Source of the DNA: Naegleria gruberi | Lineage: Eukaryota | NCBI GenBank assembly: GCA_000004985.1 | Contig: GG738924.1 | Direction: 5' to 3' (one strand) | DNA: 64,000 nt | Shown here: positions 1 through 64,000 of the stretch, piece after piece | How the letters are laid out: each line of letters opens with the position of its first letter | How positions within the stretch are numbered: position 1 is the stretch's first letter | Position numbers and translations under genes: made by a program | The notes under the pieces: model-generated | The model's database searches: none | Seen by the model: the letters and a program-made list of their open reading frames with translations, nothing else | What the model was told of the DNA's origin: nothing

Positions 1-914
1 CCCTCCAATTTTCATCGAAGCTTCACCATAACCATTATTCAAATATGGATTAAATGATCGAATCGAAGCCGATGGAAATGGAACAGTCGAATCCAAATGA
101 CACGAAGCAATTAAAGTTCTATACGGAAACATTTTCAAAACTTTCACATAATCTGAATCTGGCAAACTCATTCTATAAAGCAATGATTCCTCAATTGAAT
201 TTCCATCATTTAAAATCAATTCCTTTCCAGTTTTTCCAAGAATTGAAAGAAAAGTATGAGCTGCTATTCTGTACGCTGAGCCGAAATAGTTTCCACCTCC
301 TGGTCTTCTAGAACCCAAATGTGGAGTTGAAATTGTTGTAAAGCTCTTTGAAAGTTGGTGAAATTTGTAAATATTCGAAACTTACACATGGAACTAAATG
401 AGGGAAAATATCATCTACGAAATGTTTCGAATATTCTGGGAGTAAATCATGTGATTTTTCATTATTTGGTAGATCGTATAACAATTTGATGAAATATCTT
501 CCGATTAATCCTCCAAGAGAATGTCCAATTATACTCAATTTCAATTTCTTTCCATTCGAAAGTAAAGACGAAACCTTTCTTTCATAAATAATTTTCAAAA
601 CTTCCTTCAATACATTCACTCCCAAACTTTCAATGCCATCAGCTGTTTTCCCTTCATTACAAGCACAATCAATAATCTTTCCGATATTCAAATTAATTAA
701 AAAATTGAATTAAACTTACAATGGCATGTTCCGAATCTTTATTCGAATCATCATTATATAATTCTTTTAATTTCTGTGCAATAAAGTGAAAATCTTGTTG
801 TTTTCCATGCAAGCCATGAATCAAAATGTACAAATCACAATGTTTCACAATATTTTCTTCTTGTTCGAAACTATTCGTTTCCGTTACTTGATATTCAATC
901 AAATCTTCAAACAT
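1..914 (-). CDS. Putative serine esterase/lipase of the DUF676 (alpha/beta-hydrolase) family. It is a 3-exon gene that runs off the window start: exon1 720..914, intron 677..719, exon2 386..676, intron 346..385, exon3 1..345 (partial).
   Basis: Exon1 starts at ATG 914 and encodes HGLHG; exon2 encodes the GHSLGG nucleophile-elbow motif. Both introns start GTAAGT and end AG, and both keep the frame. Exon3 is a 115-codon stop-free frame to position 1 with a D..VP.PSASI motif typical of the DUF676 C-terminus. The ORF track splits the gene into 693..914 and 308..691. The + strand ORF 54..311 is antisense to exon3. Confidence 0.7.
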
Positions 915-1463
915 TTTTTAAATTGTTTTCCAATACACGTGTTTAATACACATCAACACTCTATTAATAATTGCAAACACTCCTAATCCAATCAAAAAAC
1001 CAATTATAAGAAATTTCTTATTTCATTCCACATTGAATGGAATTAGATTTTTTTTTAATGTGGAGGATTGAAAAATGGCTTAATTGTTATAAAATTTTGA
1101 TGCAAGGCTTGGGGCTGTTACTTGATGAAAAAGCAATGCGAAACAACAAATGATCATAGAAACCTTTCAGGTGGTCCATTCTATTCACAGTACAATTTTA
1201 AATTGTTCAATTGTTAAATTCATTACAAATGAAGGTAATTTCCACATGCACCCATTGACACTTCTTTAATTAGAATTTATCGTGCTACACCCAAATATGA
1301 AAAGGAGCGGCAAAATTTTAACACAATATTTGTAATGCAAGGTGACATTCCATTCGATAGTGCAATTTTCATTGGGGAAGGATTATTCATCATTGTTATT
1401 CACCGGTGAAAATTCATGTTACTCTTTAATGATTATTTTTGTAATTCTCAATAGAAAAAAAAC

Positions 1464-2474
1464 ATGTTACTTGGATTGACTGAAGATTATTCGATTTTGT
1501 TGAGAGTGTTTGGATTTTTACCCTTTCAGCATGTAGTGAGAGTGTACTCGGTGGTGTGTAAGCAATGGCATTGCATTTCACTCATGCAAAGTCACTCAAC
1601 TTTGACATTGAATTGGACACGTGACACTGGTCCACATGGAACTGACATGCACGAACGAATGCAAGCATTATCTAACACTCCAATGTTAGCATGTGTTAGT
1701 AGTTTGGATTTGAGTAATAACTTACTTGGAGATGCATGTATTTACATGTTGTGTGAAAGTCCATTTGCATGTAACTTGACGAAACTAAACTTGTCAAGGA
1801 ATGAACTTTCGAATAATGGAGTTTCATATCTTACATCTACTCCATTTCTAGCAAACTTACAAGAATTGAATTTGGAAGGAAATAGAATTTCATCTGAAGG
1901 TTTACAATCAATTTCTGAATGTTCCTTCATGTCAGGATTGAAAACTCTGAATTTAAATCAGAATTTGATAGACGAAAGTGGAGTAATTGCACTCTCGCAT
2001 AGTCCCTACATGTCATGTCTAACGAATTTGAGTTTAAATGTAAATAATATTCGAAACCTAGGTGTAAAGTCAATTAGTTCAAGTATTTTTTTGGCAGATT
2101 TGCAAATTTTGAGTTTATCAGGATGTGGATTGGATAATGAGGATGTAAAATGGATTGCAAATGGGATGATGACTAATTTGGTGGATTTGGATTTGTCTGA
2201 CAATTTGATTAGTGATGTGAGTTCACTTGCAAGTTATTCGAAACTGATGAGATTATCAAAATTGAATCTGAAAGGAAATTATATTATTGAAAAAGATGCT
2301 CTGGTGATTCTCACATCGAATAGTTTATCAAACCTTACTCAATTAAACTTGAGTTGTAATTGTATTGCAAATATAGAAGAAATAAGAAACATTTCGAATA
2401 GTAATAAGAAACTACAAATCGATTTGCAAGATAATGATCCAGTTCGATCATTGCTTCTTGGTGATAATCTTTAA
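1464..2474 (+). CDS. F-box/LRR-repeat protein (F-box-like N-terminus followed by RNI-type leucine-rich repeats)
   Basis: 336-aa ORF with ATG at 1464. N-terminal LLRVFGFLPFQHVVRVYSVVCKQW F-box-like motif. Repeated LxxLxLxxNxL units (LDLSNNLLGD, LNLSRNELSNNG, LNLEGNRIS, LNLNQNLID and so on). Confidence 0.8.
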   Translation: MLLGLTEDYSILLRVFGFLPFQHVVRVYSVVCKQWHCISLMQSHSTLTLNWTRDTGPHGTDMHERMQALSNTPMLACVSSLDLSNNLLGDACIYMLCESPFACNLTKLNLSRNELSNNGVSYLTSTPFLANLQELNLEGNRISSEGLQSISECSFMSGLKTLNLNQNLIDESGVIALSHSPYMSCLTNLSLNVNNIRNLGVKSISSSIFLADLQILSLSGCGLDNEDVKWIANGMMTNLVDLDLSDNLISDVSSLASYSKLMRLSKLNLKGNYIIEKDALVILTSNSLSNLTQLNLSCNCIANIEEIRNISNSNKKLQIDLQDNDPVRSLLLGDNL

Positions 2475-2826
2475 TTGAAACTCTCCTAATTAGAATGTAT
2501 TCAATAAAAAATGATGATATGTTTGTAAGATAGTTCAATTTATGAATGAATTCAGCATTATAGAGTGTGATTCTTTCTATTAACCTTGTCATAGGTAAGA
2601 TTCAAGCAGAGCCAAACATAGACAGATCTGGCCTTTTCTTCAATATTATCAAAAGGGCGTGCATTTCTAGCATGAGCATCAGCAAGTTCGTAATTTCTCA
2701 AGGTTTTAAATGGTATTGTTAATGTTAAATTTAATGACAATTTTCTTATCTTTGCTTATCGATATTCTCTTTTAAAGCCAAATAAGTGCAATCAAACAAT
2801 TAACATTGCTTAATGATATCTACAAT

Positions 2827-4584
2827 TTATTGTTGGTTTTTCATCAATTTACCTTTAACATAATCAAATGTTTTTGGAAAGAATCCTTGTTCCTCACTAT
2901 TTGGCTTTACATAAGCATCATAGATTCCATGTAAAACTTCATAAATGTCAGCAACGGTAAAGTTGTAATCTCTCACAAAATCCACAAAATCTTGCATTTT
3001 TTCTGAGATTTCCTTCTCTCCAAAAGTGTAATAATGTAATGGTTTCATGGCAATTGAAGCGGAAATAAATTGAATAATAAACTTGAGCTCCTTATCACAC
3101 AAGAATGCACCACAACCCCAATGTCCAGTACTAATCTTTTCATAAATTTCCAAATCATATAATTCCTTATCAACATGACAAAAGGCAGAGTAGGCCTTTG
3201 TAATTTCTCTATCAATGTGTTCAACTTGCCATTGTTCCAACAAATTGTAACGTGTATAATATTTGGAATCAAATGCCACAATTTGTGAGTTGAAAGACAA
3301 TAAATTTCCATCATACAGTTGTTCATAGTCCTTATCCTGATAATCTCCACCATAGAGCAATGATTTGGCATATCCTTTGTGTGTACTGAATTGTTCAGAT
3401 CCTACAATGAGAATAGATTCATTGTCAGCCATTCTTTCAATAAATAAACGAGAGACAATAGTTTCAGGACTCAATACAAATCTAATTTCCTCTTGTACTG
3501 CACCTGCTCTCAATACACCACCTCCAATATACATATTGGCAAAATCAGCATGTAAAGCTTGTGGACAATCTTCAATAGATCCCTCTGGGTGGATTTGCAT
3601 TTCAGAAAATGTACTTCCTTCCTCATCAGCACTTGCCAACAAAAGTGATTCAATATGGGTTGGATCTACTATCTTTCTAATGAAATGAACATAGCCCATT
3701 CTTGCAATTTCTTCATATCCTCTCTCAGAAAGTCTTTCAAAGTAGTGAATAATCATCAAGAGCTTGCTAGCACTTGCTTCGTGTGGATTATTGATCAATG
3801 AATCCAAATTAATGCTTGGCATGAATAAATGAGGACCATCTCTAGTGTCTCCAATTCTTGGGAAGGTACAGAAAAAGCTGTTTGCTAAAATACAAGCACA
3901 TTCCAATTTGGATAATTTAACACACTTGGAATCAAGTTGAAAAGGTAATTGGTTCAAATCTCCAAGAATAGGCAGCATACCACCATTCTCCTGAATGGTA
4001 GAATGCTTCTGGCTAGAATGGTTGTACAGTTCAGTTTTAGCTCTTGGACCTAAAATAATTGGTGTATCCAAAACAAGTTTCTTGATAAACTCGACAGTCT
4101 CAAAAAACTTGCTTCTTCCTTCCCAAACTTGTCCACATGATGATCCCAACAAGTAGGTCAAATTATTTTCCGCACTGATCACAAATTCATTAAATCCACT
4201 CTTTGATCCCTTCTCAGTTGATCCGTAGACAATATTTTGTACAGTTCTCAAAGTCTCACACAGAATACCTTCATCATTAATATCAGTGCCATACAACAAT
4301 TCGCTCACTTCATTCCAATAGGCATTCATGTGTGGTAAATTTACAAAATTAATCCTTCTATTATCACTCACAAATTCCCTCTGATTGCCTCTCCGATGAG
4401 ATTGAGATGATGATGATTGGTGTGATGATTGTTGCTGTTGTTGTTGATAGTATGTTTCATCTTTCTTTTTACGACCCGATGATCGAGTAACGTGTTTTCC
4501 AGAGTGAGCATTTTCCGAATAGTTTGATCCCTTCGAGTAGAAGGCATCACCACCTCCATTATCAAAGTTGTTTCTTCTTGGCAT
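2827..4584 (-). CDS. PARG: Poly(ADP-ribose) glycohydrolase (PARG)
   Basis: 585-aa ORF with ATG at 4584. Contains the PARG catalytic signature GGGVLRAGAVQEEIRF (GGG-x-QEE) and the downstream TGHWGCGAF motif. Confidence 0.88.
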   Translation of the reverse strand: MPRRNNFDNGGGDAFYSKGSNYSENAHSGKHVTRSSGRKKKDETYYQQQQQQSSHQSSSSQSHRRGNQREFVSDNRRINFVNLPHMNAYWNEVSELLYGTDINDEGILCETLRTVQNIVYGSTEKGSKSGFNEFVISAENNLTYLLGSSCGQVWEGRSKFFETVEFIKKLVLDTPIILGPRAKTELYNHSSQKHSTIQENGGMLPILGDLNQLPFQLDSKCVKLSKLECACILANSFFCTFPRIGDTRDGPHLFMPSINLDSLINNPHEASASKLLMIIHYFERLSERGYEEIARMGYVHFIRKIVDPTHIESLLLASADEEGSTFSEMQIHPEGSIEDCPQALHADFANMYIGGGVLRAGAVQEEIRFVLSPETIVSRLFIERMADNESILIVGSEQFSTHKGYAKSLLYGGDYQDKDYEQLYDGNLLSFNSQIVAFDSKYYTRYNLLEQWQVEHIDREITKAYSAFCHVDKELYDLEIYEKISTGHWGCGAFLCDKELKFIIQFISASIAMKPLHYYTFGEKEISEKMQDFVDFVRDYNFTVADIYEVLHGIYDAYVKPNSEEQGFFPKTFDYVKGKLMKNQQ

Positions 4585-4754
4585 TTTTTTTTGTATTTTC
4601 TTGTTTTGTAAAATCTCAATTCTATTAATACAAATTTCTTTATTAAATTCCTAAATTGACAATCAATAAATTGTAATTAGAAATTTCATCATGTTTACTA
4701 CAAGTTCAATATAAAGAAGAGGGAGTGAAAAATAATCAAGTGAGTGCAAATTTT

Positions 4755-7700
4755 TTATTCTTTATTTTCTCGCAAAGTCCAAATTTTCTTGGATTTACTG
4801 AATCTTGCAATCTTTTGTAAAAGTTCTTTAAAGTAAATGACATCATCTCCTGTAATATAACTAAAATGCTTTCTTACTTCATCAGTTGTGGCTTTTCCAC
4901 GTTTTTGGAAAAAGGAAACAATGTTATCCACCATTTTGTTTGAACTTTTGTAAACTGGTTTGAGTTCATCAGCCAAATCATTTACATTATTTACAGATCT
5001 AGGTTGATCGCTCATAATATCTTGTTTCTTTCTAATGTTTGCCAAAAGTACAGACGATGCTAATCCACCTTTTGGATTGGTACCACTACTACTTCCCAAA
5101 GCAGATACCCTGAGCCCTCCTAATCCATTTTGTCCTGTGAAAGTTGGTACAGATAAAGGCATGCTTTTTCTTAATTCTCCTGATTTTTTTAATTCCTTAA
5201 CAGCAATTTCAGCTATTTGTTTTGCTTGTTTTTCCAAAATTGATGTTTCAGAACTGGTAGTATTCACAACAGAGTCATGATTGAAAATACTTTTAACAGA
5301 CTTTTCGTCAAATAAGCATTGCAAAATATAAGTCTCATCCTTTTTTGAGTCATCTTCTGAGCCCTTGAATTTTTCTACACGATATTCCACATCTTTCTTC
5401 TTCTTCTTAATTGTTGGCATGTCTTGCCTTAAAATTTCACTATTCGAGAACAAATTACCAGTCTCTGTATTCTCTTCATCATCGTCATAAGGAATAGATT
5501 TGTTGCCATTCTTTCTTCTCACAGAGTCATATTCTTTACCAAGAGTAAATAACTCATAAAGATCATTGGACTTGAAAAATCTCTTTTGTCTAGGATCCTT
5601 GAGAACCTTATTCGAAAGAAATTGTTTGAAAATTTGTCTATGATACATCTTCTCTTCAATAGTACCACTTGTCATCAATCTGTAAACAGTAACTTGTTTA
5701 GTTTGACCCAATCTCCATGCTCTTTCGAGAGCTTGAAGATCTGTGGATGGATTCCAGTCAGGATCGAATAAAATAATTCTATTTGCACCAATTAAATTCA
5801 CACCCAATCCTCCTACCTTTGTTGTTAGTAAAAACACAAAGATTTTGTCATCACTATTGAATTGATTAATCAGTACGCTTCTCTCCTTTACAGGAGTGTC
5901 GCCATCCATTCTAGAATAGGTATAGTCTCGTTCTTGTAAAAATGGTTCAAATACATCTAACATTTTCTTACTTTGAGAAAAGAGTAATACTCTATGATTT
6001 TGTTCCTTCCAAAGACTCAATAGCTTTTCTACAACCATCATTTTACCTGACTTTTCTACTGCACCAAAATCATCAGGTTTCTTCTCAGTACATATCAAAT
6101 CAGGATGATTACAAACTTTTCTGAGATTAGTAATGGCTTTGAAAAGTAAATGTTCTCCATCAAGGGTTCCAGTAACTTCTCTACTCTTCAAATATTCATC
6201 ATATATCTTAACTTGTTTGTCTGTCAATTTACAAAAAATTACATTTTCCTTCTTTTCAGGTAATTGATGCTTTACATCTTTCTTCATTCTTCTTAAAAGA
6301 TATGGCTTGATTAAATCTCTCAGTACACATGAACATTTGTAAGCTGTTTGTACTTGAAATTTGGTTGCATTCGAATAACCACCCTGTGTGATAGGAATTG
6401 AAAATTGGGTGAGAAATACTGGAAGAGTTCCGAGCTTTCCAGGATAACAAAAATCAAATAGTGACCAAAGCTCTTTCAAATTGTTTTGAATTGGTGTACC
6501 TGTCAAAATAATTCTGTGTGGTGTTTCAAATCTTTTACATGCTAATGTTAAGGCAGCATCAGGATTTCTAATCTTGTGACCCTCGTCCAAGATAATATAT
6601 CCCCACTTTTTAGAAGTAAGCACGTCTTGATAAATTCTTAAAGATTCATATGTTGTGATAAGAACACCATTAGGGCAGCTGGAAACCTTCTCTATGAGTG
6701 ACTCGAAATTGGCTTTAGTTCCTTGAGATGTGTGCATAATCACAACTCTAAGCTCTGGCCACCATGTATTAATTTCTTCTTGCCATTGCTTCATTACAGT
6801 TGCAGGTGCAATAATGATAGAAGGTTCGAATAATCCACTAAAGTGAAGTCCAGCAAGGAAAGTGGTAATTTGTACAGTCTTTCCCAATCCCTATAACATG
6901 TTATAAGGATTGAACCAATAAAACTACTTACCATTTCATCTCCCAGTATTCCTCCAACTCCTTGTCTATTCAATTCGCACATCCACTTAAGAGTAGTCTT
7001 TTGATATCCAAATAACTTGTCATAAATCTCTTTAGGGATTGAGTAAGATCCTGCAATTTGTATACTTGGTCCATAATTCACTTTAGTAACTTCCATTTCT
7101 TCGCCTTCATCACTGATTATAAACCTTTTAGTCACTTCTCTTGTTTCATAAAATTCCTCCAATCTCTTTTTATAGTATTCATCATTCGAATCGTCCTCTT
7201 TAAATTCCTTTTTCATTGGTACTTTTTCTTCCTCTTCTTCCTCTTCTTCCTCGTCATCCTCTTGATTTTCCTCATCATCTACATAATCTTCATCATCTTC
7301 GTCCTCCTTCTTGATTTTCTTTGGTTTTTTATTCTTATCTTGTTCTGGAGCCTTTCGTTTACCTGGTTTAGGCAATTGAAAATATCATTGGCTTCATTAG
7401 AAGGCATATTATCAAACGGAGTAATGATACCTGTTCTAATTAATCTTTCTCTTTCCGATTCATTATTATCATTATCAATTACATTTAATGATTCTCTAAT
7501 TTCTCTTCTATCTTCCAATTCTTCGATCATTTCGTCTTTCTTATCCAAGAGAGTTGCAATTTTCTTCTTCAAACTCTTTATTTTCTTTTCATCACTACTC
7601 GAAAGTGATGATCGTTTATTCAACTCTTTTAATTCCTTTTCATACTTTTCGATTTTTGCATTTAATTTATCAATTCTGCTGTGTTCCTTTTTTTCTAATA

Positions 7701-7929
7701 CTTTTTGATTTTCTTCAATTTGTTTATTCACTTCATCCATAACATTCTTTTCAATGTCTTCGGTTCTGAAGGCAGACACTCCCAACATTGATAAATCGTC
7801 TTCGGATGGTCCAACCGACCGAAGTGATGTATTTTCATGTTGTTCTTGTTGTTCGTGTTCATTTGTTGTTGAATTTCTTCCTGAAGATGATGATGAAGAG
7901 GAAGCTACAGCAGAACGACTGCGCAGCAT
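4755..7929 (-). CDS. ERCC6/Rad26 (CSB)-like SNF2-family DNA-dependent ATPase. Exon1 is 7363..7929 and the tentative intron 7319..7362 (GTAAAC..AG, 44 nt; the alternative is a +/-1 frameshift). Exon2 is 6932..7318, the intron 6891..6931 (GTAAGT..TATAG) and exon3 4755..6890.
   Basis: ATG at 7929. The N-terminal coiled-coil and TPFD motif are followed by an acidic stretch. The 41-nt intron splits the Walker A codons, so that GGILGDEM|GLGKTVQI is restored on splicing. DEGH box ([10 protein letters not shown]). HELICc region [45 protein letters not shown]. The ORF track shows three pieces: 7279..7929, 6794..7375 and 4755..6887. Confidence 0.85.
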
Positions 7930-8139
7930 TTTTTTTCTTGGTTTTGGCGTACTTGAACATTTTTATTTTTGGGTTACAAAATACACTTCGAATTTTCGCT
8001 GGAACTCAAAGAAAATTTGCAGTAATCGGTGGTTTCACACTTTAAAAAAAAACGAGTTCTCATTCCAACAAGTAACACCCACGCAGTTGTTGTAGTTTGG
8101 AAGAGGAACTTTGAGATTTTTGCAAAAAAAAACAAAAGT

Positions 8140-8174
8140 GGAGTCATAGGGAATCGAACCCTAGACCTTCTGCA

Positions 8175-8205
<31 letters not shown>

Positions 8206-8211
8206 AACCCC
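8140..8211 (-). tRNA. tRNA-Ala (anticodon UGC)
   Basis: The reverse complement reads GGGGTTATAGCTCAGTTGGTAGAGCGTCTGCTTTGCATGCAGAAGGTCTAGGGTTCGATTCCCTATGACTCC. It is a cloverleaf with a G3:U70 Ala identity pair, anticodon loop CTTGCAT carrying TGC, T-loop GGTTCGATTCC and A73. A T-run terminator on the minus strand lies just 3' (+ strand 8120-8137). Confidence 0.9.
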
Positions 8212-8336
8212 TTCTTGACTCTTTCTTAAAAATCGCCATAAGTTAATATCATATCATTTTTACAAAACTTTTTTTTTTGTTTATTTATTAAATAAACCAG
8301 AAATAACACATTGTACTATTGAATTGAAATTTAGAT

Positions 8337-9763
8337 TTATAATTTGGAAATGATGGATTCTATCTTTTGATTAAATTGTGGTCTATCATTCTTTTGATCA
8401 AAACGAATAAGATGGGAGACAAATTCTGGTTCCTTGGCCAACTCTTCAGCAGATAATTGCTCACACAATTGACTCTTGTGGACTGGGAAAATGATTGATT
8501 GTTCTTGGAGTGGTGTGAATTTCATACCCTTAATAATTTTACAATTGAGAATAAGCTTGAATACTGAGTCTGTTCTCATTACCATACGAGCATTCTTTTC
8601 ATCATCCTTTCTTACGTTTAATCTCAATGAACCAACACCTCTTTGTTGCCATGATGACTTTCCATCAACTACAACAGTTCTATACAACTTGGCAAGTTTG
8701 AATTCTCCCACAACAATTTCTCCCTCTTCTCCAGACTTGATTTCAACAGCAGGAAGATCAATAATTTTGTGACTAGTGGCTCTTGATGGCGATTCTGGAA
8801 TGGATGGATCTTCGGAACCGTCTTCTTCTCCATCTTCACTTTCCTTTGGCTTGTATTCTTGATTGGTCCAAGTTGGTGGTTTGCTACTAATTTCAAATTT
8901 GAATTGGCTTTCACCTGTTGAACCTCCGAATGGACTAGAGAAGGATGAAAATCCACCAAATGAGAATTTACCTGATTCACTTGATGCTGTTGAAGAGCCA
9001 TTATTAAAATTAAAGTTGAAAAGTGGTTTCTTTTCTTCTTCCTTCTTTTCTTCAACCTTTGGTTCAGGTTTCTTTTCCTCTTCCTTCTTTTCTTGTGGAA
9101 CGACTGCTGCTGTTGGTGTAATTGTGACAGGCTTTGTTTCAACAACAGGAGTTGTGACAGCTGCTGGAGTTGGGAATGTAACTGGAGTAGTTTGCTTTGG
9201 TTGATTGAAAGAGAATGCAAATCCACCGGTTGAAGGAGCTGATGACTTTTCTTGTAATTGTTTCTTCAATGTCTCAGTTTGGTTTTCCAAGTCTTTAACT
9301 CTCTTTTCCAATTCCTTGATAATATTATCCTTAGGATCAGTGGTAGCTGCTGGTTGATTTCCAAAAACAAATCCTCCTGTTGTTGTTGGTGCTGATGTAG
9401 TGTTACCGAATGTCCAAGCCATTTTAGGTGGTTCGGATGTTGTTGAAGACAATCCAGATGCATTTGTTTGTGGAAGAACAAAATTGAATCCTCCTGTGGC
9501 AGGTGTTGATGTAGTTGGTTGTTGTGGATTCTTCTTCTTGGCAACAATTTTTCTGTGTTTTTATGATTGTTCAATTAAATTGTTGTAGATTAAAGATGTA
9601 ATTATGTTGTTATCCACATCAATACATTAGATTGCAATAAGTTTGAATGTAAATAATCCTATGTGATGAACACTTACTTCCTTGACTTGATTTCATCTTC
9701 ACTAGCCTTTTCAAAAGAACCGGCTTCAACAACTTCTTCCTCTCTATTAATGTTATTGTTCAT
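8337..9763 (-). CDS. Nup50/Nup2-like nucleoporin (N-terminal importin-alpha-binding segment, FG repeats, C-terminal Ran-binding domain). Exon1 is 9678..9763, the intron 9553..9677 (GTAAGT..ACAG, 125 nt) and exon2 8337..9552.
   Basis: Exon1 from ATG 9763 encodes MNNNINREEEVVEAGSFEKASEDEIKSRK, and splicing appends KIVAKKKNPQQ (a Nup50-type N-terminus). Several FG/GGF repeats follow (GGFVFGNQ, GGFAFSFNQ, FSFGGFSSFSSPFGG). The C-terminal RanBD reads EGEIVVGEFKLAKLYR..WQQRGVGSLRLNV..ARMVMRTDSVFKLILN. The ORF track starts at an alternative TTG (9452). Confidence 0.8.
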
Positions 9764-10179
9764 TGTATGATGATGAATTATTGTTGTTGTTATACAAAAA
9801 AAGATATTGTTGATGTTTTAATTTCATTATACATTCATCCGTACATGTTAAATACAAAAGATTAGCAACAATTTAATAGAATTGGTATTGAAACTCTACC
9901 TATCAAGGTCGTTTTCAGTGATTTGATATTCGTTGCTTCTCTTGGACATTTTTTTTGCTTCAATTTGTTTTCTCTTGTGGTTTTTCTTGTTGTGTTCAAT
10001 ATCTAAAGGAAATTCCTCGGATGGGAATTTTATTGCAAACCTCCATAAGCTGAAAGAAGAAGCAAGAAAAAGGTTAGTTTCACTTTTCATTCATCATCAT
10101 TTCATAATTAATAATATTATCAAACTGAACAGATTGTGAACAGGATTTGAAAAATAATAAAAAAATAAATATTTAAAAA

Positions 10180-10743
10180 ATGAGTAAACTTGCAAAGGTC
10201 GGAGAACAGTCATTCAACAAGATAGACAAGATCAACTCTGAATTACTTGCCATGACTTATGGCTCTCTTGTAACACAAATGTTGAAGGATTTTGAAGATG
10301 TTGCTGCTGTGAATACACAATTGGAAAAGATGGGATACAAGATGGGTATGAGACTCATCGATGAGTTCATGTCAAAGAGTGGTTTAGGATCGGGTGCATG
10401 TCGGGAGTTTAAAGACACTGCGGAATCTATTGCTAAAGTTGCTTTTAAAATGTTTTTAGGAGTGAATGCCAATATCACCAATTGGTCAAAGGATCAATCA
10501 GAATATAGTCTTGTCTTTGATGAAAATCCATTGAACGATTTTGTGGAATTACCAGAAAATATCAAACAAAAACGATTGTATTATTCTAATATTATTTGTG
10601 GAGTTATCAGAGGTGCTTTGGAAATGGTTTTGATGCGTGTTGATTGTGAATTTAGAAAATGTCCATTGTTAGGTGATGATCAATCTGAAATTCGTGTGAG
10701 ATTGAAGGAATATTTACGTGAAACTGTTCCAGCAGAAGATTAA
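10180..10743 (+). CDS. BET3: TRAPP complex subunit Bet3 (TRAPPC3)
   Basis: 187-aa ORF with ATG at 10180. Near-colinear with Bet3/TRAPPC3 (LTYGSLVTQMLKDFEDV..LEKMGYKMGMRLIDEF..IAKVAFKMFLGV..NWS..FVELPE..YSNIICGVIRGALEMV). Confidence 0.9.
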   Translation: MSKLAKVGEQSFNKIDKINSELLAMTYGSLVTQMLKDFEDVAAVNTQLEKMGYKMGMRLIDEFMSKSGLGSGACREFKDTAESIAKVAFKMFLGVNANITNWSKDQSEYSLVFDENPLNDFVELPENIKQKRLYYSNIICGVIRGALEMVLMRVDCEFRKCPLLGDDQSEIRVRLKEYLRETVPAED

Positions 10744-11141
10744 TAACAACAACAACAACATGATCAATAGATTTGTGTGGACACGTATTTTGTAATTTAT
10801 ATTATTTAATTGTAAATTTTAATAACATTGAAGCTTTAACGAATTGATAATGCAGGATTATTTATATCATCATCATCATCTTTGTTTCATCAATATTCAT
10901 TTTCTAATTGACTATAGTATTCATTCATCTTTTCATATATCCCATTCAAAGGAAAGGCTAAATGCTTGGGATTTAATAGTTCCTCCTCTCTTCAACATGT
11001 TGTATTTATCAATAATTGAAACAAGCCTTTGATTTCACTGCTCTGAGGAAATTCTCACTCGACCTTATCAATTTTTACTACAGAAAAAAAACATCAAACG
11101 AGACTTCCACCACCGATTGAATTCATTCAACATGTTCTTCA

Positions 11142-12853
11142 AAGGAAAGGCTACTTTTTGTCCTACAATGTATTGGATGGTATGTGGGGAGGTAGAGCTG
11201 AGAGGAGACTCAAGTCAACCATCATCTTCTGAGGATGTTTCTTCCATCTTGTTTTCTAATAGTGATCGTCAACAACCTGTAGATTCTTCCTCCTTTAATA
11301 TCACCTCTAAGGCTTCCTCTCATGAAGGTCACATTAGTATTGGATCATCTTCATCAGAAACTTTGAGAAGAAAGGGTGATCATCATAATAGCCTTGTCAA
11401 ATCTATCAAGGATCGTTTGGTAGGCTTGGATCATTCAAGAAAGGCCTCATCCTCAATTCGATCATCATCATCATCAGAGAAAGATTATCAGCAACAACAA
11501 ATGGCAAGGATGGGCTATCTTGTGGAGAATAGTGAAAGGCAGAGAGGTGTTCTCATAGTTTGTAATCTCTTTGAAGAAAGCCTTTCGAATGGTTGTACAG
11601 AATTAGAGGTTTCTTGGGTTACAAAACGATGTCAAATTCAACCTGGTCAAATTCTCTATGCACCAAAGGTAAAAGCCTACAAGCAGGATACGGTTGATGA
11701 AGATTCAATTCAATTCTTTATTGTTGCTCGATATGTCAAGTTGGTTTCTCAAAAGTCTGCCATCTACCAATTCTTTGAACCTAACAGTAAGAAGATGTTA
11801 TTGGAACCGAGTGAGTTCATTCAACAGGAAAAAAATCAAAAGAAGAGATTATTCACAGATGCTTCCACTCAAATATCGTGTGATAAGGAAAATGAGGTTC
11901 CTACAAGAATCGAGGAACCATTTCAACAATTGTTGAAGAAGACTAAGAGGTTGAATTCTACTCCTGCCACCACTATTTCTAAAACAGCATCTGCTCCTTC
12001 AGCTTCTTCAAATACAAAGAATTCTCCTAAAGATTCTGTTGCATCCACCTCTTTCTCTTCAAACACCAAGAACAAGAAGGAACAATGCAGACAAAGAATT
12101 AAGGCCATCAAGAAGAAAATCATGAAAAAGGTTGAAGAAACTCAATCCAAGATGGACTCGTCCATTCTACCAATGTCCACAACAATTGTCAAGACTGAAC
12201 AGTTAGAACAGAGAGCAGACTCTGTAATTTTTGATTCAGGTACACCTTCCTTCTTTAACAATGGATTTATTAGTGATATTGTTGTTATTTCTGATGATGA
12301 AGAGGAGGAATCACATGCCAAAGCACATGAAAGCTTGTCAACTATGCAAAGTATTACTCCTCTCATTTGTTCAGAAACACCAATCATTCCAAGCTCAAGA
12401 ACAATCCGTGTCAAGAGAGATTTGATTAGTGAGGAAGATAAGGAAATTAACCTATCATCAAATTCACCAATCACTCTCTCAATGCTCTACTCGACTGCAA
12501 ATCAAGTGAAAGAAATGTGTTCAATCCTTGACAAGTCACCCTTACTAGAAATCTCCCAAAAGGAAGAAAATGAAGCCATACTCACCAATGAGAATGCCCT
12601 CTTCACACAAGAACAACTCGCCCCACAAGTGGATGAAACATCCTCAAGCAGCAGAAGTGGAGTATCTTCAAGTCACAATTTGGAATTACAAAAGGAATAC
12701 CTTAAACCTTTGGCCAATAGAAGAACTGATTTTGAGAAGCAAGGTGAACCAAGCAATGAAGGTTCCAATAACACACTGGAGAAGGATGGAGTATCATCAC
12801 CAAACTTTAACAACTCAATTGTAAAGGAAGAGGAAAATGCAACCTCCCAATAA
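11142..12853 (+). CDS. Hypothetical Ser-rich low-complexity protein with a short acidic SIM-like stretch (VVISDDEEEE)
   Basis: Long ORF. The first ATG is at 11142, whereas the track starts at TTG 11117. Composition is coding-like, and no domain can be recognised by eye. Confidence 0.5.
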
Positions 12854-13261
12854 AAAACCTCCTCACACTTCTCCTAATAAGTTTCTCCAAGATGATGAAT
12901 AGCTTTACAGTGACCACTAATTTCTGAGTTGAAGTTAATGAGGGGAAAGTTGAGCCCTTTCAGAAATCAAGTCAAACAGTATAAGGGTGGTCAAGGTTGA
13001 ATTCATATTTAATAACGGTTACTTGTTTGTTGCAAGCGAAAAAAGACATCATCTATTTTAAAAAAATAGCCAACAACCGCTGCTGTTCGAAGCTTTGAGG
13101 GTCGCTTGTTGTTTTTATTAAGGCATCATCACAGGTGACCATACCATCATCATTACATTATTGATTATCGTTTAAATCTGCTTCTTTTCTAGTTGTAAAA
13201 TAATAAGCAAGAACATTAGTGTACATACCATCTATAATTTAAAATCTTCATAAGAACCAAA

Positions 13262-16200
13262 ATGAAAAAGATATCAACCTTTTTAAAGAGGAAGGAAAGT
13301 GAACATAGATCAAAGCATGCCAGCAATAGCAGCTCTGGGAGTTCTCCAATCTCTCCGAATCATCAAGGCTTTGTGATGGTTGAACATGAAGACGCCATTC
13401 TAATTTCTAAAAACAGCAGCACAACAAGTTCAACAGCTGTGGAATGGAATGAAAAGCTTGAAGAGGATTTCAAGCAATACTTGGACAAAACCTTCAAGAA
13501 TCAAACTGAAACAATAGAAAAGTTGATGGCCCTTCCACCAAAGAAAAAGATGGAAATTCTCAAATTGAAGCAATCTCAGATCAGTTCTCAGAACAATATC
13601 TTACTTCACTTGGAAACAACAATGAATAACATCAAACATCCGCTCTCCACCTTGACACTACATACGCAACTGAAGGAATTGAGAGTTGTCTTGTCAAACT
13701 ATGCCGAAGCAGAAGAAGCATTCATCAATAGAGGTGGTGTTGATTTCACCATGAAATCTCTTTCCAATAATCTCGGTAATCTGAATGGAGCTGCAGACGA
13801 GAATAACAAACTCTTGTTTGCTGAAATTACCATCTCTATTATTATGATCTTGACTCAAATTTGCAAAAACAATGAAGGATTGGAAAAGTTTTTAGAATAT
13901 CCAAATAGTATTGAAGAAATCTCCAAGGCTCTCTTACTGGAACATGAAGATAAGGGTCAGAGGAACTCGATATATTTCCTATTGTCATCATTGTGTTTTT
14001 GTAGGGATGGTACCTACGTTCCACAAGTTTATGAATCTGTTAAGAATTTGTCAAAAATTAGAGGTGAAGAACAATTCTTAACTGTTGTGCAGCATTTGAG
14101 AGAGGCCAACAGTTTAAAGAGCAGATACATCATTCTGGCCTTTATCAATATTTTGATGAGGCAAGCTCCTGTTCAATTCAGAAGAGAGCTAAAGCAACGA
14201 TTTATCAGCGCAGGTGTTTATACTGAGGTTAAAAAACTGGAAAAGATTAAAGTGGAAAATAAGGATACAGAGGATGCCCTCAAGCTAAGCAACCAAATAG
14301 AAATTTTCAACAAGATTATTTCTGGAGATTTAGAAGAAGATATTTTTGATGATTTGAGAGAAATTGTCGAAGAATTAGAAAATTCTAATGTTCCTCTAGC
14401 TGAGGGAATTAAGGCAGTTTCTGAAAAGATGTTGGAGAAATGTAATCAAACTTCGTAAGTTTTAAACAGTTTCAACATCATTAATTATTTATTCAACAAC
14501 AGATCAAGTTTGGAATGGGTCAATGATATCAAAATAATTTTGGAGGGAAGTGAATCTGTAAACTTGTTAAAAGATAGAAATCTCTCACTTCAAAAACAAG
14601 TGGATACCATTACAAAAGATAATGCACAATTAAAAGATCAAATGGAAAAGCTAAAAGTCAGAATTGAAGCTTTGGAGAAGGCACCACCAACAGTTATTGT
14701 GAAAAAGGTTGCAGTTGTAAGACAAGTTGGAGAATTGAAATCGTCTGGTTCCGGTAGTAATCTTGCAGGTTTAGTGGAATCCAATTCACCGACAACATCA
14801 CCTCCTAATATTTTTCCAGATGATACAGTTCCCTCTTGTAACAGCTCTGTTCCACCACCTCCTCAAGCTAGCTCTGTAGTGCCTCCACCTCCAGGAATGG
14901 GAGGTGTTGTTCCTCCACCACCAATTGGTTCAAGCTCAGTTCCTTTGCCTCCCATGACCATCAGTAGCTCTGTTCCTCCTCCACCTGTGGGGTTCAATAG
15001 TTCTGTTCCACCTTCGTCATCTATTCCTTTACCACCAGTAATGGGAACTGTTCCACCAAATTCTGCCATTCCTTTGCCACCAGGAATGAATAGCTCTGTT
15101 CCAATGCCTCCAGGTATTCCTGTACCACCAGGAATAGAAATGCCAGTGGTAGGAAGTACTGTTCCTCCTCCTCCAGGTTTTGGTGGCGTTCCTCCTTCTG
15201 GGTCTGTTGTTCCTCCACCTCCAGTTGGAATGACTAGCTCAGTACCATTACCTCCAGGAATGGGAGTATTGTTCCTCCACCGCCTTTCTCAAATGTACCA
15301 ATGCCTCCTGGTTTTGGAGGTGTTCCACCTCCTCCTGGAATGAATGGTACTGTTCCAGTTCCTCCACTAGGAGTGGGAATGCCACCCCCACCAATGTTTG
15401 GATTTGTACAAACACCACCTGTTATTGCAAGTGCTCCAAAACTTCCAGACATACCTAAGAAGAAGGCTTCTGTGCCCACTAAGGACGTAAGACTCAACAA
15501 ACTAGATAATAACAAACTTCAAAAGTCTGTTTGGATGAAGAAGAACATTCATGCCAAGTTATTCGATATTGATATTCCAGAAAAAGAATTAGAAGATATG
15601 TTCGCTCAAATTTCTAAATCCCCTAGTGTAGGTTTAACTCCAGAAAAGTCAGAAAAACCAAAGGATACAACAATAAGTTTATTGGAAGGACCTAGATTGC
15701 AAAACGTTTCCATCTTTATGAAATATCTCAAGATGCCTTCAACTCAGTTGGTTGAAAAGATAATGACCATCTCTGATGATTTTAATGAGGAATCAATTGG
15801 AAAATTGTTGAATCAAGTTCCTAATGAAGATGAAATTCAAAGACAAAATGATTTTGATGGAGATGAAGCCACATTGAATGAAGCCGATAAGTTTATCAGA
15901 GCCATGATGAAGGTTCCGAGACTTGCTTCCAGATTGAAATGTTGGAATTTCAAGTTGAAATATGTTGAAACAAAGGCTTGTATCAACCCAGACTTGGAAA
16001 CCATCATTTCAACATGTGCTAGTTTGGTAGAATCTGAAAAACTTCAAGAATTGTTTGCTGTCATTTTGGCTTTCAGTAATTACCTTAGCAGGACTGGTAT
16101 CCATGGATTCAAATTGAACTCTCTCCAAAAATTAAAAGAAACAAAAGGTAATGCTAAGAACATTACGCTCCTTGATATGATTGTCAAGCATATTACAAGT

Positions 16201-17103
16201 GCAAAACCAGATATTCTCAAAGTTAAAGAAGATTTGAACATGTTGGAAAGGGCTGCCAGAGTTGAAATGCAAACATTAGCAGACAAGATTGACAGTATGG
16301 AAAAGTCTATTGCTCTTCTGAAAACAGAGATTCAATACTATAGTAAAAATCCACAGCCAAACGATAGATTCTTGGAAGTTTTTGGATCCTTCCTGAATGA
16401 ATGTGAGGATGAAATGAAACTTATTAAGGAAAAGCAACAAAATATGGATAATCAAATTTCAGGGGTTGCTGAATTCTTGGGTGAAGACCCAAACACTGTA
16501 AAGAAGGAACCAAAGGAAATGTTTTTAATGTTAAATTCATTCATTACTGACTTGTACAAATCAGTAGATAATTTGAAAAAGGAAGAAGAAAAGAGAAAGA
16601 AGGAAGAAAGCAAGCTTGCTAAGGAGAAAGACAATCGTCCATCATCCCCTGTAGTTACAGTTGGTGGATTGAAGGCATTTAATTCATTCAGAACACCATC
16701 TAAAGTTCCTCTCATTGCTGAAAATGCAGATGTTTCTGTAACACCAAGCAGTCCTGTAACTCCAATTATTATTTCCTTACCAGATAGTGAACCAAGTGTG
16801 GAAATCACTTCTCCAAGTACACCAATTCAAGAGAAGCAAAATGAGCCAACTATCGAATTAACCAAGAATGGACATGATTTGCTTTCACCTTCGATGCAAA
16901 TGGGTAATTCTTTCGAAGAAAATAGTCCATCAAGACGTAGTGGTCACATTAGAAATCCTTCCATTCTCATGTCTCTTGAAAAGTCCCTATATGAAGGTTC
17001 TGCCTTATTGTCCCCATCTACAAAGACAAGAAAGAGAGGTGGAGGAATGATGACAGGTTTAGATATGAATGAATTGAGTGCTGCATTAAATAAAAAAAAG
17101 TAA
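13262..17103 (+). CDS. Formin (Diaphanous-type: GBD/FH3 - coiled coil - FH1 polyproline - FH2). Exon1 is 13262..~14454, the intron ~14455..14502 (GTAAGT..AACAG) and exon2 ~14503..17103. There is an apparent -1 frameshift near 15262-15266 inside the FH1 region.
   Basis: ATG at 13262. The FH1 has many VPPPP/LPP repeats (14830-15420). The FH2 core (15600-16700) is strongly formin-like (LNQVPNEDEI.., KFIRAMMKVPRLASRLKCWNFKLKYVE, LFAVILAFSNYLSRTGIHGFKLNSLQKLKETKGN..TLLDMIV). The ORF track gives three pieces: 13262..14458, 14510..15343 and 15301..17103. The 15343/15301 overlap is a frame change inside proline codon repeats (GMG | IVPPPPFSNVPMPPGFGG). Confidence 0.88.
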
Positions 17104-17232
17104 TCTTCAATTTGCTAGTAAAGGTATTTTGTATGTTTCTTGTTTCTTATTGGACATTTCCAAAACGAACCCTTCAAAGACTTGAACTCAGAGGCGCGAA
17201 AGAAAACGTGTTTTGATTTTTATCTTAAAAAA

Positions 17233-18195
17233 ATGATTCACAAGATTTCGTTACTTCTCTTGCTTGTTTCATGTTCTTGTTTAATGATGAGAATTTCGGA
17301 GGCAAGTGGAATTGATTTTTCATCGGAAATTGTTTATTGGATTGGTGCTAATCCTCATGGTTATTGGCAAGATCCATCCAATTGGGAAAATCATCAAATT
17401 CCAACAATGAATCAAACAGCAATTATTAAACATTCCAAATTGAGAATTTTACCTGATTTGGATGTTATTAAAGTGAAGCGAATAATTGTGGAAAGTAATA
17501 TTGCCACAAATCAAAGCTTCAAACAAGATGAAAATTTAATACTCATTGAAAATCCAATTCTCATTTCGAATGGCATTGAAATTGGTGAATTTTCAAAAGT
17601 GATTTTCAATGAAAATGTTGCTTGTTTGGAAGATTTTAATTGTCAATTGAATGTGAGAGGAAAAGTTGAAGTTTTTGATGGTGGAAGGGTTGGTTATTGG
17701 AATGAGAAATGGAATGGGTTTCGAATGGAAACTTGTTTGAAGAATTCGCAAGCTTCGTTCAAGATTTCGAATAAGAAAATCATGTGGAATGAAACGAAAT
17801 CAATTGAGGAGTGGAAAGATTCTTTGGACGGAGAGTTTGGGGAACTTTTTGCTAATCATGAAATTTTACTGTTTGTTCCCTCGACTCGAAATGTTAATGA
17901 ACAAATTTCGAATGAAGAATTGGAAACTCTATTAGAAAGGATAATTTCAGATATTTCTCATATTGTTGGAGGGGTTACTCTCCATCCGAATCAGAAAGGA
18001 TATTGGTTGAGTGAACGAGAGGGACTTGTCAGCGAATTAGTTAACATTATTTCTGTAAGCGTTCCGGATAATTTGTTGGTCGAAACAAAACGAAAGGTCA
18101 AGGAAATTTCGTTGCAATTACTTGAAGAATTGAATCAAGAAGCAATATTTGTAAAGATTGACTCTAATTCCTTTCTGCTAACCAAGAATAAATAA
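17233..18195 (+). CDS. Hypothetical secreted protein (N-terminal signal peptide MIHKISLLLLLVSCSCLMMRISEA)
   Basis: ORF 17140..18195 in the track (alternative TTG start). The first ATG, at 17233, begins a hydrophobic signal peptide. No recognisable domain. Confidence 0.55.
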   Translation: MIHKISLLLLLVSCSCLMMRISEASGIDFSSEIVYWIGANPHGYWQDPSNWENHQIPTMNQTAIIKHSKLRILPDLDVIKVKRIIVESNIATNQSFKQDENLILIENPILISNGIEIGEFSKVIFNENVACLEDFNCQLNVRGKVEVFDGGRVGYWNEKWNGFRMETCLKNSQASFKISNKKIMWNETKSIEEWKDSLDGEFGELFANHEILLFVPSTRNVNEQISNEELETLLERIISDISHIVGGVTLHPNQKGYWLSEREGLVSELVNIISVSVPDNLLVETKRKVKEISLQLLEELNQEAIFVKIDSNSFLLTKNK

Positions 18196-18550
18196 CTTTC
18201 TCTACCGAATCTACTCATTTAATAATGGATGCATTTCGAATATAAAACTATTCGAATCTGGGTTACCAATATCACTTTAAATGAACCAATGGTGCTAGAA
18301 ATAAGGTATGAGAACATGAATTTGAAAACTTGTCATGTGAAAAACCAAATTTTACCAAATTAGAAACTGAAAGTGGCCGAAACTTTTACAGAACAAGGAT
18401 TTTTATGGATTTGATGACACAATTAATCTCAATTTTTCAGGAGCATTGAAATGACAGGCAAACAAATTACTAAAAAGGCAAATTTTAAAAACCTGCCCAA
18501 CAATAAAGTTATTCGAAACTATCTGAAAAATTGACCTAAAAAAACAAAAC

Positions 18551-20683
18551 ATGACTCACAAGAATAACTCTACCACCAACAATACCACAACGTCTTCATC
18601 CATTGACCAAAATGCTACCACTTTTCAATTTCAATTTGTCTTTGACAAGGTCATGCTCAACCAAAGAACATTGAAATTATTCAAAGAATTTCTAATGAAG
18701 AGTTTACATTCCCCAGAAGCTATCCTCTTCTATGAGAAAGTTCTCGAATTTAAATCATTCGAAGGACAAGCTCTGACTGAACATCAGACGAAACTTGCTT
18801 AGAATATTGTGGAGAATGTTATTTTTGTTGGCTCCGCGCATGAAATTAACATTGGAAAAAGAGAGAGAAATCAGGTACTTGAGAGGGTGAAGAGATTATT
18901 AGGTAATAACCCACAAAGAAGTGAAGTTGAGTTGCAATATTTTTCGAATAGTAAGCAAACGCTCAATAAGAAAGAAACCGAAAGTGATGAACAATCAGAA
19001 ACTTCAACAAATAAGCAAAAGAGCTTTTCTTCGATGAATGAGACTTCTACCTTCATAATGGTCGATCCAATTAACATTTTTGATGAAGCATTAGTGACAG
19101 TTAAGAGACAACTCAAAGAAGACGTGTTTCCACTTTTTTTGAGAAGTGACAGATTTCTGACATTTTGTAAGAAGGCATCGAGAGAAACTCTGGGAGAGAT
19201 TGGTTATGAGAGAAGACAGTGTCGTCAATCTGGCAACGTTTCTATTGAAGATTTTTGGAAATTTTACAGAGCTGATTGTGAATCTCTAAATGTCAATGGT
19301 CAAGATGTCAAATTTTTAAGCTCTTTATCAATAGATAGTTCTGATTGGACTCTATTAGAGCAAGAATACTTTAAAAAGAGTTGTTTTGCAACATTTGTTT
19401 CATCTGAAACTCATTGCATGATTAGACCAGAAACTTCCGAATATAGAAATCCAAATTCACAACATATTTACAAATGTACAGGTGTCATTAATCACTCAAC
19501 TGAGAAAGTATTGAAAGCTCTGACAGATTCTCACTTTATGGCCACTTATGATAATAATTTAGCTGTTTGTGAATGCATTGATTTTGTAAATTCTCAAATT
19601 CAAAGCAATTCTCTTCCTGAATCATTATTCGAATTGGACGAAACTGTTCAATTCTCCTCCTCTATCATTCTACAAAATTATCCTTTCAACTGGCCACTTT
19701 CTGGAAGAGATTTCCTCACCAGTCAAACAGATGTCTATGAAAAATCCACTCAACGTTATTTCATTCTCATCAAATCTGTCAACCATCCACTTGCCAAACC
19801 AAAAGAAGGAAGTGTCAGATCTTATCTTGTCGGTGGTTGGATTATTCAACCAATTTCTGATGAATTCTCACGATATACTTTGGTCAATTATATGGATGTG
19901 AATATGAGTGAAAAATTAGTTCAGCAATTTCAACTGAGGAGAGGAAAGAAATTATTCCATTCGTTGAATAAGATATTGAAAGAGATGGACAGGAGTTCAA
20001 TGAATGAGGTGAATGATTCGTGTGGTTTATTGGAAACTTTGGACGAATTTTTGGATTTATACGAAATTAACATTGATGACCAATATAGGAAAGTGAAGAA
20101 ACTAAACAAGATGGAAATGAAGGAACTTCTCACTCCAAGAAAAACTCACCTCGCAAGCACTTCTACCTCAAATCTCGACCACCTTTCGAATAAGATTATT
20201 CGATTGACCTACATTTCCAAATGTAAGAAAAATTTCAATTCTACAGAGCTTGACAAGATTGCAACCACTGCAACTCGATTCAATTCCAGTATCAACGTAA
20301 CTGGTCTCCTTCTCTATTGTAAAGAAGGAATTTTCTATCAAGTATTAGAAGGTGAAAAAGAATTAGTTTCAAATCTATTCGAAAAGATTAAGAAAGATTC
20401 GAGACATTTCGATGTGAAATGTGTCAAAATGGAAACAGATTTATGTGATCGTGATAGACAATTCAAGGGATGGGCCATGAACACAGTTAACTTGGAAACG
20501 TCAGATCATTTCTTTGCTGATTTTATGAAAGAATTATTAGTGACAGTTTCAAAGATGGAGCTCAATAACATGACAGAAGATCAAGCTGTTGGGTTTATAT
20601 TCAAGACATCGAGGCAGATGTTTGAGAAGAGTAGGGAGAGCGGATTTGTTTCGAGATTAGGTTCTTGTTTTTGTATGAAATAA
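18551..20683 (+). CDS. RGS - START-like - BLUF multidomain protein (putative blue-light sensor). A single in-frame TAG at 18800..18802 interrupts the RGS domain, so this may be a pseudogene, a readthrough site or a sequence error.
   Basis: ATG at 18551. The RGS domain spans the stop (..LKLFKEFLMKSLHSPEAILFYEKVLEFKSF..TKLA*NIVENVIFVGSAHEINIGKRERN..IFDEALVTVKRQLKEDVFPLFLRSDRF). The middle region has a START/Bet v1-like fold pattern (VRSYLVGGWIIQPISDEFSRYTLVNYMDVN). The C-terminal BLUF domain is IIRLTYISKC..INVTGLLLYCKEGIFYQVLEGEKELVSNLFEKIKKDSRHFDVKCV..FKGWAM, with the photoactive Tyr, Gln and Trp present. The track ORFs 18551..18802 and 18809..20683 share one frame. Confidence 0.8.
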
Positions 20684-21065
20684 AGGTAAATAAAGTGGAC
20701 GAAAGTAAACTAAAGTTGATTCTCAAAGTGTTATCTCTTTATGATCTAATAACGTATCAGTATTAGGAAGGTCCTATCTCCTGTAATAGAATGAAAACTA
20801 TTTTGGCGCCTTTTCCTCCTTAATGTCATCTGACAAGTGTCAAAAAACCACCAGTAAATGTCTCAAAACGTAAAAAATCCAACCATCAACCACCATCACC
20901 AAGTACATCTTAATTCCTCCTCCTCATAACAAATCCCATCTCACCTGCCAACCATCAAACCAACACTATTTTTTTTTCGCGCCATTTCCCTCTATCCAAT
21001 CTCTACAATTATTTTCAATTCAGCAACTCAAAAAAAAACTCGCGATTCCAAATTTCTTCGAAGAA

Positions 21066-24000
21066 ATGAGCAGCGTTGAATATCAGCACGGCAATGAAGT
21101 GCTTTTCATAAAGAAGGGAAGTAGTGGCGAGTCAACCAACAACAATAATAACGCGATGACCACAGAAAGTAATGATCATAAGGCACAGGAATTGGCTCAT
21201 CACGGCGATTCGAAGGATGAACATGTTGATAGTCAACATCATCACCCGAAAGGACCGTTTACATTAACGGCAGATGAATTGTCAGAGATGCATCAGAATA
21301 AGGATTTGAAAGGGTTGCAAAAGATGGGTGGAATGTCTGGTTTGATGAGAGATTTGAAAACTGATGCAAAGAGGGGGATTGCCTGGAAGTCGAATTATCA
21401 AAGTTATGATGAGAGGACGAATCTGTATGGTCTTAATGTGTATCCTGAACCGCCGGCTAAAGGTCTCTTCAAAATATTCTTTGAGGCTCTATCAGACGAA
21501 ACTCACATTATTTTAATGATATTCGCCTTCATTTCGATGGTGTTGGGATTGGCATTTCCTGAATCTGAAGAGGAAAGACCAATTGGTTGGATTGATTCGT
21601 TTGCAATTTATATAGCTGTAGCTATTGTTTGTGTGGTTACAACCGCCAACGACTATTCGAAAGAGAAAAAGTTTAAAAACTTGTCAAGAGAATCCAAAAA
21701 GGTAATGGTTAAGGTTATTAGAGATGGGGAAAATTTTAGCGTTCTCACTGATGATATCAGAGTTGGAGATATTGTTGAAATTGAACAAGGAGATGGTATT
21801 CCAGCTGATGGGCTCTGTATTGAATCAAACCATTTGAAAACAGACGAATCTGTCATGACAGGAGAACCAGATTTGATTAAGAAGAATACAACAGAATTAA
21901 TTTTCTTATTGAGTGGTTGTACAGTTGCTGAAGGTTCTGGAAAGATGCTTGTTACAGGTGTTGGTGTTGGAAGTGAATGGGGAAGAACCTTGCAAAGTTT
22001 GAAAGAAGCCAATGAAGAACAAAGAGAAACTCCTCTCGAAGCCAAATTAGATAAGCTCGCCATCAATATTGGTAAAGTTGGTACTGCATTTGCGATTGGT
22101 ACTGTTACCATTTTGATTTTGGCCTTTTGGATTAAGAAATTGATGTACACTTCAACTTGGGTTGAGGCCTCATCAACATTTGAAGAAACTTGGCAAGAAA
22201 AGAATGTAGTTGATGTGGTCAAGTACTTTATTATTGCTTTGACTATTGTCGTCGTTGCTGTCCCTGAAGGTTTACCACTTGCTGTCACAATTGCTCTTGC
22301 TTACTCTGTTCGTAAAATGATGAAAGATCAGAATTTAGTTAGACACTTGGCAGCTTGTGAGACTATGGGTGGTGCTAACAATATTTGTTCTGACAAGACT
22401 GGTACACTTACTTTGAATCAGATGAGAGTTACCCAAGCTTATTTTGGAGATCGATTCTTTGGTGAGCAATTGAGCTCAATACTGTTGACATTGAAATCAC
22501 CACTGTTGCAAGTAATCATTGATGGTATTGTTGCCAATTCAAAGGCAAACTTGGTCAAGGGTGATGACAATAATAAGAATAAGGAGTATGCCACTCAAGG
22601 AAGTAAGACTGAAGCTGCTCTTTTACTTTTACTTGTCAAACATTTGAATCAGACCATTGACAGTTACAAAGATAGAAGAAATGAATTGCTAAGTGAAGAA
22701 AGAGGCTCTCACCTCCAACTTCCATTCAATTCCAACTTGAAGCGTATGAGTACCATCGTTACAAACTCTGAGGGAGAAACCAGATATCGTCTCTTCACAA
22801 AGGGTGCTTCTGAAATTGTCCTCAAATTGTGCTCCTATCACATGGCTAGTGATGGTTCATTGAGAAAGATGGATTCTGAAAAGGAAGCTGAAATGATGAA
22901 ATGTATTGAAGATATGGCTAATCAAGGTTTGAGAACAATTTGCTTGGCCTACAGAGATGTCAATCCAGAAGTTGAATTCTCATCACGAGCTGATGAAGAA
23001 AATTATTTAGAAAATATTGATCCAGTTACCTTGGAACAAGATTTAGTATGTATTGGTATTGTAGGCATTAAGGATCCATTGAGACCTGAAGTACCAGCAG
23101 CTATTGAACAATGTAAGAAATCAGGTATCACTGTCCGTATGATTACAGGTGACAATATCTTGACAGCCAAGTATATTGCCAGAGAGTGTGGTATCTTGTC
23201 GAAGGATGGTATTGCTATTGAAGGCCCAACATTCAGAAAGATGACTCCAGAGCAAATTGATGAGATTCTTCCAAAATTACAAGTTATGGCTCGTTCCTCA
23301 CCAACTGACAAGTTTATTCTTGTAAAGCATTTGAGAAAGAAGGGTAACGTTGTTGCTGTGACTGGAGATGGTACCAATGATGCTCCAGCTCTTAAAGAAG
23401 CCGATGTTGGATTGAGTATGGGTCTTAGTGGAACCCAGGTTGCTAAGGAAGCTTCTGATATCATTATTTTGGACGATAACTTCTCATCCATTGTTAAGAG
23501 TGTGTTGTGGGGTCGTTCCATTTACGAGAATATCAGAAAGTTTTTAGTTTTCCAATTGACAGTCAACGTGGTTGCTTTGATTTTAACAATTGTTTCTGCT
23601 GTTTCGTCTGCTTTCCAACATAATTCTTCCTATAGGCCACCTTTGAGTCCTGTACAAATGTTGTGGATCAACTTGATCATGGACACGTTTGCAGCTCTCG
23701 CCCTTGCCACAGAACCTCCAATTCCAGAACTTTTAGACAGAAAACCTCACGGAAGAAAGGATTCCCTCATTACAATGAGAATGTGGACCTTCATTGCTGC
23801 TGAATCAATCTTCCAGCTCACTGTCATGTTCACACTCTTCTATGGAGCAACCTCATTCAGAGGACTTTCATTCAGCTTAGCCAGAAATGATGCTGAAATG
23901 AGAACCATCATTTTTAATGCTTTCGTATTTTGTCAAGTTTTCAATCAATTCAACGCAAGAAAGATTAATTTTGAGTATGATATTTTCAGAGGAGTTTTCA

Positions 24001-24317
24001 AGAGTTTCTGGTTTATTGGTATCACCATAATGATTTTCATTTTACAAATTGCCATCATTAACTTTGCCTATTATGATCCAATTCTTATTGGTTTGGGTAA
24101 GAATGATGGTTTGACTGCCTCCAATTTTACCCAGACCATTCCATTGAATTGGTATCAATGGGCCATAACTATTTCCATTGGTTTCATCAGTATTCCATAT
24201 GGCTTTTTAGTGAGATTCGTCAGCAGAATGTTTTTGAAATTATTGAGCTTGAAGAAGAATAACAGACAAATTACCAGTGATGGCTACGAGGAAACCTATT
24301 CCAAAGCAAGTGAATAA
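21066..24317 (+). CDS. Plasma-membrane-type Ca2+-transporting P-type ATPase (PMCA, type IIB)
   Basis: Uninterrupted 1083-aa ORF with ATG at 21066. P-type motifs are present: TGES-region, CSDKTGTLT phosphorylation site, KGASE, MITGDN, VAVTGDGTNDAPALKEADVG. It has ten predicted TM segments and strong overall similarity to PMCA/ACA pumps. Confidence 0.95.
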   Translation: MSSVEYQHGNEVLFIKKGSSGESTNNNNNAMTTESNDHKAQELAHHGDSKDEHVDSQHHHPKGPFTLTADELSEMHQNKDLKGLQKMGGMSGLMRDLKTDAKRGIAWKSNYQSYDERTNLYGLNVYPEPPAKGLFKIFFEALSDETHIILMIFAFISMVLGLAFPESEEERPIGWIDSFAIYIAVAIVCVVTTANDYSKEKKFKNLSRESKKVMVKVIRDGENFSVLTDDIRVGDIVEIEQGDGIPADGLCIESNHLKTDESVMTGEPDLIKKNTTELIFLLSGCTVAEGSGKMLVTGVGVGSEWGRTLQSLKEANEEQRETPLEAKLDKLAINIGKVGTAFAIGTVTILILAFWIKKLMYTSTWVEASSTFEETWQEKNVVDVVKYFIIALTIVVVAVPEGLPLAVTIALAYSVRKMMKDQNLVRHLAACETMGGANNICSDKTGTLTLNQMRVTQAYFGDRFFGEQLSSILLTLKSPLLQVIIDGIVANSKANLVKGDDNNKNKEYATQGSKTEAALLLLLVKHLNQTIDSYKDRRNELLSEERGSHLQLPFNSNLKRMSTIVTNSEGETRYRLFTKGASEIVLKLCSYHMASDGSLRKMDSEKEAEMMKCIEDMANQGLRTICLAYRDVNPEVEFSSRADEENYLENIDPVTLEQDLVCIGIVGIKDPLRPEVPAAIEQCKKSGITVRMITGDNILTAKYIARECGILSKDGIAIEGPTFRKMTPEQIDEILPKLQVMARSSPTDKFILVKHLRKKGNVVAVTGDGTNDAPALKEADVGLSMGLSGTQVAKEASDIIILDDNFSSIVKSVLWGRSIYENIRKFLVFQLTVNVVALILTIVSAVSSAFQHNSSYRPPLSPVQMLWINLIMDTFAALALATEPPIPELLDRKPHGRKDSLITMRMWTFIAAESIFQLTVMFTLFYGATSFRGLSFSLARNDAEMRTIIFNAFVFCQVFNQFNARKINFEYDIFRGVFKSFWFIGITIMIFILQIAIINFAYYDPILIGLGKNDGLTASNFTQTIPLNWYQWAITISIGFISIPYGFLVRFVSRMFLKLLSLKKNNRQITSDGYEETYSKASE

Positions 24318-24442
24318 ATTGTATATTATAATATAAAATTAATATTTTGAAAAATTCTTATCAATTATTTACAGTAAACATTTCCCGCCCAACAACAATT
24401 AAAAAATGAAAAAGCAAAGAAAAATTTCATCCATCAAAAAAA

Positions 24443-25210
24443 CACGGGTGGCCGACGCATATCCCTTTTGGCCTGAAATCAGCACTGGGAAAACGTGGGC
24501 CAAGTTGACTTCCAGAGAAATACATAGGTACATGATACCATATTTTCACAGTATGAGTTATCACGCTAAAAAATAATTTTGGAAAACTTTTATTAATTTT
24601 TGTATTGTTTTTGACGAGTTATAAATAAATTCCCATTTTTAGAATTTTTTAAAATGGATTAATATGGTATTATCATAATGAATACAGAAATTCATCAAAT
24701 AATATGAATCAATAATATAAATTGTGTATTAATGTACTTAAATTTCAATTTTCATTAATTCATTCCAACAAATAAAAGACTAGTTATAAAATAATAATAG
24801 GTGTCAATTGACAATCGCATTAATAGATCATACTTTATTTTAAATTGATGATATTTTAACATCACCTTATAGACATTGTATGTATAATATTTTATCATTT
24901 TAGTTGGTTGATATCAGATTATCAACAAGATAGAGCTCAACAAAACATTTTTTCCAAAATATGTTAGTGTTTTCATAAGTAAATTAAAAAAACTGACGAC
25001 AAAAGTTGCTAAATAGTGTTTAGAGAATTTTCACGTATACGACCATGTATAACGTGTTGTAATAAAAAACTAGATAGGGAAAAACATTTAATTCTAAGCT
25101 AAAATTTGAAAATACTTTTATTAACCAATATTTTTCATGTTCTAAAAATAATCAGCTTGTTTGGCCTGAAGGAGACTTCTAAAAAAAATCGCTGGAGTCG
25201 GCCACCCGTG
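24443..25210. mobile_element. Putative non-autonomous hAT-like MITE (768 bp) with 14-bp terminal inverted repeats CACGGGTGGCCGAC and 8-bp target-site duplication CAAAAAAA
   Basis: Left end 24443..24456 is CACGGGTGGCCGAC, and right end 25197..25210 is its exact reverse complement. Both are flanked by CAAAAAAA (24435..24442 and 25211..25218). The interior is AT-rich and noncoding, with a subterminal TTGGCCTGAA/ATCAGC repeat near both ends. The GC-rich termini stand out from the AT-rich intergenic DNA around them. Confidence 0.6.
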
Positions 25211-25250
25211 CAAAAAAACAAAATAAAAATTTCAATATTATTCACTCACA

Positions 25251-26627
25251 TTAATACTCATCATCTTCTTGATTGGAAGAACTTTCATCATCATTGTATC
25301 CGTACCGTTGATTCCATCGACTAGAATGAACATACTCCCTCTCTGTAGTTGTAATTTCAGGCTGAAATTCAGATAAATTTAAATAGCCTTCATTCATCTT
25401 GGCTTGATTGTTGTTGGAGTGATGATGAGAAGCAGCAGCAACACCTCCTCCTTCTCCCATCTTGCTAGCTTTACAGATGGGACACGGATACTCCTTATTA
25501 AAGCCTTTCCATGCCTTTAAACAATCCGCATGAACATTTACTCCACAACAATGACAATATCCTGCCTCCTTCTGTTCATCAAGTTGAGAAAATCCATCAC
25601 AACAAATAGGACAATTGGAAGTGATGAAGGGATTTCTCTCCTCTTCTCCTTTTAGATGTTTGTAGGTGGCTATGGCTTGTGAATTTGCCATTGAATTATT
25701 AGCTGGAGCCTTCTTGAATATTTCCTCTAATTCTGATGGTAGCAAGGCATGTTGATAGATGAGATAGGAAGACTCTTCTATACGTAGTACCTTCAACAGA
25801 ACGAATAACTTAATTTACACAACATAATAATAATAATTAACAATATATATTTACATCACGATTAACAACGAATAGATAATTAATTAGAGAGGAGAAAGTA
25901 CTTACAACATGTTTACACAGATTACCATTCTCTGCATCAGGACAATTACACGAAGGTTCTTCACCAATAACAACATCATAGACATTACCTGTTGTTCCCA
26001 TCACGACAAATGTCTGCTCATGAGCACTATTTACCTTTCTTTCTATGAGGAATAATCTACGTGATATGTGTTAAATAGTAGTATTTCATATCATTATTGA
26101 ATTAATTGTGAAATTATTGGAACAACCTACTTTTGAGTGAGAGCTCTTTCAATTCTTTCTTGAGTTTTAATTGGACAACTGGAAACAAATCTTCTCTTTC
26201 TATGTTCTTTAGATTTGTGAGAGCTAATGTGATGATGAGTGGTTGCTGCAACCTCAGCTGGTTCTTCCTTTTTTGAAATGGACAAGGAACTGAATGAATG
26301 TGGATGCAACAAATCCTCCTCCAGAATATCATCACTCACCTTCTCCTTCTTTGGACTTTCTTCCTTCTTTAATTCGGAATCATTGTGTTTTCTCTTCTCT
26401 CCATGATGATCATGATGATGTTCCTCCACCAAATGATTGAATTCTTTAATCTTTTCAATTAATTCTTCCTTTCTCAAATGGGAACAACCATGATAAATTC
26501 CCAAATCTTTCATGTGTTGTTTTAATTGGTCAACTGTGAGAGCCCACAAGTCCAAATCACTGTAGAATACTTTAAAACTGCCAGATGATGATGTAGCAGT
26601 AGAATGATGATGATCAGTTTGATGCAT
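25251..26627 (-). CDS. SAP - SWIM - RING-type zinc-finger protein (ZSWIM2/MEX-like E3 ubiquitin ligase candidate). Exon A is 26131..26627, the intron 26057..26130 (GTAGGT..GTAG), exon B 25906..26056, the intron 25809..25905 (GTAAGT..TTAAG; the alternative acceptor is 25791) and exon C 25251..25808.
   Basis: ATG at 26627. Exon A carries a SAP-like motif (LWALTVDQLKQHMKDLGIYHGCSHLRKEELIEKIKEF). Exon B encodes a SWIM finger, CNCPDAENGNLCKHV, which continues LFVLLKVL in exon C. Exon C has a RING-variant Cys/His cluster (CPICCDGF..CHCCGVNVHADCLKAW..CPIC). Every junction has canonical GT..AG and restores the frame. The ORF track shows only 26127..26627 and 25251..25796. Confidence 0.7.
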
Positions 26628-26829
26628 TCTTTTGAATTATTTGAATTAACTGTTTATTATCTTTCTTTAGTCCAATTATTTGAAGTTCAAAAATGGAACC
26701 TTTTCATATTTGGTCAATTTGATTTGAACCAACTTTTTCTTGAGGACTTTAACAGAATTTAACTGTTGGTTAGTATTTAGTATTGGAACTGTGAATCATC
26801 ATGATTGCCTTACAATGTCTAGAAATTGC

Positions 26830-27789
26830 TTATTTGAAAACTCTCACAACACCATATTGAGCATCACAAACAAATAATTCACCACTAATTGAATTGAAAC
26901 ACATTCCACCAACATTGGCACCCTCCTTTCTATTCTCAAATGATTTGACAATGGCGCCACTCTCCACACTAATCATCAACAGACCATGTCCTTCCTTATT
27001 TAAGAGAATGTATTGATTCGTCTGGTCGAGAAGAAATGAAAAGGAAATGTCTTCATCTTGTGGATAAGAAAATAATCCTTCCTTTGCAATGGATTTCACA
27101 CATGACCATACACCACGTTCATTCTGAGAATAGATTTGAAACAAGTTGGTTGGGAAATTGTTTCGAATACCAACAATCATTGAACCATCTTTTGGATCAA
27201 TAACTGGTTGGAAACATGAAATGACTGGAAGTACATCATCATCATCATCGTTCATCAACCCTGTCAGGCTATCTACTTTTCCAATGCAATTCTTTGGAGA
27301 CCCACAAACGTAAATCTTATTTCCATCCTTTTCCTTAACAAGTGACATTCCCTTAAATTCACAACTTGCGTACAATCTCCACAAACAATCAGCATATTGA
27401 TTGTACGTGGCTGCTTCAATGAGATTGGCAAGATCATATTTAATCATTTCATCATTGGAAGAGACAATTAGGGCATCCTTATTCGATTCGTAATTCTCCT
27501 CAATGAGAATTCTCAAGATTGGAGAAATTGGAACTTTAATGGCAAGTTTAAAGGCCTTTGTGTGGATATCGAGGACATTGATAGAATTATTGTAAAAGTC
27601 AGCAATTAGGATACAGGAATGATTGTGAGATAGTTTAATATCAACTGGAAATCCTGGAACTTTCTTTCTGTATTGAGATTCGTCACTGATATCCGAAACT
27701 AATCCTCCTATTGTTTGAACACATTCGAGTTGGAGTTTTGTTCTTCTGTTGTGGTAGGTGCTACTATTACTGAAAGGACTTGGAGCCAT
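26830..27789 (-). CDS. NHL-repeat-like beta-propeller protein (hypothetical)
   Basis: 319-aa ORF with ATG at 27789. It has repeated hydrophobic-Asp-x-x-Gly-x-hydrophobic-Val-hydrophobic units (for example GELFVCDAQYGVVRVF and DGSMIVGIRNN) of the kind seen in NHL/SGL propellers. The family assignment is tentative. Confidence 0.5.
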   Translation of the reverse strand: MAPSPFSNSSTYHNRRTKLQLECVQTIGGLVSDISDESQYRKKVPGFPVDIKLSHNHSCILIADFYNNSINVLDIHTKAFKLAIKVPISPILRILIEENYESNKDALIVSSNDEMIKYDLANLIEAATYNQYADCLWRLYASCEFKGMSLVKEKDGNKIYVCGSPKNCIGKVDSLTGLMNDDDDDVLPVISCFQPVIDPKDGSMIVGIRNNFPTNLFQIYSQNERGVWSCVKSIAKEGLFSYPQDEDISFSFLLDQTNQYILLNKEGHGLLMISVESGAIVKSFENRKEGANVGGMCFNSISGELFVCDAQYGVVRVFK

Positions 27790-28361
27790 TTTGTTTTCAA
27801 TGAAATAATAACTTTCGAATGGTGATTGAATTATACGAAAACAATGCTAACAACTTTCTAATAAACACAAAGTAGTGTTATCTCCAATAAGAGATGTCTG
27901 TTTAAATCACCAGAATAGACAGTCAACCCTACCAAATGACATTTCGTGACATTAGTAAATTCAAACAAGGGAGAATAAACTTGAAATGATTTTTCAAAAT
28001 TGTATTTAAAGATTTTGGAAAGAAAAAATTTCGTTTAAGGATTTTTTTGTATACGAATCTCTCAGTTGGATTTTTAATTAAATTGATAATATGGTATAGA
28101 TTCTTATTTTTCAAAATGACAGACGTCAAACTAAACCTTTCGTTTCAATAGCCCATTATCTTTTCTTATTACAATTTCACTTTACAGTTGTATTATTGAA
28201 AATGTCAAATGACAATTTTTTTAACAAACTTTACAAACACTCTTAAACTGGAAACTTGAACAAAATCACCAATCGTTTTTACTAAGTGATTTTCCCAGAT
28301 CAAAAGGATTCTCTCTAGTATTACCTGTCAAGTGACATTCAACTGTCATTGTTAAAAAAAA

Positions 28362-28997
28362 ATGAAACAACAACTTTTCACTATTCTCCTTCTTCTCATC
28401 TCCCTCCTCTCCTTCACATTAGCACACGACGGTCACAAATCATTGGTTTTCGATTGGGTCATGATGTCAAACGAATCTGTCACAACTGTCAGTGCTCTTG
28501 ATTTACTCAACAATGAAGAAGCCATTGAAATTAGAGTTCCAAGAGTACCAATCGGTGGTGATAACTCCAAGAGAGCATTCCTTAAATTTTCACAAATTGC
28601 CACTCAACCATACTTTTTGACTTTTGACACTTCCTCGCTCAATACCAGTTGTCTAATTGTCAAGAGTAGAATTGGCGCCAAACCAAGAACTGATCGACCA
28701 AGCACTTCCTACAAATATCCAACTGAACTCACTCAATTTGACATTTTGGATGGTGGTTGCGATTTCTATATCGAGTTTCGTCCAGATTTTTATAATCCTT
28801 CAACTGAAAATGCTTCATGTATTGCTAAATTTGAGATTATTCAATCATTGTGTGAAAATAGTGCATGTAAAAGTCAAAATGGAACATGTGCTGATGAATT
28901 GGCATATGAAGCTAGAATGAATGACATGTCAGTAATCAAGACATCATGGGTTTTGATTTGTTTGTTATTTGCACTGGTTGCAATTATTTTTAATTAA
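28362..28997 (+). CDS. Hypothetical secreted, likely GPI-anchored surface protein
   Basis: 211-aa ORF with ATG at 28362. It has an N-terminal signal peptide, a Cys-containing central region and a C-terminal hydrophobic tail (SWVLICLLFALVAIIFN) typical of a GPI-attachment signal. Confidence 0.55.
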   Translation: MKQQLFTILLLLISLLSFTLAHDGHKSLVFDWVMMSNESVTTVSALDLLNNEEAIEIRVPRVPIGGDNSKRAFLKFSQIATQPYFLTFDTSSLNTSCLIVKSRIGAKPRTDRPSTSYKYPTELTQFDILDGGCDFYIEFRPDFYNPSTENASCIAKFEIIQSLCENSACKSQNGTCADELAYEARMNDMSVIKTSWVLICLLFALVAIIFN

Positions 28998-29072
28998 AAA
29001 GTGGAATTTTTTTGATTATTATTTTTTAATATTCAGCGGAGTGTCACCTGCCAAAAACTCCCATCAAAAAAA

Positions 29073-30137
29073 ATGACAAGACACATTGTTTGTTGTCTCT
29101 TAATTTTGACATTGTCATCATTTATTCTGTGTGGTAAACCTTCCCTACCAACAAGTGTCACTGATTCTCTTCAACCATGTTCACATTCTTCCAAAAATGG
29201 TGATTTCTGCACTTTACCACTTTTATCAGCAAATCCAACACAAATTCCAGTTGGTTTGGGTGAAATTTACTGTAAAATTCAAAAATTAGAAAATGAATAT
29301 TCCTCCGAAAAGAAATTAATTGAAAAATATTTATATAAAAATCCAGTGCCAGTTGTCAAGGGACCTTTGACAGATGGCAGTGGATTGGGATTATATGTGG
29401 TAGATCATCATCATTTGATTGTTTCCATGTATTCAGCTAGTTTTGATAAGACTGATTTTCCAACTTTTCATTCTGCCAAAAATAGATATGTCATTGCTCA
29501 AGTTGTCAATGACGTTTCTAATAATTTTACATCTGCTAATGAAGCTTTTTGGAATAGTATGTTTGGTAAGGGATATGCCTATCCAAAGGATGAATATGGT
29601 AAAAATTTGACAACTGGCATGTTTATTCAACAATTGCCACGTGACATTTTGTCAATGAGAAATGATCCTTACAGAGCTCTCTCATATTATGACAGATCTT
29701 ATGGTGGATATGGAAAAACTGACACTTCCATCTATTTTGTTGATTTTGTTTGGGGAAATTTCTTGAGAGAATTTGGTGGACCTGACATGTCAGCTCATTT
29801 ACAACCATTTATTGGAATTCAAGTTAAAAATGCACCTGTCACCAAGTCATCAGTCACTCCAAGTGGTGCCAAGACCAATTCCTATACCATGAAGGAAGAA
29901 TTCAAAGTTCAAAAGTCATTAATTGGAGCTGCAGTTGCAATCTCAAAATCTTCAGCTGCCAAAGGATTGCCAGGTTACATGCAAGGAACAGTTGATCCTC
30001 CATATTGTTTGGCAAGTTATCAAGTTGTTTCTTCATCAACAACTAGTGGTGGTAGTAGTACTGGAGATGCAAGTGAGAAGAAGAAGAAGATTATTTTATT
30101 GTCTGATAATTTGGAAGATGAGGAATATGATGAATAA
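29073..30137 (+). CDS. Hypothetical secreted protein (signal peptide, Ser-rich and acidic C-terminus)
   Basis: 354-aa ORF with ATG at 29073, an N-terminal signal peptide and a C-terminal DEEYDE tail. No confident domain call. Confidence 0.5.
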   Translation: MTRHIVCCLLILTLSSFILCGKPSLPTSVTDSLQPCSHSSKNGDFCTLPLLSANPTQIPVGLGEIYCKIQKLENEYSSEKKLIEKYLYKNPVPVVKGPLTDGSGLGLYVVDHHHLIVSMYSASFDKTDFPTFHSAKNRYVIAQVVNDVSNNFTSANEAFWNSMFGKGYAYPKDEYGKNLTTGMFIQQLPRDILSMRNDPYRALSYYDRSYGGYGKTDTSIYFVDFVWGNFLREFGGPDMSAHLQPFIGIQVKNAPVTKSSVTPSGAKTNSYTMKEEFKVQKSLIGAAVAISKSSAAKGLPGYMQGTVDPPYCLASYQVVSSSTTSGGSSTGDASEKKKKIILLSDNLEDEEYDE

Positions 30138-30240
30138 ATTTTTTGATTCTGAGTTATTTGAAAACAAGAATATGAATTCATATGAATTATGAATTGGAAT
30201 TGTTTGGTATTTAAATTGGAATTAAGGTTAAGGTTGTTAA

Positions 30241-31755
30241 CTAGTTAAATTCTTGATAATCAAAATTCAACTTGGAAAATGTGGGATTTTTAAAGAAAGC
30301 TTCTTCACCTTCTTCAGAGGTAACTTGTCGCATTCCATACCATTGAAACAATCTCAAATTGATTAGAGTTTTACAATTCAAAATAAGTTCTGTAGTCAAT
30401 AGTTCTTCAGTATTCCTAAAGTCAGTTGGATAAGAATGTAATTCCTCCAATTTAGTAAAATTTGGACTTGTGAATAGTATTTCAAATATCTCATCCCAGC
30501 ATGAAATGTCTAATCGTTTCAAATTGGATAAATTTGGTGAACTTATTAGGTCAATTAAGGCATTGCTTGATTTCTTCTCTATTGAAGGTATTATGATTGT
30601 TAGTTTTAAAAGATTTGTGCAATAATTGGCCAATGAAGGAAATGATGCAATATTGGAAAAATTCAAATCTGTGAGTGATGATCTCGTGTGAATATCTGTA
30701 GGTAGTTCAATAATTGAATTGTCTGTGCTTGAACAGCTTGCATGAAGAGTGGCAAGTTTAGGCAAATTTGGAGAAACTAACAAATCACCTAATTCCCTAT
30801 TAGAAATAGAGCAGTGAGCAATATCTAGGAAAGTAAGATTCATAAAGCTGCCATCTGTCAGTAATTTTGGATAATTTGTCAGATTGAAACGTCTAATTTC
30901 CAAACGTTCCAAATCATTCTTATCTTTCAAACACAAATCAAGTCCATAATTTCCAGTTTCCATTTTGAGTGATTTCAAATTTAAATGTGAAAGATTCTTT
31001 AAATATTTTGAATTTGAAAGAATTTCAATAAATTCTTTTGACATTTCATGTTGAATCTCCAATTTCTTGATATTTGACAGTAATGAACTGCTATGAAACA
31101 GTTCCTTTGCCTCAATTTCTGTAAAATTACTAGCATTATTCAACTTGAGTTCTGTTAAATTTGGCATTTGACATTTCGCCAAATATTTAACAGCTGTTTT
31201 CCCCAACCGTGAGTAATTCAAATCCAAAGTTTTCAAATTCTGCAATTTTTTACAACTAGAAAGTGATTTAAACATGTCAGAAGTTGGATGTTGCATTCTC
31301 AATGATGTTACATTTGTAATTAGTGAACTCTTTACCAATTGACCAATCATTGTTTTTGACTTGTCAACTTTTACAGTGAAATTTACTCGATTTAGAGTTT
31401 GTTTCCATGATTTACAAACTAATTGACAGCAATGAACAAGGTTTTTCAAATCTAAAAATTGGTAAATATGAAACAAGTTATCCGAATTTAATTGTTCGGA
31501 CGAAACCTTTCGTCTATGAATATCGACTTGTTTTAAAAATTCGTGTATATTTTCAATAAATTCATCGATCATACCGCTGTTGTTCACAAAGTAACGATTA
31601 TCAACCAATTTAACTTTGCTTGCCAATGAAATTAATTGACTATTGACAGATGTCATCTCATCAAACAGAACCGACTCGATATCAGTCACCATTTTCTCAT
31701 CACCATCTTGATCGATATTTTGTGATGTTTCGTGTTTTCTCTTCTTGTTTGTCAT
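30241..31755 (-). CDS. F-box/LRR-repeat protein
   Basis: 504-aa ORF with ATG at 31755. An F-box-like region is followed by more than 12 leucine-rich repeats (LxxLxLxxC/N pattern). Confidence 0.75.
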   Translation of the reverse strand: MTNKKRKHETSQNIDQDGDEKMVTDIESVLFDEMTSVNSQLISLASKVKLVDNRYFVNNSGMIDEFIENIHEFLKQVDIHRRKVSSEQLNSDNLFHIYQFLDLKNLVHCCQLVCKSWKQTLNRVNFTVKVDKSKTMIGQLVKSSLITNVTSLRMQHPTSDMFKSLSSCKKLQNLKTLDLNYSRLGKTAVKYLAKCQMPNLTELKLNNASNFTEIEAKELFHSSSLLSNIKKLEIQHEMSKEFIEILSNSKYLKNLSHLNLKSLKMETGNYGLDLCLKDKNDLERLEIRRFNLTNYPKLLTDGSFMNLTFLDIAHCSISNRELGDLLVSPNLPKLATLHASCSSTDNSIIELPTDIHTRSSLTDLNFSNIASFPSLANYCTNLLKLTIIIPSIEKKSSNALIDLISSPNLSNLKRLDISCWDEIFEILFTSPNFTKLEELHSYPTDFRNTEELLTTELILNCKTLINLRLFQWYGMRQVTSEEGEEAFFKNPTFSKLNFDYQEFN

Positions 31756-31862
31756 TTTTTTTTAAATTGTAAATATTTTTTCAAGTTTTTACAATTTTAT
31801 TTAAATATTTAACAAAAGAAATGCACTAAATTACAAAAGCACAAAAGTAGAGATGCATAAAT

Positions 31863-34800
31863 TTACAAATCTTCATCATCTTCCTCATCGTCATCATCAA
31901 ATTCTTCATCACTGGCATCATTATCAGTTGTTCCAGTCATTGTAAAGTTTTCCATATCCGCATCGAACAATGTTAACATGGCATCTTCTTCCTCCAAGAT
32001 TGCCTCTGGTGAAATAAATGATTGTCCAAAGCTGGCTGTACTGTTTTGTCTGGAAAGCATCTTACTGGTATCATCAGAACATGAAGAAATTGTGCTGGAA
32101 AGTGGAGAAGTTGGTGGTAAATCGGTTCCCAATTGTTGTTTCTCCAATTGTTGTTGCTTTTCCAATTGTTTTTTGAGTTTCTTTTCCTTCTTTTTCTTTT
32201 CTCTCTTGTGTTTCTTGATGGTTGCTGCAAGACTCTTGTTTCTGATATTTCTACCCATTTTCAAGTCATTGTAGAGAGTTGCTGACATGTCGACTCTTTC
32301 GGCAGCTTCCTTGCCCATGCAGGAAATGACATGTTTCCAAACAGGATCTTCTTCTGGAATAACTGGAATGCTGTTAATGTTCTTTCGAATATAATCATTG
32401 AAACCTTTCATCATACCCTTGGCACGATCCATTCTCAACAAGTTGATGGCAAATCTGGCATTTCCACCAACATCCAACAAGTGAATTTGAGTAATATTAG
32501 TTCTATAAGAGTCAAGTTTCTTAATGGAATAGTATTGGAAATCTCTGATATCAATGAGCTTCTTTCCTTCATTGACGCCCTTGCCATCCATGTAAAATCT
32601 TTCGTGTTCGCATGGTTTGTAGAGGAGTGTTAATTTTTCTTCATTCTTATCATAGTAAGCTGTACAAACACTCAAGAAACTTCTCTTTGTTGTGAATGGG
32701 AATGGGAAACCAACTCCGTATCTGATAACACCACATGACCTAGGACCTCTCTTGAATTTCTCATTTGGATACATCTTTTTCAAAGTTTCAAAATCATAGA
32801 ATGATAATTCTTCACAGGAGGTAATATTTGGATCGTATTTGTGAACTTGCAATCCTGGCATGCAACATTTCTTGACAGCGTCAAAAGGAAATGGTAAAAT
32901 ACCTGTCCACTTGTTAATTTGCATTTTCTGATAGAATCCAACGTTAGGGAAGAGTACCTTTTCTGATAATTTATATACATTGATAGCTCCTTCCTTCTTG
33001 GATCCCAATAATTTCCATTGATAATCATCTCTTGCCAAGTATTCCATAAATTCAATGTCCCTGTCAAAGACAAATGGTAATTTAAAGTCTTCATCTCCGT
33101 ATGGATAGTAAGTGGCTTCCTTGAGACGTCCAACTTTGGTCAAATAACTCAAACCTTTGTGTTGTAATTTCTTAAACCACACATCACTTCTCACAAACCT
33201 AGGGAAACTGTCATTTTCCAATTCATACATGACAGAATTCTTCATTGTACGGAACAACAAGTGTGGAGGTTGTGGCAACAACCATTCATCAAATTCCTGA
33301 TATTGTTTTGATTCTTGGAAGAGTCCAACAAAGGTACGTTTGTCACGAGAGGAAATGTTAATTTCCTTCTTTGAATCTTCCTCAATAAAATCTTTCATAA
33401 TTTGAATTGCTAACATGATTTGCTTTCTGTAAACTTTGAGAACTTGATCATATTTGGAACGTGGAGTATTTGGTGGAAGTGTAAGGAATGCGTGTTGGAG
33501 AGATCTTGGTCTATCTCCAGATGTTCTTGATGAGCTACCTGAAATATCAGAACGTTCAGAAGTTGGATCATCCTCAGGTGATGCAACTCCATTCCTCAAT
33601 TCTTCCTTCTTCTTTTCCTTCTTTTCAGTGAGAACTGTCAAGAGACTCTTCATGCCATTGTCTTCTTGTCCACTATTACTTGAAGCACCAACTGGGGTAC
33701 TATCTTCACTTTCACCACTTTCACTCTTTTCAACGAGTCCCAAGTTTAATTTTGGTAATGCTCTTGGAGTTGGTGTGGTAAGAGAAATACCAGGTTCTCC
33801 TACAGTACCAGAAGTGCCATTTGTTGCATGTTCATTGGTGAAGTGTTCAGTTGTTTTGATTGTGACCACCTCAGCATCAGTTTCAGTTGCCTTTACAGTT
33901 GGCACATCCTTCAAAATCATGTCCATCAAGGTGGTTTCTTTCTTTTCAGATGGAGAGGTTGGATTTGAATGTGGAGTATTGACATTACTATTTGTATTGC
34001 TATTTGGATTGCTTGCAGTTGCATTTTGATCCTTCTTCTTTTTCAAAATGGAAAGTCTCAAACTAAATCTATTAGACTTTTCAGATTCGTCATCTTCTGC
34101 ATCATTGGTAGTTGGAGTACTATTAGTTTGTGGTGTATTTGCTTTAGTTTCATCCACCTTTGGCTTTTTACCCAATCCAAAGAATGATAATTGTTTCTTG
34201 GCTGCTTTTCTTGGTGTAGTTGGTTCAGATTCAGATTTGGATGGTGATTTAGTCTTATCATTTTGAGTCATCATGAGCATCATCTTTGGTAAATCAGAGA
34301 ATGGAGTTTTAAAATGTGAAAAAGTGGCTGATGAGCCAGATCCAGAATTTGACAAGGAAGATGCAGCAGAACCACCTTCAAGAGCCAAATTAGCATTAGC
34401 AGTTTGAATATCCTTGACCATTTTCATCATTTTGTAATAGGTAAATTCCAATTCATTCACTCGAGTAATAAATTCCAAAGGTTCTGTATTGTGTTCAGTT
34501 TCCAAATATCTGTAAAAGGCACGAAACATGGTTCTATCTGTGAAAATTCCCTGGAATGAGAATAAATAATCTTCCAAATTGGTTTCAACGAATAATTGTT
34601 GTTGAGATGGCAACTTGCCAGTTTTTGAAATGTGTGAAGAGGAGGCAACAGTTGACAATCCTCTCTCTGCAGAACCTGATGATTTCTTAGTTGGCAGTGA
34701 AAAGATCATTGGTGTTTCCTTATATCTCTTTTCATCTGCATCTATTTTAGTTTCAATGGTTGGTGTAGCTTGACCATCTTCACTACCATTTTGTGCTCCT

Positions 34801-35165
34801 GCTGATGTTGTTGTCGATGATGATGTTGAATTGTTTTTATCATGTGAAGAATTGGTTCTGAAACGATTGAAAAGTTTGGAAGCAAATGAAGATGTGTGAG
34901 TTTTCTGAGTTGGAGTGGATGTAGTAGTATTTGGAGTTGAGGAGGTTTTGGTATTGCTATTCTTTCCATTAGATGTAGATGTGGTGATGGTGTTATTATT
35001 GGAAGTAGATGTGGAAATGTTGGTATGTTCGTCTTCATCATCCTCTTCTTCCTCTTCGACTGCTCCCAGGGCTTCTATATTCACTCCATATAATGTATTA
35101 TTATTATTATTATTAGCAGTATTATTATTATCATTATTATTGGTTGGATGTGGTGGAGGTTTCAT
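31863..35165 (-). CDS. Large RGS-domain / START-domain signalling protein with long low-complexity (N/S/T-rich) linkers
   Basis: 1100-aa ORF with ATG at 35165. It has an RGS N-terminal half (FQGIFTDRTMFRAFYRYLETEHNTEPLEFITRVNELEF) and an RGS C-terminal half (QVLKVYRKQIMLAIQIMKDFIEE..NDSFPRFVRSDVWFKKL), followed by a START-like domain (DYQWKLLGSKKEGAINVYKLSE..IDIRDFQYYSIKKLDSYRTNITQIHLLDVGGNARFAINLL). It is a paralogue of the RGS/START portions of the genes at 18551 and 54348. Confidence 0.75.
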   Translation of the reverse strand: MKPPPHPTNNNDNNNTANNNNNNTLYGVNIEALGAVEEEEEDDEDEHTNISTSTSNNNTITTSTSNGKNSNTKTSSTPNTTTSTPTQKTHTSSFASKLFNRFRTNSSHDKNNSTSSSTTTSAGAQNGSEDGQATPTIETKIDADEKRYKETPMIFSLPTKKSSGSAERGLSTVASSSHISKTGKLPSQQQLFVETNLEDYLFSFQGIFTDRTMFRAFYRYLETEHNTEPLEFITRVNELEFTYYKMMKMVKDIQTANANLALEGGSAASSLSNSGSGSSATFSHFKTPFSDLPKMMLMMTQNDKTKSPSKSESEPTTPRKAAKKQLSFFGLGKKPKVDETKANTPQTNSTPTTNDAEDDESEKSNRFSLRLSILKKKKDQNATASNPNSNTNSNVNTPHSNPTSPSEKKETTLMDMILKDVPTVKATETDAEVVTIKTTEHFTNEHATNGTSGTVGEPGISLTTPTPRALPKLNLGLVEKSESGESEDSTPVGASSNSGQEDNGMKSLLTVLTEKKEKKKEELRNGVASPEDDPTSERSDISGSSSRTSGDRPRSLQHAFLTLPPNTPRSKYDQVLKVYRKQIMLAIQIMKDFIEEDSKKEINISSRDKRTFVGLFQESKQYQEFDEWLLPQPPHLLFRTMKNSVMYELENDSFPRFVRSDVWFKKLQHKGLSYLTKVGRLKEATYYPYGDEDFKLPFVFDRDIEFMEYLARDDYQWKLLGSKKEGAINVYKLSEKVLFPNVGFYQKMQINKWTGILPFPFDAVKKCCMPGLQVHKYDPNITSCEELSFYDFETLKKMYPNEKFKRGPRSCGVIRYGVGFPFPFTTKRSFLSVCTAYYDKNEEKLTLLYKPCEHERFYMDGKGVNEGKKLIDIRDFQYYSIKKLDSYRTNITQIHLLDVGGNARFAINLLRMDRAKGMMKGFNDYIRKNINSIPVIPEEDPVWKHVISCMGKEAAERVDMSATLYNDLKMGRNIRNKSLAATIKKHKREKKKKEKKLKKQLEKQQQLEKQQLGTDLPPTSPLSSTISSCSDDTSKMLSRQNSTASFGQSFISPEAILEEEDAMLTLFDADMENFTMTGTTDNDASDEEFDDDDEEDDEDL

Positions 35166-36495
35166 TAGTTGTTGCTGTTGTTATTGTTTTATCATCATTA
35201 ATTGTATTATTATTAGTATTAATATTTTCATCATCATTAGTTGTGGTGGTGATGATGGAATTCTCTAGAATGGCTGTTGCTCCGGTCATTGTTCAATATA
35301 TATTATATATTATTATTAATTATTTGAATATTATTATGAAAATCTTCTTCTTCTTCGCAAATATTCACACACAATGGAAGGTAATGTTTTCAATATTTGG
35401 AGCGAAAAGGAATTTTAAATTTGGCCAATGATATATTTCAAGCTTGTTGGGAAATTATACTGTCGTCAAAATTACGGTGGAAGAAACTGTGCGTGATTTT
35501 GAGCAAGAATATGAAAATATCGAAGTGGTTACCAGTTGCTATCTTTTTCACTTCGTTTGTTCTTTTGAATTATCTACAGAATGTTGTGGAGGAAAAATTG
35601 CAAATGTTAAAGCTACTAATTGATGATTTTGTTTTTTGAATTGACAGTTGGCACCACCGATGAAAGAATGGATCGGATCCACAAGATTGTGTCAGGTTGA
35701 TTCTTTTTTGTGTTGGTTTTCAACTTTCCTTGGAAGTAACTTATCCATTTTTCGTGATTAGTGTTAATATTAATTTGCGAATGATGAAGAAAAGCAATAA
35801 GAAATTAACGAAACTCGTCTTTAAAACTATTAGAAACCTACATTATTCGAAACTGTTTCTTCCAACCTTTGGGCTAACTAGCAAGATGTTTTGACACTTT
35901 TTTAAATGGTTGGCTTGTGCTGAGCACAAAACTGACTGGGATTTTTTATTCTAAACTTGACCTTTTTGGAAGTTGTTGTACAATAGGGAATTTACTTCTC
36001 ATTGGTCAACTATCATTTTTCATGGTTTAGTTTAGGTTGACAAGACCACATCTGGTCCGTATGGATAAAAATTAGCAGTCAATACTGTAACTATTTAACG
36101 TTTACAATTAGTTGAATGGTTTATTAACAGTTTCGAATAGAAAATTATAATTGACAAGGCTGCTTAAGGTGTTTACCATTGTGCCAGTAGCACACGGACG
36201 GTTCTTTGGTTTCGAGTTGAAAATTAACGACAATTTTATTACAATGGATCGTTTCGGCAAATTAAATAGCAACAACTTTCTCTTTAGAGAACTGTTCAAT
36301 AATATTCTAAAGTGTCAAACATCCATAGAAACGTGATGAAAACTACTGTATTTCATAACATGAACATGGTCATCCATTATCCAGTAACCAATAATTACAG
36401 AGATGGAAACAGATCTATTCGAAATGCATTATCCACATTCTAAATTAATAAACTTGACACTTTATTTCACTCAATAGAGAAATGATTACATCTCA

Positions 36496-36969
36496 TTACT
36501 TATTCAAGTTTCTTCTTGCAATATCAATTTGTTGCTTCTCAGATGGATTATTAAAAGTTCTCTTATCAAGACCAGCAACCACAGCATTATAACCTTCACC
36601 AGAATTTCTCATTTCTCTCATAACATTGGTGGTGGCAGAACTAGATTGTTCATGATGCATCTTTCCAAGAGCATTTCCAATGGAACCTCCTTTCTGATTT
36701 ACTGATGCTTGAGTGTAGTTATCAGTGGCAAGATTTCTCTCCATTTGAGAATGAGATGGATTGTTGGAGCTGTACATAATGTTGGAAGAACTGTGAGCAA
36801 AACTCATGACATCGTTTTGGACATTGGAATAACTGGTGTTATTGTAGGCATCACTGAGGATTGAGTTTGGAATTTTGTGAGTGGATTGTTGATCTGATCT
36901 TGTTGGATTGTTCTTGAGGTTGGAAGATCTATTCTCAGTAGCAGATTGTTGTCTAAATTGTTGAGACAT
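36496..36969 (-). CDS. Hypothetical Q/N/S-rich protein
   Basis: 157-aa ORF with ATG at 36969, of low complexity. Coding status is uncertain. Confidence 0.3.
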   Translation of the reverse strand: MSQQFRQQSATENRSSNLKNNPTRSDQQSTHKIPNSILSDAYNNTSYSNVQNDVMSFAHSSSNIMYSSNNPSHSQMERNLATDNYTQASVNQKGGSIGNALGKMHHEQSSSATTNVMREMRNSGEGYNAVVAGLDKRTFNNPSEKQQIDIARRNLNK

Positions 36970-37716
36970 TTTTTTGATGAATGGGAAACTAGTTTGATTT
37001 GGGTATCCAATAGAAATATGCCTTTTAGAATTCCTTTCGTCTCTATTTTTAGAACAGAATTCTAAACGTGTTTTATTTAGGTCACCACTAAGAGAAATTG
37101 GTGAAGTTTAAAGGGCCATCTACAGTTTTTAATCTTAATAAAATATCAACTCAATCCTTTTGATTATCAATCACAAATTGAATTCATTTACAACGAAATT
37201 AAAAGATGAAGAGACTCCCTTCCTGATTTTCTTTTTCATCAATTTGAAGATTGAAACTTGGTATGCATTCTCTCTTGTGGTTCTTGTGGTTAACAGTATA
37301 TATTACCAAATGAAACAGTGTCAATTTACCAGAGAAAGGTTTCCCACTATTGACTTGACAGTGTAAATTGATGAAAACAATTATAATGATGATTGTTGGT
37401 TGATGCAGTTACCAACCTGAAAATCAGCAGGAGCGCTTATATTCATGTCCAAACTCAATTCAGATATGAAGCAACAATTTTAATAATTGATTTTTGGATT
37501 GAAAGTTTGCATTGTTATATTTATTGGTAATACATATCATGGGCTCGCAAATTATCCATGATTAAATTGTTGCGCTACTAATGGTTATTGTTGGTACTAT
37601 TTACAAAGGAAAGAATTACATGAATTCTATTAGAAAGTGAGAGTGAAACATTGTTCTCTCTCTGAATTCAGCTTATATTTACAATGAATATTAAAAGCTA
37701 TCTGAAAGCACACACT

Positions 37717-37896
37717 TTAGAAAACCAATCCAAAGATGGCAAAGACAGCAACCAACAACAAGGCAACGAAACCATTATCAGCAGCACCAGCATAAACCTC
37801 AGATTCGTAATATTGAGCGTTAATTGGAGTGGCGAAGAAGAACATGATACAAGCCAAGAGCATCATGACAATCATAGTTTGTTGGGAGGCAGACAT
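37717..37896 (-). CDS. Small ORF (59 aa) encoding a signal peptide plus a C-terminal hydrophobic tail, possibly a small GPI-anchored or membrane peptide
   Basis: ATG at 37896 (minus). MSASQQTMIVMMLLACIMFFFATPINAQYYESEVYAGAADNGFVALLLVAVFAIFGLVF. It falls below the ORF-track size cutoff. The antisense + ORF 37684..37917 has no such structure. Confidence 0.35.
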   Translation of the reverse strand: MSASQQTMIVMMLLACIMFFFATPINAQYYESEVYAGAADNGFVALLLVAVFAIFGLVF

Positions 37897-38643
37897 TTTT
37901 GTATATTTGAGTTTTGAGTTGTTTTTTTTTTGTTGTTTTGAGATTCTGTTGAGTCACGGCGCGTTTTAAATTGAATTTTTGCGTTTGCCGTAGCGATCTT
38001 CTCAATAAGGTAGGCGAATTAGCGATAAAGAAAAACCCTTACTGTTTAGTGAATATTGTAAAGCGGTCAACCAATCAGAAGTGACCTTAGTGCGCATCTT
38101 GGTATATAAAAGTATGACGCGATATATAAATGGTAAAGTGAGGCTGTAAAAAGCAATACTCAATCACGATATCATAGAATCATAATTGTCATTTTAAGAC
38201 CTTGCTTGGATTGACTATTAGAAATGCTTTAACTTGATAAGTCCCTCGAGTTCTGTTATTATATATCATGAAATTTGTCTGTTCGTGAATAGAAGTTTAC
38301 TTGTTCATTATCAGTTTCTCGGTTCCTTTTATCAGAATCGAATAAAAACTGTAGTTGCTTCTAGTAATTCGAGAGCTGTTAGCTGATCAATTCTTGGTTT
38401 TTTGTATTACAATAAAAAAGATTTCAGATATTTATCTTCATTAATGCCACCAATCAAATTCCTATCATTTCGTGATGTGAAAAAAAGGATTGTACCTAAA
38501 CTAATCTTTTAGGACCCTTTTATGAGGCTTTGAACCTCTTGTAAAGTAATGGGATAGTGGGAATTTATTTTTTACGTTTCTTGCTATTCGAAAACAACTG
38601 CTCCATTCGAAACTGCTGAAAAAATATTTTGTAGTGCTAATTG

Positions 38644-41600
38644 ATGGATATTAATTCATCTACCAAGGAGGAAACACCTTCAAATGGTGATGGTACAAAG
38701 GATAAACCTAATTGTGCTGATGATAATTCTTCTAACAAGGAAGAAGAAACTATTCGAAATGATACGAAACGAAATTCTTCTTCGTCTACAAAACCAATAA
38801 TTATTCATCAAGATGGAGAATCTAATACACCACCAACAATTGAAAAATCAAATTCTCCTCCTACTACAATAACACATAGTCAATCTTCACCTAATATTTT
38901 CTATCCGAAAGGAAATCAACAAGTTTCTAATAATTTTCGTCATCATCAACAGATAGTTTTCAATACACCATCAACAACAACAATATTTGATGCTTCCCAT
39001 CCGTCTAATTCTATCGAATTAAAAGAAGTTTCGAATAGTAATACTACCGTTGCAATTCCCCTTCATCAAACAAATCAAACTAATCAAACTAATGTCCAAT
39101 CGACAAGAAATGGAAAATATTCATCTCTTGCCGATAATTCCTTCTCCTCTACTAACATGCCTTCACCAAATCATTCAACAACTGTCAGTCCAAATAATAC
39201 GAAAGGTGAGACTAAACAAACTCTCAGACATCGAGCATTTTCGAATGTAAAATTGATTTCACCTAGAAAGAGACTGAAACAATCTCCTTCCACTTCTAGT
39301 TTTCAAACTTCTTCTGATTCTTGGGATGTAAAAGAAAATCGTAAAGAATTGGAACAATTATTCGATTTTAAAAGAAGAGGTTATTCGAAAGGAGGCACCA
39401 AAGATTGTTGCTTTAATTTCTGGACAGCTATTTATAATACACTTTGTCCAGTGAATAGAATTTCGAACATTTTACTCTTCATTGTAATTATTCATACATT
39501 AGTTTGTATTATTGCAACTTCAGTGATTTTATATTCTGCGTAAGTTGATTTTCTATTAGAATGTTTTTGGAATTAATTTCAATTCATTGAACTGTCATCA
39601 TGTATCATACTTTATTTTTGGATTAATTTTCAATATTCTAATTTCTTTTAAAAGTGGAGAACAAAGTGTTCAAGAAATAACTCGACTCAATAATATGAAT
39701 CTAGTTCAAGAAATGGTTCAATTTTTGGATGTTGCAACCAAATCGAGTACAGAATTATCCATGCTCTTTTCAGTTCAATCGAAATATTACAATGATACGA
39801 AAGGAAATGGAAGTTTTGTCGAGCCAATCACTCGATTCTCAACAGTTGTTGCTCCAAAATTGTATACCTATTCAAACTCCTTGTCTATGGTTTATTATGG
39901 AAATGATAATGGTGATTTTGCATTTGCTGAGAGGTCTAGCACTGGTCCATATTTGTACCTTTCTCAGAACATTTTTCAGGATCAATTTAGTGAACTGTTC
40001 AAGAATAAGACATTCCCTGCTTCGAATAATATTTATGTGTTTCTTACGAATGATTATTTTGAGCCCTATCTTCAAAAGAGTAATACAGTATTTAGGATTT
40101 TGTACAATTCAACATATGATCCGAGAGTGAGACCGTGGTACACTGCCACTGAATCATTGGAAAAGGGAAAACCAGTTTGGAGTAATGTATTTGTGGATGT
40201 GAATGGAAATTTAAGTATTGCTGCCAGTTTAGTTTTGAATAATTTGAATAGTATCAAACCCTCCTTCAAGGAAGTGATTGGTGTTCATGTGATTTTCAAA
40301 AAAATTCAAACCTACCTGTTAGGACTCTATTCCTATACGAATAATTTGATGATTTTGATGGAGAATAATGGAAATTTACTCACTTCCAATGAAGATAGCT
40401 TTCCACTCACTTATTCCAACTTGTCGAGAGTGAACATATCCTCTTTTACCTCTGCCACTAAGTTTTCAAAGGAGGAGAAATCATTCTGGGGATTGAGCAA
40501 TGAAAAGCTAGATCTCATTGAAAAGATTTCCAATGTAATGGTTTCTAACAATTTACTAGATAAGAGATTTAATGGAACTGTTCCGTGCACTTCTGAAACT
40601 TTTCAAGCAACACAGGTTGCAGACATTCCAGATCAATTCTGTATTCTGAATCGATTTGTAGCCATCAAGCAGTATAACACATCAACTTCTTTTGTGAGTG
40701 TGAGTCGTTTGATTGATGCATGTGGCATGGATTTCTATTTTATAGTGAGCAGAACGTATTACTCATTCGCTGATGTATTGGTTGACCATTATGTTGGTCT
40801 ATTGGTTGTTCTTGTAGTTACTGTTTTGATTGGTACACTGGCTGTACTGGCTCTCACATCATGCATCTCTTATTCACTCTTCTTTGTCTCTAGAAAATTG
40901 TATTACATTTCCAAGTTAAGACAAGGGGACAAACCAAAGCAAAGTTTAGCTTACAAGGCACAACGAGCCATCAATATGATATTCTATGAGGTTCACACTT
41001 TACAAAAATGTTTGGATAGTGTAGAAAGAGCCAACTCGAGTTTTATCAAGTACATTCCAAGAAGTGTTGTCAAGTTTATTGTGGAAGGTTCATCAAGTGC
41101 CAAACTAGGAATGATTAACGCTGAAATTACAATAGTATTTACAGATTTAGCCAATTTTACAAATATCAGTGAGTCATTGTCAATTCACAATTTGCTTTTA
41201 GTTATTTCCAGATATTTTGAAGTTGTCACGTCAAATGTTCAAGAATGTGGAGGAATAATTGACAAATATATTGGAGACGGTTGCATGGCATTGTTCAATA
41301 CTCCCTATCAACCAGTCACTCATCATGCAGAACATGCTTGTAAGGCTGCAATCAAAATTGTCAAGGGATTGAAAAAACTAAACAAGGAAATGGAAGAAAT
41401 TTACAAGATGAAACTTCCAACAGAAATTAGTGCACGAGTTGGTGTTAATACTGGCAGCGCACTGATTGGAAATATTGGAACTCATGATAGATTGAACTTT
41501 ACTGCTGTTGGCGATTGTGTAAATGTTTCAAGTCGTTTGGAATCTCTCAATAGAATGTATGGAACTAAAATATTGATTGGTGAAGGAAGTGTTTCCACCT

Positions 41601-42577
41601 TCAAAGGAATTGACAAGCTCAGAGGAGAAACAAAGGACCATTTTTCAACCATGCTCGATCAAAGAGAATTTTCTCTCTCTGATCTCTCACAAAAAATGAT
41701 GAATTTGGTAGAATTTCAAGTAGCCACTCCAAAGACACACGAGAGTGTCGCTGCTCAGGCATCTGCTGATTTGGGAAAGGAAATGAGCTTTAGCTCTTCT
41801 TCCAATAATTTGAAAGCCACATCAACTTCATCCTCTCAGGACACTTCTCTGCCGCAAGTTGTGACCTACTTTATCGATACCATTTGCTTGAAAGGTAAAA
41901 ATCAACCTGTTCCAGTATTTGCAGTTCAATGTGATAGAAAATTAGCGACATCTGAACAAATTTACATTGAAAAAATGTTGGATCTGGTTCGTAGAGAGCT
42001 ATTGGAAGAGAAACGATTGAAAGATGTCATTCATTTATTGCGGAGTTTGATGCTTTTCTTTGAGGAGAATCAATTGACCGATTCACCAGTATTTAGAGAA
42101 CACAACACTGATCATTATGAGTTTAAATTTGGAGAGGAAATTCATACACCTATTTCTAGCATCAATGGAGAAAAGACCGAGGAGGAAATTTCTACCAATG
42201 TTGAAGGAGATCCCTATCCAGTCATTTACAAGGCCATTTCGAAACTAAAGGAAAGATTGGAACTTACCTTAATGGAACACGAAGCCAAGAAGAGAAAAGT
42301 CCAAATCAACAAGAAACGTAGTTTACTAACAGCACTCTCTATTGATACTCGATCCAAATCTGATCCACTCATTCATCCAATACTTCCAATTATTCCAGAT
42401 TTTTCAACAACTTCACTTTTGGAAGAAAACAACAATATTGAAACTGTGGAGAACTCTGAATCAACACCAACCATGGCCAAATATGAATATTATCGACAAA
42501 TGGCCTTGATGGAAAATGAAAATAGAAGAAGCTCAATGAAATTGGACGATTTTGCTTTGGTATTGCATGAGAAATAA
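38644..42577 (+). CDS. Receptor-type class III nucleotidyl (adenylyl/guanylyl) cyclase. It has an N-terminal S/T-rich region, a TM segment, a ~400-aa extracytoplasmic sensor-like domain, a second TM segment, a CYCc catalytic domain and a C-terminal extension. Exon1 is 38644..39539, the intron 39540..39654 (GTAAGT..AAAAG, 115 nt) and exon2 39655..42577.
   Basis: Splicing joins ..TSVILYSA to GEQSVQEITRL.. in frame. The cyclase core matches class III enzymes (ITIVFTDLANFTNISE..GGIIDKYIGDGCMALFN..ARVGVNTGSALIGNIGTHDRLNFTAVGDCVNVSSRLES). TM helices are LLFIVIIHTLVCIIATSVILY and LLVVLVVTVLIGTLAVLALTSCISYSLFF. The track splits the gene into 38641..39543 and 39587..42577. Confidence 0.82.
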
Positions 42578-42669
42578 AAAAGTGAAAACTTTCCCTCCAA
42601 AAATTGCCGTTACTCAAATTTTTTTAAAAAATTCTCAAAAAAAAGCCGCAACATCCTCTTCACAACAAT

Positions 42670-44145
42670 ATGTCCCTCAAACTCCAAGTCTATGAAGATG
42701 TGGCTGAACAACAACAACAACAATGGCCTGATGTTTCCCTCCGTAAGCAACTCTCCCAATCCGACCCCAAATGGTTCATCAAGCCTTCTAATTATTCTCA
42801 CTTGGCAGAGTTGGAGATTTATCCAAGAGTTTTCCTTGGTTCTCAGTGGGAAGCAAAGGATCCAGACTGGTTTCAAACTCACAGAATTTCCCATGTTTTG
42901 AATGTGAGTACGCTGCAGAATACCTTCCAGAAGAAGCCTTTGTATTATAGTAATTTATCAACAAATTCCTCATCGGATCCAGAGAATACAAATCCAAATA
43001 TTATGATGATGAATAGTATGAGTAGTGGTGGTAGTCATAGTGTAAATAAGAATACAACATTGAGTGGTAAACAACAGGTACATGTAAATTATTTAAAGAT
43101 TAATGTTGATGATTCGACGGATGTGAATGTGAGAAAGTACTTTGAAAAGGTGATTGATTTTGTGAGGGATGCTTTGGAAGGATCCCCAACAAGTAATGTT
43201 TTAATTCATTGGTATGTTTTGTTGTTGTTTGATGATGAAGTTAATAATAATATTATTGTTGTTATTTGTTATATTGATGATGTTTGAAATAGTAAGGAAG
43301 GTAAATCTAGATCAGTGACCATGATGTTAGTGTTCGGAATGGCTTACTTTGATTTATCACTCTATGAAGCATATAAACACTTTGAAAATAAGACTTTTAA
43401 CAGATCGAGAATTAATTTGGGATTTCAATTACAATTGATGAATTATGAAGTGGAATTGTTGGAGGCAAAAGGTGTGGAAAAACCAAAGAATTCGCTGGAT
43501 TTCCTTAATCAAGCAGCAGTTAATAGTTGTCGTAGTAATGTTACACAACCTCAACCAATTCAAATCACAACAACAGAAGAACAATCAAAGAGACCTCGAA
43601 GAAATACCAAAAAGACACCACTCTCGGATATTACTAATACTGGAGCCACTACTTTACAGCCACCACCATCAAAAGCAAAGAAATCTACTGTTAAGGTACT
43701 TCCAAAGAAGACAAAGAATGCAACAACACCTATTCCACAAATAATTCCACCAATAATTAATATTGAAGAAGATATTCCTGAAATACCCTCAATTGTTGAG
43801 AATAGTAGCATCTCAATAGATCAACAACAAGAAAACCAACCTGTTACACCTTTGAGAAGTCCAATAAGATCGAGAAGATCGAGTCGTAAAACACCTTCTT
43901 CTATCATTAAGATTCCATTCTCAACACTGGACAATGCATCCTATGTTTCTCCAATGAAAAACAAGATGCCACCAACACCATTGGGAACTCCTTCTATCAC
44001 TAATGACATTATAATAGATGATTATTCTACATTGGAATTTAAATTTGATGAGGATGATTTGGAAATTTCTAAAGGACTCGAAGATAGAGTATTCATGACA
44101 ACTCCACTCAAAAAGAGAAAGACTGACGAAGATATTATGCAGTAA
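42670..44145 (+). CDS. Dual-specificity protein phosphatase with an S/T/P-rich C-terminal tail. Exon1 is 42670..43211, the intron 43212..43292 (GTATGT..ATAG, 81 nt) and exon2 43293..44145.
   Basis: The intron splits the catalytic-cysteine codon. Splicing gives VLIHCKEGKSRSVTMMLVFGMAY (HCxxGxxRS P-loop). The upstream DUSP-fold elements (IYPRVFLGSQWEAKD..ISHVLNVS) and the downstream AYxxL..region are present. The track shows 42670..43287 and 43315..44145. Confidence 0.85.
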
Positions 44146-44566
44146 ACAAACAACAAATTAATTTATTTAATCAGAAATCAATTCCCTTCTCTATTATGAT
44201 GTGAAAAAAACCAATTTGCAAAGAAGCATGGAATTCATCAAATACCAAACTAAATACCAAAAGGTGAGGGTATACAATGGATTTAATCAAAGGAACGGAT
44301 AAAATTGATTTCTGATTCTTCATCCTTCCTTTCACTTCTGTGAACATGTATTGAACTACTTTACACACCACCAATCAAAAGTTAAACGAAATCGTTTTGG
44401 AAAGAGAGATTTATTGTAAAAATGACTCGTACTAATCCTGGTTGATCAATGACATTATAATCAACTGTTATGGGAATAATTAGTAACACCATGTTCGAAT
44501 CCTTTAAATACAGTCATTGTAACAACAAGCGAAATCAATTTTAAACAAAAAATATTCGAAACTTAA

Positions 44567-45094
44567 ATGACTGATCACGCTGAATTATTCAAACCAAAGA
44601 CTGGAGGCTTAGCTTTCAAGAGAGCTGCCAATGAACTATTCGAATACACCATCGTTGATGCTACCAATGCCTTGAAAAGTTACAATAGCAAAATGATTCT
44701 CCTCATTGACTGGGATTCCCTTTCGAATATTCCAGCCGAATTAAAGTACAAGTATGGAGATACTGATAATGAAGAGAAAGCTCTCGATAACATTATGAAA
44801 TTCCTCAAGAACTCCTCCAGATTGAAGAGTTTGGGTGATTTAGTAATTTGGGAATTCGTCCAAGATTCGGATTGTAAAGAAGCATTTCAAGTATTGGACA
44901 AGTTGATTTTCAGAGTTGTTCATAATGAGAATGATATGGATCATTCTGGTGCTCATGGATATACCTATCAAGTTAAAGGAAGTGAATTGATTGTAACTTT
45001 GGAATGTAATGTCACTCAAGTTATTCAATATCAATATGAAGGTTGGACTGTTGACAGATTTGAAGAAGTTAAAAAGTTGATGGCTTGTTTCTAG
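44567..45094 (+). CDS. Hypothetical protein
   Basis: 175-aa ORF with ATG at 44567. Coding-like composition. No recognised domain. Confidence 0.5.
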   Translation: MTDHAELFKPKTGGLAFKRAANELFEYTIVDATNALKSYNSKMILLIDWDSLSNIPAELKYKYGDTDNEEKALDNIMKFLKNSSRLKSLGDLVIWEFVQDSDCKEAFQVLDKLIFRVVHNENDMDHSGAHGYTYQVKGSELIVTLECNVTQVIQYQYEGWTVDRFEEVKKLMACF

Positions 45095-45371
45095 GTCAAG
45101 TGAGAATTGTGAAAAAGAAATTGGATTAATATTCAATAAAGAGAATTTGATAGTATTTATGATAGTTTCGAATATTCTATCGAATGGCTAGGTGTTACGA
45201 CTAAATGAACACCGAATATACGGCATACGAGGAATAAGAACAAAATGAATGTTTGACAAATCTTTTCAGAGGACAGGATGTTTAAACAATTGTTACAATA
45301 AATCCGATTTCAGACGAATCTTCACTCAACAACATTCAACAGAATTAAAACTTAAAAAAAATCAACACGCC

Positions 45372-46926
45372 ATGGACTCATCCACTCAAATTCGTCGTTT
45401 ACAAGTTATCAAATCTCATTTATATCAAGAGAATTCATCTTGGTCAACCAACATTGATTCTAATAATTGTGCAGCAACTTCTTCATGTCCACCTTCACCA
45501 ACACTTCTGGCCATGACCAAGGAAAAGATGGGAACAGGAATTCCCAATCAGAGACAAAAATTGGCCAAGTGGAATGGTTGGGATACAAGGACACAGATTT
45601 TACAATGAATTCCAAGAGGGAATGTTATGTGACTGGTGACAGGTACGTGATTGCTGGACAGTGTGTGCCAAATTTTCGTCCATGGTTTGAGAATTTCACT
45701 GGTTTGAATACAAAATTCGAATCTTCAATTCAATCATGGTCAGAAATGAAACAAAAAATTGAAAAGCCAAATATTTGTGAAAAATTTATTGAGGATTTAA
45801 GGCAAGTCAAATGTTACAAATATTTGACATTTGATGATGAGGCTCGTTTGATGCATTCTCATGGACATTGTTGTCAAGAGATTTATCAATTAAGATTTGG
45901 AAGATATGTTGGTAAATGTCAAGATTGTCACTCCAAAGGGAACTTGGTTTCTTCCATGTAATGTCCCACACAAGTCAACTGGACCAGATTTGATGCAGCT
46001 ATTTATGGGATCTGAAGGAATTTTGGGAATTGTGACAGAAGTGACATTAAGAGTAAGGAAATGTCCTGAATGTCAAGTTTATGGCTCTGTGTTGGTTCCT
46101 GATTTTGAGGCAGGAGTTGCTTGTCTTCATGAAGTTTCGAATAGAAGAGTTGCTACTGCTTCGATTCGTCTAATTGACAATTCTCAATTTCAGTTTGGTC
46201 AATCACTAAAACCTAAACAAGAAAGTAAGCTTGAAGGCCTTAGTGATTGGTTTAAGGGTTTGTACGTTACTAAGGTTTGTGGATTTGATAAGGAAAAGAT
46301 GTGTGTCATTACTTTATTATTCGAAGGAAGTCAATCTGACATTGACAGGCAACAGAAAATTATTTATGACATAACTGCTAAATATGGAGGACTTGTGGCA
46401 GGTGCTGAAGCTGGTTATCGAGGTTATTTACTGACCTATGTCATTGCTTATTTGAGAGATTATGGTTTCAATTATTATTTCATGTCAGAAAGTTTTGAAA
46501 CTTCAGCTCCTTGGTCAAGAGTCGTTCCAATAATCAAGAAAGTAGAAGAAAGAGTCAAAGAAAGTGCCAAGCAACGAGGATGTTCCAACACCATGGGTTT
46601 CGGCTCGTGTCACTCAAGTATACGAAACTGGTGCCTGTATCTATTTCTATTATGGATTCATCTTTAGAGGATTACAAGATCCAATTAAGGCATTCTCAGA
46701 GATTGAAGCTGAAGCAAGAGATGAAATCTTACTTCAAGGTGGAAGTTTATCTCATCATCACGGAGTTGGAAAGCTCAGAAAGGAATGGATGAGTCAAGTG
46801 GTGGGAGATCAAGGAGTTGAGATTTTGAAAAAGTTAAAGAATAATGTTGATCCTGATAATTTGTTTGGAAATGGAAATTTGGGATTGACTAGAGCTGATT
46901 TGAGTATTTCGGCAAATATCGAATAA
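45372..46926 (+). pseudogene. AGPS: Alkyldihydroxyacetonephosphate synthase (AGPS, peroxisomal ether-lipid enzyme) pseudogene or degraded copy. It has two frameshifts and lacks most of the FAD-binding PCMH domain.
   Basis: Three overlapping frames (45249..45608, 45467..45961, 45897..46667, 46564..46926) together read like AGPS. The N-terminal PTS2-like RRLQVIKSHL and KWNGW are present, but a missing G in a G-run breaks KWNGW|GYKD (~45582). HGHCCQEIYQLRFG is followed almost directly by EDMLVNVKIVTPKG (~45890), so the ~150-190 residues normally between them (the GGG..FAD-binding core) are absent. A +1 shift near 46578 separates ..ESAKQRG from VPTPWVSARVTQVYETGACIYFYYGF. The conserved C-terminus GGSLSHHHGVGKLRKEW..DPDNLFGNGNL is intact. 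Confidence 0.75.
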
Positions 46927-47019
46927 AGTCAATTTCGAATATTATTTAATAGTTAACCGTTGAGATCTAGTTTTTATTTTTTCAAGTAATTCCATGAGCA
47001 AAAACTCCAATCAAAATTA

Positions 47020-48009
47020 TTAAAGGTTTCGAATAATTCCAAAATACTTTTCCAAAATGTCCCACAACTCTTCCTCACTTTCAATAGTACGCTCTGTCAC
47101 ATTTCCCAACTTTCTAATTGTGAATTTTCTATCAACAATCGAATATCTACCTTCAGAAGTCATTAAGGCAACCAATACTATTTTAGTTTGTCCATGATTT
47201 GGATTCGTAGTTGCATACCAAGCTCCCAATTCAGCATCTAACAATGACATGATATTATCTTCTTCAAAATGCATGATATCCCACCATTCAGACTCTGGTT
47301 TGTTTTTATATTGAAGAAACCATTTCTTTTGGACAAGTTGACCATTTTCTTCATTGACATCTTGATGATTGATATTGGCACCAGTTTTAAATCGGTAGCA
47401 ACCCCACTTGTCATGATTTAATTTCGTACTTGTAAAAATCTTTCCCAAAACCAAACGAAATACCTCGCCAGTATTTTCACTCTTTTCACAACCATTACTT
47501 AAAAGGAGCGGAGATCTTGGTTGACCACCCCATCCCAAACCATTATCAACCAGATATCTATTTCCATCTTGACAATCAACCAAGAGAGCCATGTGTGTAG
47601 TGCAACTCAATGGCAATCCACTGTCCAATTCTGGAGCTACGAAACGATTGAGAAGTTTCACGCCAACTGTCGTGACAGAAAATCCAAATTCACGTAAAGC
47701 TCTGGCCAAGAGTAAGTTTTGTTCAAAGCAAAATCCTCCACGAGATTTCAATACGAGCTTGGTAAAGATATCATTTGGATCGAGGGAAACTTTGATTGAA
47801 TCTGGGAGGGAAGAATCTGAACTAAACATGCGCATCTCTGGATAAAGAGTTGCCAAATTTTCGAATGGAATGTGAATGGCATGATTCCATGAAATGGTGT
47901 GTAATAGAGAATAAGAGTTGCCACATGTGTCAATCAATTGTTTTTCAACATTTTCACGAGAAACTAAACCAATACGGTTGAGATAACTGTCAATATCAAA
48001 TATGTCCAT
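47020..48009 (-). CDS. Arylamine N-acetyltransferase (NAT family)
   Basis: 329-aa ORF with ATG at 48009. Contains the NAT active-site region RGGFCFEQNLLLARALREFGF (catalytic Cys in RGG-x-C-F-E-x-N), the downstream His/Asp region and overall NAT length. Confidence 0.82.
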   Translation of the reverse strand: MDIFDIDSYLNRIGLVSRENVEKQLIDTCGNSYSLLHTISWNHAIHIPFENLATLYPEMRMFSSDSSLPDSIKVSLDPNDIFTKLVLKSRGGFCFEQNLLLARALREFGFSVTTVGVKLLNRFVAPELDSGLPLSCTTHMALLVDCQDGNRYLVDNGLGWGGQPRSPLLLSNGCEKSENTGEVFRLVLGKIFTSTKLNHDKWGCYRFKTGANINHQDVNEENGQLVQKKWFLQYKNKPESEWWDIMHFEEDNIMSLLDAELGAWYATTNPNHGQTKIVLVALMTSEGRYSIVDRKFTIRKLGNVTERTIESEEELWDILEKYFGIIRNL

Positions 48010-48223
48010 TTTTTTGATGCCAGTTGGAAAAACTCAACGATTATTGTTTACAAATTTGGATTAATGAGAATTGGATTAATAATTTAGCCGTTCAAAAAGA
48101 TTTTTTTGTAAATTACAATTTTGTTGTTAAATTGTCTCATGGAAGATATTTTCAATGAGACAAATGTTACTTACCTTAATTAAGCTGGAGGATGTGAGAG
48201 GACGAAAATTTTGTTGACCATAA

Positions 48224-48311
48224 GGGTGGTTAGCTCAGCGGTAGAGCACCGGATTGCAAAGTTATTTGCAGCAGACATCCGATGGTCAGGTGTTCGATCC
48301 ACGTACCACCC
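48224..48311 (+). tRNA. tRNA-Cys (anticodon GCA) with a ~17-nt intron 3' of position 37
   Basis: GGGTGGTTAGCTCAGCGGTAGAGCACCGGATTGCAAA[gttatttgcagcagaca]TCCGATGGTCAGGTGTTCGATCCACGTACCACCC. The acceptor stem is fully paired, the anticodon loop TTGCAAA has U33 and A37, the T-loop is TTCGATC and the discriminator is U73 (a Cys identity element). The intron contains TTGCAG, which can pair with the anticodon region. A TTTT terminator follows 8 nt downstream. The isotype call depends on the intron placement. Confidence 0.7.
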
Positions 48312-48631
48312 TACCTTTTAATATTATGCAATAGTAAATAATTTATTTATTGTGTTGTCAACGATTCCTTAGTTTCGATCTTTAAATTTGTTGAAAAATA
48401 GAGAGAATTCTATTTTCTTAAATATTGCCTTGAAGAATATTGATTTGACTTGTAATTTGAAATATGAGTTGAAAAGTAAAATAGTAAATTGAAGTATTAG
48501 GGGAAATCAGATTTCTATCCAAATTTGGAACCTTACATCTAACTTTTTGAGTTTGTTCCAAATGAAAAACTATTCGAAATGGTTTAAATTATCACCATCG
48601 TTGAACTATTCCATACAACAAAAACAAAAAA

Positions 48632-49591
48632 ATGAAAGTAAATCTACTCTTTTCAATTGCAATTCTACTCTTACTTGCAATACTCTCAGTTCAAGCAACT
48701 GACAGCTATCAAACCAAACCTCCAGTTGTCGTAGTTGACAAGTATCACAAACCAAGAATTTGTAAGAGAAAATGCTTAAAGCACAAGTGGATTAAGAAGT
48801 GTTTGAAACACAAACTCGTCGGTCAAAAGAAGGTCTGTGATCAATATGCCATTGTCGGTGCTGGCAAATGTCTCAAACATAAGAAATATTCCAAATGTGA
48901 CAAGTATAGCAAGGCAACAAAGAAGTGTGTCTTGCATGCATACAAGATTGTTGGATGTGCCAAGAAGAAGTATTGGAAAGTTTGCGATTCTTATGGAACT
49001 AAGAAGATTTGTATCAAGAAGGGTTTCAAGAAATTCTGTGCCAAGTACAAGATTATCAACAAGTGTGTTAAGAAGGGATATAAGAAGATCTGTAAGAAAT
49101 TCAAGAAGGTTCCAATCAAGAAGTGTGAAAAGAAGAAGGTCTGTGATAAGTACACTGTTGACTCTTATAATAAGAAGGTTGCCAAATGTAGATATGTTAA
49201 AAAGTGCAAGATTGTTTCATGGGCAAAGAAATGTGCCAAGTATAAGAAGGTTAAATATTGTAAGGAGAGAAAATCCATTAAGAAATGTTGTCTCATTAAG
49301 AAGAAATTCTTCTGTGCCAAACATAAGACTATCAAGTTCTGTAAACACAAGAAGACTATTTCTAAATGTGTCAAATATAACAAGAAGAAGTATTGTGCCA
49401 AGTCAATTGTCATTCCACCAAGATGTATCAAGAAGAAGTATTATAAGAAGTGTTTGAAACGTTCAAAGGGAAAGAAGATTTGTAAGAAATTCAAATTAGT
49501 TGGTGGAAAGAAGAAGTGTTGCAAGTCAATCAAGAAGAAGATTTGTATCAAGAGAAAGACATGCAAGAAGCCAATCATCAAAACCTTGTAA
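48632..49591 (+). CDS. Secreted, extremely Lys/Cys-rich repetitive protein (polycationic; repeated KKC-x-K-[HY]-K units)
   Basis: 319-aa ORF with ATG at 48632. It has a signal peptide MKVNLLFSIAILLLLAILSVQA. The mature part is roughly one-third Lys and ~15% Cys, with Cys spaced every ~6-12 residues in a degenerate repeat (CLKHKWIKKCLKHK..CAKKKYWKVC..KKCEKKKVC..). Confidence 0.6.
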   Translation: MKVNLLFSIAILLLLAILSVQATDSYQTKPPVVVVDKYHKPRICKRKCLKHKWIKKCLKHKLVGQKKVCDQYAIVGAGKCLKHKKYSKCDKYSKATKKCVLHAYKIVGCAKKKYWKVCDSYGTKKICIKKGFKKFCAKYKIINKCVKKGYKKICKKFKKVPIKKCEKKKVCDKYTVDSYNKKVAKCRYVKKCKIVSWAKKCAKYKKVKYCKERKSIKKCCLIKKKFFCAKHKTIKFCKHKKTISKCVKYNKKKYCAKSIVIPPRCIKKKYYKKCLKRSKGKKICKKFKLVGGKKKCCKSIKKKICIKRKTCKKPIIKTL

Positions 49592-49870
49592 ATTAACTGA
49601 ATTTGCTTATGTGAGAAATATTACCAAATAAATTAAACTATTTCGCTACCCTTTATTTGGAAACTTTGGATGATAATATCCATCAACCAAAGACCAATTG
49701 CACATTCAGTTTCAGATGTACAAGATCCAAATGAAGCTCTGAAACTATTCACTTTTTGGACATCCTTAATACTTTGAACAGTCAATAGCTGCACATGAGT
49801 GGAGCACCTTGTTGTGAAAAGTGAGATTCTAAGGGAAAGTTTGTTTACAAGTCGAGAAGGATTTGAAAGA

Positions 49871-51757
49871 TTAATCTTGTAAGATTTTGTTGGCCTTTCT
49901 CCAATTTTCAACAATGATCCTCACTGATTTGTTACTAGATTTCAATCTTTCGAATAGATCGGTCATGTTATTGAGACATGCAACTCGAACAATGTCAAAT
50001 AATGTACTGGCTATGAGTGAATCATCATTCACACTCAGAATTTCATGTTCAATTCTCAGATAAATTTGGTCAATGTTGGCAATATTCAATTCTAATGGAG
50101 ATCCTTCTTTCAGGTAGGTTTTCAATATTTTCATTGCCACCAGTTTCTTATTCTTTCGTTTGGGGGATTTTCTGAAATTTTCAATATCTCTATATGCTAA
50201 AACATCTTCATTACAATAACTCCTTGTCGCAAAATCCAATAACAATGCAAATGTCTTCCTATTTTTCAAAAATAATTCAAGTTCTGATTGAGCATACTCA
50301 GCTTGATGATTATCATTACGAATGGCATAAATGACAGGAAGAATGACTGAAATAATTATTTCCAATAATGAATAGGTCAGTAGAGTAAATCCAAATGGAA
50401 CGAAATAATCTGTCAAGAATCTGATAATCTCAATTTGTCCACTAATTATATAAGCAAGTGATAAAGCCACTTGAATAAATACCAAAACAAAAGCTTCAGT
50501 CTTAATTGACCAAGTATCTCTATCAACAAAGAAGAGAATGATCAAAAAGCTCACTTCTATCACAATGTAGAGTGCTGCTTCTGCTCCCAGCAATATAACA
50601 GTATTTGAGGTTGTAACACATCCACTATTAAATGCAAATGGACTCACATTCCACAAGAATATTCTCTTTCCACTATTACTATACGAAAGTTCATCAATTC
50701 CTCCCAATAAAGCCCAAATAGATAAGTGAATAATGAATGAAATTGTATAAGTGATTGCAATAAACTTGTAGCTCACCAAATATGAAAATATTTTGAACTT
50801 TTTGTCAGAGAAAATTGCAGAAGTGTTGTCAATGTCAGAAGAAGTGACCCACGTTTTTTGATCTTGTTCATCATGGACATCTTCTCCAGTTTCTGGAGTA
50901 ACCCGTGTTGTTGTAATCTGTTCTGAAGTTTGTGATGCATCGTTTGGATTTTCTTGTGATATATTTGAAATGGTACTCGAGTTATCAAATGTTTTTGGTG
51001 TCAATAATTCTGGTTGACTTGTCTCTGATAATTCCGTAGAAGATCCATGTTGTATAGATGCTAATGGAAGAATGGTAATACCTTTCAATTTGTCATCCTC
51101 TTGAACTTGTTGATCCACATTTTGTTCCTTTTTCACATTGGTCAATTGTTGTGGTTTTTCACTTTTCGTCTGAAACATTTGTGCCTTCTTCTTATTGAGT
51201 AAATACATGAAATAAATCCTCAAACATCGAAATACAGTTGGCAGACACAAACTAGGAATAATGATGAAAAACGAAAAAGTGTACAAGAAACATGGAAATA
51301 TTTTCCTCGAAATTGTAAATCGTAGACATGTAATGACCACAAAAGCCAAACTAGCTGATATTGTCAGTAGCATGTAAACTGGATTCCTAGCTTTGATGTG
51401 TCCACTCTTTCTCTTCCAAATAACTCCAACAGTTCCAAAAAGTGCCAACGTCAAATAGAGTGTCAAGAAGATGGATGCGATGATTGGTGTAAAGATGCTG
51501 TCTGGGCAAATATTATTTACCACTGTTGCATTGTATCCTTCACGACTCAAGTCTCCTAGATTGAACAATCTTTCGTCACATATTGAATAATTTGTTGTTG
51601 AGGTATTGTTGTTGGAAAGTTGTTGTTGTTGAATAGAATAAATTGTTGTTGCTATTGGATAACGATAATGAAAAGATTCTTGAATAAATGATGAAAGAAG
51701 GGTAAATATTCGAAATTGGGTTTCATTATTTTGACCTGCATGATGCAGCTGGTACAT
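49871..51757 (-). CDS. Seven-transmembrane receptor fused to a C-terminal RGS domain (7TM-RGS, AtRGS1-like architecture), copy 1 of a tandem pair
   Basis: 628-aa ORF with ATG at 51757. It has an N-terminal Cys-containing ectodomain (SICDERLFNLGDLSREGYNATVVNNICPDS), seven hydrophobic helices with a long Ser-rich third loop and a C-terminal RGS domain (KNRKTFALLLDFATRSYCNEDVLAYRDIENFRK..ILKTYLKEGSPLELNIANID..LFDIVRVACLNNMTDLFERL). Confidence 0.8.
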   Translation of the reverse strand: MYQLHHAGQNNETQFRIFTLLSSFIQESFHYRYPIATTIYSIQQQQLSNNNTSTTNYSICDERLFNLGDLSREGYNATVVNNICPDSIFTPIIASIFLTLYLTLALFGTVGVIWKRKSGHIKARNPVYMLLTISASLAFVVITCLRFTISRKIFPCFLYTFSFFIIIPSLCLPTVFRCLRIYFMYLLNKKKAQMFQTKSEKPQQLTNVKKEQNVDQQVQEDDKLKGITILPLASIQHGSSTELSETSQPELLTPKTFDNSSTISNISQENPNDASQTSEQITTTRVTPETGEDVHDEQDQKTWVTSSDIDNTSAIFSDKKFKIFSYLVSYKFIAITYTISFIIHLSIWALLGGIDELSYSNSGKRIFLWNVSPFAFNSGCVTTSNTVILLGAEAALYIVIEVSFLIILFFVDRDTWSIKTEAFVLVFIQVALSLAYIISGQIEIIRFLTDYFVPFGFTLLTYSLLEIIISVILPVIYAIRNDNHQAEYAQSELELFLKNRKTFALLLDFATRSYCNEDVLAYRDIENFRKSPKRKNKKLVAMKILKTYLKEGSPLELNIANIDQIYLRIEHEILSVNDDSLIASTLFDIVRVACLNNMTDLFERLKSSNKSVRIIVENWRKANKILQD

Positions 51758-51825
51758 TGTTGTCTTTTGGACGCAATTTTTTTGTTGTTGCTTGTCTCAC
51801 ACAATTAGGATATCCTACAGATCAC

Positions 51826-53757
51826 CTACAGGTTTAAACTGTTTCTACGAAAGTTAATAACCATTTCTTGTATGTTCTTGTCTGTGGCTTTCAATCTTTC
51901 AAATACATCAACCATGTTATTTAGACAGAGAACTCTAATATCATCAAACAAGGTATTGGGAATCAGAGAAGGGTTTGTTGCTTTTTGGAGAATTGATTCA
52001 ATTTCTTCATACTTTTTGGAAAGGTTTGACATGTTGAGCTCGAGAGAAGATCCACTTTTAAGATAGGTTTTCAATATTTTCGTGGCAACCTTCTTCTTGT
52101 GCTTTTTGGAAATCTTTCTAAACTTTTCAATGTCTCTGAAGGCAAGAACATCTTCAGGGCAGTAGCATCTTCTGGAAAATTCTAAAAGTAAGGCAAATGT
52201 TTTTCTATTTTTGAGAACCGTCTCAATTTCAGTTTGGGAATATCCTCCATTCTCGGTATTTAATTGTTTTTGAAACTTTCTGTCATCAATAATTGCATAA
52301 ATTACAGGTAACAATACAGCAATAAATATTTCAAATACTGAATAGGTCAGTAGAGTAAATCCAAACGGAACGAAATAATCTGTCAAAAATCTAATCACCT
52401 CAATTTGACCACTAACTAAGAATGCAATAGCTGTTATGATTTGAATCACAATTAATACAAAGGTATCTCTTTTGATATGAAAAGCATCTCTATCAGCAAA
52501 GAATAATGGAATAAAGAATGCAATCTCGATAATAATGTAGATGGCTGCCTCTGCTGCCAACATAAAGACAGTGTTAGTGTTAGTAACACAGCCTGTAGTT
52601 GCTGCAAACATGCTGATATTCCACAAGAATACTCTTTTTCCTCCATTACTAACAACAAGTTCATCGGCTCCTCCAAATATTGCCCAAATAATAAGATGCA
52701 AAATGAAGGCAACAATATACGATGAAGCAATGAGTTTGTAACTCACCAAGAAGGAATAAACCTTAAATTTCCTATCATTATAAACTGATTCTGTATAGTC
52801 CACATCAGTTGAGGTAACCCATGAACGGGAATCATCTTCAGTGTCTGAATCTACCTCACTTTTTCGTTGTTCTGATGAAACATGACTTGATGTATTGTTG
52901 TCAGTCAATGGGGTATCGGGAATGTGTGGAATAACAACACCATTATTATTGGTAGTAGTAGTAATTTCTGGAAAGGTGAATTTTTCCACACTAAAAGGTT
53001 CAACTACATCTTGATGTTCTGTTAAAGTGGTGGGAATTAATTCAAAATTGACCACTCTACTTGATGTGAGAGCTTCCCTAGACGTCGATGGACTATTGTC
53101 TTGTTGGTGACTCTGTGAATCTCTTGCTGTTGTGATGTGAGATACCACCAATGAGAGGGAAGAATTATTGTTGAGTGCAGATGATGAAGCTGAATGTTTT
53201 GATGATTCAAAAGTCATTGCTTTTCTTATATTCAACTTGTACATGAAAAAGATACGAATGAATCGGAATACTGCTGGAAGACACATTGCAGGCACTGTGA
53301 TAAAGTATGAAATAGTGTATAAAAAGCAGGGGAATATCTTTCTTCCTATAATAAATCGCAAACAAGTTGTTACGACAAAGTACAAAGTTGCCGAGATGGT
53401 CAAAATCATATGAAGTGGATTACGAGCCTTGATGTGTCCACTGTTTCTCTTCCACAACACTCCAATAATAGCCAAAGTAACCAAACACAAATAAACAAAT
53501 AGAAAAACTGCTGAAACTATTGGAGTGAAGATACTATCTGGACAAATGTTATTGACCATCGTGGCATTATATCCTTCTCGGCTCAGTTCTCCCAATTTAA
53601 AGAGTCTCTCATCACAAATAGATGATGTTGAATTACTATTTGATGAGGTATTTGATGATGCAACCAATAAAGAAGAAATAATTGTTGGCACTTGACTGCT
53701 CACGCTACTGAAGAAATATTGCAATACTTGTTGTAGTGGAATGAGTTGTGCAACCAT
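51826..53757 (-). CDS. Seven-transmembrane receptor fused to a C-terminal RGS domain (7TM-RGS), copy 2 of a tandem pair
   Basis: The track ORF 51826..53820 starts at an alternative TTG. The first ATG is at 53757 (MVAQLIPLQQ..). Domain order and many blocks are shared with the gene at 49871..51757 (SICDERLFKLGELSREGYNATMVNNICPDSIFTP; TM helices; KNRKTFALLLEFSRRCYCPEDVLAFRDIEKFRK). Confidence 0.8.
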   Translation of the reverse strand: MVAQLIPLQQVLQYFFSSVSSQVPTIISSLLVASSNTSSNSNSTSSICDERLFKLGELSREGYNATMVNNICPDSIFTPIVSAVFLFVYLCLVTLAIIGVLWKRNSGHIKARNPLHMILTISATLYFVVTTCLRFIIGRKIFPCFLYTISYFITVPAMCLPAVFRFIRIFFMYKLNIRKAMTFESSKHSASSSALNNNSSLSLVVSHITTARDSQSHQQDNSPSTSREALTSSRVVNFELIPTTLTEHQDVVEPFSVEKFTFPEITTTTNNNGVVIPHIPDTPLTDNNTSSHVSSEQRKSEVDSDTEDDSRSWVTSTDVDYTESVYNDRKFKVYSFLVSYKLIASSYIVAFILHLIIWAIFGGADELVVSNGGKRVFLWNISMFAATTGCVTNTNTVFMLAAEAAIYIIIEIAFFIPLFFADRDAFHIKRDTFVLIVIQIITAIAFLVSGQIEVIRFLTDYFVPFGFTLLTYSVFEIFIAVLLPVIYAIIDDRKFQKQLNTENGGYSQTEIETVLKNRKTFALLLEFSRRCYCPEDVLAFRDIEKFRKISKKHKKKVATKILKTYLKSGSSLELNMSNLSKKYEEIESILQKATNPSLIPNTLFDDIRVLCLNNMVDVFERLKATDKNIQEMVINFRRNSLNL

Positions 53758-54347
53758 TTTCTTTGTTGTGATCTTCAGCAACAGTGTTGACAACTTTGAT
53801 GGGAAAGGAAACTTTTCCAAGCCTCCGAAACAAAACGGGTTGATGTTATGCCTTACATATCATCTCGACTCGATTTTTTGGTTATGAAAATTTTTTGTGA
53901 TGTGTTGATTGGTATTGTATAATCTTTTTTAGGACCAAAGCTGTAATAATAATTTTTAAAAAATATTTGAAAAAGATATTGTTAATAATAATATCGGGTT
54001 GATGTTGTTAGTGTTTGAGTGGGTTAACAAGTTGAAACACCTGAAGGAATTTCAGATCAGCACGATGAGATTATTTAAATAGTAGTGGTTTTTAAATTTT
54101 TATTGTTGGACAAGTGTTCGTTGAGGAATGACCATACTCAATTCATCAATTACACGAATAACAATTTGAATATCGCCAAACAATCACTGTGTTTTACTCT
54201 TTACTTTGTGTGCTCAACAATAAAAAGAGTACTAGCCTTGAAAGCTTGTTTAGATTCTTACTGCCTTGATGTGTAACATGTCAGCCAATCTAAGGAAGTA
54301 AACGAAATATAAAAAAATATGAAACTCGTCATCACCGTTACATCAAC

Positions 54348-55889
54348 ATGAGTAATAATAGCACATCACAACAGAAGAAACGAAAATTCGAAACCAACCG
54401 ATATATGGTTGTTTTTGAGGAGTTGCTGAGAGCTCCAGAAGCAAGAGAAAATTTCAGAGGTTTTCTCAAACTGGTTCATTGTGAGGAACCTCTTCAATTG
54501 ATCGATGCCATTGATTCATACAGAACCGAACATAAAAAGCTAATAGATAATATTGATGACAGTGCTTCCGATTTTGATTTTCAAGGTTTTAAAAAGATAC
54601 TACTCCTTGTGAATCAACTTGAAAATATTGTAAATACCTTTGGATTGGAAGATTCTATTGAAAAGTTTTCACATTATTATATGGGTGCTTGGACTCGTAC
54701 ACTGAATCTCTACCATCTTGTAACACTAAAATTGGAATCCATTTCCAACTCTAACAAAACTAACAACAAGCAAATATTTGAAATTTTAGAAATTTTAAAT
54801 CCTTCCAATATTTTGGAAGATGTAGAGACAAAGGCAATTCTTGATTTGAAATATGATGAATTTCCAAGGTATGCCAGGTCGAATACGCTTCACTTGTTTC
54901 TTGTACGAAAGGGTGAAGAATATACGAGAAGAATTGCTATTAATATTGCTAACGATTTTTATGTAGATATTAGATTTAAACCTAAAGATTTTGAATCTCA
55001 ATTAATGACTGATAAGGATGTTTATTTTGCTTATACATTGAGTGAAGATACACCTGATTGGAAAGAATTAACTTGTAGCGAGAAACCTAACTTTTTACAG
55101 ACCTTTGTTTCAAAAACAGTTTATTCAATAGGACCAGACGAAATGAAAGGAATGAGATTATTTAAATTGGTAATGCATCTGCCCTATGCAGTTGAAGATG
55201 TTTGGGCTACGTATTGTGATATGAATACACGATTCAAACTTGATCACACTCTCATGAAAGATTTCAAATTGCTGAGATATATTCCACCACATCAGAAGAA
55301 ATCAAGTGAGCAACGAGATTCCATTTCATTTTATGAGATATTTGATGAGAGAGATAATCGATACACTGTGGATAAACCACCACTTGCCATTCAGATTGGA
55401 GCTCTGGGTATTGAAATGCACATTCCACTATTGAAACACAGAGACTTGCCACATACAATGACTTCACTTTATGATCCCTCGGTGAATTGTTACATGAACA
55501 TTGGTCACACGTGCAAGATTGAGGAATCACTCAGGCGTGCACCTACAGATAGAGTCAAGTCTGAAATTTTGTTCAATTACATGTTCTTTGGTACTGGAGA
55601 AAAATCAACAAGATTTATTCACACAGTGTATACAGACCTACATGTTCCTTTGGATTCTGATTTTGTTTTGAGTAAGATTTGGAAGAATAGAAGCAAACAA
55701 TTACAGGCCTCATTTGAAGAATTACTAGCAGAAAAAACCAAGGGAGGAACCATTTCCATTGACAAATCTATGGTGAATGATCATTTCAAATATTTTACAG
55801 CTGTGGAAGACAATGCCAAATTGAATAGAAAGTGGTACAGAGATTATTTGAGAAAGAAAAATCAAATGCAAATTGAATATGGTGATTGA
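54348..55889 (+). CDS. RGS-domain / START-like domain protein
   Basis: 513-aa ORF with ATG at 54348. It has an RGS-like N-terminal region (YMVVFEELLRAPEARENFRGFLKLVHCEEPLQLIDAIDSYR..KAILDLKYDEFPRYARSN) and a C-terminal START/Bet v1-like region. It resembles the RGS/START parts of the genes at 18551 and 31863. Confidence 0.65.
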   Translation: MSNNSTSQQKKRKFETNRYMVVFEELLRAPEARENFRGFLKLVHCEEPLQLIDAIDSYRTEHKKLIDNIDDSASDFDFQGFKKILLLVNQLENIVNTFGLEDSIEKFSHYYMGAWTRTLNLYHLVTLKLESISNSNKTNNKQIFEILEILNPSNILEDVETKAILDLKYDEFPRYARSNTLHLFLVRKGEEYTRRIAINIANDFYVDIRFKPKDFESQLMTDKDVYFAYTLSEDTPDWKELTCSEKPNFLQTFVSKTVYSIGPDEMKGMRLFKLVMHLPYAVEDVWATYCDMNTRFKLDHTLMKDFKLLRYIPPHQKKSSEQRDSISFYEIFDERDNRYTVDKPPLAIQIGALGIEMHIPLLKHRDLPHTMTSLYDPSVNCYMNIGHTCKIEESLRRAPTDRVKSEILFNYMFFGTGEKSTRFIHTVYTDLHVPLDSDFVLSKIWKNRSKQLQASFEELLAEKTKGGTISIDKSMVNDHFKYFTAVEDNAKLNRKWYRDYLRKKNQMQIEYGD

Positions 55890-56162
55890 GGAAATATTTT
55901 CAATAGTTAACTATTGCTTTTCCACAAACCAATTGTATAGCAAAAGAAAATCAATTTCTACCGGCATGTGTCTTCCATGTTGAATATGTTGGCTACGCTT
56001 CTGATGGATGTACCTATAATACCATAGAATGCTCATATGTTCTTGCCTCATAATGAAATAATAACTTTCGAACATTGATTAAAATTATAATAAGGATAAA
56101 GCTTTATTTTCTTTGGTCAGTTGTTTCCAAGTGAGATTTAATGTTAATTTTTATTTGGATGT

Positions 56163-57323
56163 TTACAAGCCCAATTGTTTTTTGTATTTGTAAAACTTTC
56201 CTACAATTCTGTTTCTCTCTTCTTCCAAACCGAAACTTAAATGGTTCGTATAATCATGCAGGCCCAAAATTTCCTCAATTGGAAAAGGAACATCTCCAAG
56301 TATTCTATTACAAAACCAAGCAAAGTATGTACTCTGTTCCAATTCTCCAAATTTCAATTTGTTGAATCTTTCGTCAAAATCCAAAAAGAAAGGTGCATGA
56401 ATATCAACATCTAACTTCAATGCATTGAACAGATTTTGGACTCCGTTGAGGACAACTTGATCCTCATCAAAAATTGGGAAAACTTTGTTATTAAAAGTTG
56501 CCCAAAGTCTCAAATTTGGAAATTTCACTTGAATTCTAAAGCCAACAATTTTTGGACAAGTTTTCAAAAAAACATTTACAATCCAATCCATGTTTGATTG
56601 AGTGACCATTTGTTTGGAGTTCTTGAAATGACATGTAGTTGTCTCCATTTGATTGTAAATGAAACATTCATTCTCGAAAGTTCGTTGAATTGGAACCGAA
56701 CCTATTGTTGCTGGATGATCTCCAGTTATTATTTGAGGATTTAAACGCTTATGAGTTTCGTATGCAATGAATTTCTTGAAAAAGTATTCTCTCCAGTTGA
56801 TAGTGAAAATTGTGGAGTCTGGCCAACCTTCAGCAATGATTCCTTCCCAAAATAGTTCACTTTCGTAAAGAGATTCTCTTAGGGTGGAATTGAGTTTGTA
56901 AATTCTATTAATGAAGTAATGTTCCATGCCACTAAAGGAGTAAATGATTGCCCAGCAATCTGCTGGAATCTTAGTAATGGAAAGTTTAGTTTCCATAAAC
57001 GAAATTTTTGGTTCTTCTGTAAACTCTGACAAGTCAAAACAGTCTTCTGGACGATTTCCAATCATTAACAACTCTCCAACCTTACCAAAGTCTTCTACAG
57101 AACTATCTGATGAAGTATCAGAGTCATTATCTTGTGAATTCTCTTCCTTTTCGTCTAAACTTCCATTCGAAACCTTTCTCTTCTTTGTTTGATTGAACAC
57201 CAATTGATCAACCTCTTCGCTATACCAAAGATCTTCATCCTGATAAATTTCTTCACTAGCAATGTGTTCTTCTTCGAGATTTGCAAGCTTTCTTTTGTAT
57301 TTGTTATTTTGATTGTTTGTCAT
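56163..57323 (-). CDS. Hypothetical protein with an F-box-like motif (ITKIPADCWAIIYSF)
   Basis: 386-aa ORF with ATG at 57323 and an acidic N-terminus. No other recognisable domain. Confidence 0.5.
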   Translation of the reverse strand: MTNNQNNKYKRKLANLEEEHIASEEIYQDEDLWYSEEVDQLVFNQTKKRKVSNGSLDEKEENSQDNDSDTSSDSSVEDFGKVGELLMIGNRPEDCFDLSEFTEEPKISFMETKLSITKIPADCWAIIYSFSGMEHYFINRIYKLNSTLRESLYESELFWEGIIAEGWPDSTIFTINWREYFFKKFIAYETHKRLNPQIITGDHPATIGSVPIQRTFENECFIYNQMETTTCHFKNSKQMVTQSNMDWIVNVFLKTCPKIVGFRIQVKFPNLRLWATFNNKVFPIFDEDQVVLNGVQNLFNALKLDVDIHAPFFLDFDERFNKLKFGELEQSTYFAWFCNRILGDVPFPIEEILGLHDYTNHLSFGLEEERNRIVGKFYKYKKQLGL

Positions 57324-58310
57324 TTTTTTTATTGTTGGAATTTTGTTTGGTTGTTGGTTGGCTTTTTATTCGAAAGTAATAGCACTCGATTTGGTTAATT
57401 TAAAAAGGAATACAATGACAGAAAGAGAATGATTGAGATAAATTTGGAGAGTTTAAATAAAAACGAGCAAATTTCATGTGTTTGAGATGAAAAGAATTGC
57501 AAATTCCAGAAGAAAATTACAAAAACACCAACATGTAATTCTAAAAATAAATTTCCAAATATTATACTGCCTTGCATGATGTTCGAAACAAAAACTGTTG
57601 TGTGAAGGAAAACTTTAGCGAAATCAGATATTCAAGAGTTACGAAATGACCTTGGGTCATGAATTGCCAGTTTTCTTTTTCATGAAGTTCAAGTTTTGAT
57701 CGCTCCCGAATATTTTAGAGTGTTATTGGCTTGTCAACATTTTGAACTTTACCCCTAAAAAAACCGAAATTCACCCTCAAAGTTGGGTGCAACTTTGAGA
57801 AAGTTTTGTTAATAATTCAGGGCTCGAAAAAAACAAAAAGTTAAGGGTATTTATATTTTACACAGTAATTGGTATCTAGTTTTTAGACCGTAAAAAAAGT
57901 AAATTTATTAAATTTGAACAAGTCTAAAATCAACTTGTCATTATTTGAAATCATGTAACAAAGCAACAGCTAAAGATTGGCCATCCACTCAAATAATCAA
58001 AGCTCAACTTGTTAATTACAGAAACATCAATATGACAATGTCATTAATCATCCACTCAAATTATAAATTGAAAGATCCAATTACATCCACTAATTTTACC
58101 ATGGCCATGTTGTTTCCACTTATCCAAATTCAGTGTATTTCCAATCAGATTATTAATTGCAAATAATTGTAGTAACAAAGAGAGAAAATTAATTCCAAAA
58201 TCCATCCCAAACCAGTTTTTGGATATAGGTGAATAAAAAATCGACAAAAAGCCAAATTGAACCAAAAAGCCAAAATCTAAAGCCAAAAATAAGTCAAGAA
58301 ATTTCCACTA

Positions 58311-58378
58311 CTGTGGTTACGCAATGAAGTGCAAGCAATTCTACAATGAAATGCAAGCAATTATTTTTTGAACTGCAA
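58311..58378 (+). repeat. Left 68-bp terminal inverted repeat of the pogo-like transposon
   Basis: Perfect reverse-complement match to 61452..61519. It contains internal direct sub-repeats GCAAGCAATT. Confidence 0.88.
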
Positions 58379-58552
58379 CGAATAATTTAATGAATTGAAA
58401 GTTTCTTGAACCACAATTCTTAAAATAGATCAAAGAGAAGTCACACTGTAAGATCAAGCTGTAGTTCTGCTTGTTTCGAATATTGATAATGAATTTGTTT
58501 ATTATATAAGATATTTTGTATTGTTATTAAGATGATTGATCACTCTTCATGT

Positions 58553-61315
58553 TCATTGAATTTTCTTTCCGAAAATTGAATCCTCCCATGACTCATTAAA
58601 TAATTCATCTAATTCTTCGTCATAATCGCCAAGCTCAATTTTAGAGCTCTTCTTGGGTTCAGATTGAAAACCTTCTGATTCCGAAAGTGGGCTTTGTGGT
58701 TCAAATTCTACTACATGTAAATGTTTCAATCTAGCAACAAGTATAGCTCTGTAATTTGAAATAGAAAATGGTTTGGTCATAATATCGACGGCATCAGATA
58801 GTGAAAATCCTGCTGAAAGAAAATCCATTAGTAATACACAATAATCACCACAATGATTTCCATCCACTTGAATTTTTTTTTGTAATGTTTTTCGAACAGT
58901 CTTTGGTTTTACAATAAATGATGGCAACATTTCAAATAATTCACTAGTCTCTGATTCTATCACTGAAAAATCCTTAGCGAAAGAATCAAAAAGAAACCAA
59001 TCAGTGGATTGACAATCATAGATTAGTAAGTACCAGTGTAATGATCTTGCCACAGGAAAAATTATAAATCCTTTTGATGTAAATTTCATACTCTTTGGTA
59101 AGTTTGTTTCTATGAATTTTTTGGATTGGTTAGTAACTCTTTGAGAGAAATCAGACGGTATGTATTGTAAATATTGTGAGCTGATTTTGGAAAAACAAAT
59201 TCCAAATATATCAAAAGTATTTCCAGGTAAGAATACAGTGTCATCTTTGATAGTCTCCAATGCCTCAGTAGATAAAGTGATTGAACAAGCAATTGTTTCT
59301 GTTGAAAGAACGTACAATTGTAGATTGGCAGCATTTTGTTGGATGTTATGGTTAAATTCTGTTTTGTTTTGTATGTGAAGTATTATTTTAGATATTTGTT
59401 CTACCTGTTTTTGGTCAAAATTTTCTTTCATGGAATCACTATCAATCCAAGGATTGTTTACATCATCTAAGATGGGATCTTGATCTAATTTCTCATCTGT
59501 CTCTACCTTAACTGATGGTGTAGGTAGTTCTACATAGAATTGACCAATACACATAGGATTAAATTCTCTGATATATAAATCATACAAATCATTATTCATT
59601 TTCAGTGAAGCTCTGACATACTTCAAGTATTCCTCTTCTGAATCATAATTCCAAATATCCATTAAACATTTTCTAAAACTATTTACAATCACATCTGGAT
59701 TCATGTTAGAAATAATCTGCTCAAATGCTGCATTTCTTGATTTTCTATCAGAATTAGAATTATTCTTTTTCCAATCAGCTAATTCTCTTTTTGCATATCT
59801 GAAACACATATTATCCAATGGTGATTGATGGTGCCCACCTACAGGAAGTAAAATGTTAATTCTATTATGTTGTTTCAAAATCTTTTGAACTGATTTACAC
59901 TTATGATGAGAGAGATTATCCCATAATAAAATGTCTCCTTCTTTTGAATTAGGAATATAAACTTTTTCAACCCATTGCTCAATATGTTCAATATGAACAC
60001 CAGCAATTTTTTCCTCAACAGTTACCTTATTACCATTAATAGTTGATTTCTTTCCTGGCACTGACTCAACAATAGACACTGGTAATACACCTCCTTCTGC
60101 CGTTACAGCAACTAAAAAAGTATCCTTAATATCATCAGCCAATTGTAAAACAACTGCATCATCGTCCTTGATTGGAGTATTTGTTCTTTCCGTCGCCTTA
60201 GTATTTGTTCCAGTTTCATCAAAAACCACAATTTTACTTCTATCAATGGATTTTAAATTTCTAAACATTATTGCTGCATAGAAGCAATAATAATAGTAGG
60301 TTCTATATAATTGCTCATAAGCTGTTTCAATTCTTTCTCTCTTGGTAATTGTTGTTTTGATCTTCCTTTTATAAAGAAACTTCTTGGAAAATTTGGAAAT
60401 ATAATCTACTGAAGGTGTTTTCTTTAATCCTGCAACTTCCTTCATTATTTCTCCAAGTCTTATATTACTAACTTGTTTTTTCTCACTCCGTTCCTTACGA
60501 GTAATATCAATAACCTGTAAAATTTGGTCTTTCAATAATAATGGAGGTGGGTGACCACGTTCAACCTTTAATGTTAGTTCATTCCTCTTGCATGCCGATA
60601 AATATCTGCTAAATTGTGAAGGTGAGATATTATTTTGTTTAGCAAATTCCTGTTGTGATCCACGGTCGGGTGTTGAATATTGTTCTTTATACTTCTCAAC
60701 AAGTTTAATTTGTTCTTCTCTTGTTTTTTGAACATAACCAACTTTTCTTTTGTTTTTAAACCCTATCAATACTATTTTATCATCAGGATTTTCCTTTTTT
60801 TCTGTCTCCTCCAGGTTTACCAGTTTTGCTTTCTTTGCTTGACTTTCATTGTATGTTTCTTGATTCCGTTCAACAATTAATAGGGCTTTTTTTTTGATGT
60901 TGTCTTCGAATGACTCATCTCTTTCATCCGTCTCTTCCTCAACAGAAGAACAAATTCTAGTTACCAATTTTGCTACCAGAGCATCTTTTCTAAGATTACC
61001 TCCTGTCTCTCCAAATTCACTCTTCAAAAACTCCTTCAAAAACTTGACATTTTTCATTGTCAATTGATCATGGATTGCCTCTTCCACATTCTCAAACTTT
61101 CGTTTTGTTCCTTTTTTTAGCTTCTTTGGTTTTTCTTCTTTTTTCTTGCCTGGTGTTTTTTCATCTTTCTTTTTAATGGGTGTGTTATCTGGTTGATCTT
61201 GTGTACAGGTCCATGAAGGAACTTGAGATACTGAAGGTAGCAAATCTATTAAATTGCTATAGCTGGAGAAGCTTTGTGGTGAAGTGTCATAGCTACTCGA
61301 TTGCTTGTTTGACAT
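58553..61315 (-). CDS. Transposase fusion protein: CENP-B/psq-type HTH domains + pogo DDE_1 transposase (DDD triad) + C-terminal Ulp1-like C48 cysteine protease domain
   Basis: ATG at 61315. HTH region: YSTPDRGSQQEFAKQNNISPSQFSRYLSACKRNELTLKVERG. DDE_1: KIVVFDETG .. ILLWDNLSHHKCKSV..INILLPVGGHHQSPLDNMCFRYAKREL. Ulp1/C48: HWYLLIY..D..QVDGNHCGDYCVLLMDFL (His/Asp/Gln/Cys). Confidence 0.85.
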   Translation of the reverse strand: MSNKQSSSYDTSPQSFSSYSNLIDLLPSVSQVPSWTCTQDQPDNTPIKKKDEKTPGKKKEEKPKKLKKGTKRKFENVEEAIHDQLTMKNVKFLKEFLKSEFGETGGNLRKDALVAKLVTRICSSVEEETDERDESFEDNIKKKALLIVERNQETYNESQAKKAKLVNLEETEKKENPDDKIVLIGFKNKRKVGYVQKTREEQIKLVEKYKEQYSTPDRGSQQEFAKQNNISPSQFSRYLSACKRNELTLKVERGHPPPLLLKDQILQVIDITRKERSEKKQVSNIRLGEIMKEVAGLKKTPSVDYISKFSKKFLYKRKIKTTITKRERIETAYEQLYRTYYYYCFYAAIMFRNLKSIDRSKIVVFDETGTNTKATERTNTPIKDDDAVVLQLADDIKDTFLVAVTAEGGVLPVSIVESVPGKKSTINGNKVTVEEKIAGVHIEHIEQWVEKVYIPNSKEGDILLWDNLSHHKCKSVQKILKQHNRINILLPVGGHHQSPLDNMCFRYAKRELADWKKNNSNSDRKSRNAAFEQIISNMNPDVIVNSFRKCLMDIWNYDSEEEYLKYVRASLKMNNDLYDLYIREFNPMCIGQFYVELPTPSVKVETDEKLDQDPILDDVNNPWIDSDSMKENFDQKQVEQISKIILHIQNKTEFNHNIQQNAANLQLYVLSTETIACSITLSTEALETIKDDTVFLPGNTFDIFGICFSKISSQYLQYIPSDFSQRVTNQSKKFIETNLPKSMKFTSKGFIIFPVARSLHWYLLIYDCQSTDWFLFDSFAKDFSVIESETSELFEMLPSFIVKPKTVRKTLQKKIQVDGNHCGDYCVLLMDFLSAGFSLSDAVDIMTKPFSISNYRAILVARLKHLHVVEFEPQSPLSESEGFQSEPKKSSKIELGDYDEELDELFNESWEDSIFGKKIQ

Positions 61316-61451
61316 TTTATAAATTTATTGCTTCTTCTGCTGATTGGAAGTTTTGATGTGTGTTTTGCAAGTTTCTTGATCAAAGTGGAAATTTATATTT
61401 AGACTTTCTTGCAGTTCGTCAGCAAGTAATTGTACTACATTGTAGAATTGC

Positions 61452-61519
61452 TTGCAGTTCAAAAAATAATTGCTTGCATTTCATTGTAGAATTGCTTGCA
61501 CTTCATTGCGTAACCACAG
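61452..61519 (-). repeat. Right 68-bp terminal inverted repeat of the pogo-like transposon
   Basis: Perfect reverse complement of 58311..58378, and immediately followed by TA. Confidence 0.88.
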
Positions 61520-61521
61520 TA

Positions 61522-62642
61522 AATTAAAATTGTAATATTTATTAACGTCTCTTGTATCGTAAAGACCTGAGAGACGAGGTCTACAACCAGTAAGTTTCGG
61601 TTCAGCGTTTAAGTGTTATGGGTTGACGCTAAGTGGTTGGTTAGACTGAGCCTGCCTGTGGTAGGCAGAGAGGTATTTCCTGTTAATAGTGAAGCTTGCA
61701 TTGGGACGGTTGTACCACACTGAGTTCTTGTAGCAATTTTCCAAATAAATAGCTAGTGCTTTGTAGACTTCTAGGGCCACATTCTTAGGTATTCTTTTGC
61801 GCTTAGACCAGTTAAGCCAGTCATTACGGGAGCAACGACCATCAAATTCTATCCTAAGTTGAGAGGATTCTGAGATATCAGGAGGGAAACGAATCTTGTT
61901 AAGGCTAAATTTCTGGGAGATAGCGTCCCATGTGGCATACAGTTCATCCTTTTCAGGATTGCATTTGGGACAAGTTTGGAATACGTGGGTCCAATCTTCC
62001 TTGACATTACATTTGTCACAAATACTGTCGTTACCTAGTAAAATTGAGTGGTGGAGATTAAAGTAGAGGAGTCTTTGCTGATAATAAGACAAGAGAGAGT
62101 TTCTCCAGAAGGAGAGAGTGCTATTATGCCAATTATAGTCATTGTCTAATTGGCCCAACTTATTAATAATTTTCTTGGATCGCTGAGTTTCAATGATAGC
62201 ATTTCTAAGGTTGGAGACAGGCTTGTGATTGGTACGGTTACACAAGACCCATCCATTATCTGTGGATTTGAAGTAATATTTCAGATCTTTCATTGTAGCG
62301 GCAGCATTTTTCCACAGTGAATCTGTAGTTTCACCCTTGAGCGCCTTATTTATCATGGCTCTTGCGATTTTTTGGGTGATAGGAGAGGTAGAATTGACAA
62401 ACCTACAGACAGATGCCATCCTTTCCACGTGACTTATATCAACTGGAGATGAAAGCCCAAGTCCACCCTGGGATTTATCACCATATATAACGGCTTTAGA
62501 GAGCCTGTTGTCACATCCAATTCTTTTCTTAATAATTCCACTAATTTTGACTTCCAATTTTTCCAATAGTGAAAGTGGAATAGCATCTACGCTTGAGAGG
62601 TATCTAGGTACAGAAAGCACCTTAGATAATATTACGTTCCTC
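61522..62642 (-). mobile_element. 3' fragment of a non-LTR (LINE) retrotransposon ORF2 (RT C-terminal thumb region + Cys-rich C-terminal domain), truncated by the assembly gap
   Basis: ORF 61616..62620 (minus) has no start. It continues into the N-run and contains SQGGLGL..VERMASVCRF (LINE RT C-terminal motif) and a CCHC-like cluster (ICDKCNVKEDWTHVFQTCPKC). A 3' UTR-like tail at 61522..61615 abuts the transposon TSD. Confidence 0.6.
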
Positions 62643-64000
62643 ANNNNNNNNNNNNNNNNNNNNNNNNNNNNNNNNNNNNNNNNNNNNNNNNNNNNNNNNN
62701 NNNNNNNNNNNNNNNNNNNNNNNNNNNNNNNNNNNNNNNNNNNNNNNNNNNNNNNNNNNNNNNNNNNNNNNNNNNNNNNNNNNNNNNNNNNNNNNNNNNN
62801 NNNNNNNNNNNNNNNNNNNNNNNNNNNNNNNNNNNNNNNNNNNNNNNNNNNNNNNNNNNNNNNNNNNNNNNNNNNNNNNNNNNNNNNNNNNNNNNNNNNN
62901 NNNNNNNNNNNNNNNNNNNNNNNNNNNNNNNNNNNNNNNNNNNNNNNNNNNNNNNNNNNNNNNNNNNNNNNNNNNNNNNNNNNNNNNNNNNNNNNNNNNN
63001 NNNNNNNNNNNNNNNNNNNNNNNNNNNNNNNNNNNNNNNNNNNNNNNNNNNNNNNNNNNNNNNNNNNNNNNNNNNNNNNNNNNNNNNNNNNNNNNNNNNN
63101 NNNNNNNNNNNNNNNNNNNNNNNNNNNNNNNNNNNNNNNNNNNNNNNNNNNNNNNNNNNNNNNNNNNNNNNNNNNNNNNNNNNNNNNNNNNNNNNNNNNN
63201 NNNNNNNNNNNNNNNNNNNNNNNNNNNNNNNNNNNNNNNNNNNNNNNNNNNNNNNNNNNNNNNNNNNNNNNNNNNNNNNNNNNNNNNNNNNNNNNNNNNN
63301 NNNNNNNNNNNNNNNNNNNNNNNNNNNNNNNNNNNNNNNNNNNNNNNNNNNNNNNNNNNNNNNNNNNNNNNNNNNNNNNNNNNNNNNNNNNNNNNNNNNN
63401 NNNNNNNNNNNNNNNNNNNNNNNNNNNNNNNNNNNNNNNNNNNNNNNNNNNNNNNNNNNNNNNNNNNNNNNNNNNNNNNNNNNNNNNNNNNNNNNNNNNN
63501 NNNNNNNNNNNNNNNNNNNNNNNNNNNNNNNNNNNNNNNNNNNNNNNNNNNNNNNNNNNNNNNNNNNNNNNNNNNNNNNNNNNNNNNNNNNNNNNNNNNN
63601 NNNNNNNNNNNNNNNNNNNNNNNNNNNNNNNNNNNNNNNNNNNNNNNNNNNNNNNNNNNNNNNNNNNNNNNNNNNNNNNNNNNNNNNNNNNNNNNNNNNN
63701 NNNNNNNNNNNNNNNNNNNNNNNNNNNNNNNNNNNNNNNNNNNNNNNNNNNNNNNNNNNNNNNNNNNNNNNNNNNNNNNNNNNNNNNNNNNNNNNNNNNN
63801 NNNNNNNNNNNNNNNNNNNNNNNNNNNNNNNNNNNNNNNNNNNNNNNNNNNNNNNNNNNNNNNNNNNNNNNNNNNNNNNNNNNNNNNNNNNNNNNNNNNN
63901 NNNNNNNNNNNNNNNNNNNNNNNNNNNNNNNNNNNNNNNNNNNNNNNNNNNNNNNNNNNNNNNNNNNNNNNNNNNNNNNNNNNNNNNNNNNNNNNNNNNN
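62643..64000. other. Assembly gap (1358 N)
   Basis: Run of n characters to the end of the window, directly adjacent to the repeat elements. Confidence 0.99.

Follow-up and report, generated by a model that had tools for sequence, protein, structure and literature searches.

An RGS-START-BLUF Gene Family of Heterolobosea and Its Interrupted Copy in the Naegleria gruberi Reference Genome

Fungal RGS-LOV proteins (BcLOV4 class) bind anionic membrane phospholipids in blue light (PMC6099885) and, like the protein described here, carry a flavin-based blue-light sensor and an RGS domain on one polypeptide. For BLUF sensors, "regulators of G-protein signaling" were listed among the effectors in the bioinformatic survey of Kaushik et al. 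2019 (Appl. Sci. 9:3924), as relayed by PMC12562191. The original prediction for this locus had set the coupling of BLUF to RGS apart from the cyclases, phosphodiesterases, and stand-alone sensors that make up most known BLUF systems. Such a coupling is not without precedent, since the survey reportedly lists it, and, going by the second-hand account of it in PMC12562191, the gene is a further member of a catalogued, experimentally uncharacterised class. A full-text search of the literature found no biochemical or experimental study of a natural RGS-BLUF protein or of any member of the family described below. What is specific to this locus is the identification of a START domain, a premature stop, and faulty public gene models. 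Yasukawa et al. reportedly described a BLUF protein of Naegleria fowleri in 2013. In the same organism, Gα subunits that self-activate occur together with 7TM-RGS proteins and another 79 RGS proteins (PMC9283941). Development of Acrasis kona is induced by blue light, and its aggregation is accompanied by a rise in two BLUF proteins (PMC11589745).

The window, that is, the whole stretch of 64,000 nucleotides that was analysed, is AT-rich eukaryotic DNA (~34% GC) with long ORFs and few introns. It belongs to the N. gruberi NEG-M reference, as three of its ORFs are identical to NEG-M proteins from the same 196,593-bp scaffold. Exact protein matches were obtained for the calcium pump XP_002669620.1 (21066-24314), for XP_002669629.1 (54348-55886), and for NAEGRDRAFT_54111 (56166-57323), and a run of N occupies 62644-64000 of the sequence. 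In N. gruberi, the locus studied here represents a family of heterolobosean proteins that combine an R4-like RGS domain, a START domain, and a PAC-type BLUF domain followed by two helices.

Domain Architecture of the Window Gene

Codons 1-83, the 5' end of the coding frame (18551..18799, + strand; ORF list and translation), encode an Asn/Thr-rich N-terminus and then, from ~nt 18641, the first RGS helices. The N-terminus MTHKNNSTTNN… is common to the window gene and to NAEGRDRAFT_76231, a second N. gruberi copy that is described in the next section. Pfam, PDB sequence matches, and the model of this other copy place the RGS domain at aa 31-215 (18641..19195, +), with a disordered insert of ~50 residues at ~nt 18902-19054. 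The RGS call of the original prediction was borne out by PF00615, which scored 44.3 bits (cut-off 23.9) on a translation that reads through the stop, codon 84 being written as X; the match comes in two stretches, the best covering aa 31-123. When PDB sequences were searched, the domain aligned with CG5036, RGS1, and RGS17. The AlphaFold2 (AF2) model of the RGS domain of the second copy is an all-helical RGS fold with a pLDDT of 91-95, and Foldseek matched it to RGS16 (TM 0.94), RGS4 (0.89), RGS1 (0.85), and also RGS8, the matches including chains solved with Gα.

Individual residues were compared with an RGS4 sequence with which the PDB alignments agree. The window RGS keeps the equivalents of RGS4 Glu87 (aa 56), Asn128 (aa 100), and Asp163 (aa 191), while N. 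gruberi has Ala in place of Asn88 and Leu (aa 195) in place of Arg167. The family alignment gave a similar picture: the Glu87 and Asn128 equivalents are invariant and that of Asp163 is mostly kept, the Asn88 equivalent is variable, and Leu stands in place of Arg167 in N. gruberi and in one other member. By sequence and by model the domain looks like a Gα-binding R4-type RGS domain that may act as a GAP, its GAP competence being uncertain because of the Ala and Leu found at the Asn88 and Arg167 positions of N. gruberi.

The START/Bet v1-like module that had been proposed for the middle of the protein stood in one respect and not in another. No direct match to PF01852 was found by Pfam on the window protein at E<=0.1, and the assignment is carried by the relatives, by a family profile, and by a fold search. 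PF01852 is above its cut-off of 22 in five relatives (23.5-40.6 bits). The family profile, built from 12 sequences of the region and compared with the PDB, retrieved STARD10 (E 1.6e-7), STARD6 (5e-5), and STARD13 (1.4e-4). An AF2 model covering the 624-residue ORF downstream of the TAG (pLDDT 71, pTM 0.68) has in this region a helix-grip fold with a long C-terminal helix (strands 180-363 and helix 368-395, ORF numbering), and Foldseek matched it to STARD5 (TM 0.79), STARD4 (0.76), STARD10, and CERT, in a range of 0.62-0.79. Sequence identity with the mammalian START-domain structures is 13-16%. From profile and model the middle module (aa ~246-481; 19286..19993, +) is a START domain, predicted to bind lipid. 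The linker that joins it to BLUF (19994..20197, +; AF2 and family alignment) has two short helices and then a low-confidence Lys/Arg-rich and Ser/Thr-rich stretch; pLDDT is <50 at ORF residues 431-459, and the family alignment is poorly conserved here.

At the C-terminal side, Pfam, PDB sequence matches, Foldseek, and the alignment all place a BLUF domain at aa 550-643 (20198..20479, +), in agreement with the original prediction. PF04940 scored 87.6 bits against a cut-off of 25 over these residues, and the motifs LTYIS (Tyr554, nt 20210), FYQVLEGE (Gln597, nt 20339), DSRH (aa 616-619), and FKGWAM (Trp641, Met643) were all located. The nearest solved BLUF sequences are those of OaPAC and bPAC (E 7e-23). 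The flavin-pocket residues Tyr554, Asn578, Gln597, Trp641, and Met643 align with OaPAC, and across the alignment of 15 family members all five positions show little or no variation. The AF2 model of the domain has a pLDDT of 79-91 and was matched by Foldseek to OaPAC and bPAC (E 1e-11), TePixD, and Slr1694. Judged from its sequence, the BLUF sensor looks photochemically competent, and a flavin photocycle would be expected of it.

Two C-terminal helices lie past BLUF at aa 654-696 (20510..20638, +; AF2 helices 568-582 and 590-610 in ORF numbering). The OaPAC alignment extends through NLETSDHFFADFMKELLVTVSK into the helix after the BLUF core, with which the first of the two helices aligns. By translation the protein ends in a short Cys-containing tail, …SRLGSCFCMK, before the TAA stop (20639..20683, +). 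The family alignment shows that this tail is not common to the homologues; a role in lipid modification is speculation.

The In-Frame TAG and the Second N. gruberi Copy

The original prediction put RGS and BLUF on one polypeptide. For the window copy this does not hold, as it overlooked an in-frame TAG at codon 84 (18800..18802, +, read from the sequence) that interrupts the gene: the frame 18551..20683 (+) is open for 83 codons and then for 626 codons. The stop falls within the RGS domain, in the context …HQTKLA*NIVENVIFVGSAHEINIG…, and the equivalent position in the model of the second N. gruberi copy lies in helix 77-91, with a pLDDT >90. Alignments have Gln at this position both in NAEGRDRAFT_76231 and in the Willaertia magna orthologue. 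The Gln of W. magna marks Gln at codon 84 as ancestral, and together with that of NAEGRDRAFT_76231 it points to a CAG-to-TAG (C-to-T) change in the window copy. The frame is otherwise undamaged, and every residue that is invariant in the family alignment is kept.

Removal of the TAG by splicing was rejected after a screen of all in-frame GT..AG intervals of 25-400 nt over the stop (n=52): a GTAAGT-like donor was present in 0/52, and every interval deletes sequence that is coding in the homologues. A reading of TAG as a sense codon was rejected as well, since three further long ORFs of the window end in TAG; the genetic code of Naegleria is the standard one. As assembled, the window copy is a nonsense allele, a young pseudogene, or the product of a base-call error, and the full fusion protein can come from it only via rare read-through.

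NAEGRDRAFT_76231 (XP_002668848.1, 376 aa) lies on another scaffold, of 40,920 bp, and was the sole N. gruberi protein retrieved for the window gene by any search. It is 92% identical overall to the window gene in the RGS region; the first 165 residues differ at ~22 positions and by indels, and the next 154 residues are identical. Its last 58 residues are those of the C-terminus of the adjoining calcium pump, and in window coordinates the model would correspond to a 4,627-nt "intron" with its GT at 19508 and its AG immediately ahead of 24135. Given this pump end and this "intron", the gene model is a chimera with the calcium pump, from which the remainder of START, the whole of BLUF, and the greater part of the pump are missing. 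Gene order is common to both scaffolds, which suggests that the second copy is an alternative haplotype, and Naegleria has been described as a heterozygous diploid (PMC9928731). It is also possible that the second copy is a duplicate. In public protein collections no N. gruberi protein with the BLUF domain of the window gene was found, and exact look-ups of the 83-aa, 624-aa, 549-aa, and 541-aa products in public protein records gave no match.

These observations bear on the possibility that the TAG arose in base calling or assembly, the organism itself carrying an intact 710-codon RGS-START-BLUF gene. A single C-to-T step separates the TAG from the inferred Gln codon, the remainder of the frame is undamaged with all family-invariant residues there, and the draft assembly contains a run of N in the window. 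Nevertheless, we hold an error to be possible but doubtful. Of the ~22 differing positions that, besides indels, separate the two copies over the first 165 residues, 5 fall within 20 residues around the stop, and the window therefore represents a genuinely different haplotype or copy for which the Gln cannot simply be borrowed. The lack of a public protein model with the BLUF part of the window copy also fits a pipeline that drops a frame with an internal stop.

In-frame ATGs come after the stop at Met162 (nt 19034) and Met170 (nt 19058), neither START nor BLUF is damaged beyond the TAG, and relatives without an RGS match exist (KAL9658275.1 (P0012) and P0014 by Pfam, A. kona KAL0481578.1 (P0019) by alignment). 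Initiation at one of these internal codons could then yield, from the window copy, a shortened START-BLUF protein, a light-regulated lipid binder without a working RGS. We consider this highly improbable. With a cap-dependent start at 18551, the 83-codon upstream frame would lead to inefficient re-initiation, an internal promoter has no support, and the upstream frame has no decay beyond the one stop, which argues for a recent stop and against a long-standing shorter gene. By our estimate the TAG is probably a real allele, base error takes a clearly smaller share, and little is left for low-level read-through or other readings.

Relatives in Heterolobosea and in the Window

Word-indexed homologue searches gave only 1-3 proteins each, and it was an exhaustive search of 1.84 billion representative proteins that revealed the family. 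It has 13 representatives at E<1e-30, and many of the top matches span START through BLUF in a single stretch. The named members come from W. magna and A. kona, the others being metagenomic. W. magna KAL9658754.1 is 43% identical over residues 87-605 of the 624-aa ORF, and its gene is one uninterrupted 644-codon ORF; the second W. magna member is KAL9658275.1, and those of A. kona are KAL0486363.1, KAL0480502.1, KAL0484174.1, KAL0490722.1, and KAL0481578.1. RGS and BLUF are both above the Pfam cut-offs in 8 of the 10 members scanned, the other two having no RGS match. The order RGS, START-like, and BLUF that had been described for the window gene also occurs in single genes of W. magna, of A. 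kona, and of environmental contigs, and this conservation in other Heterolobosea shows that the architecture is not a gene-fusion artefact. One metagenomic homologue has a single GTAAGT…TAG intron in the RGS region. The calcium pump was not found next to the W. magna orthologue.

No Guanylate_cyc domain was matched by Pfam in the window protein or in ten relatives. Because the relatives show RGS, START, and BLUF but no cyclase domain, the A. kona names "photoactivated adenylate cyclase subunit alpha/pacA" are misnomers.

As had been noted from the sequence, two neighbouring genes carry an RGS and a START-like part without BLUF; they were compared by BLASTP with the window protein and by hhalign, given here as probabilities, with the START family profile. 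The first (31863..35165, - strand) encodes 1100 aa, with an RGS score of 34.8 bits, a BLASTP E of 3e-9, and an hhalign value of 95.6%. The second (54348..55889, +; 513 aa) is an exact match to XP_002669629.1 (NAEGRDRAFT_59903), with a BLASTP E of 3e-7 and an hhalign value of 96.7%; its RGS scores 21.3 bits, below the Pfam cut-off. Two TM-rich or C-terminal RGS genes are also present in the window.

The START domains were placed in a neighbour-joining tree whose deep nodes are unsupported. The BLUF-bearing proteins cluster apart from the window paralogues, and the window protein, W. magna, and the metagenomic homologue form a group (98% bootstrap). Three BLUF-less, possibly truncated sequences are placed among the BLUF-bearing ones. 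The proposal that BLUF accreted onto an RGS-START family fits these data, the many BLUF-less relatives and the tree grouping speaking for it, although they do not amount to proof of a single event.

Possible Light Control of Gα and Comparison with Known Systems

For the intact protein, the most likely function is blue-light control of Gα deactivation, exerted via GAP activity or via membrane recruitment. The BLUF domain would bind flavin, and blue light would rearrange the Tyr-Gln-Met hydrogen-bond network. The signal could be relayed through the helices after BLUF, and the output could lie in how readily Gα-GTP reaches the RGS surface or in a START-mediated association with membrane or lipid. 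The net effect would be that light tunes the speed at which Gα is switched off. Because at least some Gα subunits in the lineage self-activate, RGS proteins would be a main control point. Overall, we think it probable that the RGS-START-BLUF family tunes Gα deactivation by light and that the window copy is a nonsense allele, a pseudogene, or a base error.

Allosteric control of the RGS surface by BLUF is plausible, and so is a light-switched membrane or lipid association via START, by analogy with the fungal RGS-LOV proteins. Direct allosteric coupling is not obvious, because BLUF is C-terminal to its presumed effectors and sits after a disordered linker, unlike in PAC or BlrP1. Moreover, since some relatives have no RGS match, RGS may not be the essential output.

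The residue comparison leaves room for an alternative in which the RGS of the intact family is a Gα-binding or scaffolding module and not a GAP, light mainly controlling lipid binding, lipid transfer, or membrane docking by START. The residue that corresponds to Asn88 varies across the family, and N. gruberi and one other member have Leu where RGS4 has Arg167. START adjoins GTPase-regulating domains elsewhere, STARD13/DLC2 being among the profile matches, and RGS-LOV proteins bind membrane lipid in the light (PMC6099885). We nevertheless judge a scaffold to be unlikely, as the nearest folds are canonical GAP-active R4 RGS domains (RGS16 at TM 0.94, RGS4, RGS1, and RGS8), some of them in complex with Gα, and every family member keeps the equivalents of Glu87 and Asn128.

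Within the preferred reading, light-tuned deactivation of Gα, it can be suggested tentatively that the intact proteins are receptor-independent photoreceptors in which blue light switches GAP activity, or START-dependent delivery of the GAP to the membrane, toward self-activating Gα. If so, they may underlie blue-light responses such as Acrasis aggregation, they would be the first natural link from BLUF to Gα, and they could serve as a template for optogenetic "Gα-off" tools. The family is a candidate molecular link to blue-light-induced Acrasis development, and intact proteins for testing are offered by W. magna KAL9658754.1 and the A. kona members. Three annotations call for correction: the reference copy has a premature stop, NAEGRDRAFT_76231 is chimeric and without BLUF, and the A. 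kona relatives are misnamed.

When the protein is set beside known systems, the fungal RGS-LOV proteins are a plausible analogue for its output through their light-switched binding of anionic lipids, and the family, if it works as inferred, would be a natural counterpart to these proteins, which are used in optogenetics. However, their sensor is LOV and not BLUF, with another fold and another photochemistry, they are without START, and they belong to fungi and not to Heterolobosea. Pfam gave no match to a PAS or LOV domain on the window protein. RGS-LOV and RGS-START-BLUF are independent inventions without homology of their sensors, and the likeness is one of analogy only. OaPAC and bPAC (PDB 4yus, 5m2a) are the nearest in BLUF sequence and structure, including the helix after the BLUF core, but they have an N-terminal BLUF and a cyclase domain, whereas the window protein has its BLUF at the C-terminal end and no cyclase. 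Its START domain has the same helix-grip fold as mammalian STARD5, STARD4, STARD10, CERT, and STARD13 and is similar to them in sequence at the profile level. DLC proteins combine START with a GTPase-inactivating domain. In STARD13/DLC2 the partner of START is a RhoGAP, and in the window protein it is an RGS directed at heterotrimeric Gα. The 7TM-RGS proteins (AtRGS1 and those of N. fowleri) follow the same logic, with the input at the GAP step and not at the exchange step of a GPCR, but there a seven-transmembrane receptor provides the input, a role taken here by a soluble flavin photoreceptor. Should the inferred mechanism hold, light would act at the GAP step and not on a receptor, a sensible design for organisms with self-activating Gα.

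How the two N. gruberi copies differ

The RGS-START-BLUF gene (18551-20683, + strand) was compared with the second N. gruberi copy, NAEGRDRAFT_76231 (XP_002668848.1), which lies on another scaffold of 40,920 bp. Over residues 1-165 (nt 18551-19045) the two differ by about 22 substitutions plus indels, and over the 154 residues that follow (residues 166-319, nt 19046-19507) no difference was observed. Around the premature TAG (18800-18802), five differences are packed into 20 residues, among them a Phe to Val change at a site that is aromatic in most relatives. The shift in divergence is abrupt, and it could mark a haplotype or loss-of-heterozygosity boundary, result from gene conversion or from relaxed constraint, or reflect a stretch of low sequence quality.

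At its other end the protein terminates in …GSCFCMK (20660-20680), a Cys-X-Cys tail that the homologues do not have. The tail is not a CaaX box, and a role in lipid modification is only a guess.

Gene models and names in public records

The public model NAEGRDRAFT_76231 joins residues 1-318 of the RGS-START-BLUF gene to the C-terminal end (58 residues) of the calcium pump encoded next to it, a join that requires a 4.6-kb "intron" (equivalent to 19508 and 24134 in the window). It is a chimeric gene model, and the "intron" probably spans an assembly gap.

In the heterolobosean Acrasis kona, the source records of KAL0486363.1, KAL0480502.1, and KAL0484174.1 call these proteins "photoactivated adenylate cyclase subunit alpha" or "pacA". 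In a Pfam scan of these three proteins, the domains found were RGS, START, and BLUF, with no cyclase among them, and the cyclase names appear to have been copied over on the BLUF match alone. A further protein, KAL0482910.1, bears the same source-record name and groups with the START-BLUF protein KAL0481578.1 at 90% identity.

Signalling genes in the neighbourhood

The signalling-rich neighbourhood of the RGS-START-BLUF gene also includes a large ORF (39587-42577, + strand) in which a class III adenylate/guanylate cyclase domain scores 58.8 bits; no BLUF domain was detected on this ORF. Upstream, the adjacent + strand ORFs 13262-14458 and 15301-17103 combine a weak Diaphanous GTPase-binding domain match (21.3 bits, below the cut-off) with a strong FH2 domain, and are probably a single formin gene divided by an intron or frame change. 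The run of N at 62644-64000, an assembly gap or padding that reaches the window end, produced spurious long minus-strand ORFs and a false GC reading of 12%.

Within the 62.6 kb of non-N sequence, RGS domains were matched by Pfam in five genes, which look like a local cluster within a very large RGS family. The Pfam cut-off was exceeded by four of them (18551-20683, and 31863-35165, 49871-51757, and 51826-53820, all three on the minus strand), the fifth (54348-55889) scoring slightly below it at 21.3 bits. The RGS domain is C-terminal in two of the five, including 51826-53820, the product of which is visibly rich in hydrophobic stretches and in this resembles the 7TM-RGS proteins.

Follow-up and report, generated by a model that had tools for sequence, protein, structure and literature searches.

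The locus considered here raises the question of why a long coding frame of Naegleria gruberi contains one stop codon inside a conserved domain, and whether that stop is a real mutation, an error of the draft assembly, or a codon that is decoded, bypassed or spliced out. The frame lies on the + strand of the window (the whole stretch of DNA analysed, 64,000 nt of contig GG738924.1, which belongs to a 196,593-nt scaffold of strain NEG-M). Genes are densely packed in the AT-rich sequence of the window (about 34% GC), and they contain a few short introns, which start GTAAGT or GTATGT.

A single stop in an RGS–START-fold–BLUF frame

Translation of 18551–20683 gives a single frame of 711 codons from the ATG at 18551 to the TAA at 20681–20683, with one internal stop (710 sense codons and the internal TAG, with TAA as terminator). 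The stop is the TAG at 18800–18802 (+ strand), codon 84, in the protein context HQTKLA-stop-NIVENVIF, and codon-usage scoring keeps the frame across it; the description in an earlier note on this DNA, of two same-frame ORFs with only a TAG between them, is accurate, and no other stop occurs in the 711 codons. The protein segment that spans codon 84 reads TKLA-x-NIVENVIFVGSAHEINIGK, with the residues NVIF specific to the window. In the whole window the gene is alone in having two long coding-strand ORFs joined by a TAG, and the other coding-strand ORF pairs joined by a single stop are explained otherwise: the junctions at 43285 and 14456 fall inside canonical GTATGT/GTAAGT introns, and at the junction at 11030 the 66-codon upstream ORF scores as non-coding.

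The order of domains given in the earlier note, RGS–START–BLUF, holds, on Pfam evidence for the RGS and BLUF domains and on a fold match for START. Pfam identifies RGS (PF00615, E 2.7e-11) at residues 31–123, a match that spans codon 84 and so bears out the statement that the TAG lies within a conserved RGS block. RGS chains from the PDB align on both sides of the stop and also supply the C-terminal RGS helices at residues 170–211; the RGS domain therefore comprises residues 31–123 and 170–211 (18641–19183, +) and is split by a low-complexity insert specific to N. gruberi. In the PDB alignment the TAG stands at the start of helix alpha-5, which reads KAEEIYKAF in RGS1, and is placed opposite Glu. 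BLUF (PF04940, E 6e-25) is matched at residues 550–643 (20198–20479, +), and the motifs of its putative flavin site (RLTYIS, FYQVLEG and KGWAM) are intact in the sequence.

START was not detected by the Pfam HMM, even at E<=1. The middle of the protein was instead assigned by structure prediction: a family alignment of 14 sequences served as input for an AlphaFold2 model of the downstream ORF (626 residues; mean pLDDT 72.7), in which a helix-grip domain resembles STARD5 (Foldseek E 3.8e-10, TM 0.80), with further START matches to STARD10, CERT and STARD4; the same model also matches BLUF structures, e.g. OaPAC. The predicted START-like lipid-binding fold occupies approximately 19280–20002 (+), corresponding to model residues ~160–400 of the 626.

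A second copy in the NEG-M assembly and the ancestral codon

The evidence that bears most directly on the stop comes from a second copy of the 5' part of the gene. An exhaustive HMMER search of a library of 1.84 billion representative proteins, with the downstream ORF as query, returned a 376-residue protein that is 93% identical over the matched stretch and reaches 84 residues upstream of the query start. This is XP_002668848.1/EFC36104.1 (NAEGRDRAFT_76231), deposited as a 'predicted protein' of N. gruberi NEG-M and encoded on a separate scaffold of 40,920 nt. Compared with window 18551–19513 it is 92% identical over 321 residues with the frame open; its residues 1–316 align to 18551–19507, and at the position of the stop it reads TKLAQNIVE. 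After residue 316 its likeness to the RGS-START-BLUF gene ends, the model being chimeric: it closes with 60 residues that are identical to the C-terminal end of the P-type ATPase encoded by the next gene of the window (21066–24317). Placed on the window, its apparent splice runs from a GT directly behind NHSTEK (19508) to a CAG acceptor at 24134. As the ATPase tail is present in the model, gene order on the second scaffold matches that of the window for these two genes, and the model spans a stretch of about 4.6 kb which that scaffold lacks or holds as a gap.

The two copies differ only within codons 16–163. In this diverged block (18596–19039, +) 20 amino acids are substituted, the stop stands against Gln, and indels the size of whole codons occur at three positions; its flanks are protein-identical, with zero differences in the next 155 codons or in the 60 ATPase codons (protein comparison). 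Variants specific to the window copy lie close to the TAG at 18782 and at 18815–18824. The 440-nt block must contain at least 26 nucleotide differences in addition to the in-frame indels (about 6 per 100 nt), of which at least 6 fall within 45 nt of the TAG, and the indels at all three positions are whole codons. The TAG itself is a minimum of one base away from a Gln codon (CAG), which is probably the codon of the sister copy. Beyond the diverged block the sister contig remains protein-identical to the window for about 470 nt, which is roughly one Sanger read. For five other window genes no second NEG-M protein was found at >=90% identity, and thus a long haplotig with full gene models is unsupported; a search with the upstream neighbour gene for such a long haplotig also gave no match.

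The direction of the change at codon 84 was read from an alignment of the sister copy and 11 more distant relatives, among them the orthologue from Willaertia magna (KAL9658754.1), which is 43% identical and has the full architecture from RGS to BLUF. In these 12 relatives the column of the stop contains Q, Q, Q, K, K, A, A, S, L, F, F and F, and no stop; the three Q residues belong to the sister copy, the W. magna orthologue and one other relative. The presence of Gln in both the sister copy and the orthologue indicates that TAG is the derived state and Gln the ancestral one. Six residues after the stop, 11 of the 12 relatives (including the sister copy) have an aromatic residue and the window has Val; both of the polarisable changes at constrained sites thus fall on the window copy. 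The earlier note had expected a Lys, Gln or Glu codon at the stop and had proposed comparison with alleles or orthologues, and in that comparison the second NEG-M copy and the nearest orthologue both have Gln.

Origin of the stop codon

Taken together, these comparisons make it probable that one of the two diverged NEG-M copies has acquired a real nonsense mutation by a single base change, in the simplest case from CAG to TAG (Gln84 to amber). Most likely the copies are not paralogues but the alleles of a heterozygous diploid; Naegleria has been described as mainly heterozygous diploid (PMC9928731). The 40.9-kb scaffold would then represent the other haplotype's version of a short and highly diverged block, the remainder of the gene being so nearly identical between haplotypes that it collapsed into the window's scaffold. 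The identical stretch of ~470 nt would be expected of a haplotig that was assembled around the diverged patch and whose scaffold runs over sequence in which the identical haplotypes were collapsed. On this model there would be one intact RGS-START-BLUF allele, with Gln84, composed of its own N-terminal block and the shared downstream sequence, and another that terminates after 83 residues and would be a null allele or a very young pseudogene, from which, at most, a START-BLUF protein without its N-terminus might be made by initiation at a later ATG. The long downstream frame would owe its unblemished state to the recent date of the mutation and to being shared with the intact copy, and not to any decoding of the stop.

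Among the three options of the earlier note (a recent nonsense mutation or polymorphism, an assembly error, or programmed readthrough) the first gains from the Gln in the second copy, and the last loses. Its judgement that this is not an old pseudogene stands. Its supporting argument, that downstream coding potential is preserved, is right in that the ORF is intact, but the likelier reason for the preservation is sharing with the intact copy, which is protein-identical past about 19040.

The locus has the general features of heterozygous nonsense alleles and young unitary pseudogenes in draft eukaryote genomes, i.e. a stop one step from a sense codon, in a conserved domain of a frame that is otherwise intact, together with an intact sister sequence, an ancestral sense codon and the standard code. 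It is unlike the typical nonsense allele in that allelic status is here something that we infer, and in that the differences are confined to a 440-nt block, an unusually sharp mosaic. Instead of alleles, the two copies could be recent segmental duplicates of which the second is truncated. The likeness of the sister model is lost after residue 316, as would also fit a truncated duplicate.

The assembly might itself be at fault, since a base-call or consensus error in a draft built from Sanger reads would leave the true codon as CAG and the gene intact; we assign this account a modest chance. The draft is gapped (1357 N near the window end), its formin gene shifts frame at about 15263, in the proline-rich FH1 region, without a credible intron, and in a split-haplotype block each copy would have roughly half the read depth. 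A further lesion is found in the ERCC6/CSB-like gene (4755–7962), which is in the same 90% cluster as XP_002669658.1 of NEG-M and 100% identical to it over the exons. Here the reference is without a G at 7384 that is present in an independent N. gruberi contig of another isolate (ENA ERZ929261), which results in a frameshift; this contig is 99.2% identical to window 4217–8082 and has one continuous 378-residue ORF, a T/A difference lies 9 nt from the missing G, and the deposited model masks the lesion with an artificial 44-nt GTAAAC..AAAG 'intron'. The 1-nt deletion in the reference therefore means that errors of draft quality are possible. ERZ929261 is labelled as a metagenome and contains N. 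gruberi contigs that are 99.2% identical to other parts of the window; no product of the RGS-START-BLUF locus was found in it, scans of JGI metagenomes for the locus with protein patterns and exact DNA patterns gave no match, and no other assembly of the locus was found. However, the TAG is a substitution, and the doubtful lesions in other genes are indels of one base, which is how Sanger reads usually err. It lies among real copy differences of ~6 per 100 nt, a density that errors could not plausibly reach, so that a true difference is much the likelier beforehand; the change from F to V nearby, at a conserved site, points to a real relaxation of constraint on the window copy. The position of the stop amid dense real differences and whole-codon indels thus favours a real variant over a base-call error.

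The remaining accounts ask whether a functional product is nevertheless made. The first in-frame ATG past the TAG (Met162, 19034–19036, +) is a possible re-initiation site, and if the locus functions in a short form, from Met162 or Met171, the product would be a START-BLUF protein without a working RGS domain, the N-terminal two-thirds of which would be missing from a protein begun at Met162. The 549-codon ORF from ATG 19034 has its START fold and BLUF motifs intact, and the copy-specific amino-acid changes all lie upstream of codon 164, with none in the next 155 codons, a distribution that fits constraint on the downstream part only but is explained equally well if a boundary between haplotypes, or one left by gene conversion, lies there. 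The RGS domain is retained in all relatives that share the architecture, and the 15-billion-protein collection contains no transcript or protein product for the START-BLUF part; a functional short form is accordingly given only a small chance. Programmed readthrough or recoding, e.g. by insertion of Gln by a near-cognate tRNA, would restore the full-length protein and would suit a lone stop in an otherwise perfect 711-codon frame where the expected residue is Gln. Near-cognate decoding of UAG usually inserts Gln, and a purine at +4 after a stop favours termination. The context TAG-AAT-ATT has such a purine and is neither of the UAG-CAR-YYA type nor another known leaky motif, the 120 nt downstream fold like shuffled sequence (z -0.64), and the stop is not conserved, as the sister copy and the orthologue encode Gln directly. 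An Rfam scan of the window found only two tRNAs (Ala-TGC and an intron-containing Cys-GCA), with no element at the locus and no suppressor tRNA, and among the papers searched none reports readthrough in Naegleria. The site resembles the readthrough sites of TMV (UAG-CAR-YYA) and MuLV (UAG with a pseudoknot) in having an in-frame UAG followed by a long open frame, but it is without their leaky context, downstream structure and conservation of the stop. The readthrough suggested in the earlier note is therefore unsupported by context, RNA structure or conservation, and we regard it as very improbable. Decoding of UAG at low efficiency, again with near-cognate Gln, would yield an 83-residue N-terminal fragment and a little full-length RGS-START-BLUF photoreceptor; if true it would be a regulated readthrough switch in a heterolobosean, and it is just as improbable. 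A weaker form of this proposal is that the TAG allele may now encode a photoreceptor of START and BLUF only, starting at Met162. Removal of the TAG by a short spliceosomal intron is still less to be expected. Short introns (40–155 nt) are present in the genome, and in-frame GT..AG pairs that give a stop-free product do exist, the best being 18740–18802 (63 nt), so that the earlier note, in denying that any GT..AG pair could take out the stop, is wrong in the literal sense. Its conclusion that the stop is not intronic stands, because the donor of this candidate is GTTCTC and not the GTAAGT or GTATGT of the verified introns of the window and the paralogue. Splicing there would also cost the protein VLEFKSFEGQALTEHQTKLA, a segment that agrees with the RGS consensus and that the sister copy, the Willaertia orthologue and the PDB RGS alignments all retain as coding sequence. 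All 196 in-frame GT/GC..AG pairs were rejected, as none has the local donor consensus and all delete conserved RGS sequence. A variant nuclear code in which TAG is read as sense can practically be dismissed, and was rejected for several reasons: there is one in-frame TAG in about 15,000 codons of long ORFs, the terminators of 26 long ORFs are TAA in 20, TGA in 3 and TAG in 3, ORFs lengthen little when TAG is read through, measured against the gain from reading through either of the other two stops, and standard-code translation of five ORFs reproduces exactly the NEG-M proteins deposited for the 196,593-nt scaffold. N. gruberi NEG-M uses the standard code, and nothing supports an intron, readthrough or codon reassignment.

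Annotation of the locus, its relatives and its significance

The window locus appears to have no deposited protein model. No protein at high identity in a 15-billion-protein collection covers the START/BLUF part of the gene, and exact look-ups of plausible products of the locus gave no match. The only paralogue found is 32% identical (ENA protein P0001; NEG-M model XP_002681899.1/NAEGRDRAFT_45871); a word-index protein search returned this paralogue alone and missed the 92% sister copy, so its negative results are unreliable. The paralogue has a GTAAGT intron inside its RGS domain, which is complete when an intron of 154 nt is removed, whereas the deposited 1284-residue model uses a farther acceptor, by which the middle of the RGS domain is removed, and is fused to an upstream BTB-domain region. 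Since the models of these genes are missing, chimeric or mis-spliced, inventories of Naegleria BLUF photoreceptors drawn from the public proteome are incomplete or distorted.

The stop codon itself is an ordinary lesion of little consequence, most likely marking one more null allele or young pseudogene in a laboratory amoeba that is heterozygous and propagated clonally, and less likely an assembly error. The weight of the finding is moderate and lies in the uncharacterised gene family and the surrounding annotation problems rather than in the stop: the RGS-START-BLUF family, on which no paper was found (RGS, START lipid-binding fold and BLUF together), may deserve attention in work on heterolobosean blue-light signalling and in optogenetics. 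Its nearest parallel is the fungal RGS-LOV photoreceptor BcLOV4, in which light controls membrane-lipid binding (PMC6099885), as both combine RGS and a flavin blue-light sensor in one polypeptide, and the predicted START lipid-binding fold between RGS and sensor in the N. gruberi gene invites comparison with the lipid binding of BcLOV4. The two differ in that the N. gruberi sensor is BLUF and not LOV, that a START fold is present, and that the gene belongs to Heterolobosea and is known from sequence and a structural model. With the BLUF photoactivated adenylyl cyclases (OaPAC, bPAC and the Naegleria PACs) the protein shares the sensor, which is 39% identical to that of OaPAC over 120 columns with a model rmsd of 1.7 A, but unlike them it has no cyclase domain, the partners of BLUF being RGS and START.

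Genuine gene decay is also seen elsewhere in the window, in keeping with a real nonsense variant at the RGS-START-BLUF locus. An AGPS-like gene (45249–46926) has two frameshifts and is missing about 120 residues; in an alignment to guinea-pig AGPS (4BBY) the breaks come at residues 96/97 and 557/561, and the stretch from residue 203 to about 324 has no counterpart.

A second isolate and the ERCC6/CSB-like gene

Independent sequence is provided by ENA assembly ERZ929261 (run ERR1078381, PRJEB11402), which was deposited as a metagenome and includes Naegleria gruberi contigs (L001 and L002) ~99.2% identical to NEG-M. Over the 2040-nt ERCC6 ORF the two sequences differ at five synonymous and no non-synonymous positions. 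The N. gruberi in this assembly is a second isolate, and its contigs offer a possible check on the NEG-M reference. Comparison with L002, which covers the ERCC6/CSB-like gene (4755-7962, minus strand), shows, within 7319-7384, that a G at position 7384 is missing from the reference, and that a further T/A mismatch between reference and contig occurs at 7375; across the same region L002 carries a single uninterrupted ORF of 378 residues. In the deposited model of this gene (XP_002669658.1) the frame is repaired by an artificial intron of 44 nt (GTAAAC..AAAG).

Other frame lesions in the window

The formin gene (13262-17103, plus strand) switches frame within ~15254-15270, where the proline-rich repeats of its FH1 region change frame at ~15263 (..LPPGMG / SIVPPPP..); the pattern resembles the loss of a single base after ATGGG. 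No credible intron accounts for this switch: the sole candidates that restore the frame have weak donors, and their removal would delete FH1 repeats. The alkyl-DHAP synthase (AGPS)-like gene (45249-46926, plus strand) changes frame at ~45590, in a G run, and again at ~46581, and when measured against PDB 4BBY it lacks ~120 residues of the FAD-binding domain; it is either a multi-lesion pseudogene or a mis-assembly.

Deposited models of the RGS-START-BLUF gene copy and the paralogue

The deposited NEG-M model NAEGRDRAFT_76231 (XP_002668848.1) is chimeric. It comes from a second copy of the 5' part of the RGS-START-BLUF gene, carried by a scaffold of 40,920 nt, and fuses residues 1-316 of that gene with the 60 C-terminal residues of the adjoining P-type ATPase (window counterparts 18551-19507 and 24135-24314). 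On that scaffold the two fused parts are probably separated by a gap or brought together by a deletion of 4.6 kb. In the paralogue, a relative with 32% identity, a GTAAGT intron within the RGS domain (L001 1278-1590) has two in-frame acceptors. The 154-nt version of this intron retains a complete RGS; the deposited model of 1284 residues (XP_002681899.1) takes the 312-nt version, with loss of ~52 RGS residues, and is also joined to an upstream BTB/POZ region.

The RGS-START-BLUF family and remaining features

The RGS - START-fold - BLUF architecture of window 18551-20683 recurs in 13 representatives at E<1e-30, among them Willaertia magna; some relatives have RGS-START without BLUF. A literature search found no paper describing the architecture, to which the fungal RGS-LOV photoreceptors are a parallel. 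When this gene was used in a word-index protein search, the 32% paralogue was the sole match and a 92%-identical NCBI protein was missed, to be recovered by exhaustive HMMER search; null results of the word-index search are therefore not counted as absence. A second RGS-domain gene, NAEGRDRAFT_59903 (D2W253, 513 aa; 54348-55889, plus strand), is sited 34 kb downstream and has no BLUF domain. Pfam detects only the N-terminal part of its RGS (E 3.8e-4), with a score slightly below the gathering score (21.3 vs 23.9 bits).

Two neighbouring minus-strand ORFs of 628 and 643 residues (49871-51757 and 51826-53757) resemble each other at their C-termini and may thus be a tandem duplicate; TAA terminates one of them and TAG the other. 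Two tRNA genes are present, at 48224-48312 (plus strand) and 8138-8211 (minus strand): one is Ala-TGC, and the other, with anticodon GCA (Cys), is 89 nt long and contains an intron, and was found by Rfam and missed by ARAGORN. GC seems to fall to 0.12 over the final 2 kb of the window, an effect of a scaffold gap of 1357 N within ~62400-64000.

What the first reader, a model, noticed from the sequence alone, without database searches (positions are those of the whole stretch)
18551..55889. Concentration of five RGS-domain genes in ~37 kb, including three RGS+START genes and two 7TM-RGS receptors
RGS domains occur in the genes at 18551, 31863, 49871, 51826 and 54348. Three of them pair RGS with a START-like lipid-binding domain, and two are GPCR-like 7TM proteins with a C-terminal RGS. 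This density of one domain family in a single window points to lineage-specific expansion of G-protein regulators by local duplication and domain shuffling.
Basis: partly seen in the sequence, partly recalled or inferred. Interest (0 to 1): 0.6.

Follow-up and report, generated by a model that had tools for sequence, protein, structure and literature searches.

The report
Naegleria RGS gene cluster, one BLUF-linked
Five real G-protein-regulator (RGS) genes sit within 37 kb of the amoeba Naegleria gruberi's genome, which is mostly expected for a lineage known to have about a hundred such genes, but one of them also carries an overlooked blue-light-sensor domain and belongs to a small family I could not find described.

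Summary
The window is Naegleria gruberi: the gene at 54348 is 100% identical to NAEGRDRAFT_59903.

**Observation confirmed**
- All five genes have RGS domains. Four pass Pfam's threshold. The fifth is confirmed by profile and by predicted fold.
- Two genes (g3 49871, g4 51826) are 7TM-RGS proteins.

**Interpretation partly supported**
- g3 and g4 are true tandem duplicates, 51-57% identical and sister in an NJ tree.
- g1, g2 and g5 are ancient paralogs. Each has much closer relatives in Willaertia, N. lovaniensis or metagenomes than in the window.
- The clustering is not conserved in N. lovaniensis or Willaertia.
- RGS and 7TM-RGS expansion in Naegleria is already published (108 RGS genes in N. 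fowleri).

- g1 ends in a strong BLUF domain (88 bits) with all photocycle residues, giving RGS-START-BLUF.
- This architecture recurs in Willaertia magna, Acrasis kona and metagenomes, and I found no description of it in the searchable literature.
- The window's copy has an in-frame TAG at codon 84. A second N. gruberi copy reads Gln there.

Likely function: a blue-light-gated Gα regulator, analogous to fungal RGS-LOV.

The parts
18551..20683 (+). g1: RGS-START-BLUF gene, 710 codons, with an in-frame TAG at codon 84
   Evidence: Translation. Pfam gives RGS 45.3 bits and BLUF 87.6 bits. The START fold is shown. The Willaertia ortholog P0013 is 38% identical over the full length.
18800..18802 (+). 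In-frame TAG inside a conserved RGS helix of g1
   Evidence: The second N. gruberi copy, NAEGRDRAFT_76231, reads Gln here (KLAQNIVE), and so does the Willaertia ortholog. TAA, TAG and TGA all end ORFs in this window, so the genetic code is standard.
18629..19195 (+). g1 RGS domain (aa ~27-215), with a ~50-aa low-complexity insert
   Evidence: Pfam. Alignment to RGS4: the E-I-N motif (Asn128 equivalent) is kept, and Arg167 is replaced by Leu.
19253..19990 (+). g1 START-fold domain (aa ~235-480)
   Evidence: Foldseek against the PDB: STARD5 at 1.8e-11 with TM-score (normalised to the target) 0.80, and the top 40 hits are all START domains. pLDDT in this region is 65-85.
20198..20479 (+). g1 BLUF domain (aa 550-643), followed by a conserved C-terminal helix up to about nt 20600
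   Evidence: Pfam PF04940 at 87.6 bits. The closest solved structures are OaPAC 4yus at 1e-23 and bPAC at 9e-23. The Tyr554, Asn578, Gln597, Trp641 and Met643 equivalents are invariant or nearly so across the family.
31863..35165 (-). g2: 1100-aa protein with a split RGS domain followed by a START domain, and long low-complexity N-terminal and internal regions
34410..34559 (-). g2 RGS, N-terminal part (aa 203-252)
   Evidence: Pfam RGS profile positions 1-52, 18.4 bits when scanned alone. The local RGS HMM also finds it.
33135..33413 (-). g2 RGS, C-terminal part (aa 585-677)
   Evidence: Pfam RGS profile positions 49-113, 34.8 bits for the whole protein. A local HMM not trained on g2 gives 52 bits. 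The E-I-N and D-S-F-P-R-F motifs are intact.
32376..33098 (-). g2 START-like domain (aa ~690-930)
   Evidence: hhalign against the RGS-START-BLUF family profile: probability 95.3%, E 2.3e-8, 214 columns, covering the same region that folds as START in g1.
49871..51757 (-). g3: 7TM-RGS protein, 628 aa
   Evidence: Seven hydropathy peaks at aa 92-476. Pfam RGS 26.5 bits at aa 496-560. A metagenome contig, L003, is 99% identical.
51826..53757 (-). g4: 7TM-RGS protein, 643 aa from the ATG at 53757 (the ORF itself extends to 53820). Tandem paralog of g3.
   Evidence: Seven hydropathy peaks. Pfam RGS 26.0 bits. The start codon is inferred from P0003. It is 51% identical to g3.
54348..55889 (+). g5: RGS-START protein, 513 aa, identical to NAEGRDRAFT_59903. 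Its RGS domain is degenerate.

Best explanation
The region is a stretch of the Naegleria gruberi genome carrying five genuine regulators of heterotrimeric G-protein signalling. They have two unrelated architectures.

(a) g3 and g4 are a head-to-tail pair of 7TM-RGS receptor-GAPs. They were made by tandem duplication within the N. gruberi lineage. By analogy with the tested N. fowleri 7TM-RGS proteins and plant AtRGS1, their cytoplasmic RGS domain would speed GTP hydrolysis on Gα subunits, under control of the 7TM part (inferred).

(b) g1, g2 and g5 are three deeply diverged members of an RGS-START family. Here a lipid-pocket (START) domain follows the RGS domain. It presumably couples lipid binding or membrane association to Gα regulation (inferred). 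They are ancient paralogs, not recent local copies. g5 has lost the catalytic-loop Asn and is probably not a canonical GAP (inferred from sequence).

g1 additionally ends in a PAC-type BLUF flavin domain. It belongs to an RGS-START-BLUF family found in Naegleria, Willaertia, Acrasis and metagenomes. The most likely mechanism is inferred, not shown. Blue light switches the Tyr-Gln-flavin hydrogen-bond network. That moves the Met/Trp strand and the conserved post-BLUF helix. This in turn changes how the START and RGS parts engage membrane or Gα, giving light control of G-protein signalling.

The copy in this window carries a premature TAG at codon 84. It is therefore a very recent null allele, a sequencing error, or is expressed only as a START-BLUF product from a downstream start codon.

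The co-location of the five genes reflects one real tandem duplication plus co-residence of old paralogs in a genome that has about a hundred or more RGS genes. It is not a functional gene cluster.
For: - Organism: g5 is 100% identical to an N. gruberi protein.
- RGS: Pfam and profile evidence. The RGS fold of g5 is shown.
- START: fold for g5 and g1, profile homology for g2, and Pfam START above threshold in g1-family homologues.
- 7TM.
- Tandem duplication of g3/g4.
- Ancient divergence of g1, g2 and g5.
- No synteny in N. lovaniensis or Willaertia.
- BLUF: 88 bits. It is most similar to the BLUF domains of OaPAC and bPAC, including the following helix. The photocycle residues are conserved across 12 family members.
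- Family distribution: W. magna KAL9658754.1; A. kona KAL0486363.1, KAL0480502.1, KAL0484174.1 and KAL0490722.1; and metagenomes.
- Published background: N. fowleri has 28 7TM-RGS genes plus 79 other RGS genes plus 1 RGS-RhoGEF, and GAP activity was demonstrated for three 7TM-RGS domains (PMC9283941). RGS+START combinations are noted in several taxa (PMC3971589).
Against: - No biochemical activity was tested for any of these five proteins.
- g1 is interrupted by a stop codon in this assembly. The only annotated N. gruberi counterpart (NAEGRDRAFT_76231) is a chimeric, truncated model, so an intact RGS-START-BLUF gene in N. gruberi is not demonstrated.
- The BLUF part of the g1 AF2 model is of low confidence, pLDDT below 50. 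Nothing can be said about domain contacts.
- Clustering of four independent RGS loci in one window is rarer than random scatter predicts. 'Mere co-residence' may therefore be incomplete, and an eroded ancient array is possible.
- TM prediction was only a hydropathy scan.
Confidence: 0.75

Rival explanations
1. The five genes are the eroded remnant of one ancient tandem array of RGS genes. Unrelated genes were later inserted between them, so the concentration reflects local duplication after all, only very old.
For: - Tandem arrays do form in this family. N. lovaniensis has a trio of adjacent g5-like RGS-START genes (L005 6097-11635) and a 7TM-RGS pair.
- Four independent RGS loci in one window is improbable under random scatter, at 3e-5 to 7e-4.
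- g1, g2 and g5 do share one RGS-START ancestor.
Against: - g1, g2 and g5 are separated by 11 kb and 19 kb of unrelated genes: PMCA, an F-box/LRR protein, a ParB-like nuclease, a cyclase and others.
- They lie on different strands.
- Their orthologues in Willaertia and N. lovaniensis stand alone or in other contexts.
- The 7TM-RGS domains are a different RGS lineage from the START-linked ones.
Confidence: 0.2
2. Pure coincidence: Naegleria has so many RGS genes that some windows hold several, and only the g3/g4 pair is a duplication.
For: - N. fowleri has 108 RGS genes, and N. gruberi may have more.
- There is no synteny conservation.
- If the family has about 250 members, about 0.4 such windows per genome are expected.
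Against: With 108-150 family members, only 0.02-0.06 such windows per genome are expected.
Confidence: 0.45
3. g1 is a dead pseudogene in N. gruberi, and its BLUF domain has no function in this organism.
For: - There is an in-frame TAG at codon 84.
- A conserved Phe of the E-T-F-I motif is replaced in the window copy, which reads ENVI where the second copy reads ERFI.
- Arg167 is replaced by Leu in both N. gruberi copies.
- No intact annotated N. gruberi protein was found.
Against: - The 626 codons after the TAG are open in a 33% GC genome, where random frames close within tens of codons.
- Every family-invariant START and BLUF residue is kept.
- A second copy has Gln at this codon.
- START-BLUF proteins without RGS exist, for example W. 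magna KAL9658275.1. A product from a downstream start codon could therefore still work.
Confidence: 0.3

Closest known systems
Naegleria fowleri 7TM RGS proteins (Bosch et al. 2022, PMC9283941) and Arabidopsis AtRGS1
   Same: g3 and g4 have seven N-terminal TM helices followed by a cytoplasmic C-terminal RGS domain that keeps the E-L-N catalytic-loop Asn. They come from the same genus as a family of 28 such genes in N. fowleri, three of which were shown to be GAPs for Gα.
   Different: g3 and g4 have a short Cys-containing N-terminus with no EGF, lectin or GPS modules. They also have a ~150-aa Ser/Thr-rich loop between TM3 and TM4. Homology of the 7TM part to AtRGS1 was not tested, and neither was activity.
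Fungal RGS-LOV photoreceptors (BcLOV4; Glantz et al. 2018, PMC6099885)
   Same: Both pair an RGS domain with a flavin-based blue-light sensor in one polypeptide. This is the most plausible functional analogue for g1: light-controlled membrane association or G-protein regulation.
   Different: The sensor in g1 is BLUF, not LOV. These are unrelated folds with different photochemistry. A START lipid-pocket domain lies between RGS and sensor, and the lineage is Heterolobosea rather than fungi. g1 is not a member of that family.
Photoactivated adenylyl cyclases (OaPAC, bPAC, Naegleria NgPACs)
   Same: The g1 BLUF domain is most similar to PAC BLUF domains (1e-23 to OaPAC), and the similarity continues into the helix after the BLUF core.
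   Different: g1 and its family have no cyclase domain. BLUF is C-terminal rather than N-terminal. The GenBank names 'photoactivated adenylate cyclase subunit alpha/pacA' given to the Acrasis members are not supported by their domain content.
RGS proteins with START domains noted in comparative surveys (de Mendoza et al. 2014, PMC3971589), and animal RhoGAP-START proteins (DLC/STARD8, STARD12, STARD13; from my own knowledge)
   Same: In both, a GTPase-regulator domain is coupled to a START lipid-binding domain. The START domain of StarD13 is among the structural matches.
   Different: The survey only lists the domain combination. In DLC proteins the GAP acts on Rho, not Gα, and the two architectures arose independently.

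Membership tests
RGS domain (Pfam PF00615) | Sequence score at or above the curated threshold of 23.9 bits | tested here: met
   g1 scores 45.3 (reading through the TAG), g2 34.8, g3 26.5 and g4 26.0. g5 scores 21.3, below threshold, but relatives P0010 and P0012 score 28.9 and 34.9, and its family profile hits only RGS chains in the PDB.
RGS domain (Pfam PF00615) | All-helical RGS fold | tested here: met
RGS domain (Pfam PF00615) | Gα-contact residues (RGS4 Asn128; Asp163/Arg167) | tested here: inconclusive
   The Asn128 equivalent is present in g1, g2, g3 and g4 and deleted in g5. Arg167 is Leu in g1. The SEEN motif is altered in all five. RGS4 numbering comes from a sequence I recalled from memory and checked for internal consistency.
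RGS domain (Pfam PF00615) | GTPase-accelerating activity on a Gα subunit | not testable with these tools
   This needs a biochemical assay.
START domain (Pfam PF01852; Bet v 1-like superfamily) | Sequence score at or above the curated threshold of 22 bits | tested here: not met
   There is no START hit for g1, g2 or g5, even at E<=10. Homologues of g1 do pass: P0015 27.8, P0017 40.6, P0019 23.5, P0023 29.0 and P0028 30.5.
START domain (Pfam PF01852; Bet v 1-like superfamily) | Helix-grip fold matching solved START domains | tested here: met
START domain (Pfam PF01852; Bet v 1-like superfamily) | Binding of a lipid in the pocket | not testable with these tools
   No ligand prediction was made.
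7TM-RGS receptors (AtRGS1 / Nf 7TM RGS type) | Seven transmembrane helices N-terminal to the RGS domain | tested here: met
   A Kyte-Doolittle scan shows seven peaks in each of g3 and g4. This is a crude method.
7TM-RGS receptors (AtRGS1 / Nf 7TM RGS type) | C-terminal RGS domain placed on the cytoplasmic side | tested here: inconclusive
   The RGS domain follows directly after TM7. The orientation (N-terminus outside) is inferred from N-glycosylation sites and Cys residues in the N-terminus, and was not computed.
7TM-RGS receptors (AtRGS1 / Nf 7TM RGS type) | Sequence homology of the 7TM part to AtRGS1 or to the tested N. fowleri proteins | not tested
   Only N. gruberi, N. lovaniensis and metagenome homologues were retrieved.
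BLUF photoreceptor domain (Pfam PF04940) | Sequence score at or above the curated threshold of 25 bits | tested here: met
   g1 scores 87.6-87.9 bits over profile positions 2-91 of 92.
BLUF photoreceptor domain (Pfam PF04940) | Photocycle residues: Tyr (AppA Y21), Gln (Q63), Asn (N45), Trp/Met (W104/M106) | tested here: met
   g1 has Y554, Q597, N578, W641 and M643. These are invariant or at least 90% conserved in 12 family members. The AppA numbering is from my own knowledge.
BLUF photoreceptor domain (Pfam PF04940) | Flavin binding and a light-induced red shift | not testable with these tools
   This needs spectroscopy.
Photoactivated adenylyl cyclase (PAC) | A class III cyclase catalytic domain in the same protein | tested here: not met
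   There is no Guanylate_cyc hit in g1 or in the Willaertia, Acrasis or metagenome family members. True PACs in the same search, P0032 and P0035, do have it.
RGS-LOV photoreceptors (BcLOV4 type) | A LOV (PAS-type, flavin-Cys adduct) sensor domain | tested here: not met
   Pfam finds no PAS/LOV domain in g1. The sensor is BLUF.

The most novel reading that the evidence does not exclude
RGS-START-BLUF proteins are a family of blue-light receptors, found so far in Heterolobosea and metagenomes, that I could not find described. They would act directly on heterotrimeric G-protein signalling, with light changing the GAP activity and/or the lipid or membrane engagement of the RGS-START module. They could be the photoreceptors behind blue-light-induced development in Acrasis. 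They could also provide a BLUF-based counterpart to the RGS-LOV optogenetic tool.
Probability: 0.4. Interest if true: 0.7.

Novelty: new variant of a known kind. Interest (0 to 1): 0.45.

Why it matters
The cluster as such adds little. Large RGS and 7TM-RGS families in Naegleria are published, and only one tandem duplication is involved.

The part that matters is g1. In the 8 million papers searchable here, I found none that describes a natural protein joining an RGS domain, a START lipid pocket and a BLUF flavin sensor. It recurs in at least three heterolobosean genera and in metagenomes.

If it is light-regulated, it gives a direct route from blue light to Gα signalling in a deep-branching eukaryotic lineage. 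It would be a candidate receptor for the known blue-light induction of Acrasis development, and a new effector type for BLUF domains of possible optogenetic use.

It also exposes annotation problems:
- The Acrasis members are named as adenylate cyclase subunits although they have no cyclase domain.
- The N. gruberi gene is missing from, or chimeric in, the reference protein set.

Tried and rejected
1. **Alternative genetic code for the TAG in g1.** Rejected: TAA, TAG and TGA all terminate ORFs in the window.
2. **An intron removing the TAG.** Rejected: the TAG lies in a conserved RGS helix. The second N. gruberi copy and the Willaertia ortholog read straight through with Gln, and the Willaertia gene is a single exon.
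3. **Direct Pfam detection of START in g1, g2 and g5.** Nothing was found, even at E<=10. I had to use structure prediction and profile comparison instead.
4. **Bootstrapped NJ tree of 31 RGS-START proteins.** It was unresolved, with no clade at or above 50%. I used pairwise scores instead. The support values for deeper splits are unreliable because of rooting.
5. **Exact look-ups of window proteins and of N. gruberi P0004.** These found nothing because the genome is not indexed. The second g1 scaffold could therefore not be read, and no dN/dS could be computed.
6. **Full-length g1 for alignment or structure prediction.** The fragment from 18803 was used. Its BLUF part folded poorly because only two sequences in the alignment cover it.
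7. **Literature.**
   - No paper in the library pairs a natural BLUF with RGS.
   - The Acrasis genome paper's supplements hold no BLUF or RGS tables as text.
   - The de Mendoza supplements are not held.
   - Yasukawa et al. [quoted passage not shown] It may be an earlier sighting of this family.
8. **Acrasis kona as the source organism.** I considered this before one search showed the source is N. gruberi.

Full report
**Source and gene models**

The window is AT-rich (about 33% GC) and intron-poor, and it uses the standard genetic code: TAA, TAG and TGA all close ORFs. Its last 1357 bases are N. The 513-aa product of 54348-55889 is 100% identical to NAEGRDRAFT_59903 of Naegleria gruberi, so the window is N. 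gruberi. The genome itself is not indexed in the exact look-up collection.

I call the five genes:
- g1: 18551-20683, + strand
- g2: 31863-35165, − strand
- g3: 49871-51757, − strand
- g4: 51826-53757, − strand. The start is the ATG at 53757, inferred from a 99% identical metagenome protein.
- g5: 54348-55889, + strand

**RGS domains**

Pfam RGS (threshold 23.9 bits) scores g2 at 34.8, g3 at 26.5, g4 at 26.0 and g5 at 21.3.

- **g1** scores 45.3 bits only when an in-frame TAG at 18800-18802 (codon 84) is read through.
- **g2** has a split domain. Residues 203-252 match profile positions 1-52, and residues 585-662 match positions 49-113, with about 330 low-complexity residues between them.
- **g5** is sub-threshold, but its RGS domain is real.
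  - Relatives P0010 and P0012 pass, at 28.9 and 34.9 bits.
  - A profile of the g5 family's N-terminus hits only RGS chains in the PDB (30 of 30, best 2.4e-6).

A six-frame scan with lineage-specific HMMs finds no further RGS, START or BLUF in the window.

I aligned the domains to RGS4, using a sequence recalled from memory and checking its numbering. The catalytic-loop Asn128 equivalent is kept in g1 to g4. It is deleted in g5, although relatives of g5 (P0010, P0011, P0012) keep it. g5 is therefore probably not a canonical GAP.

**START domains**

Pfam finds no START in g1, g2 or g5, even at E<=10. The claim still holds on other evidence:
- The g1 model is poor overall (pLDDT 49.5) but reaches 65-85 in this region. 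It matches STARD5 at 1.8e-11 with TM-score (normalised to the target) 0.80.
- g2 aligns to the same region of the family profile with hhalign probability 95.3%.
- Several homologues of g1 pass Pfam START outright.

**7TM-RGS**

g3 and g4 each show seven hydropathy peaks before the RGS domain, with a Ser/Thr-rich loop of about 150 aa between TM3 and TM4. Their N-terminus holds a conserved Cys-containing motif shared with N. gruberi, N. lovaniensis and metagenome homologues.

g1 ends in a BLUF domain at 88 bits, covering nearly the whole profile. Its closest solved relatives are the BLUF domains of the photoactivated cyclases OaPAC (1e-23) and bPAC, and the similarity continues into the helix after the core. 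The Tyr, Asn, Gln and Trp/Met positions needed for the BLUF photocycle are present and conserved. g1 is therefore an RGS-START-BLUF protein with no cyclase domain.

**The RGS-START-BLUF family**

A word-indexed search of 5.8 billion proteins found only one relative of g1, from a metagenome. A full HMMER search of 1.84 billion representatives found 19 hits below 1e-30. Pfam scans and a local domain map show about nine clusters with RGS+START+BLUF, about eight with START+BLUF (mostly fragments), and about twenty with RGS+START only.

Named members of the three-domain class are Willaertia magna KAL9658754.1 and four Acrasis kona proteins. The Willaertia protein is 38% identical to g1 over the full length and is a single-exon gene. 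The Acrasis proteins are labelled 'photoactivated adenylate cyclase subunit alpha', 'pacA' or 'BLUF domain-containing protein' although they lack a cyclase domain.

The Acrasis genome paper notes BLUF enrichment, two aggregation-induced BLUF proteins and blue-light induction of development, but does not describe this architecture. No paper in the searchable library pairs a natural BLUF with RGS. One paper I could not read (Yasukawa 2013) reports a 'BLUF-containing protein' in N. fowleri.

**The stop codon**

NAEGRDRAFT_76231, on another N. gruberi scaffold of 40.9 kb, is a second copy of the g1 N-terminus. It is 93% identical over 321 residues and 100% identical from about residue 170. It reads Gln where the window has TAG.

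That gene model then jumps to the C-terminus of the PMCA gene that lies next to g1 in the window, so it is chimeric. The 626 codons after the TAG are open and keep every family-invariant residue. Any inactivation is therefore very recent, or the TAG is an error or one allele.

**Are the genes local duplicates?**

g3 and g4 are. They are 51% identical over about 600 aa. In an NJ tree they are sister (75% bootstrap) and group with another N. gruberi paralog, while the two adjacent N. lovaniensis genes form their own clade at 100%. The pairs therefore arose, or were homogenised, separately in each species.

g1, g2 and g5 are not. Their mutual scores are 39-43 bits, against 440 bits for g1 with Willaertia, 298 bits for g5 with N. 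lovaniensis, and 71-81 bits for g2 with metagenome proteins.

Other evidence on location:
- Other N. gruberi RGS-START genes lie on other scaffolds (NAEGRDRAFT_51040 and NAEGRDRAFT_71300).
- None of the window's neighbouring genes is found beside the N. lovaniensis or Willaertia counterparts.
- N. lovaniensis does have a tandem trio of g5-like genes elsewhere, so arrays do form in this family.

**Chance**

N. fowleri has 108 RGS genes. With 108-250 genes in 30-41 Mb (sizes from my memory), the probability of four or more independent RGS loci in one 62.6-kb window is 3e-5 to 7e-4, giving 0.02-0.4 such windows expected per genome. The concentration is thus somewhat more than random scatter. I could not count RGS genes across the N. 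gruberi genome.

**Mechanism**

Shown:
- Domain content, folds and conserved residues.
- Published biochemistry showing that N. fowleri 7TM-RGS domains are GAPs for Gα.

Inferred:
- g3 and g4 act as receptor-GAPs.
- g2 is a lipid- or membrane-coupled GAP.
- g5 is a GAP-dead relative.
- g1-type proteins couple the BLUF light switch, through the conserved linker and C-terminal helix, to the START-RGS module. They would work like fungal RGS-LOV proteins (PMC6099885) without being related to them.

**Verdict**

The cluster itself is ordinary for Naegleria. The RGS-START-BLUF gene is a new variant of known photoreceptor and RGS kinds, and it is the item worth following up.

Noticed in passing
window 62644-64000: A run of 1357 N at the end of the window, either a scaffold gap or padding. 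It causes the apparent GC drop to 12% in the last composition bin.
   Followed up: yes
window 38641-42577 (+): An adenylate/guanylate cyclase gene (Pfam Guanylate_cyc 58.8 bits in ORF 39587-42577; ORF 38641-39543 upstream is probably part of it) lies between the RGS genes. Cyclases are another hugely expanded Naegleria family, with 80 in N. fowleri.
   Followed up: partly
window 21066-24317 (+), and GenBank XP_002668848.1: A plasma-membrane Ca-ATPase gene sits directly downstream of g1. The annotated N. gruberi protein NAEGRDRAFT_76231, on another scaffold, fuses the first 318 residues of a g1 copy to the last ~60 residues of this pump, so it is a chimeric model. The two g1 copies differ at about 24 of the first 170 residues and are then identical.
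   Followed up: partly
window 48632-49591 (+): A 319-aa ORF with a signal peptide and an extremely Lys/Cys-rich repetitive sequence (KKCxKxKK-type repeats). It was not scanned against Pfam and its function is unknown.
   Followed up: no
window 29073-30137 (+): A protein with a predicted signal peptide and a strong ParB-like nuclease domain (PF08857, 118.6 bits).
   Followed up: no
window 58553-62620 (-): A 920-aa ORF with a sub-threshold DDE_3 transposase match (23.5 bits against a threshold of 28.6), followed by a 334-aa ORF with no match, next to the N run. This may be a mobile element at the scaffold end.
   Followed up: no
L005 6097-11635 and L002 10001-14855 (N. lovaniensis): N. lovaniensis has a tandem trio of g5-like RGS-START genes. 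It also has a tandem 7TM-RGS pair whose RGS domains are almost identical to each other over a stretch of about 60-70 residues, although the proteins are only 56% identical overall. This suggests gene conversion.
   Followed up: partly
GenBank KAL0486363.1, KAL0480502.1, KAL0484174.1 (Acrasis kona): These proteins are named 'photoactivated adenylate cyclase subunit alpha' or 'pacA', but they contain RGS, START and BLUF domains and no cyclase domain.
   Followed up: yes
L001 1100-1450 (metagenome ERZ929261): The called protein P0001 is N-terminally truncated. Its RGS domain starts in an upstream exon, separated by an intron of about 140 nt (GTAAGT...TAG). The same metagenome also holds contigs 99% identical to g3 and g4 (L003).
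   Followed up: partly

Follow-up and report, generated by a model that had tools for sequence, protein, structure and literature searches.

The question at this locus

Two convergent genes of Naegleria gruberi are separated by a stretch of AT-rich DNA in which a GC-rich 14-mer recurs in inverted orientation, and this raises the question of whether the segment is a transposon insertion and, if so, to which superfamily it belongs. We examined it within a window of 64 kb, the whole stretch of DNA that was analysed, and the coordinates given here and in Table 1 refer to that window. The N. gruberi genome comprises 40.9 Mb with 35% GC and 5.1% repeats (PMC6125883), and only a small fraction of its repeats can be assigned to known transposable elements (PMC12344493). 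Families on record include Harbinger, MuDR and Kolobok (PMC3164196, PMC9587614), and a literature search that covered papers other than the 2010 genome paper gave no account of either hAT elements or MITEs in Naegleria. A single small non-autonomous element in the compact genome of a protist would on its own be routine; since the repeats of this species are poorly classified, an element with clean termini and a clean duplication is a seed for a family and transposase search.

Table 1. Coordinates of the 768-bp element, its flanking duplication and the two neighbouring genes.
Feature	Position	Strand	Details or evidence
PMCA-type Ca2+-ATPase, single 1083-aa ORF	21066..24317	+	stop codon 24315-24317
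Left duplication copy CAAAAAAA, putative target-site duplication	24435..24442	.	direct reading, inverted-repeat control
Left TIR CACGGGTGGCCGAC, 79% G+C	24443..24456	+	direct reading, repeat finder, shuffles
Left subterminal GC-rich region	24457..24506	+	composition and motif positions
AT-rich interior, 22.7% GC	24507..25146	.	composition, ORF, Pfam, Rfam
Right subterminal GC-richer region	25147..25196	+	repeat finder and motif positions
Right TIR GTCGGCCACCCGTG, exact reverse complement of left arm	25197..25210	-	direct reading, repeat finder
Right duplication copy CAAAAAAA	25211..25218	.	direct reading, inverted-repeat control
SWIM/RING protein gene	25251..26627	-	stop codon 25251-25253
SWIM/RING exon ORF, RING	25251-25796	-	
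SWIM/RING exon ORF, SWIM	25837-26004	-	
SWIM/RING exon ORF, third	26127-26627	-	

Boundaries and composition of the element

Direct reading and a repeat finder agree on the two terminal inverted repeats (TIRs), which are complementary at 14/14 positions and separated by 740 nt, so that the whole element, 24443-25210, measures 768 bp. Immediately outside each arm stands the same octamer, CAAAAAAA, as a direct repeat. Both the GC-rich inverted repeat and the abutting 8-bp duplication had been proposed from the bare sequence, and we recovered them at the same coordinates. The flanks match in the 8-bp register only, registers of 1-7 and 9 bp failing (the left flank ends in TCAAAAAAA and the right one begins with CAAAAAAAC); at 2-5 bp, A-runs on the left are set against a C followed by A's on the right. 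Outwards, the 14-bp inverted repeat allows no extension. Towards the interior the two ends share short direct similarities only, with no inverted similarity beyond the 14 bp.

The base composition follows the same boundaries. The element has 27.5% GC overall and the DNA outside it 18-19%, and GC islands occupy its ends, with 56% in the first 64 nt and 47% in the last 64 nt against 19-23% in the surroundings. The tetramer GGCC occurs at 24450, 24470 and 24498 near the left end, and 5 of the 45 GGCC sites of the window lie 60 nt or less from an end of the element. The left subterminal region also carries TTGGCC in reverse orientation (GGCCAA, 24498-24503). The longer motif TTTGGCCTGAA is found at 24467-24477 and 25160-25170, its only two occurrences in the whole window and one per end, and AATCAGC is found at 24477-24483 and 25150-25156. 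Subterminal repeats near both ends, as the sequence-only reading had described them, are therefore present, and their orientation is direct rather than inverted (TTTGGCCTGAA and AATCAGC alike).

The segment has no coding capacity. The longest ORFs are of 44-72 aa, none above 72 aa touches the element and none above 47 aa lies wholly within the interior; a Pfam search of the ORFs of the element gave no match, and Rfam, at gathering and permissive thresholds over 24300-25300, gave nothing credible. The description of the segment as AT-rich and noncoding thus stands. The size (below about 800 bp), TIRs, target-site duplication and absence of coding capacity by which MITEs are defined structurally are all found in the 768-bp element.

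Genomic setting

The two neighbours are the genes that had been named from the sequence. The Ca2+-ATPase ORF is 100% identical to a predicted Ca-ATPase of Naegleria gruberi, and the opposite gene shows a SWIM domain (PF04434, 30.9 bits, above the Pfam cut-off) and a zf-RING_2 match of 25.2 bits, slightly under the cut-off of 27.3. The stop codon of the former stands 125 nt ahead of the left TIR and that of the latter 40 nt past the right TIR. The spacer between the two genes measures 933 bp, against 103-352 bp for the five other convergent ORF pairs of the window, and once the element and one copy of the duplication are subtracted it falls to 157 bp, inside the normal range. Because the remainder is of normal length, the setting resembles an insertion into an ordinary short spacer.

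The element probably lies in, or at the end of, the 3' untranslated region of the SWIM/RING gene. This position makes it a candidate for strain polymorphism and for altered 3'-end formation of both convergent genes. As the element begins only 40 nt past the SWIM/RING stop codon, an influence on the neighbouring genes is plausible as a candidate effect.

A probable non-autonomous transposon insertion

Taking termini, duplication, composition and setting together, we consider it likely that the segment 24443-25210 arose when a non-autonomous class II (TIR, cut-and-paste) DNA transposon inserted here once. A transposase supplied from elsewhere in the genome would recognise the 14-bp termini, and probably also the GGCC-containing subterminal motifs, excise the element and join its 3' ends to target DNA opened at the octamer by cuts staggered by 8 bp; gap repair would then yield the octamer twice. 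The element, which carries no gene, would have inserted into what was then a short gap separating the two convergent genes at their 3' ends. If this is correct, the empty allele would be about 776 bp shorter and read ...CATCAAAAAAACAAAATA... across the site. Against a transposon stand the single copy seen, the A-run nature of the octamer and the lack of inverted similarity between the ends past 14 bp.

Superfamily of the element

Provided that the element is a transposon, a hAT-like affiliation is the leading single candidate, tentatively and at somewhat less than an even chance, owing to a duplication of 8 bp, a short TIR and subterminal motifs that are placed asymmetrically. An 8-bp target-site duplication is a feature of hAT elements, which are by far the most widespread superfamily combining it with short TIRs (PMC1131882, PMC3014272), and the perfect 14-bp TIR falls inside the short-TIR range of the superfamily (about 10-25 bp). 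The resemblance is closest to non-autonomous hATs (Ds1-type elements, MITEs such as Mar, and Anolis hAT-N), with which the element shares the 8-bp duplication, a short 14-bp TIR starting with CA, a small size, the lack of coding capacity and an unrelated AT-rich interior. Short motifs clustered asymmetrically in the subterminal regions are likewise known from the ends of Hermes, Ac and Tol2 (PMC10368747). The GC-rich TIR has the general form CA..G.TGGCC.AC, as does CAGTGATGGSSAACCT, the degenerate TIR consensus of hAT-HT1_AC (Table 1 of PMC3014272), and against CAGTGATGGCCAACCT, one reading of that consensus, 10 of the 14 positions agree by eye. We gave no weight to the occurrence in the TIR of GTGGC, the Hermes/hobo subterminal repeat, since the role of the Hermes motif has been revised to AAGT (PMC10368747).

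The duplication and the short TIR agree with the hAT assignment made in the sequence-only reading, and the termini do not. The terminal motif of hAT elements is YARNG / CNYTR (PMC3014272), and in CACGG...CCGTG the third position is C instead of a purine. The target site allows a further comparison. Buster-type hATs prefer the pattern nnnTAnnn. For the Ac/Hermes type the preference is nTnnnnAn (PMC10368747). The octamer CAAAAAAA (on the other strand TTTTTTTG) fits the latter, whichever strand is read, at one position out of two and lacks a central TA; one insertion alone cannot establish a preference.

A transposon of another superfamily that duplicates 8 bp (P, Zisupton/KDZ, Merlin, Novosib, a Mutator-like element or an undescribed heterolobosean lineage) is a real possibility, if one to which we would give slightly less than even chances. 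In the Repbase classification, P, Merlin and Novosib make duplications of about 8 bp, which counts in favour of such an origin, and the comparison with P and Merlin covers this length only. Zisupton/KDZ also duplicates 8 bp (PMC12730594), and here too the comparison is one of duplication length only. The termini argue in the same direction, being CAC...GTG and not YARNG (PMC3014272), as do the MuDR family on record in N. gruberi (PMC3164196) and the large majority of repeats of this genome that are unclassifiable as known transposable elements (PMC12344493). On the other side are the far wider distribution of hAT elements among superfamilies that pair an 8-bp duplication with short TIRs (PMC1131882, PMC3014272) and the layout of the TIR, with the 10/14 agreement by eye with hAT-HT1_AC (PMC3014272). 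The MuDRF elements of N. gruberi make 9-bp duplications (PMC3164196), and the 9-bp register is mismatched here. The general traits of Mutator-like elements, duplications of 9-11 bp and usually long TIRs, are absent, since that register fails (TCAAAAAAA versus CAAAAAAAC) and the TIR has only 14 bp. The TA duplication of Tc1/mariner/pogo elements is absent too, the bordering bases being A before the left junction and C after the right one.

The ends 5'-CAC...GTG-3' recall those of the CACTA/EnSpm-Chapaev-Transib (CMCT) group (PMC12730594, PMC3014272, PMC1131882). EnSpm, Chapaev and Transib make duplications of 2-5 bp (PMC12730594, PMC1131882), whereas in this element the 8-bp register alone matches. 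Unlike Transib, the element has no heptamer, 23-nt spacer and nonamer at either end (by eye against the consensus of PMC1131882), and its target is A-rich whereas Transib favours GC-rich targets. With CAC...GTG termini being an EnSpm/Chapaev/Transib trait (PMC12730594) and the 8-bp duplication one of hAT (PMC1131882, PMC3014272) and Zisupton (PMC12730594), the combination is a little out of the ordinary, and the superfamily assignment therefore deserves a check. It seems unlikely that we have here the first known representative of a heterolobosean TIR lineage, so far undescribed, that joins these two traits, the former of them also RAG-like; if it were so, the element would belong to a new superfamily or to a divergent clade of hAT elements whose termini are atypical. 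We file the element as a TIR transposon with an 8-bp duplication, the labels hAT and MITE being unproven.

Expectation by chance

A GC-rich 14-mer might also recur in inverted orientation at 740 nt between chance poly-A flanks with no mobile element involved, which we judge to be very unlikely. AT-rich inverted repeats of 14 nt do arise by chance, and the window has five perfect inverted repeats of 14 nt or more with both arms within 3 kb, against 4.35 per first-order Markov shuffle of the window (n=300). In G+C content the arms stand apart from this background: inverted repeats with at least 11/14 G+C appeared in none of the 300 shuffles, those with at least 8/14 G+C at 0.013 per shuffle, and only eleven 14-mers of the window are equally GC-rich.

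The duplication was assessed against all perfect inverted repeats of the window that are 10 nt or longer and have arms up to 5 kb apart, 946 in number. No flanking direct repeat was present at 829 of them and one of 2-4 bp at 116; none had one of 5-7 bp, and the sole 8-bp case is the 768-bp element itself. The octamer is admittedly a low-complexity A-run, of which the window holds 10 copies (1.6e-4 per position) together with 44 A7 and 46 T7 runs, and the element is single-copy as far as is visible in the window and in the metagenome and viral scans described below. The sequence-only reading had kept a coincidental poly-A context for the flanks as its fallback, against which it counts that 0/945 other inverted repeats have a flanking repeat of 5 bp or more. 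The additional GGCC and TTTGGCCTGAA motifs confined to both ends, and a spacer of normal length once the segment is taken out, also argue against coincidence. On the strength of the G+C shuffle result and the 946-repeat control we regard the structure as real and dismiss the poly-A coincidence. A 21-nt A-rich similarity between the flanks (24409-24429 versus 25214-25234) returned by the repeat finder was rejected as part of the element, its register being off and its character typical of the A-rich background.

That the arms are instead a functional cis-element (3'-end, termination or regulatory) shared by both convergent genes is highly improbable, for although CACGGGTGGCCGAC reads in sense orientation after each stop codon, 125 nt and 40 nt downstream, the motif is found nowhere else in the 64 kb with up to 3 mismatches despite the presence of five or more further convergent gene pairs, such a motif gives no reason to expect an 8-bp direct repeat on the same strand next to both arms, and the flanks differ when read in sense orientation (A7 versus T7G).

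Search for copies, relatives and an empty site

Elsewhere in the window neither the TIR, with up to 3 mismatches allowed, nor the interior recurs, a result that is uninformative, since any family with fewer than about 2000 members in 41 Mb would be expected to show just one of them in a stretch of 64 kb. The window contains no BED or hAT-dimerisation transposase. A scan of metagenomes with the pattern TIR, gap, TTGGCC gave 94 loci, 93 of them GC-rich (median 67%) and the remaining one at 42% GC; all were rejected as chance matches, the second arm being present in none and the match never extending beyond 16-21 nt. Among the matches listed, a scan of viral contigs with the 14-mer gave single-arm chance matches only, and 51 kb of other Naegleria loci contained no related sequence. 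A phmmer search with the 56-aa ORF that spans the left end, against 1.84 billion proteins, revealed no genuine mis-annotated copies, and its three matches were set aside as artefacts of internally repetitive proteins.

The closest PMCA loci are two of N. lovaniensis and one on a Naegleria contig of the ENA, and by tblastx they have the PMCA gene alone in common with the window; downstream of it they carry a prefoldin gene. Identity of the PMCA protein to the nearest available genomes is about 73%, and a closer relative is absent from the protein database. With synteny broken and protein identity at this level, an empty site is undefinable in those loci. The N. lovaniensis contig PYSW02000053.1 (166 kb) contains the same PMCA protein twice in opposite orientation (142614-165838, and 44030-67254 reversed), accompanied both times by the same set of neighbours for 23 kb or more; the arrangement reflects a large inverted duplication or else a palindrome created in assembly.

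An apparently intact transposon in the same window

At 58309-61521 the window holds an apparently intact autonomous DNA transposon. Its 84-nt TIRs, which start with CTGTGGTTACG, are 93% complementary and contain internal subrepeats of about 22 nt, and both ends read TA followed by CTGTGGTTACGCAATGAAG, which indicates a TA duplication. One ORF of 920 aa (58553-61315, minus strand) encodes the protein EFC36924.1. This protein has a sub-threshold match to Pfam DDE_3 (23.5 bits against a cut-off of 28.6), and at its C-terminus an H..D..C motif (HWYLLIYD ... GNHCGDYC) resembles by eye that of an Ulp1-type protease, for which Pfam gave no match in EFC36924.1. Homologues outside N. gruberi were not found at E≤1e-5. 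A second copy, EFC35964.1, lies on a 16-kb contig and is 99.6% identical as a protein. The intact structure and the nearly identical protein elsewhere in the genome suggest that N. gruberi hosts apparently active cut-and-paste elements and that the one at 58309-61521 was probably recently active. The Harbinger, MuDR and Kolobok families on record for this species (PMC3164196, PMC9587614) agree with this, and the presence of such elements favours the transposon reading of the 768-bp segment. Although both this element and, on our reading, the 768-bp one are TIR DNA transposons, they differ in duplication (TA versus 8 bp) and in TIR length (84 versus 14 nt), and since its termini are unrelated to CACGGGTGGCCGAC it is not the autonomous counterpart of the 768-bp one.

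Other features of the window

The 10-mer TATTCGAAAC has 14 exact copies in the window, where shuffles lead one to expect 0.04, and 53 sites when up to one mismatch is allowed. The exact copies lie at 372, 424, 2048, 2235, 18510, 27160, 35844, 36130, 39028, 44553, 45165, 46134, 47026 and 58473; some stand 14-61 nt upstream of the ATG of a long ORF and others lie in coding ORFs, in differing frames. Three inverted pairs of this 10-mer explain several of the AT-rich 13-14-nt inverted repeats of the window.

Rfam places tRNA genes at 48224-48312 (+) and 8138-8211 (-), with 46.9 and 72.2 bits, and ARAGORN returned the second only, as tRNA-Ala(TGC); the match at 48224-48312, 89 nt long, may represent a tRNA gene with an intron. 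The window ends in 1357 N (62644-64000), an assembly gap or padding, and the last real kilobase before them has 24.7% GC. An RGS domain is present in three adjacent long ORFs, 49871-51757 (-), 51826-53820 (-) and 54348-55889 (+), which suggests a local cluster of paralogues over 49871-55889.

What the first reader, a model, noticed from the sequence alone, without database searches (positions are those of the whole stretch)
38644..42577. Receptor-type nucleotidyl cyclase with a large extracytoplasmic sensor-like domain
After a 115-nt intron, the gene encodes TM1, a ~400-aa non-cytoplasmic domain, TM2 and a class III cyclase core. The topology is that of ligand-gated receptor cyclases. The ectodomain has no obvious match by eye (it may be Cache/CHASE-like). 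Taken with the BLUF and RGS genes, the window is rich in sensory signalling components.
Basis: partly seen in the sequence, partly recalled or inferred. Interest (0 to 1): 0.5.

Follow-up and report, generated by a model that had tools for sequence, protein, structure and literature searches.

The report
Amoeba receptor adenylate cyclase, Cache sensor
This is a real two-exon Naegleria gruberi gene for a membrane receptor whose outside part is a very divergent bacterial-type "double Cache" ligand sensor and whose inside part is predicted from its sequence to make cAMP; this kind of protein is already known in bacteria and in Naegleria, so it is a solid but fairly ordinary find.

Summary
The window is Naegleria gruberi. 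ATG 38644, exon 1 (38644-39539), a 115-nt GTAAGT..AG intron (39540-39654) and exon 2 (39655-42577) encode a 1272-aa protein. Its parts, in order, are a disordered cytosolic N-terminus, TM1, a 380-aa ectodomain, TM2, a linker with a cyclase-transducer-like motif, a class III cyclase and a 217-aa tail.

The public model (XP_002669624, 960 aa) lacks exon 1 and TM1.

The carboxylate-binding half of the amino-acid-sensor motif is kept (Y453, R458, W460). The amine-binding half is replaced (F478, H510, invariant in four species). It is therefore not a canonical amino-acid sensor, and the ligand is unknown.

The cyclase has all catalytic residues and the Lys836/Thr915 pair, which predicts an adenylate cyclase, not a guanylate cyclase.

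dCache_1-cyclase fusions were already reported in bacteria and Naegleria (Upadhyay 2016). This is a new, divergent member of a known kind.

The parts
38644..39539 (+). Exon 1. It encodes aa 1-298 plus 2 nt of codon 299: a low-complexity S/T/N-rich cytosolic N-terminus followed by TM1.
   Evidence: First ATG after an in-frame TAA. The ORF is listed. Conserved islands (ENRKELEQLF, ISPRKR, TM1) align with N. fowleri P0086, Willaertia P0026 and L001.
39466..39534 (+). TM1 (aa 275-297, NILLFIVIIHTLVCIIATSVILY), a signal-anchor helix with the N-terminus inside.
   Evidence: KD maximum 2.77. 5 K+R in the 30 aa before it against 2 after it. Nearly identical in the orthologues.
39540..39654 (+). Spliceosomal intron: 115 nt, GTAAGT...AG, phase 2 (it splits Ala299).
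   Evidence: Sequence read, with an in-frame TAA right after the donor. The metagenomic orthologue L001 has a 37-nt GTAAGT..AG intron at the same codon. The N. fowleri and Willaertia annotated proteins read ..LYSA|G.. and ..LYVG|G.. straight through the junction.
39655..42577 (+). Exon 2. It encodes aa 299 (third base) to 1272, plus the TAA stop.
   Evidence: It is collinear with the orthologues, with no unaligned block that would suggest a further intron.
39656..40792 (+). Extracytoplasmic divergent dCache_1 (double Cache) sensor domain, aa 300-678.
40115..40141 (+). Cache signature YDPRVRPWY (aa 453-461). This is the carboxylate-binding half of the dCache_1 AA_motif (PctA Y121, R126, W128, Y129).
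   Evidence: R and W are invariant in the family and in 40/40 bacterial-type relatives. Motif definition from PMC8915833.
40190..40192 (+). F478, at the position of PctA Y144 (amine-contacting Tyr).
   Evidence: Alignment: F in 4/4 family members; Y in 29/40 and F in 10/40 bacterial-type relatives.
40286..40288 (+). H510, at the position of PctA D173 (the essential amine-binding Asp).
   Evidence: 6mni alignment: H in 4/4 family members; D in 25/40 and H in 2/40 relatives. D173A abolishes binding in PctA (PMC8915833).
40586..40642 (+). Loop in the membrane-proximal module, bounded by Cys610 and Cys628. The Cys pair is conserved across the four species in the full-length alignment and may form a disulfide.
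   Evidence: Alignment. This loop is the low-confidence part of the model (ectodomain residues 310-332). The disulfide is an inference.
40796..40873 (+). TM2 (aa 680-705).
   Evidence: KD maximum 3.06. 2 K+R before it against 8 after it.
40874..41122 (+). Cytosolic linker (aa 706-788). It ends in a cyclase-transducer-element-like motif, SSFIKYIP (aa 760-767).
   Evidence: phmmer alignment to 6fht places FIKY on the CTE motif FGRY of Cya2 (CTE description in PMC5995499). No HAMP or other Pfam domain.
41123..41923 (+). Class III (IIIb-type) cyclase catalytic domain, aa 789-1055. Key residues: D796 and D840 (metal), K836 and T915 (adenine), N922 and R926 (transition state).
   Evidence: PF00211, E 1.1e-15. 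PDB hits at 1e-21 to 1e-18 to Cya2(E488K), CyaB, bPAC, OaPAC and CyaC. 35-37% identity to bacterial-type cyclases P0003 and P0004. Residue positions.
41591..41857 (+). Insertion of about 89 aa (aa 945-1033) inside the cyclase domain, before the last beta-hairpin. Its first half is conserved and its second half is low complexity.
   Evidence: In BLAST against P0003 and P0004 the flanking blocks are 7-16 aa apart in the bacterial proteins and about 89 aa apart here. Family alignment.
41924..42574 (+). C-terminal extension (aa 1056-1272). It has two conserved helical blocks (EKMLDLVRRELLEEKRL; VEGDPYPVIYKAISKLKERL), a variable low-complexity stretch and a C-terminus L-x-L-[HT]-E-K in which the second Leu and the final Glu-Lys are invariant.
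   Evidence: Alignment. No Pfam hit. The AF2 model of the cytosolic part was unusable (pLDDT 38.5). hhalign to bacterial cyclase tails was inconclusive (Prob 10%).

Best explanation
The gene encodes a single-polypeptide receptor adenylate cyclase of bacterial type. It has been kept as an intron-bearing nuclear gene in vahlkampfiid amoebae (Naegleria and Willaertia).

Proposed mechanism:
1. The protein sits in a membrane with both ends in the cytosol.
2. A divergent dCache_1 domain faces outside, or into a lumen.
3. By analogy with bacterial dCache receptors, a small ligand binds the membrane-distal Cache module.
4. The resulting displacement travels down TM2 and the roughly 80-aa helical linker and cyclase-transducer element.
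5. That changes how the two catalytic domains of a homodimer pack, and so changes the rate of ATP to cAMP conversion.

Ligand: the pocket keeps the Tyr/Arg/Trp triad that holds a carboxylate. The Tyr/Asp pair that holds an amino group is replaced by Phe/His. The ligand is therefore most likely not a standard alpha-amino acid or amine. A carboxylate-bearing compound is my best guess.

Shown here: gene structure, two-TM layout, dCache fold and homology, an intact catalytic set, and the Lys/Thr specificity pair.

Inferred only: surface location, dimerisation, direction of regulation and ligand class.
For: - Gene model: with orthologue support.
- Organism and locus: N. gruberi NAEGRDRAFT_82099 / XP_002669624.1.
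- Topology: two hydrophobic segments and positive-inside charge bias in all four family members.
- Pocket residues: read against the AA_motif definition in PMC8915833.
- Cyclase: PF00211. K836 aligns with residue 488 of Cya2, the experimentally proven base-specificity switch (E488K turns the GC into an AC; alignment plus PMC5995499). T915 aligns with the Thr of bPAC and CyaB. The rule that Lys + Asp/Thr marks an AC and Glu + Cys/Ser marks a GC comes from PMC7384201.
- Precedent: dCache_1 + cyclase in bacteria (Rv2435c) and in Naegleria (PMC4822843).
Against: - Pfam's dCache_1 model does not hit the ectodomain even at E 10.
- The 40 reference sensors used for hhalign were themselves picked as hits to this query. 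That inflates the score in the central region, although the alignment extends well beyond it.
- The AF2 model is only moderately confident and rests on four sequences.
- No transmembrane-topology predictor, enzymatic data, expression data or ligand data were available.
- The D173-equivalent His could mean the distal pocket is not a ligand site at all.
- The 89-aa insert and the 217-aa tail have no explained role. The attempt to model the cytosolic part failed.
Confidence: 0.8

Rival explanations
1. It is a receptor guanylate cyclase (cGMP-forming), not an adenylate cyclase.
For: Pfam PF00211 covers both activities. The best PDB hit, 6fht, is derived from the guanylate cyclase Cya2, and RhGC and ANP-receptor GCs are also hit.
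Against: The base-specifying position carries Lys836. That is exactly the position where E488K converts Cya2 from a GC into an AC. The second position is Thr915, as in bPAC and CyaB. GCs have Glu and Cys/Ser at these positions (PMC7384201). Both residues are invariant in the four family members.
Confidence: 0.07
2. The ectodomain is a Cache-derived scaffold that no longer binds a small ligand. It would act only in dimerisation, or in sensing a physical cue such as osmolarity (as in Dictyostelium ACG or yeast Sln1) or pH through His510.
For: The essential amine-binding Asp is replaced by His and the Tyr by Phe. Upadhyay 2016 places the osmosensor Sln1 in dCache_1. The domain is about 80 aa larger than bacterial ones, with extra helices and a Cys-bounded loop.
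Against: R458, W460 and Y461 are invariant, and Y453 is kept in three of four members across Naegleria and Willaertia (Trp in Willaertia), despite only 30-40% overall identity. That argues for a maintained pocket. F (10/40) and H (2/40) also occur at these positions among bacterial-type sensors.
Confidence: 0.2
3. The public 960-aa model is right. Under this reading exon 1 is a separate gene or non-coding, and the protein has a single TM with a cytosolic or secreted Cache-like region.
For: NCBI/UniProt model XP_002669624.1 / D2W246 starts at Met313 of my model.
Against: Without TM1 or a signal peptide the Cache domain could not reach the extracytoplasmic side. Exon 1 is a 300-codon open frame ending in a canonical GTAAGT donor in the correct phase. 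TM1 and the flanking motifs are conserved. Independent annotations in N. fowleri (1445 aa) and Willaertia (1380 aa) include them. L001 has an intron at the same codon.
Confidence: 0.04
4. The sequence is bacterial contamination or a very recent transfer, not a resident amoeba gene.
For: The nearest non-heterolobosean cyclase domains and all distant Cache relatives are bacterial-type. [quoted passage not shown]
Against: The gene has a spliceosomal intron. Its GC content (32-37%) matches the rest of the window. It has eukaryotic neighbours: a DSP phosphatase, RGS genes, a formin and PARG. It has N/S/T-rich low-complexity inserts and orthologues in N. fowleri and Willaertia magna. An ancient bacterial origin remains likely but was not tested by phylogeny.
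Confidence: 0.01

Closest known systems
Naegleria gruberi dCache_1-cyclase proteins D2VLR9 and D2V3A4, and bacterial dCache_1 adenylate cyclases such as M. tuberculosis Rv2435c (Upadhyay et al. 2016, PMC4822843)
   Same: The architecture is the same: TM, dCache_1, TM, class III cyclase. The organism is also the same for the two Naegleria proteins. The paper already states that in Naegleria Cache occurs in a bacterial-type adenylate cyclase.
   Different: This locus (D2W246) was not among the Naegleria entries in the stored part of their table. Its Cache domain is too divergent for the Pfam model. The exhaustive ectodomain search listed no protein of the paralogues' annotated lengths (894 and 745 aa). 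This protein also carries a 270-aa N-terminus, an 89-aa insert in the cyclase domain and a 217-aa tail.
Bacterial-type metagenomic sensor cyclases P0003 (CHASE2 + cyclase) and P0004 (dCache_1 + cyclase)
   Same: 35-37% identity across the linker/CTE and the catalytic core. They share the DK[FY]IGD and (Y/F)T..GD..N...R motifs and the sensor-TM-cyclase order.
   Different: The sensor of P0004 shows no detectable sequence similarity to this ectodomain. The bacterial proteins lack the insert and end about 90 aa after the KGK strand.
Synechocystis Cya2 (CHASE2-TM-CTE-guanylate cyclase; PDB 2w01, and the 6fht fusion)
   Same: It gives the best PDB match to the CTE plus catalytic core (E 1.4e-21). 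It has the same receptor layout and the same CTE motif position.
   Different: Cya2 has Glu at the specificity position and makes cGMP. This protein has Lys, like the engineered AC variant. The sensor is CHASE2 there and dCache_1 here.
dCache_1 chemoreceptor sensor domains (PctA/PctD/PscC of Pseudomonas, Mlp24/37 of Vibrio, Tlp1 of Campylobacter)
   Different: The output is a cyclase, not an MCP signalling domain. The amine-binding Tyr/Asp are replaced by Phe/His. There are about 80 extra residues.
Eukaryotic dCache_1 proteins: calcium-channel alpha2delta subunits and CACHD1 (Gumerov et al. 2022, PMC8915833)
   Different: Those proteins have a VWA domain inserted in the Cache domain and no enzymatic output. 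That paper says all eukaryotic dCache_1 proteins carry the VWA insertion. This one has no VWA and a bacterial-style architecture.
Receptor cyclases with periplasmic-binding-protein-type ectodomains (trypanosomatid receptor ACs, Dictyostelium ACG, metazoan natriuretic-peptide receptor GCs)
   Same: The functional logic is the same: ectodomain, TM, class III cyclase. The ANP-receptor catalytic domain is hit weakly (E 1e-5).
   Different: The ectodomain fold is dCache, and the leading fold matches are all dCache sensors. This protein has two TMs, whereas, from general knowledge, those receptors have a signal peptide plus one TM. There is no kinase-homology domain.

Membership tests
Class III nucleotidyl cyclase (Pfam PF00211) | Significant match to the catalytic-domain profile above the curated threshold. 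| tested here: met
   E 1.1e-15, 58.1 bits against a cutoff of 21.9, aa 789-932. 38 PDB cyclases hit at E<=1e-3.
Class III nucleotidyl cyclase (Pfam PF00211) | Complete catalytic set on one chain, as needed for an active homodimer: two metal-binding Asp plus a transition-state Asn and Arg. | tested here: met
   D796 (FTD), D840 (IGD), N922 and R926 (VNvssR) align with the corresponding residues of CyaB, bPAC and Cya2. All are invariant in 4 species. Positions.
Class III nucleotidyl cyclase (Pfam PF00211) | Head-to-tail dimer and measurable cyclase activity. | not testable with these tools
   No multimer prediction or assay was available. The monomer model of the cytosolic part failed (pLDDT 38.5).
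Adenylate (versus guanylate) cyclase specificity | Lys plus Asp/Thr at the two base-contacting positions (GCs have Glu plus Cys/Ser). | tested here: met
   K836 aligns with Cya2 residue 488, the E488K switch. T915 aligns with the Thr of bPAC and CyaB. The rule is quoted from PMC7384201.
Class IIIb cyclases with cyclase transducer element (CTE) | Thr instead of Asp at the second specificity position, and a short conserved helix motif (FGRY-type) directly N-terminal to the core. | tested here: met
   T915. SSFIKYIP aligns with NTFGRYLT of Cya2, with a Lys in place of the conserved Arg416. Invariant columns F, K, Y and P.
dCache_1 (Pfam PF02743) | Match to the Pfam dCache_1 HMM. | tested here: not met
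   No Pfam family at E<=10 for aa 300-678, nor for the whole protein at E<=1.
dCache_1 (Pfam PF02743) | Homology to bona fide dCache_1 domains by more sensitive sequence methods. | tested here: met
   phmmer and hmmsearch to PDB dCache sensors 6mni and 7k5n, E 1e-4 to 6e-3. 59 HMMER hits to the Cache core, and 8/8 of those scanned carry PF02743 there. hhalign 99.6%, E 1.3e-23 over 229 columns covering both modules. Caveat: the reference set was selected through this query.
dCache_1 (Pfam PF02743) | Fold: a long N-terminal stalk helix followed by two PAS-like alpha/beta modules. | tested here: met
dCache_1 (Pfam PF02743) | Extracytoplasmic position between two TM helices, with the output domain after the second TM. 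| tested here: met
   TM1 at 275-297, TM2 at 680-705, with positive-inside bias. The layout is the same in 40 bacterial-type relatives. No dedicated topology predictor was available.
dCache_1AA universal amino-acid sensor (Gumerov 2022) | AA_motif: Y121, R126, W128 (carboxyl) plus Y144, D173 (amino), in PctA numbering. | tested here: not met
   Y453, R458 and W460 are present. Y144 is replaced by F478 and D173 by H510, both invariant in 4 species. D173A abolishes binding in PctA.
dCache_1AM amine sensor (PMC10104139) | Conserved Asp equivalent to D173; the R126 position is not conserved. | tested here: not met
   His at the Asp position and an invariant Arg at the R126 position. Motif description. 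The full AM_motif could not be read because the figure is not held.
CHASE / CHASE2 sensor cyclases | CHASE-family sensor domain between the TMs. | tested here: not met
Receptor cyclases with PBP/ANF-receptor ectodomain (trypanosomatid ACs, metazoan GC-A) | Periplasmic-binding-protein fold ectodomain. | tested here: not met
   No Pfam ANF_receptor or Peripla_BP hit. The leading fold matches are all dCache sensors.

The most novel reading that the evidence does not exclude
The orthogroup (Naegleria gruberi, N. fowleri, a metagenomic Naegleria-like species and Willaertia magna) would define a previously unrecognised ligand class of eukaryotic dCache_1 sensors. Its pocket is Y-R-W-Y / F / H. It has no VWA insertion, contrary to the generalisation that all eukaryotic dCache_1 proteins carry one. 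It is wired directly to cAMP synthesis. Under this reading it is a one-protein chemoreceptor by which bacterivorous or pathogenic amoebae detect a carboxylate-type cue that is not an amino acid, for example a bacterial or host metabolite. It would then be a candidate input to cAMP-controlled behaviour such as encystment, differentiation or chemotaxis.
Probability: 0.15. Interest if true: 0.5.

Novelty: new member of a known kind. Interest (0 to 1): 0.25.

Why it matters
- Annotation: the work corrects a truncated public gene model, which is missing 312 N-terminal residues including TM1. It also assigns a fold and a probable activity to a 'predicted protein'.
- Method: it shows that Pfam-negative ectodomains in protist receptor cyclases can be strongly diverged Cache sensors.
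- Biology: Naegleria has at least 81 cyclases with almost no known ligands. This one has a conserved orthologue in the brain-eating N. fowleri. It also has a defined, testable pocket variant, with Phe/His replacing the Tyr/Asp that grip the amino group. That gives a concrete starting point for de-orphaning an amoeba cAMP receptor.
- Limit: the architecture was already described in bacteria and in Naegleria, so it does not change any general picture.

Tried and rejected
1. Pfam and NCBIfam on the whole protein, and Pfam at E 10 on the three non-cyclase regions. Only PF00211 was found. There was nothing for the ectodomain, the N-terminus or the C-terminus.
2. The search for homologous proteins with the ectodomain alone and with the 4-sequence ectodomain alignment. 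Both returned no hits at all, not even the identical N. gruberi protein that the full-length query and the exhaustive HMMER search did find. I treat this as a limit of the word-index prefilter, not as biology.
4. The AlphaFold model of the cytosolic part (aa 711-1188, 4 sequences) came out at pLDDT 38.5 and was unusable. The fold of the insert and the C-terminal extension therefore remains unknown, and no fold search was run on that model.
5. The afdb50 fold library was unavailable.
6. I tested whether the C-terminal extension is homologous to the roughly 90-aa tail of bacterial cyclases that ends ...DWDGV..(T/H)K. hhalign gave Prob 10%, E 0.003, driven mostly by the KGK strand, so the result is inconclusive.
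7. N-glycosylation sequon density does not discriminate topology in this N/S/T-rich proteome: 2.4 per 100 aa in the ectodomain against 3.3 in the N-terminus. I dropped it as evidence.
8. BLASTP of the ectodomain against the dCache_1 cyclase P0004 found no similarity. There is therefore no evidence that sensor and cyclase were inherited together from that type of protein.
9. A literature search for the locus tags and accessions found no paper.
Full report
**1. Organism and observation**

The window is AT-rich eukaryotic DNA: about 33% GC throughout, with Ns from 62644 to the end. A full-length protein search returned a 100%-identical 'predicted protein [Naegleria gruberi]' (P0001, 960 aa; XP_002669624.1, NAEGRDRAFT_82099, UniProt D2W246).

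- ATG at 38644, preceded by an in-frame TAA.
- An open frame to 39539.
- A GTAAGT donor at 39540, immediately followed by an in-frame stop.
- An AG acceptor ending at 39654, so the intron is 115 nt and in phase 2.
- An open frame to the TAA at 42575-42577.

The spliced CDS is 3819 nt and encodes 1272 aa.

**2. The gene model is better than the public one**

P0001 begins at Met313 of my model (MNLVQEM...). It therefore lacks exon 1, and with it the first transmembrane helix. Four things argue that exon 1 belongs to the gene.

(a) The exhaustive HMMER search of the ectodomain found only three other full-length relatives. They are P0002 (a metagenomic ORF), P0025 (whose cluster contains N. fowleri XP_044560690.1, 1445 aa) and P0026 (Willaertia magna KAL9641862.1, 1380 aa).

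(b) The N. fowleri and Willaertia annotated proteins contain a long low-complexity N-terminus and a helix nearly identical to TM1. It is joined to the ectodomain at exactly the same residue...ILYSA|GSQSVQE and ...VLYVG|GTTALEE.

(c) On the metagenomic contig L001, the upstream ORF ends ...IIHTLVCIIATSAILYSA, followed by GTAAGT. A 37-nt intron ending in AG restores the frame into GEQSVRE.

(d) A Cache ectodomain without a preceding TM helix or signal peptide could not leave the cytosol.

**3. Topology**

Kyte-Doolittle scanning finds exactly two strong hydrophobic segments in each of the four family members. In N. gruberi the 30-residue flanks hold:

| Flank | K+R count |
|---|---|
| Before TM1 | 5 |
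| After TM1 | 2 |
| Before TM2 | 2 |
| After TM2 | 8 |

The relatives behave in the same way. Together with the need of the cyclase for cytosolic ATP, this gives an N-in / 380-aa loop out / C-in layout. No dedicated topology predictor was available. N-glycosylation sequon density was uninformative in this N/S/T-rich proteome.

**4. The ectodomain**

There is no Pfam family even at E 10 and no NCBIfam hit. More sensitive evidence all points the same way.

- phmmer against PDB sequences hits two dCache sensors around the sequence STYDPRVRPWY: 6mni (tandem Cache of PscC) and 7k5n (tandem PAS/dCache of a diguanylate cyclase), at E about 5e-4. A 4-sequence family profile keeps them.
- The exhaustive search of 1.84 billion representatives gives 59 further hits, confined to ectodomain residues about 130-280. 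The eight I scanned all carry PF02743 dCache_1 exactly there. Their outputs are SpoIIE, HAMP, GGDEF and histidine-kinase domains, and one is an alpha2delta-like VWA protein.
- Forty of the 59 have the same TM, roughly 300-aa sensor, TM layout.
- hhalign of the family alignment against those 40 sensors gives Prob 99.6%, E 1.3e-23, over 229 columns (query 74-369). It covers both the membrane-distal and the membrane-proximal module, up to the final strands GMDFYFIV, which align with GLDWlivV.

The reference set for hhalign was chosen through this query. That inflates the central score, but not the extension into both modules.

Structure prediction is an independent line. An AlphaFold2 model from the 4-sequence alignment reached pLDDT 72 and pTM 0.73. 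It shows a 40-residue stalk helix followed by two alpha/beta modules.
- Foldseek against the PDB returns only dCache sensor domains in the top 50 (prob 1.00, E 7e-7 to 8e-5).

I therefore file the ectodomain as a divergent dCache_1, while recording that the Pfam HMM test itself is not met.

**5. Ligand pocket**

Gumerov et al. 2022 define the amino-acid-binding AA_motif of dCache_1 in PctA numbering. Y121, R126 and W128 hold the carboxyl group. Y144 and D173 hold the amino group. D173A abolishes binding (PMC8915833).

| PctA position | This protein | Family (4 species) | 40 bacterial-type relatives |
|---|---|---|---|
| Y121 | Y453 | Y in 3, W in Willaertia | Y 35 |
| R126 | R458 | invariant | R 40 |
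| W128 | W460 | invariant | W 40 |
| Y129 | Y461 | invariant | Y 38 |
| Y144 | F478 | F in 4 | Y 29, F 10 |
| D173 | H510 | H in 4 | D 25, H 2 |

Amine sensors (dCache_1AM) also keep the Asp and lose the Arg (PMC10104139), which is the opposite pattern.

So the protein fails the dCache_1AA and dCache_1AM membership tests. A carboxylate-bearing, non-amino-acid ligand is my inference. A non-ligand role (physical cue or pH) is the main rival.

The domain is about 80 residues larger than bacterial ones. The extra residues form helices and a poorly modelled loop bounded by conserved Cys610 and Cys628, which may form a disulfide.

**6. The cyclase**

PF00211 matches aa 789-932 (E 1.1e-15). The closest solved structures, at E 1e-21 to 1e-18, are:
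- the Cya2(E488K) fusion 6fht
- P. aeruginosa CyaB
- bPAC
- OaPAC
- CyaC
- Cya2 itself

.

All catalytic residues are present on the single chain: D796, D840, N922 and R926. All are invariant in the family.

Counting along the printed 6fht alignment, K836 falls on Cya2 residue 488. That residue's Glu-to-Lys change converts the enzyme from a guanylate into an adenylate cyclase, and the paper calls it the residue determining base specificity. T915 aligns with the Thr of bPAC and CyaB. Lys plus Asp/Thr marks ACs, and Glu plus Cys/Ser marks GCs (PMC7384201). The prediction is a cAMP-forming, class IIIb-type homodimeric cyclase.

Just upstream, SSFIKYIP aligns with the cyclase-transducer-element motif FGRY of Cya2. 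No HAMP domain lies between TM2 and the core.

The nearest non-heterolobosean relatives of the catalytic region are bacterial-type CHASE2- or dCache_1-cyclases at 35-37% identity. Compared with them, this family has an insert of about 89 aa before the last beta-hairpin (aa 945-1033) and a 217-aa C-terminal extension. The C-terminus ends L-x-L-[HT]-E-K, with the second Leu and the final Glu-Lys invariant. Attempts to model this region or to link it to bacterial cyclase tails were unsuccessful or inconclusive.

**7. Mechanism**

Shown here:
- a two-TM protein
- an outward-facing double-Cache domain
- a complete adenylate-cyclase catalytic set preceded by a CTE-like element

Inferred from bacterial dCache receptors (PMC8915833 introduction) and from CTE-containing cyclases (PMC5995499 and PMC7384201):
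- ligand binding in the distal module shifts TM2
- the linker and CTE relay this to the dimeric catalytic core
- cAMP output changes

The sign of regulation, the ligand and the membrane in which the protein sits are unknown.

**8. Comparison with what is known, and novelty**

Upadhyay et al. 2016 already report that in Naegleria the Cache domain occurs in 'a bacterial-type adenylate cyclase'. Their supplementary table lists D2VLR9 and D2V3A4 (dCache_1 + Guanylate_cyc). They also note dCache in M. tuberculosis Rv2435c. The locus studied here (D2W246) was not among the Naegleria entries in the stored part of that table. No paper mentions its identifiers.

Naegleria genomes carry at least 81 cyclases (PMC9928731). 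Hence this is a new, unusually divergent member of a known kind. It has an orthogroup restricted, as far as 1.84 billion representatives show, to Naegleria and Willaertia.

One small point of wider interest: it is a eukaryotic dCache_1 without the VWA insertion. Gumerov et al. describe that insertion as universal in eukaryotic dCache_1 proteins.

**9. Context**

The BLUF ORF and four RGS-domain ORFs are real. So are ordinary housekeeping genes:
- PARG
- an SNF2 helicase
- a formin
- a P-type ATPase
- a TRAPP component
- RanBP1

In a eukaryote with this signalling repertoire, the co-occurrence implies no functional unit.

**Verdict**

- The ectodomain is identified as a divergent dCache_1.
- The enzyme is predicted to be an adenylate cyclase.
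- Interest is modest (0.25), because the architecture is already described.

Noticed in passing
window 39695 (Met313) versus 38644: The public N. gruberi protein model (XP_002669624.1 / D2W246, 960 aa) starts at an internal Met in exon 2. It omits exon 1 (312 residues, including TM1). The orthologue models in N. fowleri and Willaertia include this region.
   Followed up: yes
L001 2421-2457: The metagenomic orthologue (ENA ERZ27315067 k141_690915) has an intron at exactly the same codon, but it is only 37 nt long (GTAAGT...AG). That is unusually short for a spliceosomal intron.
   Followed up: partly
window 42560-42574 (aa 1268-1272), and the C-termini of P0002, P0086, P0026: All four family members end in L-x-L-[HT]-E-K (VLHEK, KLTEK, KLTEK, ILHEK), although the preceding ~100-residue tail is hypervariable. 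Bacterial relatives end ...DWDGV..M/L.(T/H)K. A relationship, or a sorting/ligand motif, is possible, but hhalign was inconclusive (Prob 10%).
   Followed up: partly
window 18809-20683 (+): A 624-aa ORF has a BLUF domain at aa 464-557 (PF04940, E 5e-25), but no cyclase domain in the same ORF. The next ORF downstream is a P-type cation ATPase. The ~460 N-terminal residues have no Pfam hit. This may be a BLUF protein with an unknown partner domain, or further exons.
   Followed up: no
window 49871-51757 (-), 51826-53820 (-), 54348-55889 (+); also 31863-35165 (-): Three adjacent large ORFs each carry a weak RGS domain hit (E 9e-6 to 4e-4), which looks like a local tandem cluster. A fourth RGS ORF (1100 aa, E 2.5e-8) lies upstream of the cyclase. 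Seven-TM RGS proteins are described in N. fowleri (PMC9283941, title seen).
   Followed up: no
window 47020-48009 (-): An ORF with a strong arylamine N-acetyltransferase domain (PF00797, E 2e-37).
   Followed up: no
window 29073-30137 (+): An ORF with a ParB-like nuclease domain (PF08857 ParBc_2, E 4e-34).
   Followed up: no
window 58553-61315 (-): A 920-aa ORF with a weak DDE_3 transposase-type hit (E 6e-5, below the Pfam cutoff). It may be a transposon-derived gene near the scaffold end. The window is N from 62644 to 64000.
   Followed up: no
window 42670-43287 and 43315-44145 (+): Immediately downstream of the cyclase gene there is a dual-specificity phosphatase (DSPc, E 6.5e-8). It appears to be split by a short intron: GT at about 43213, and the frame resumes near 43290-43315.
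   Followed up: no
tool behaviour: The word-indexed protein search returned no hits for the ectodomain alone or for its 4-sequence alignment. The identical N. gruberi protein is in the database and was found with the longer query and by the exhaustive search.
   Followed up: partly
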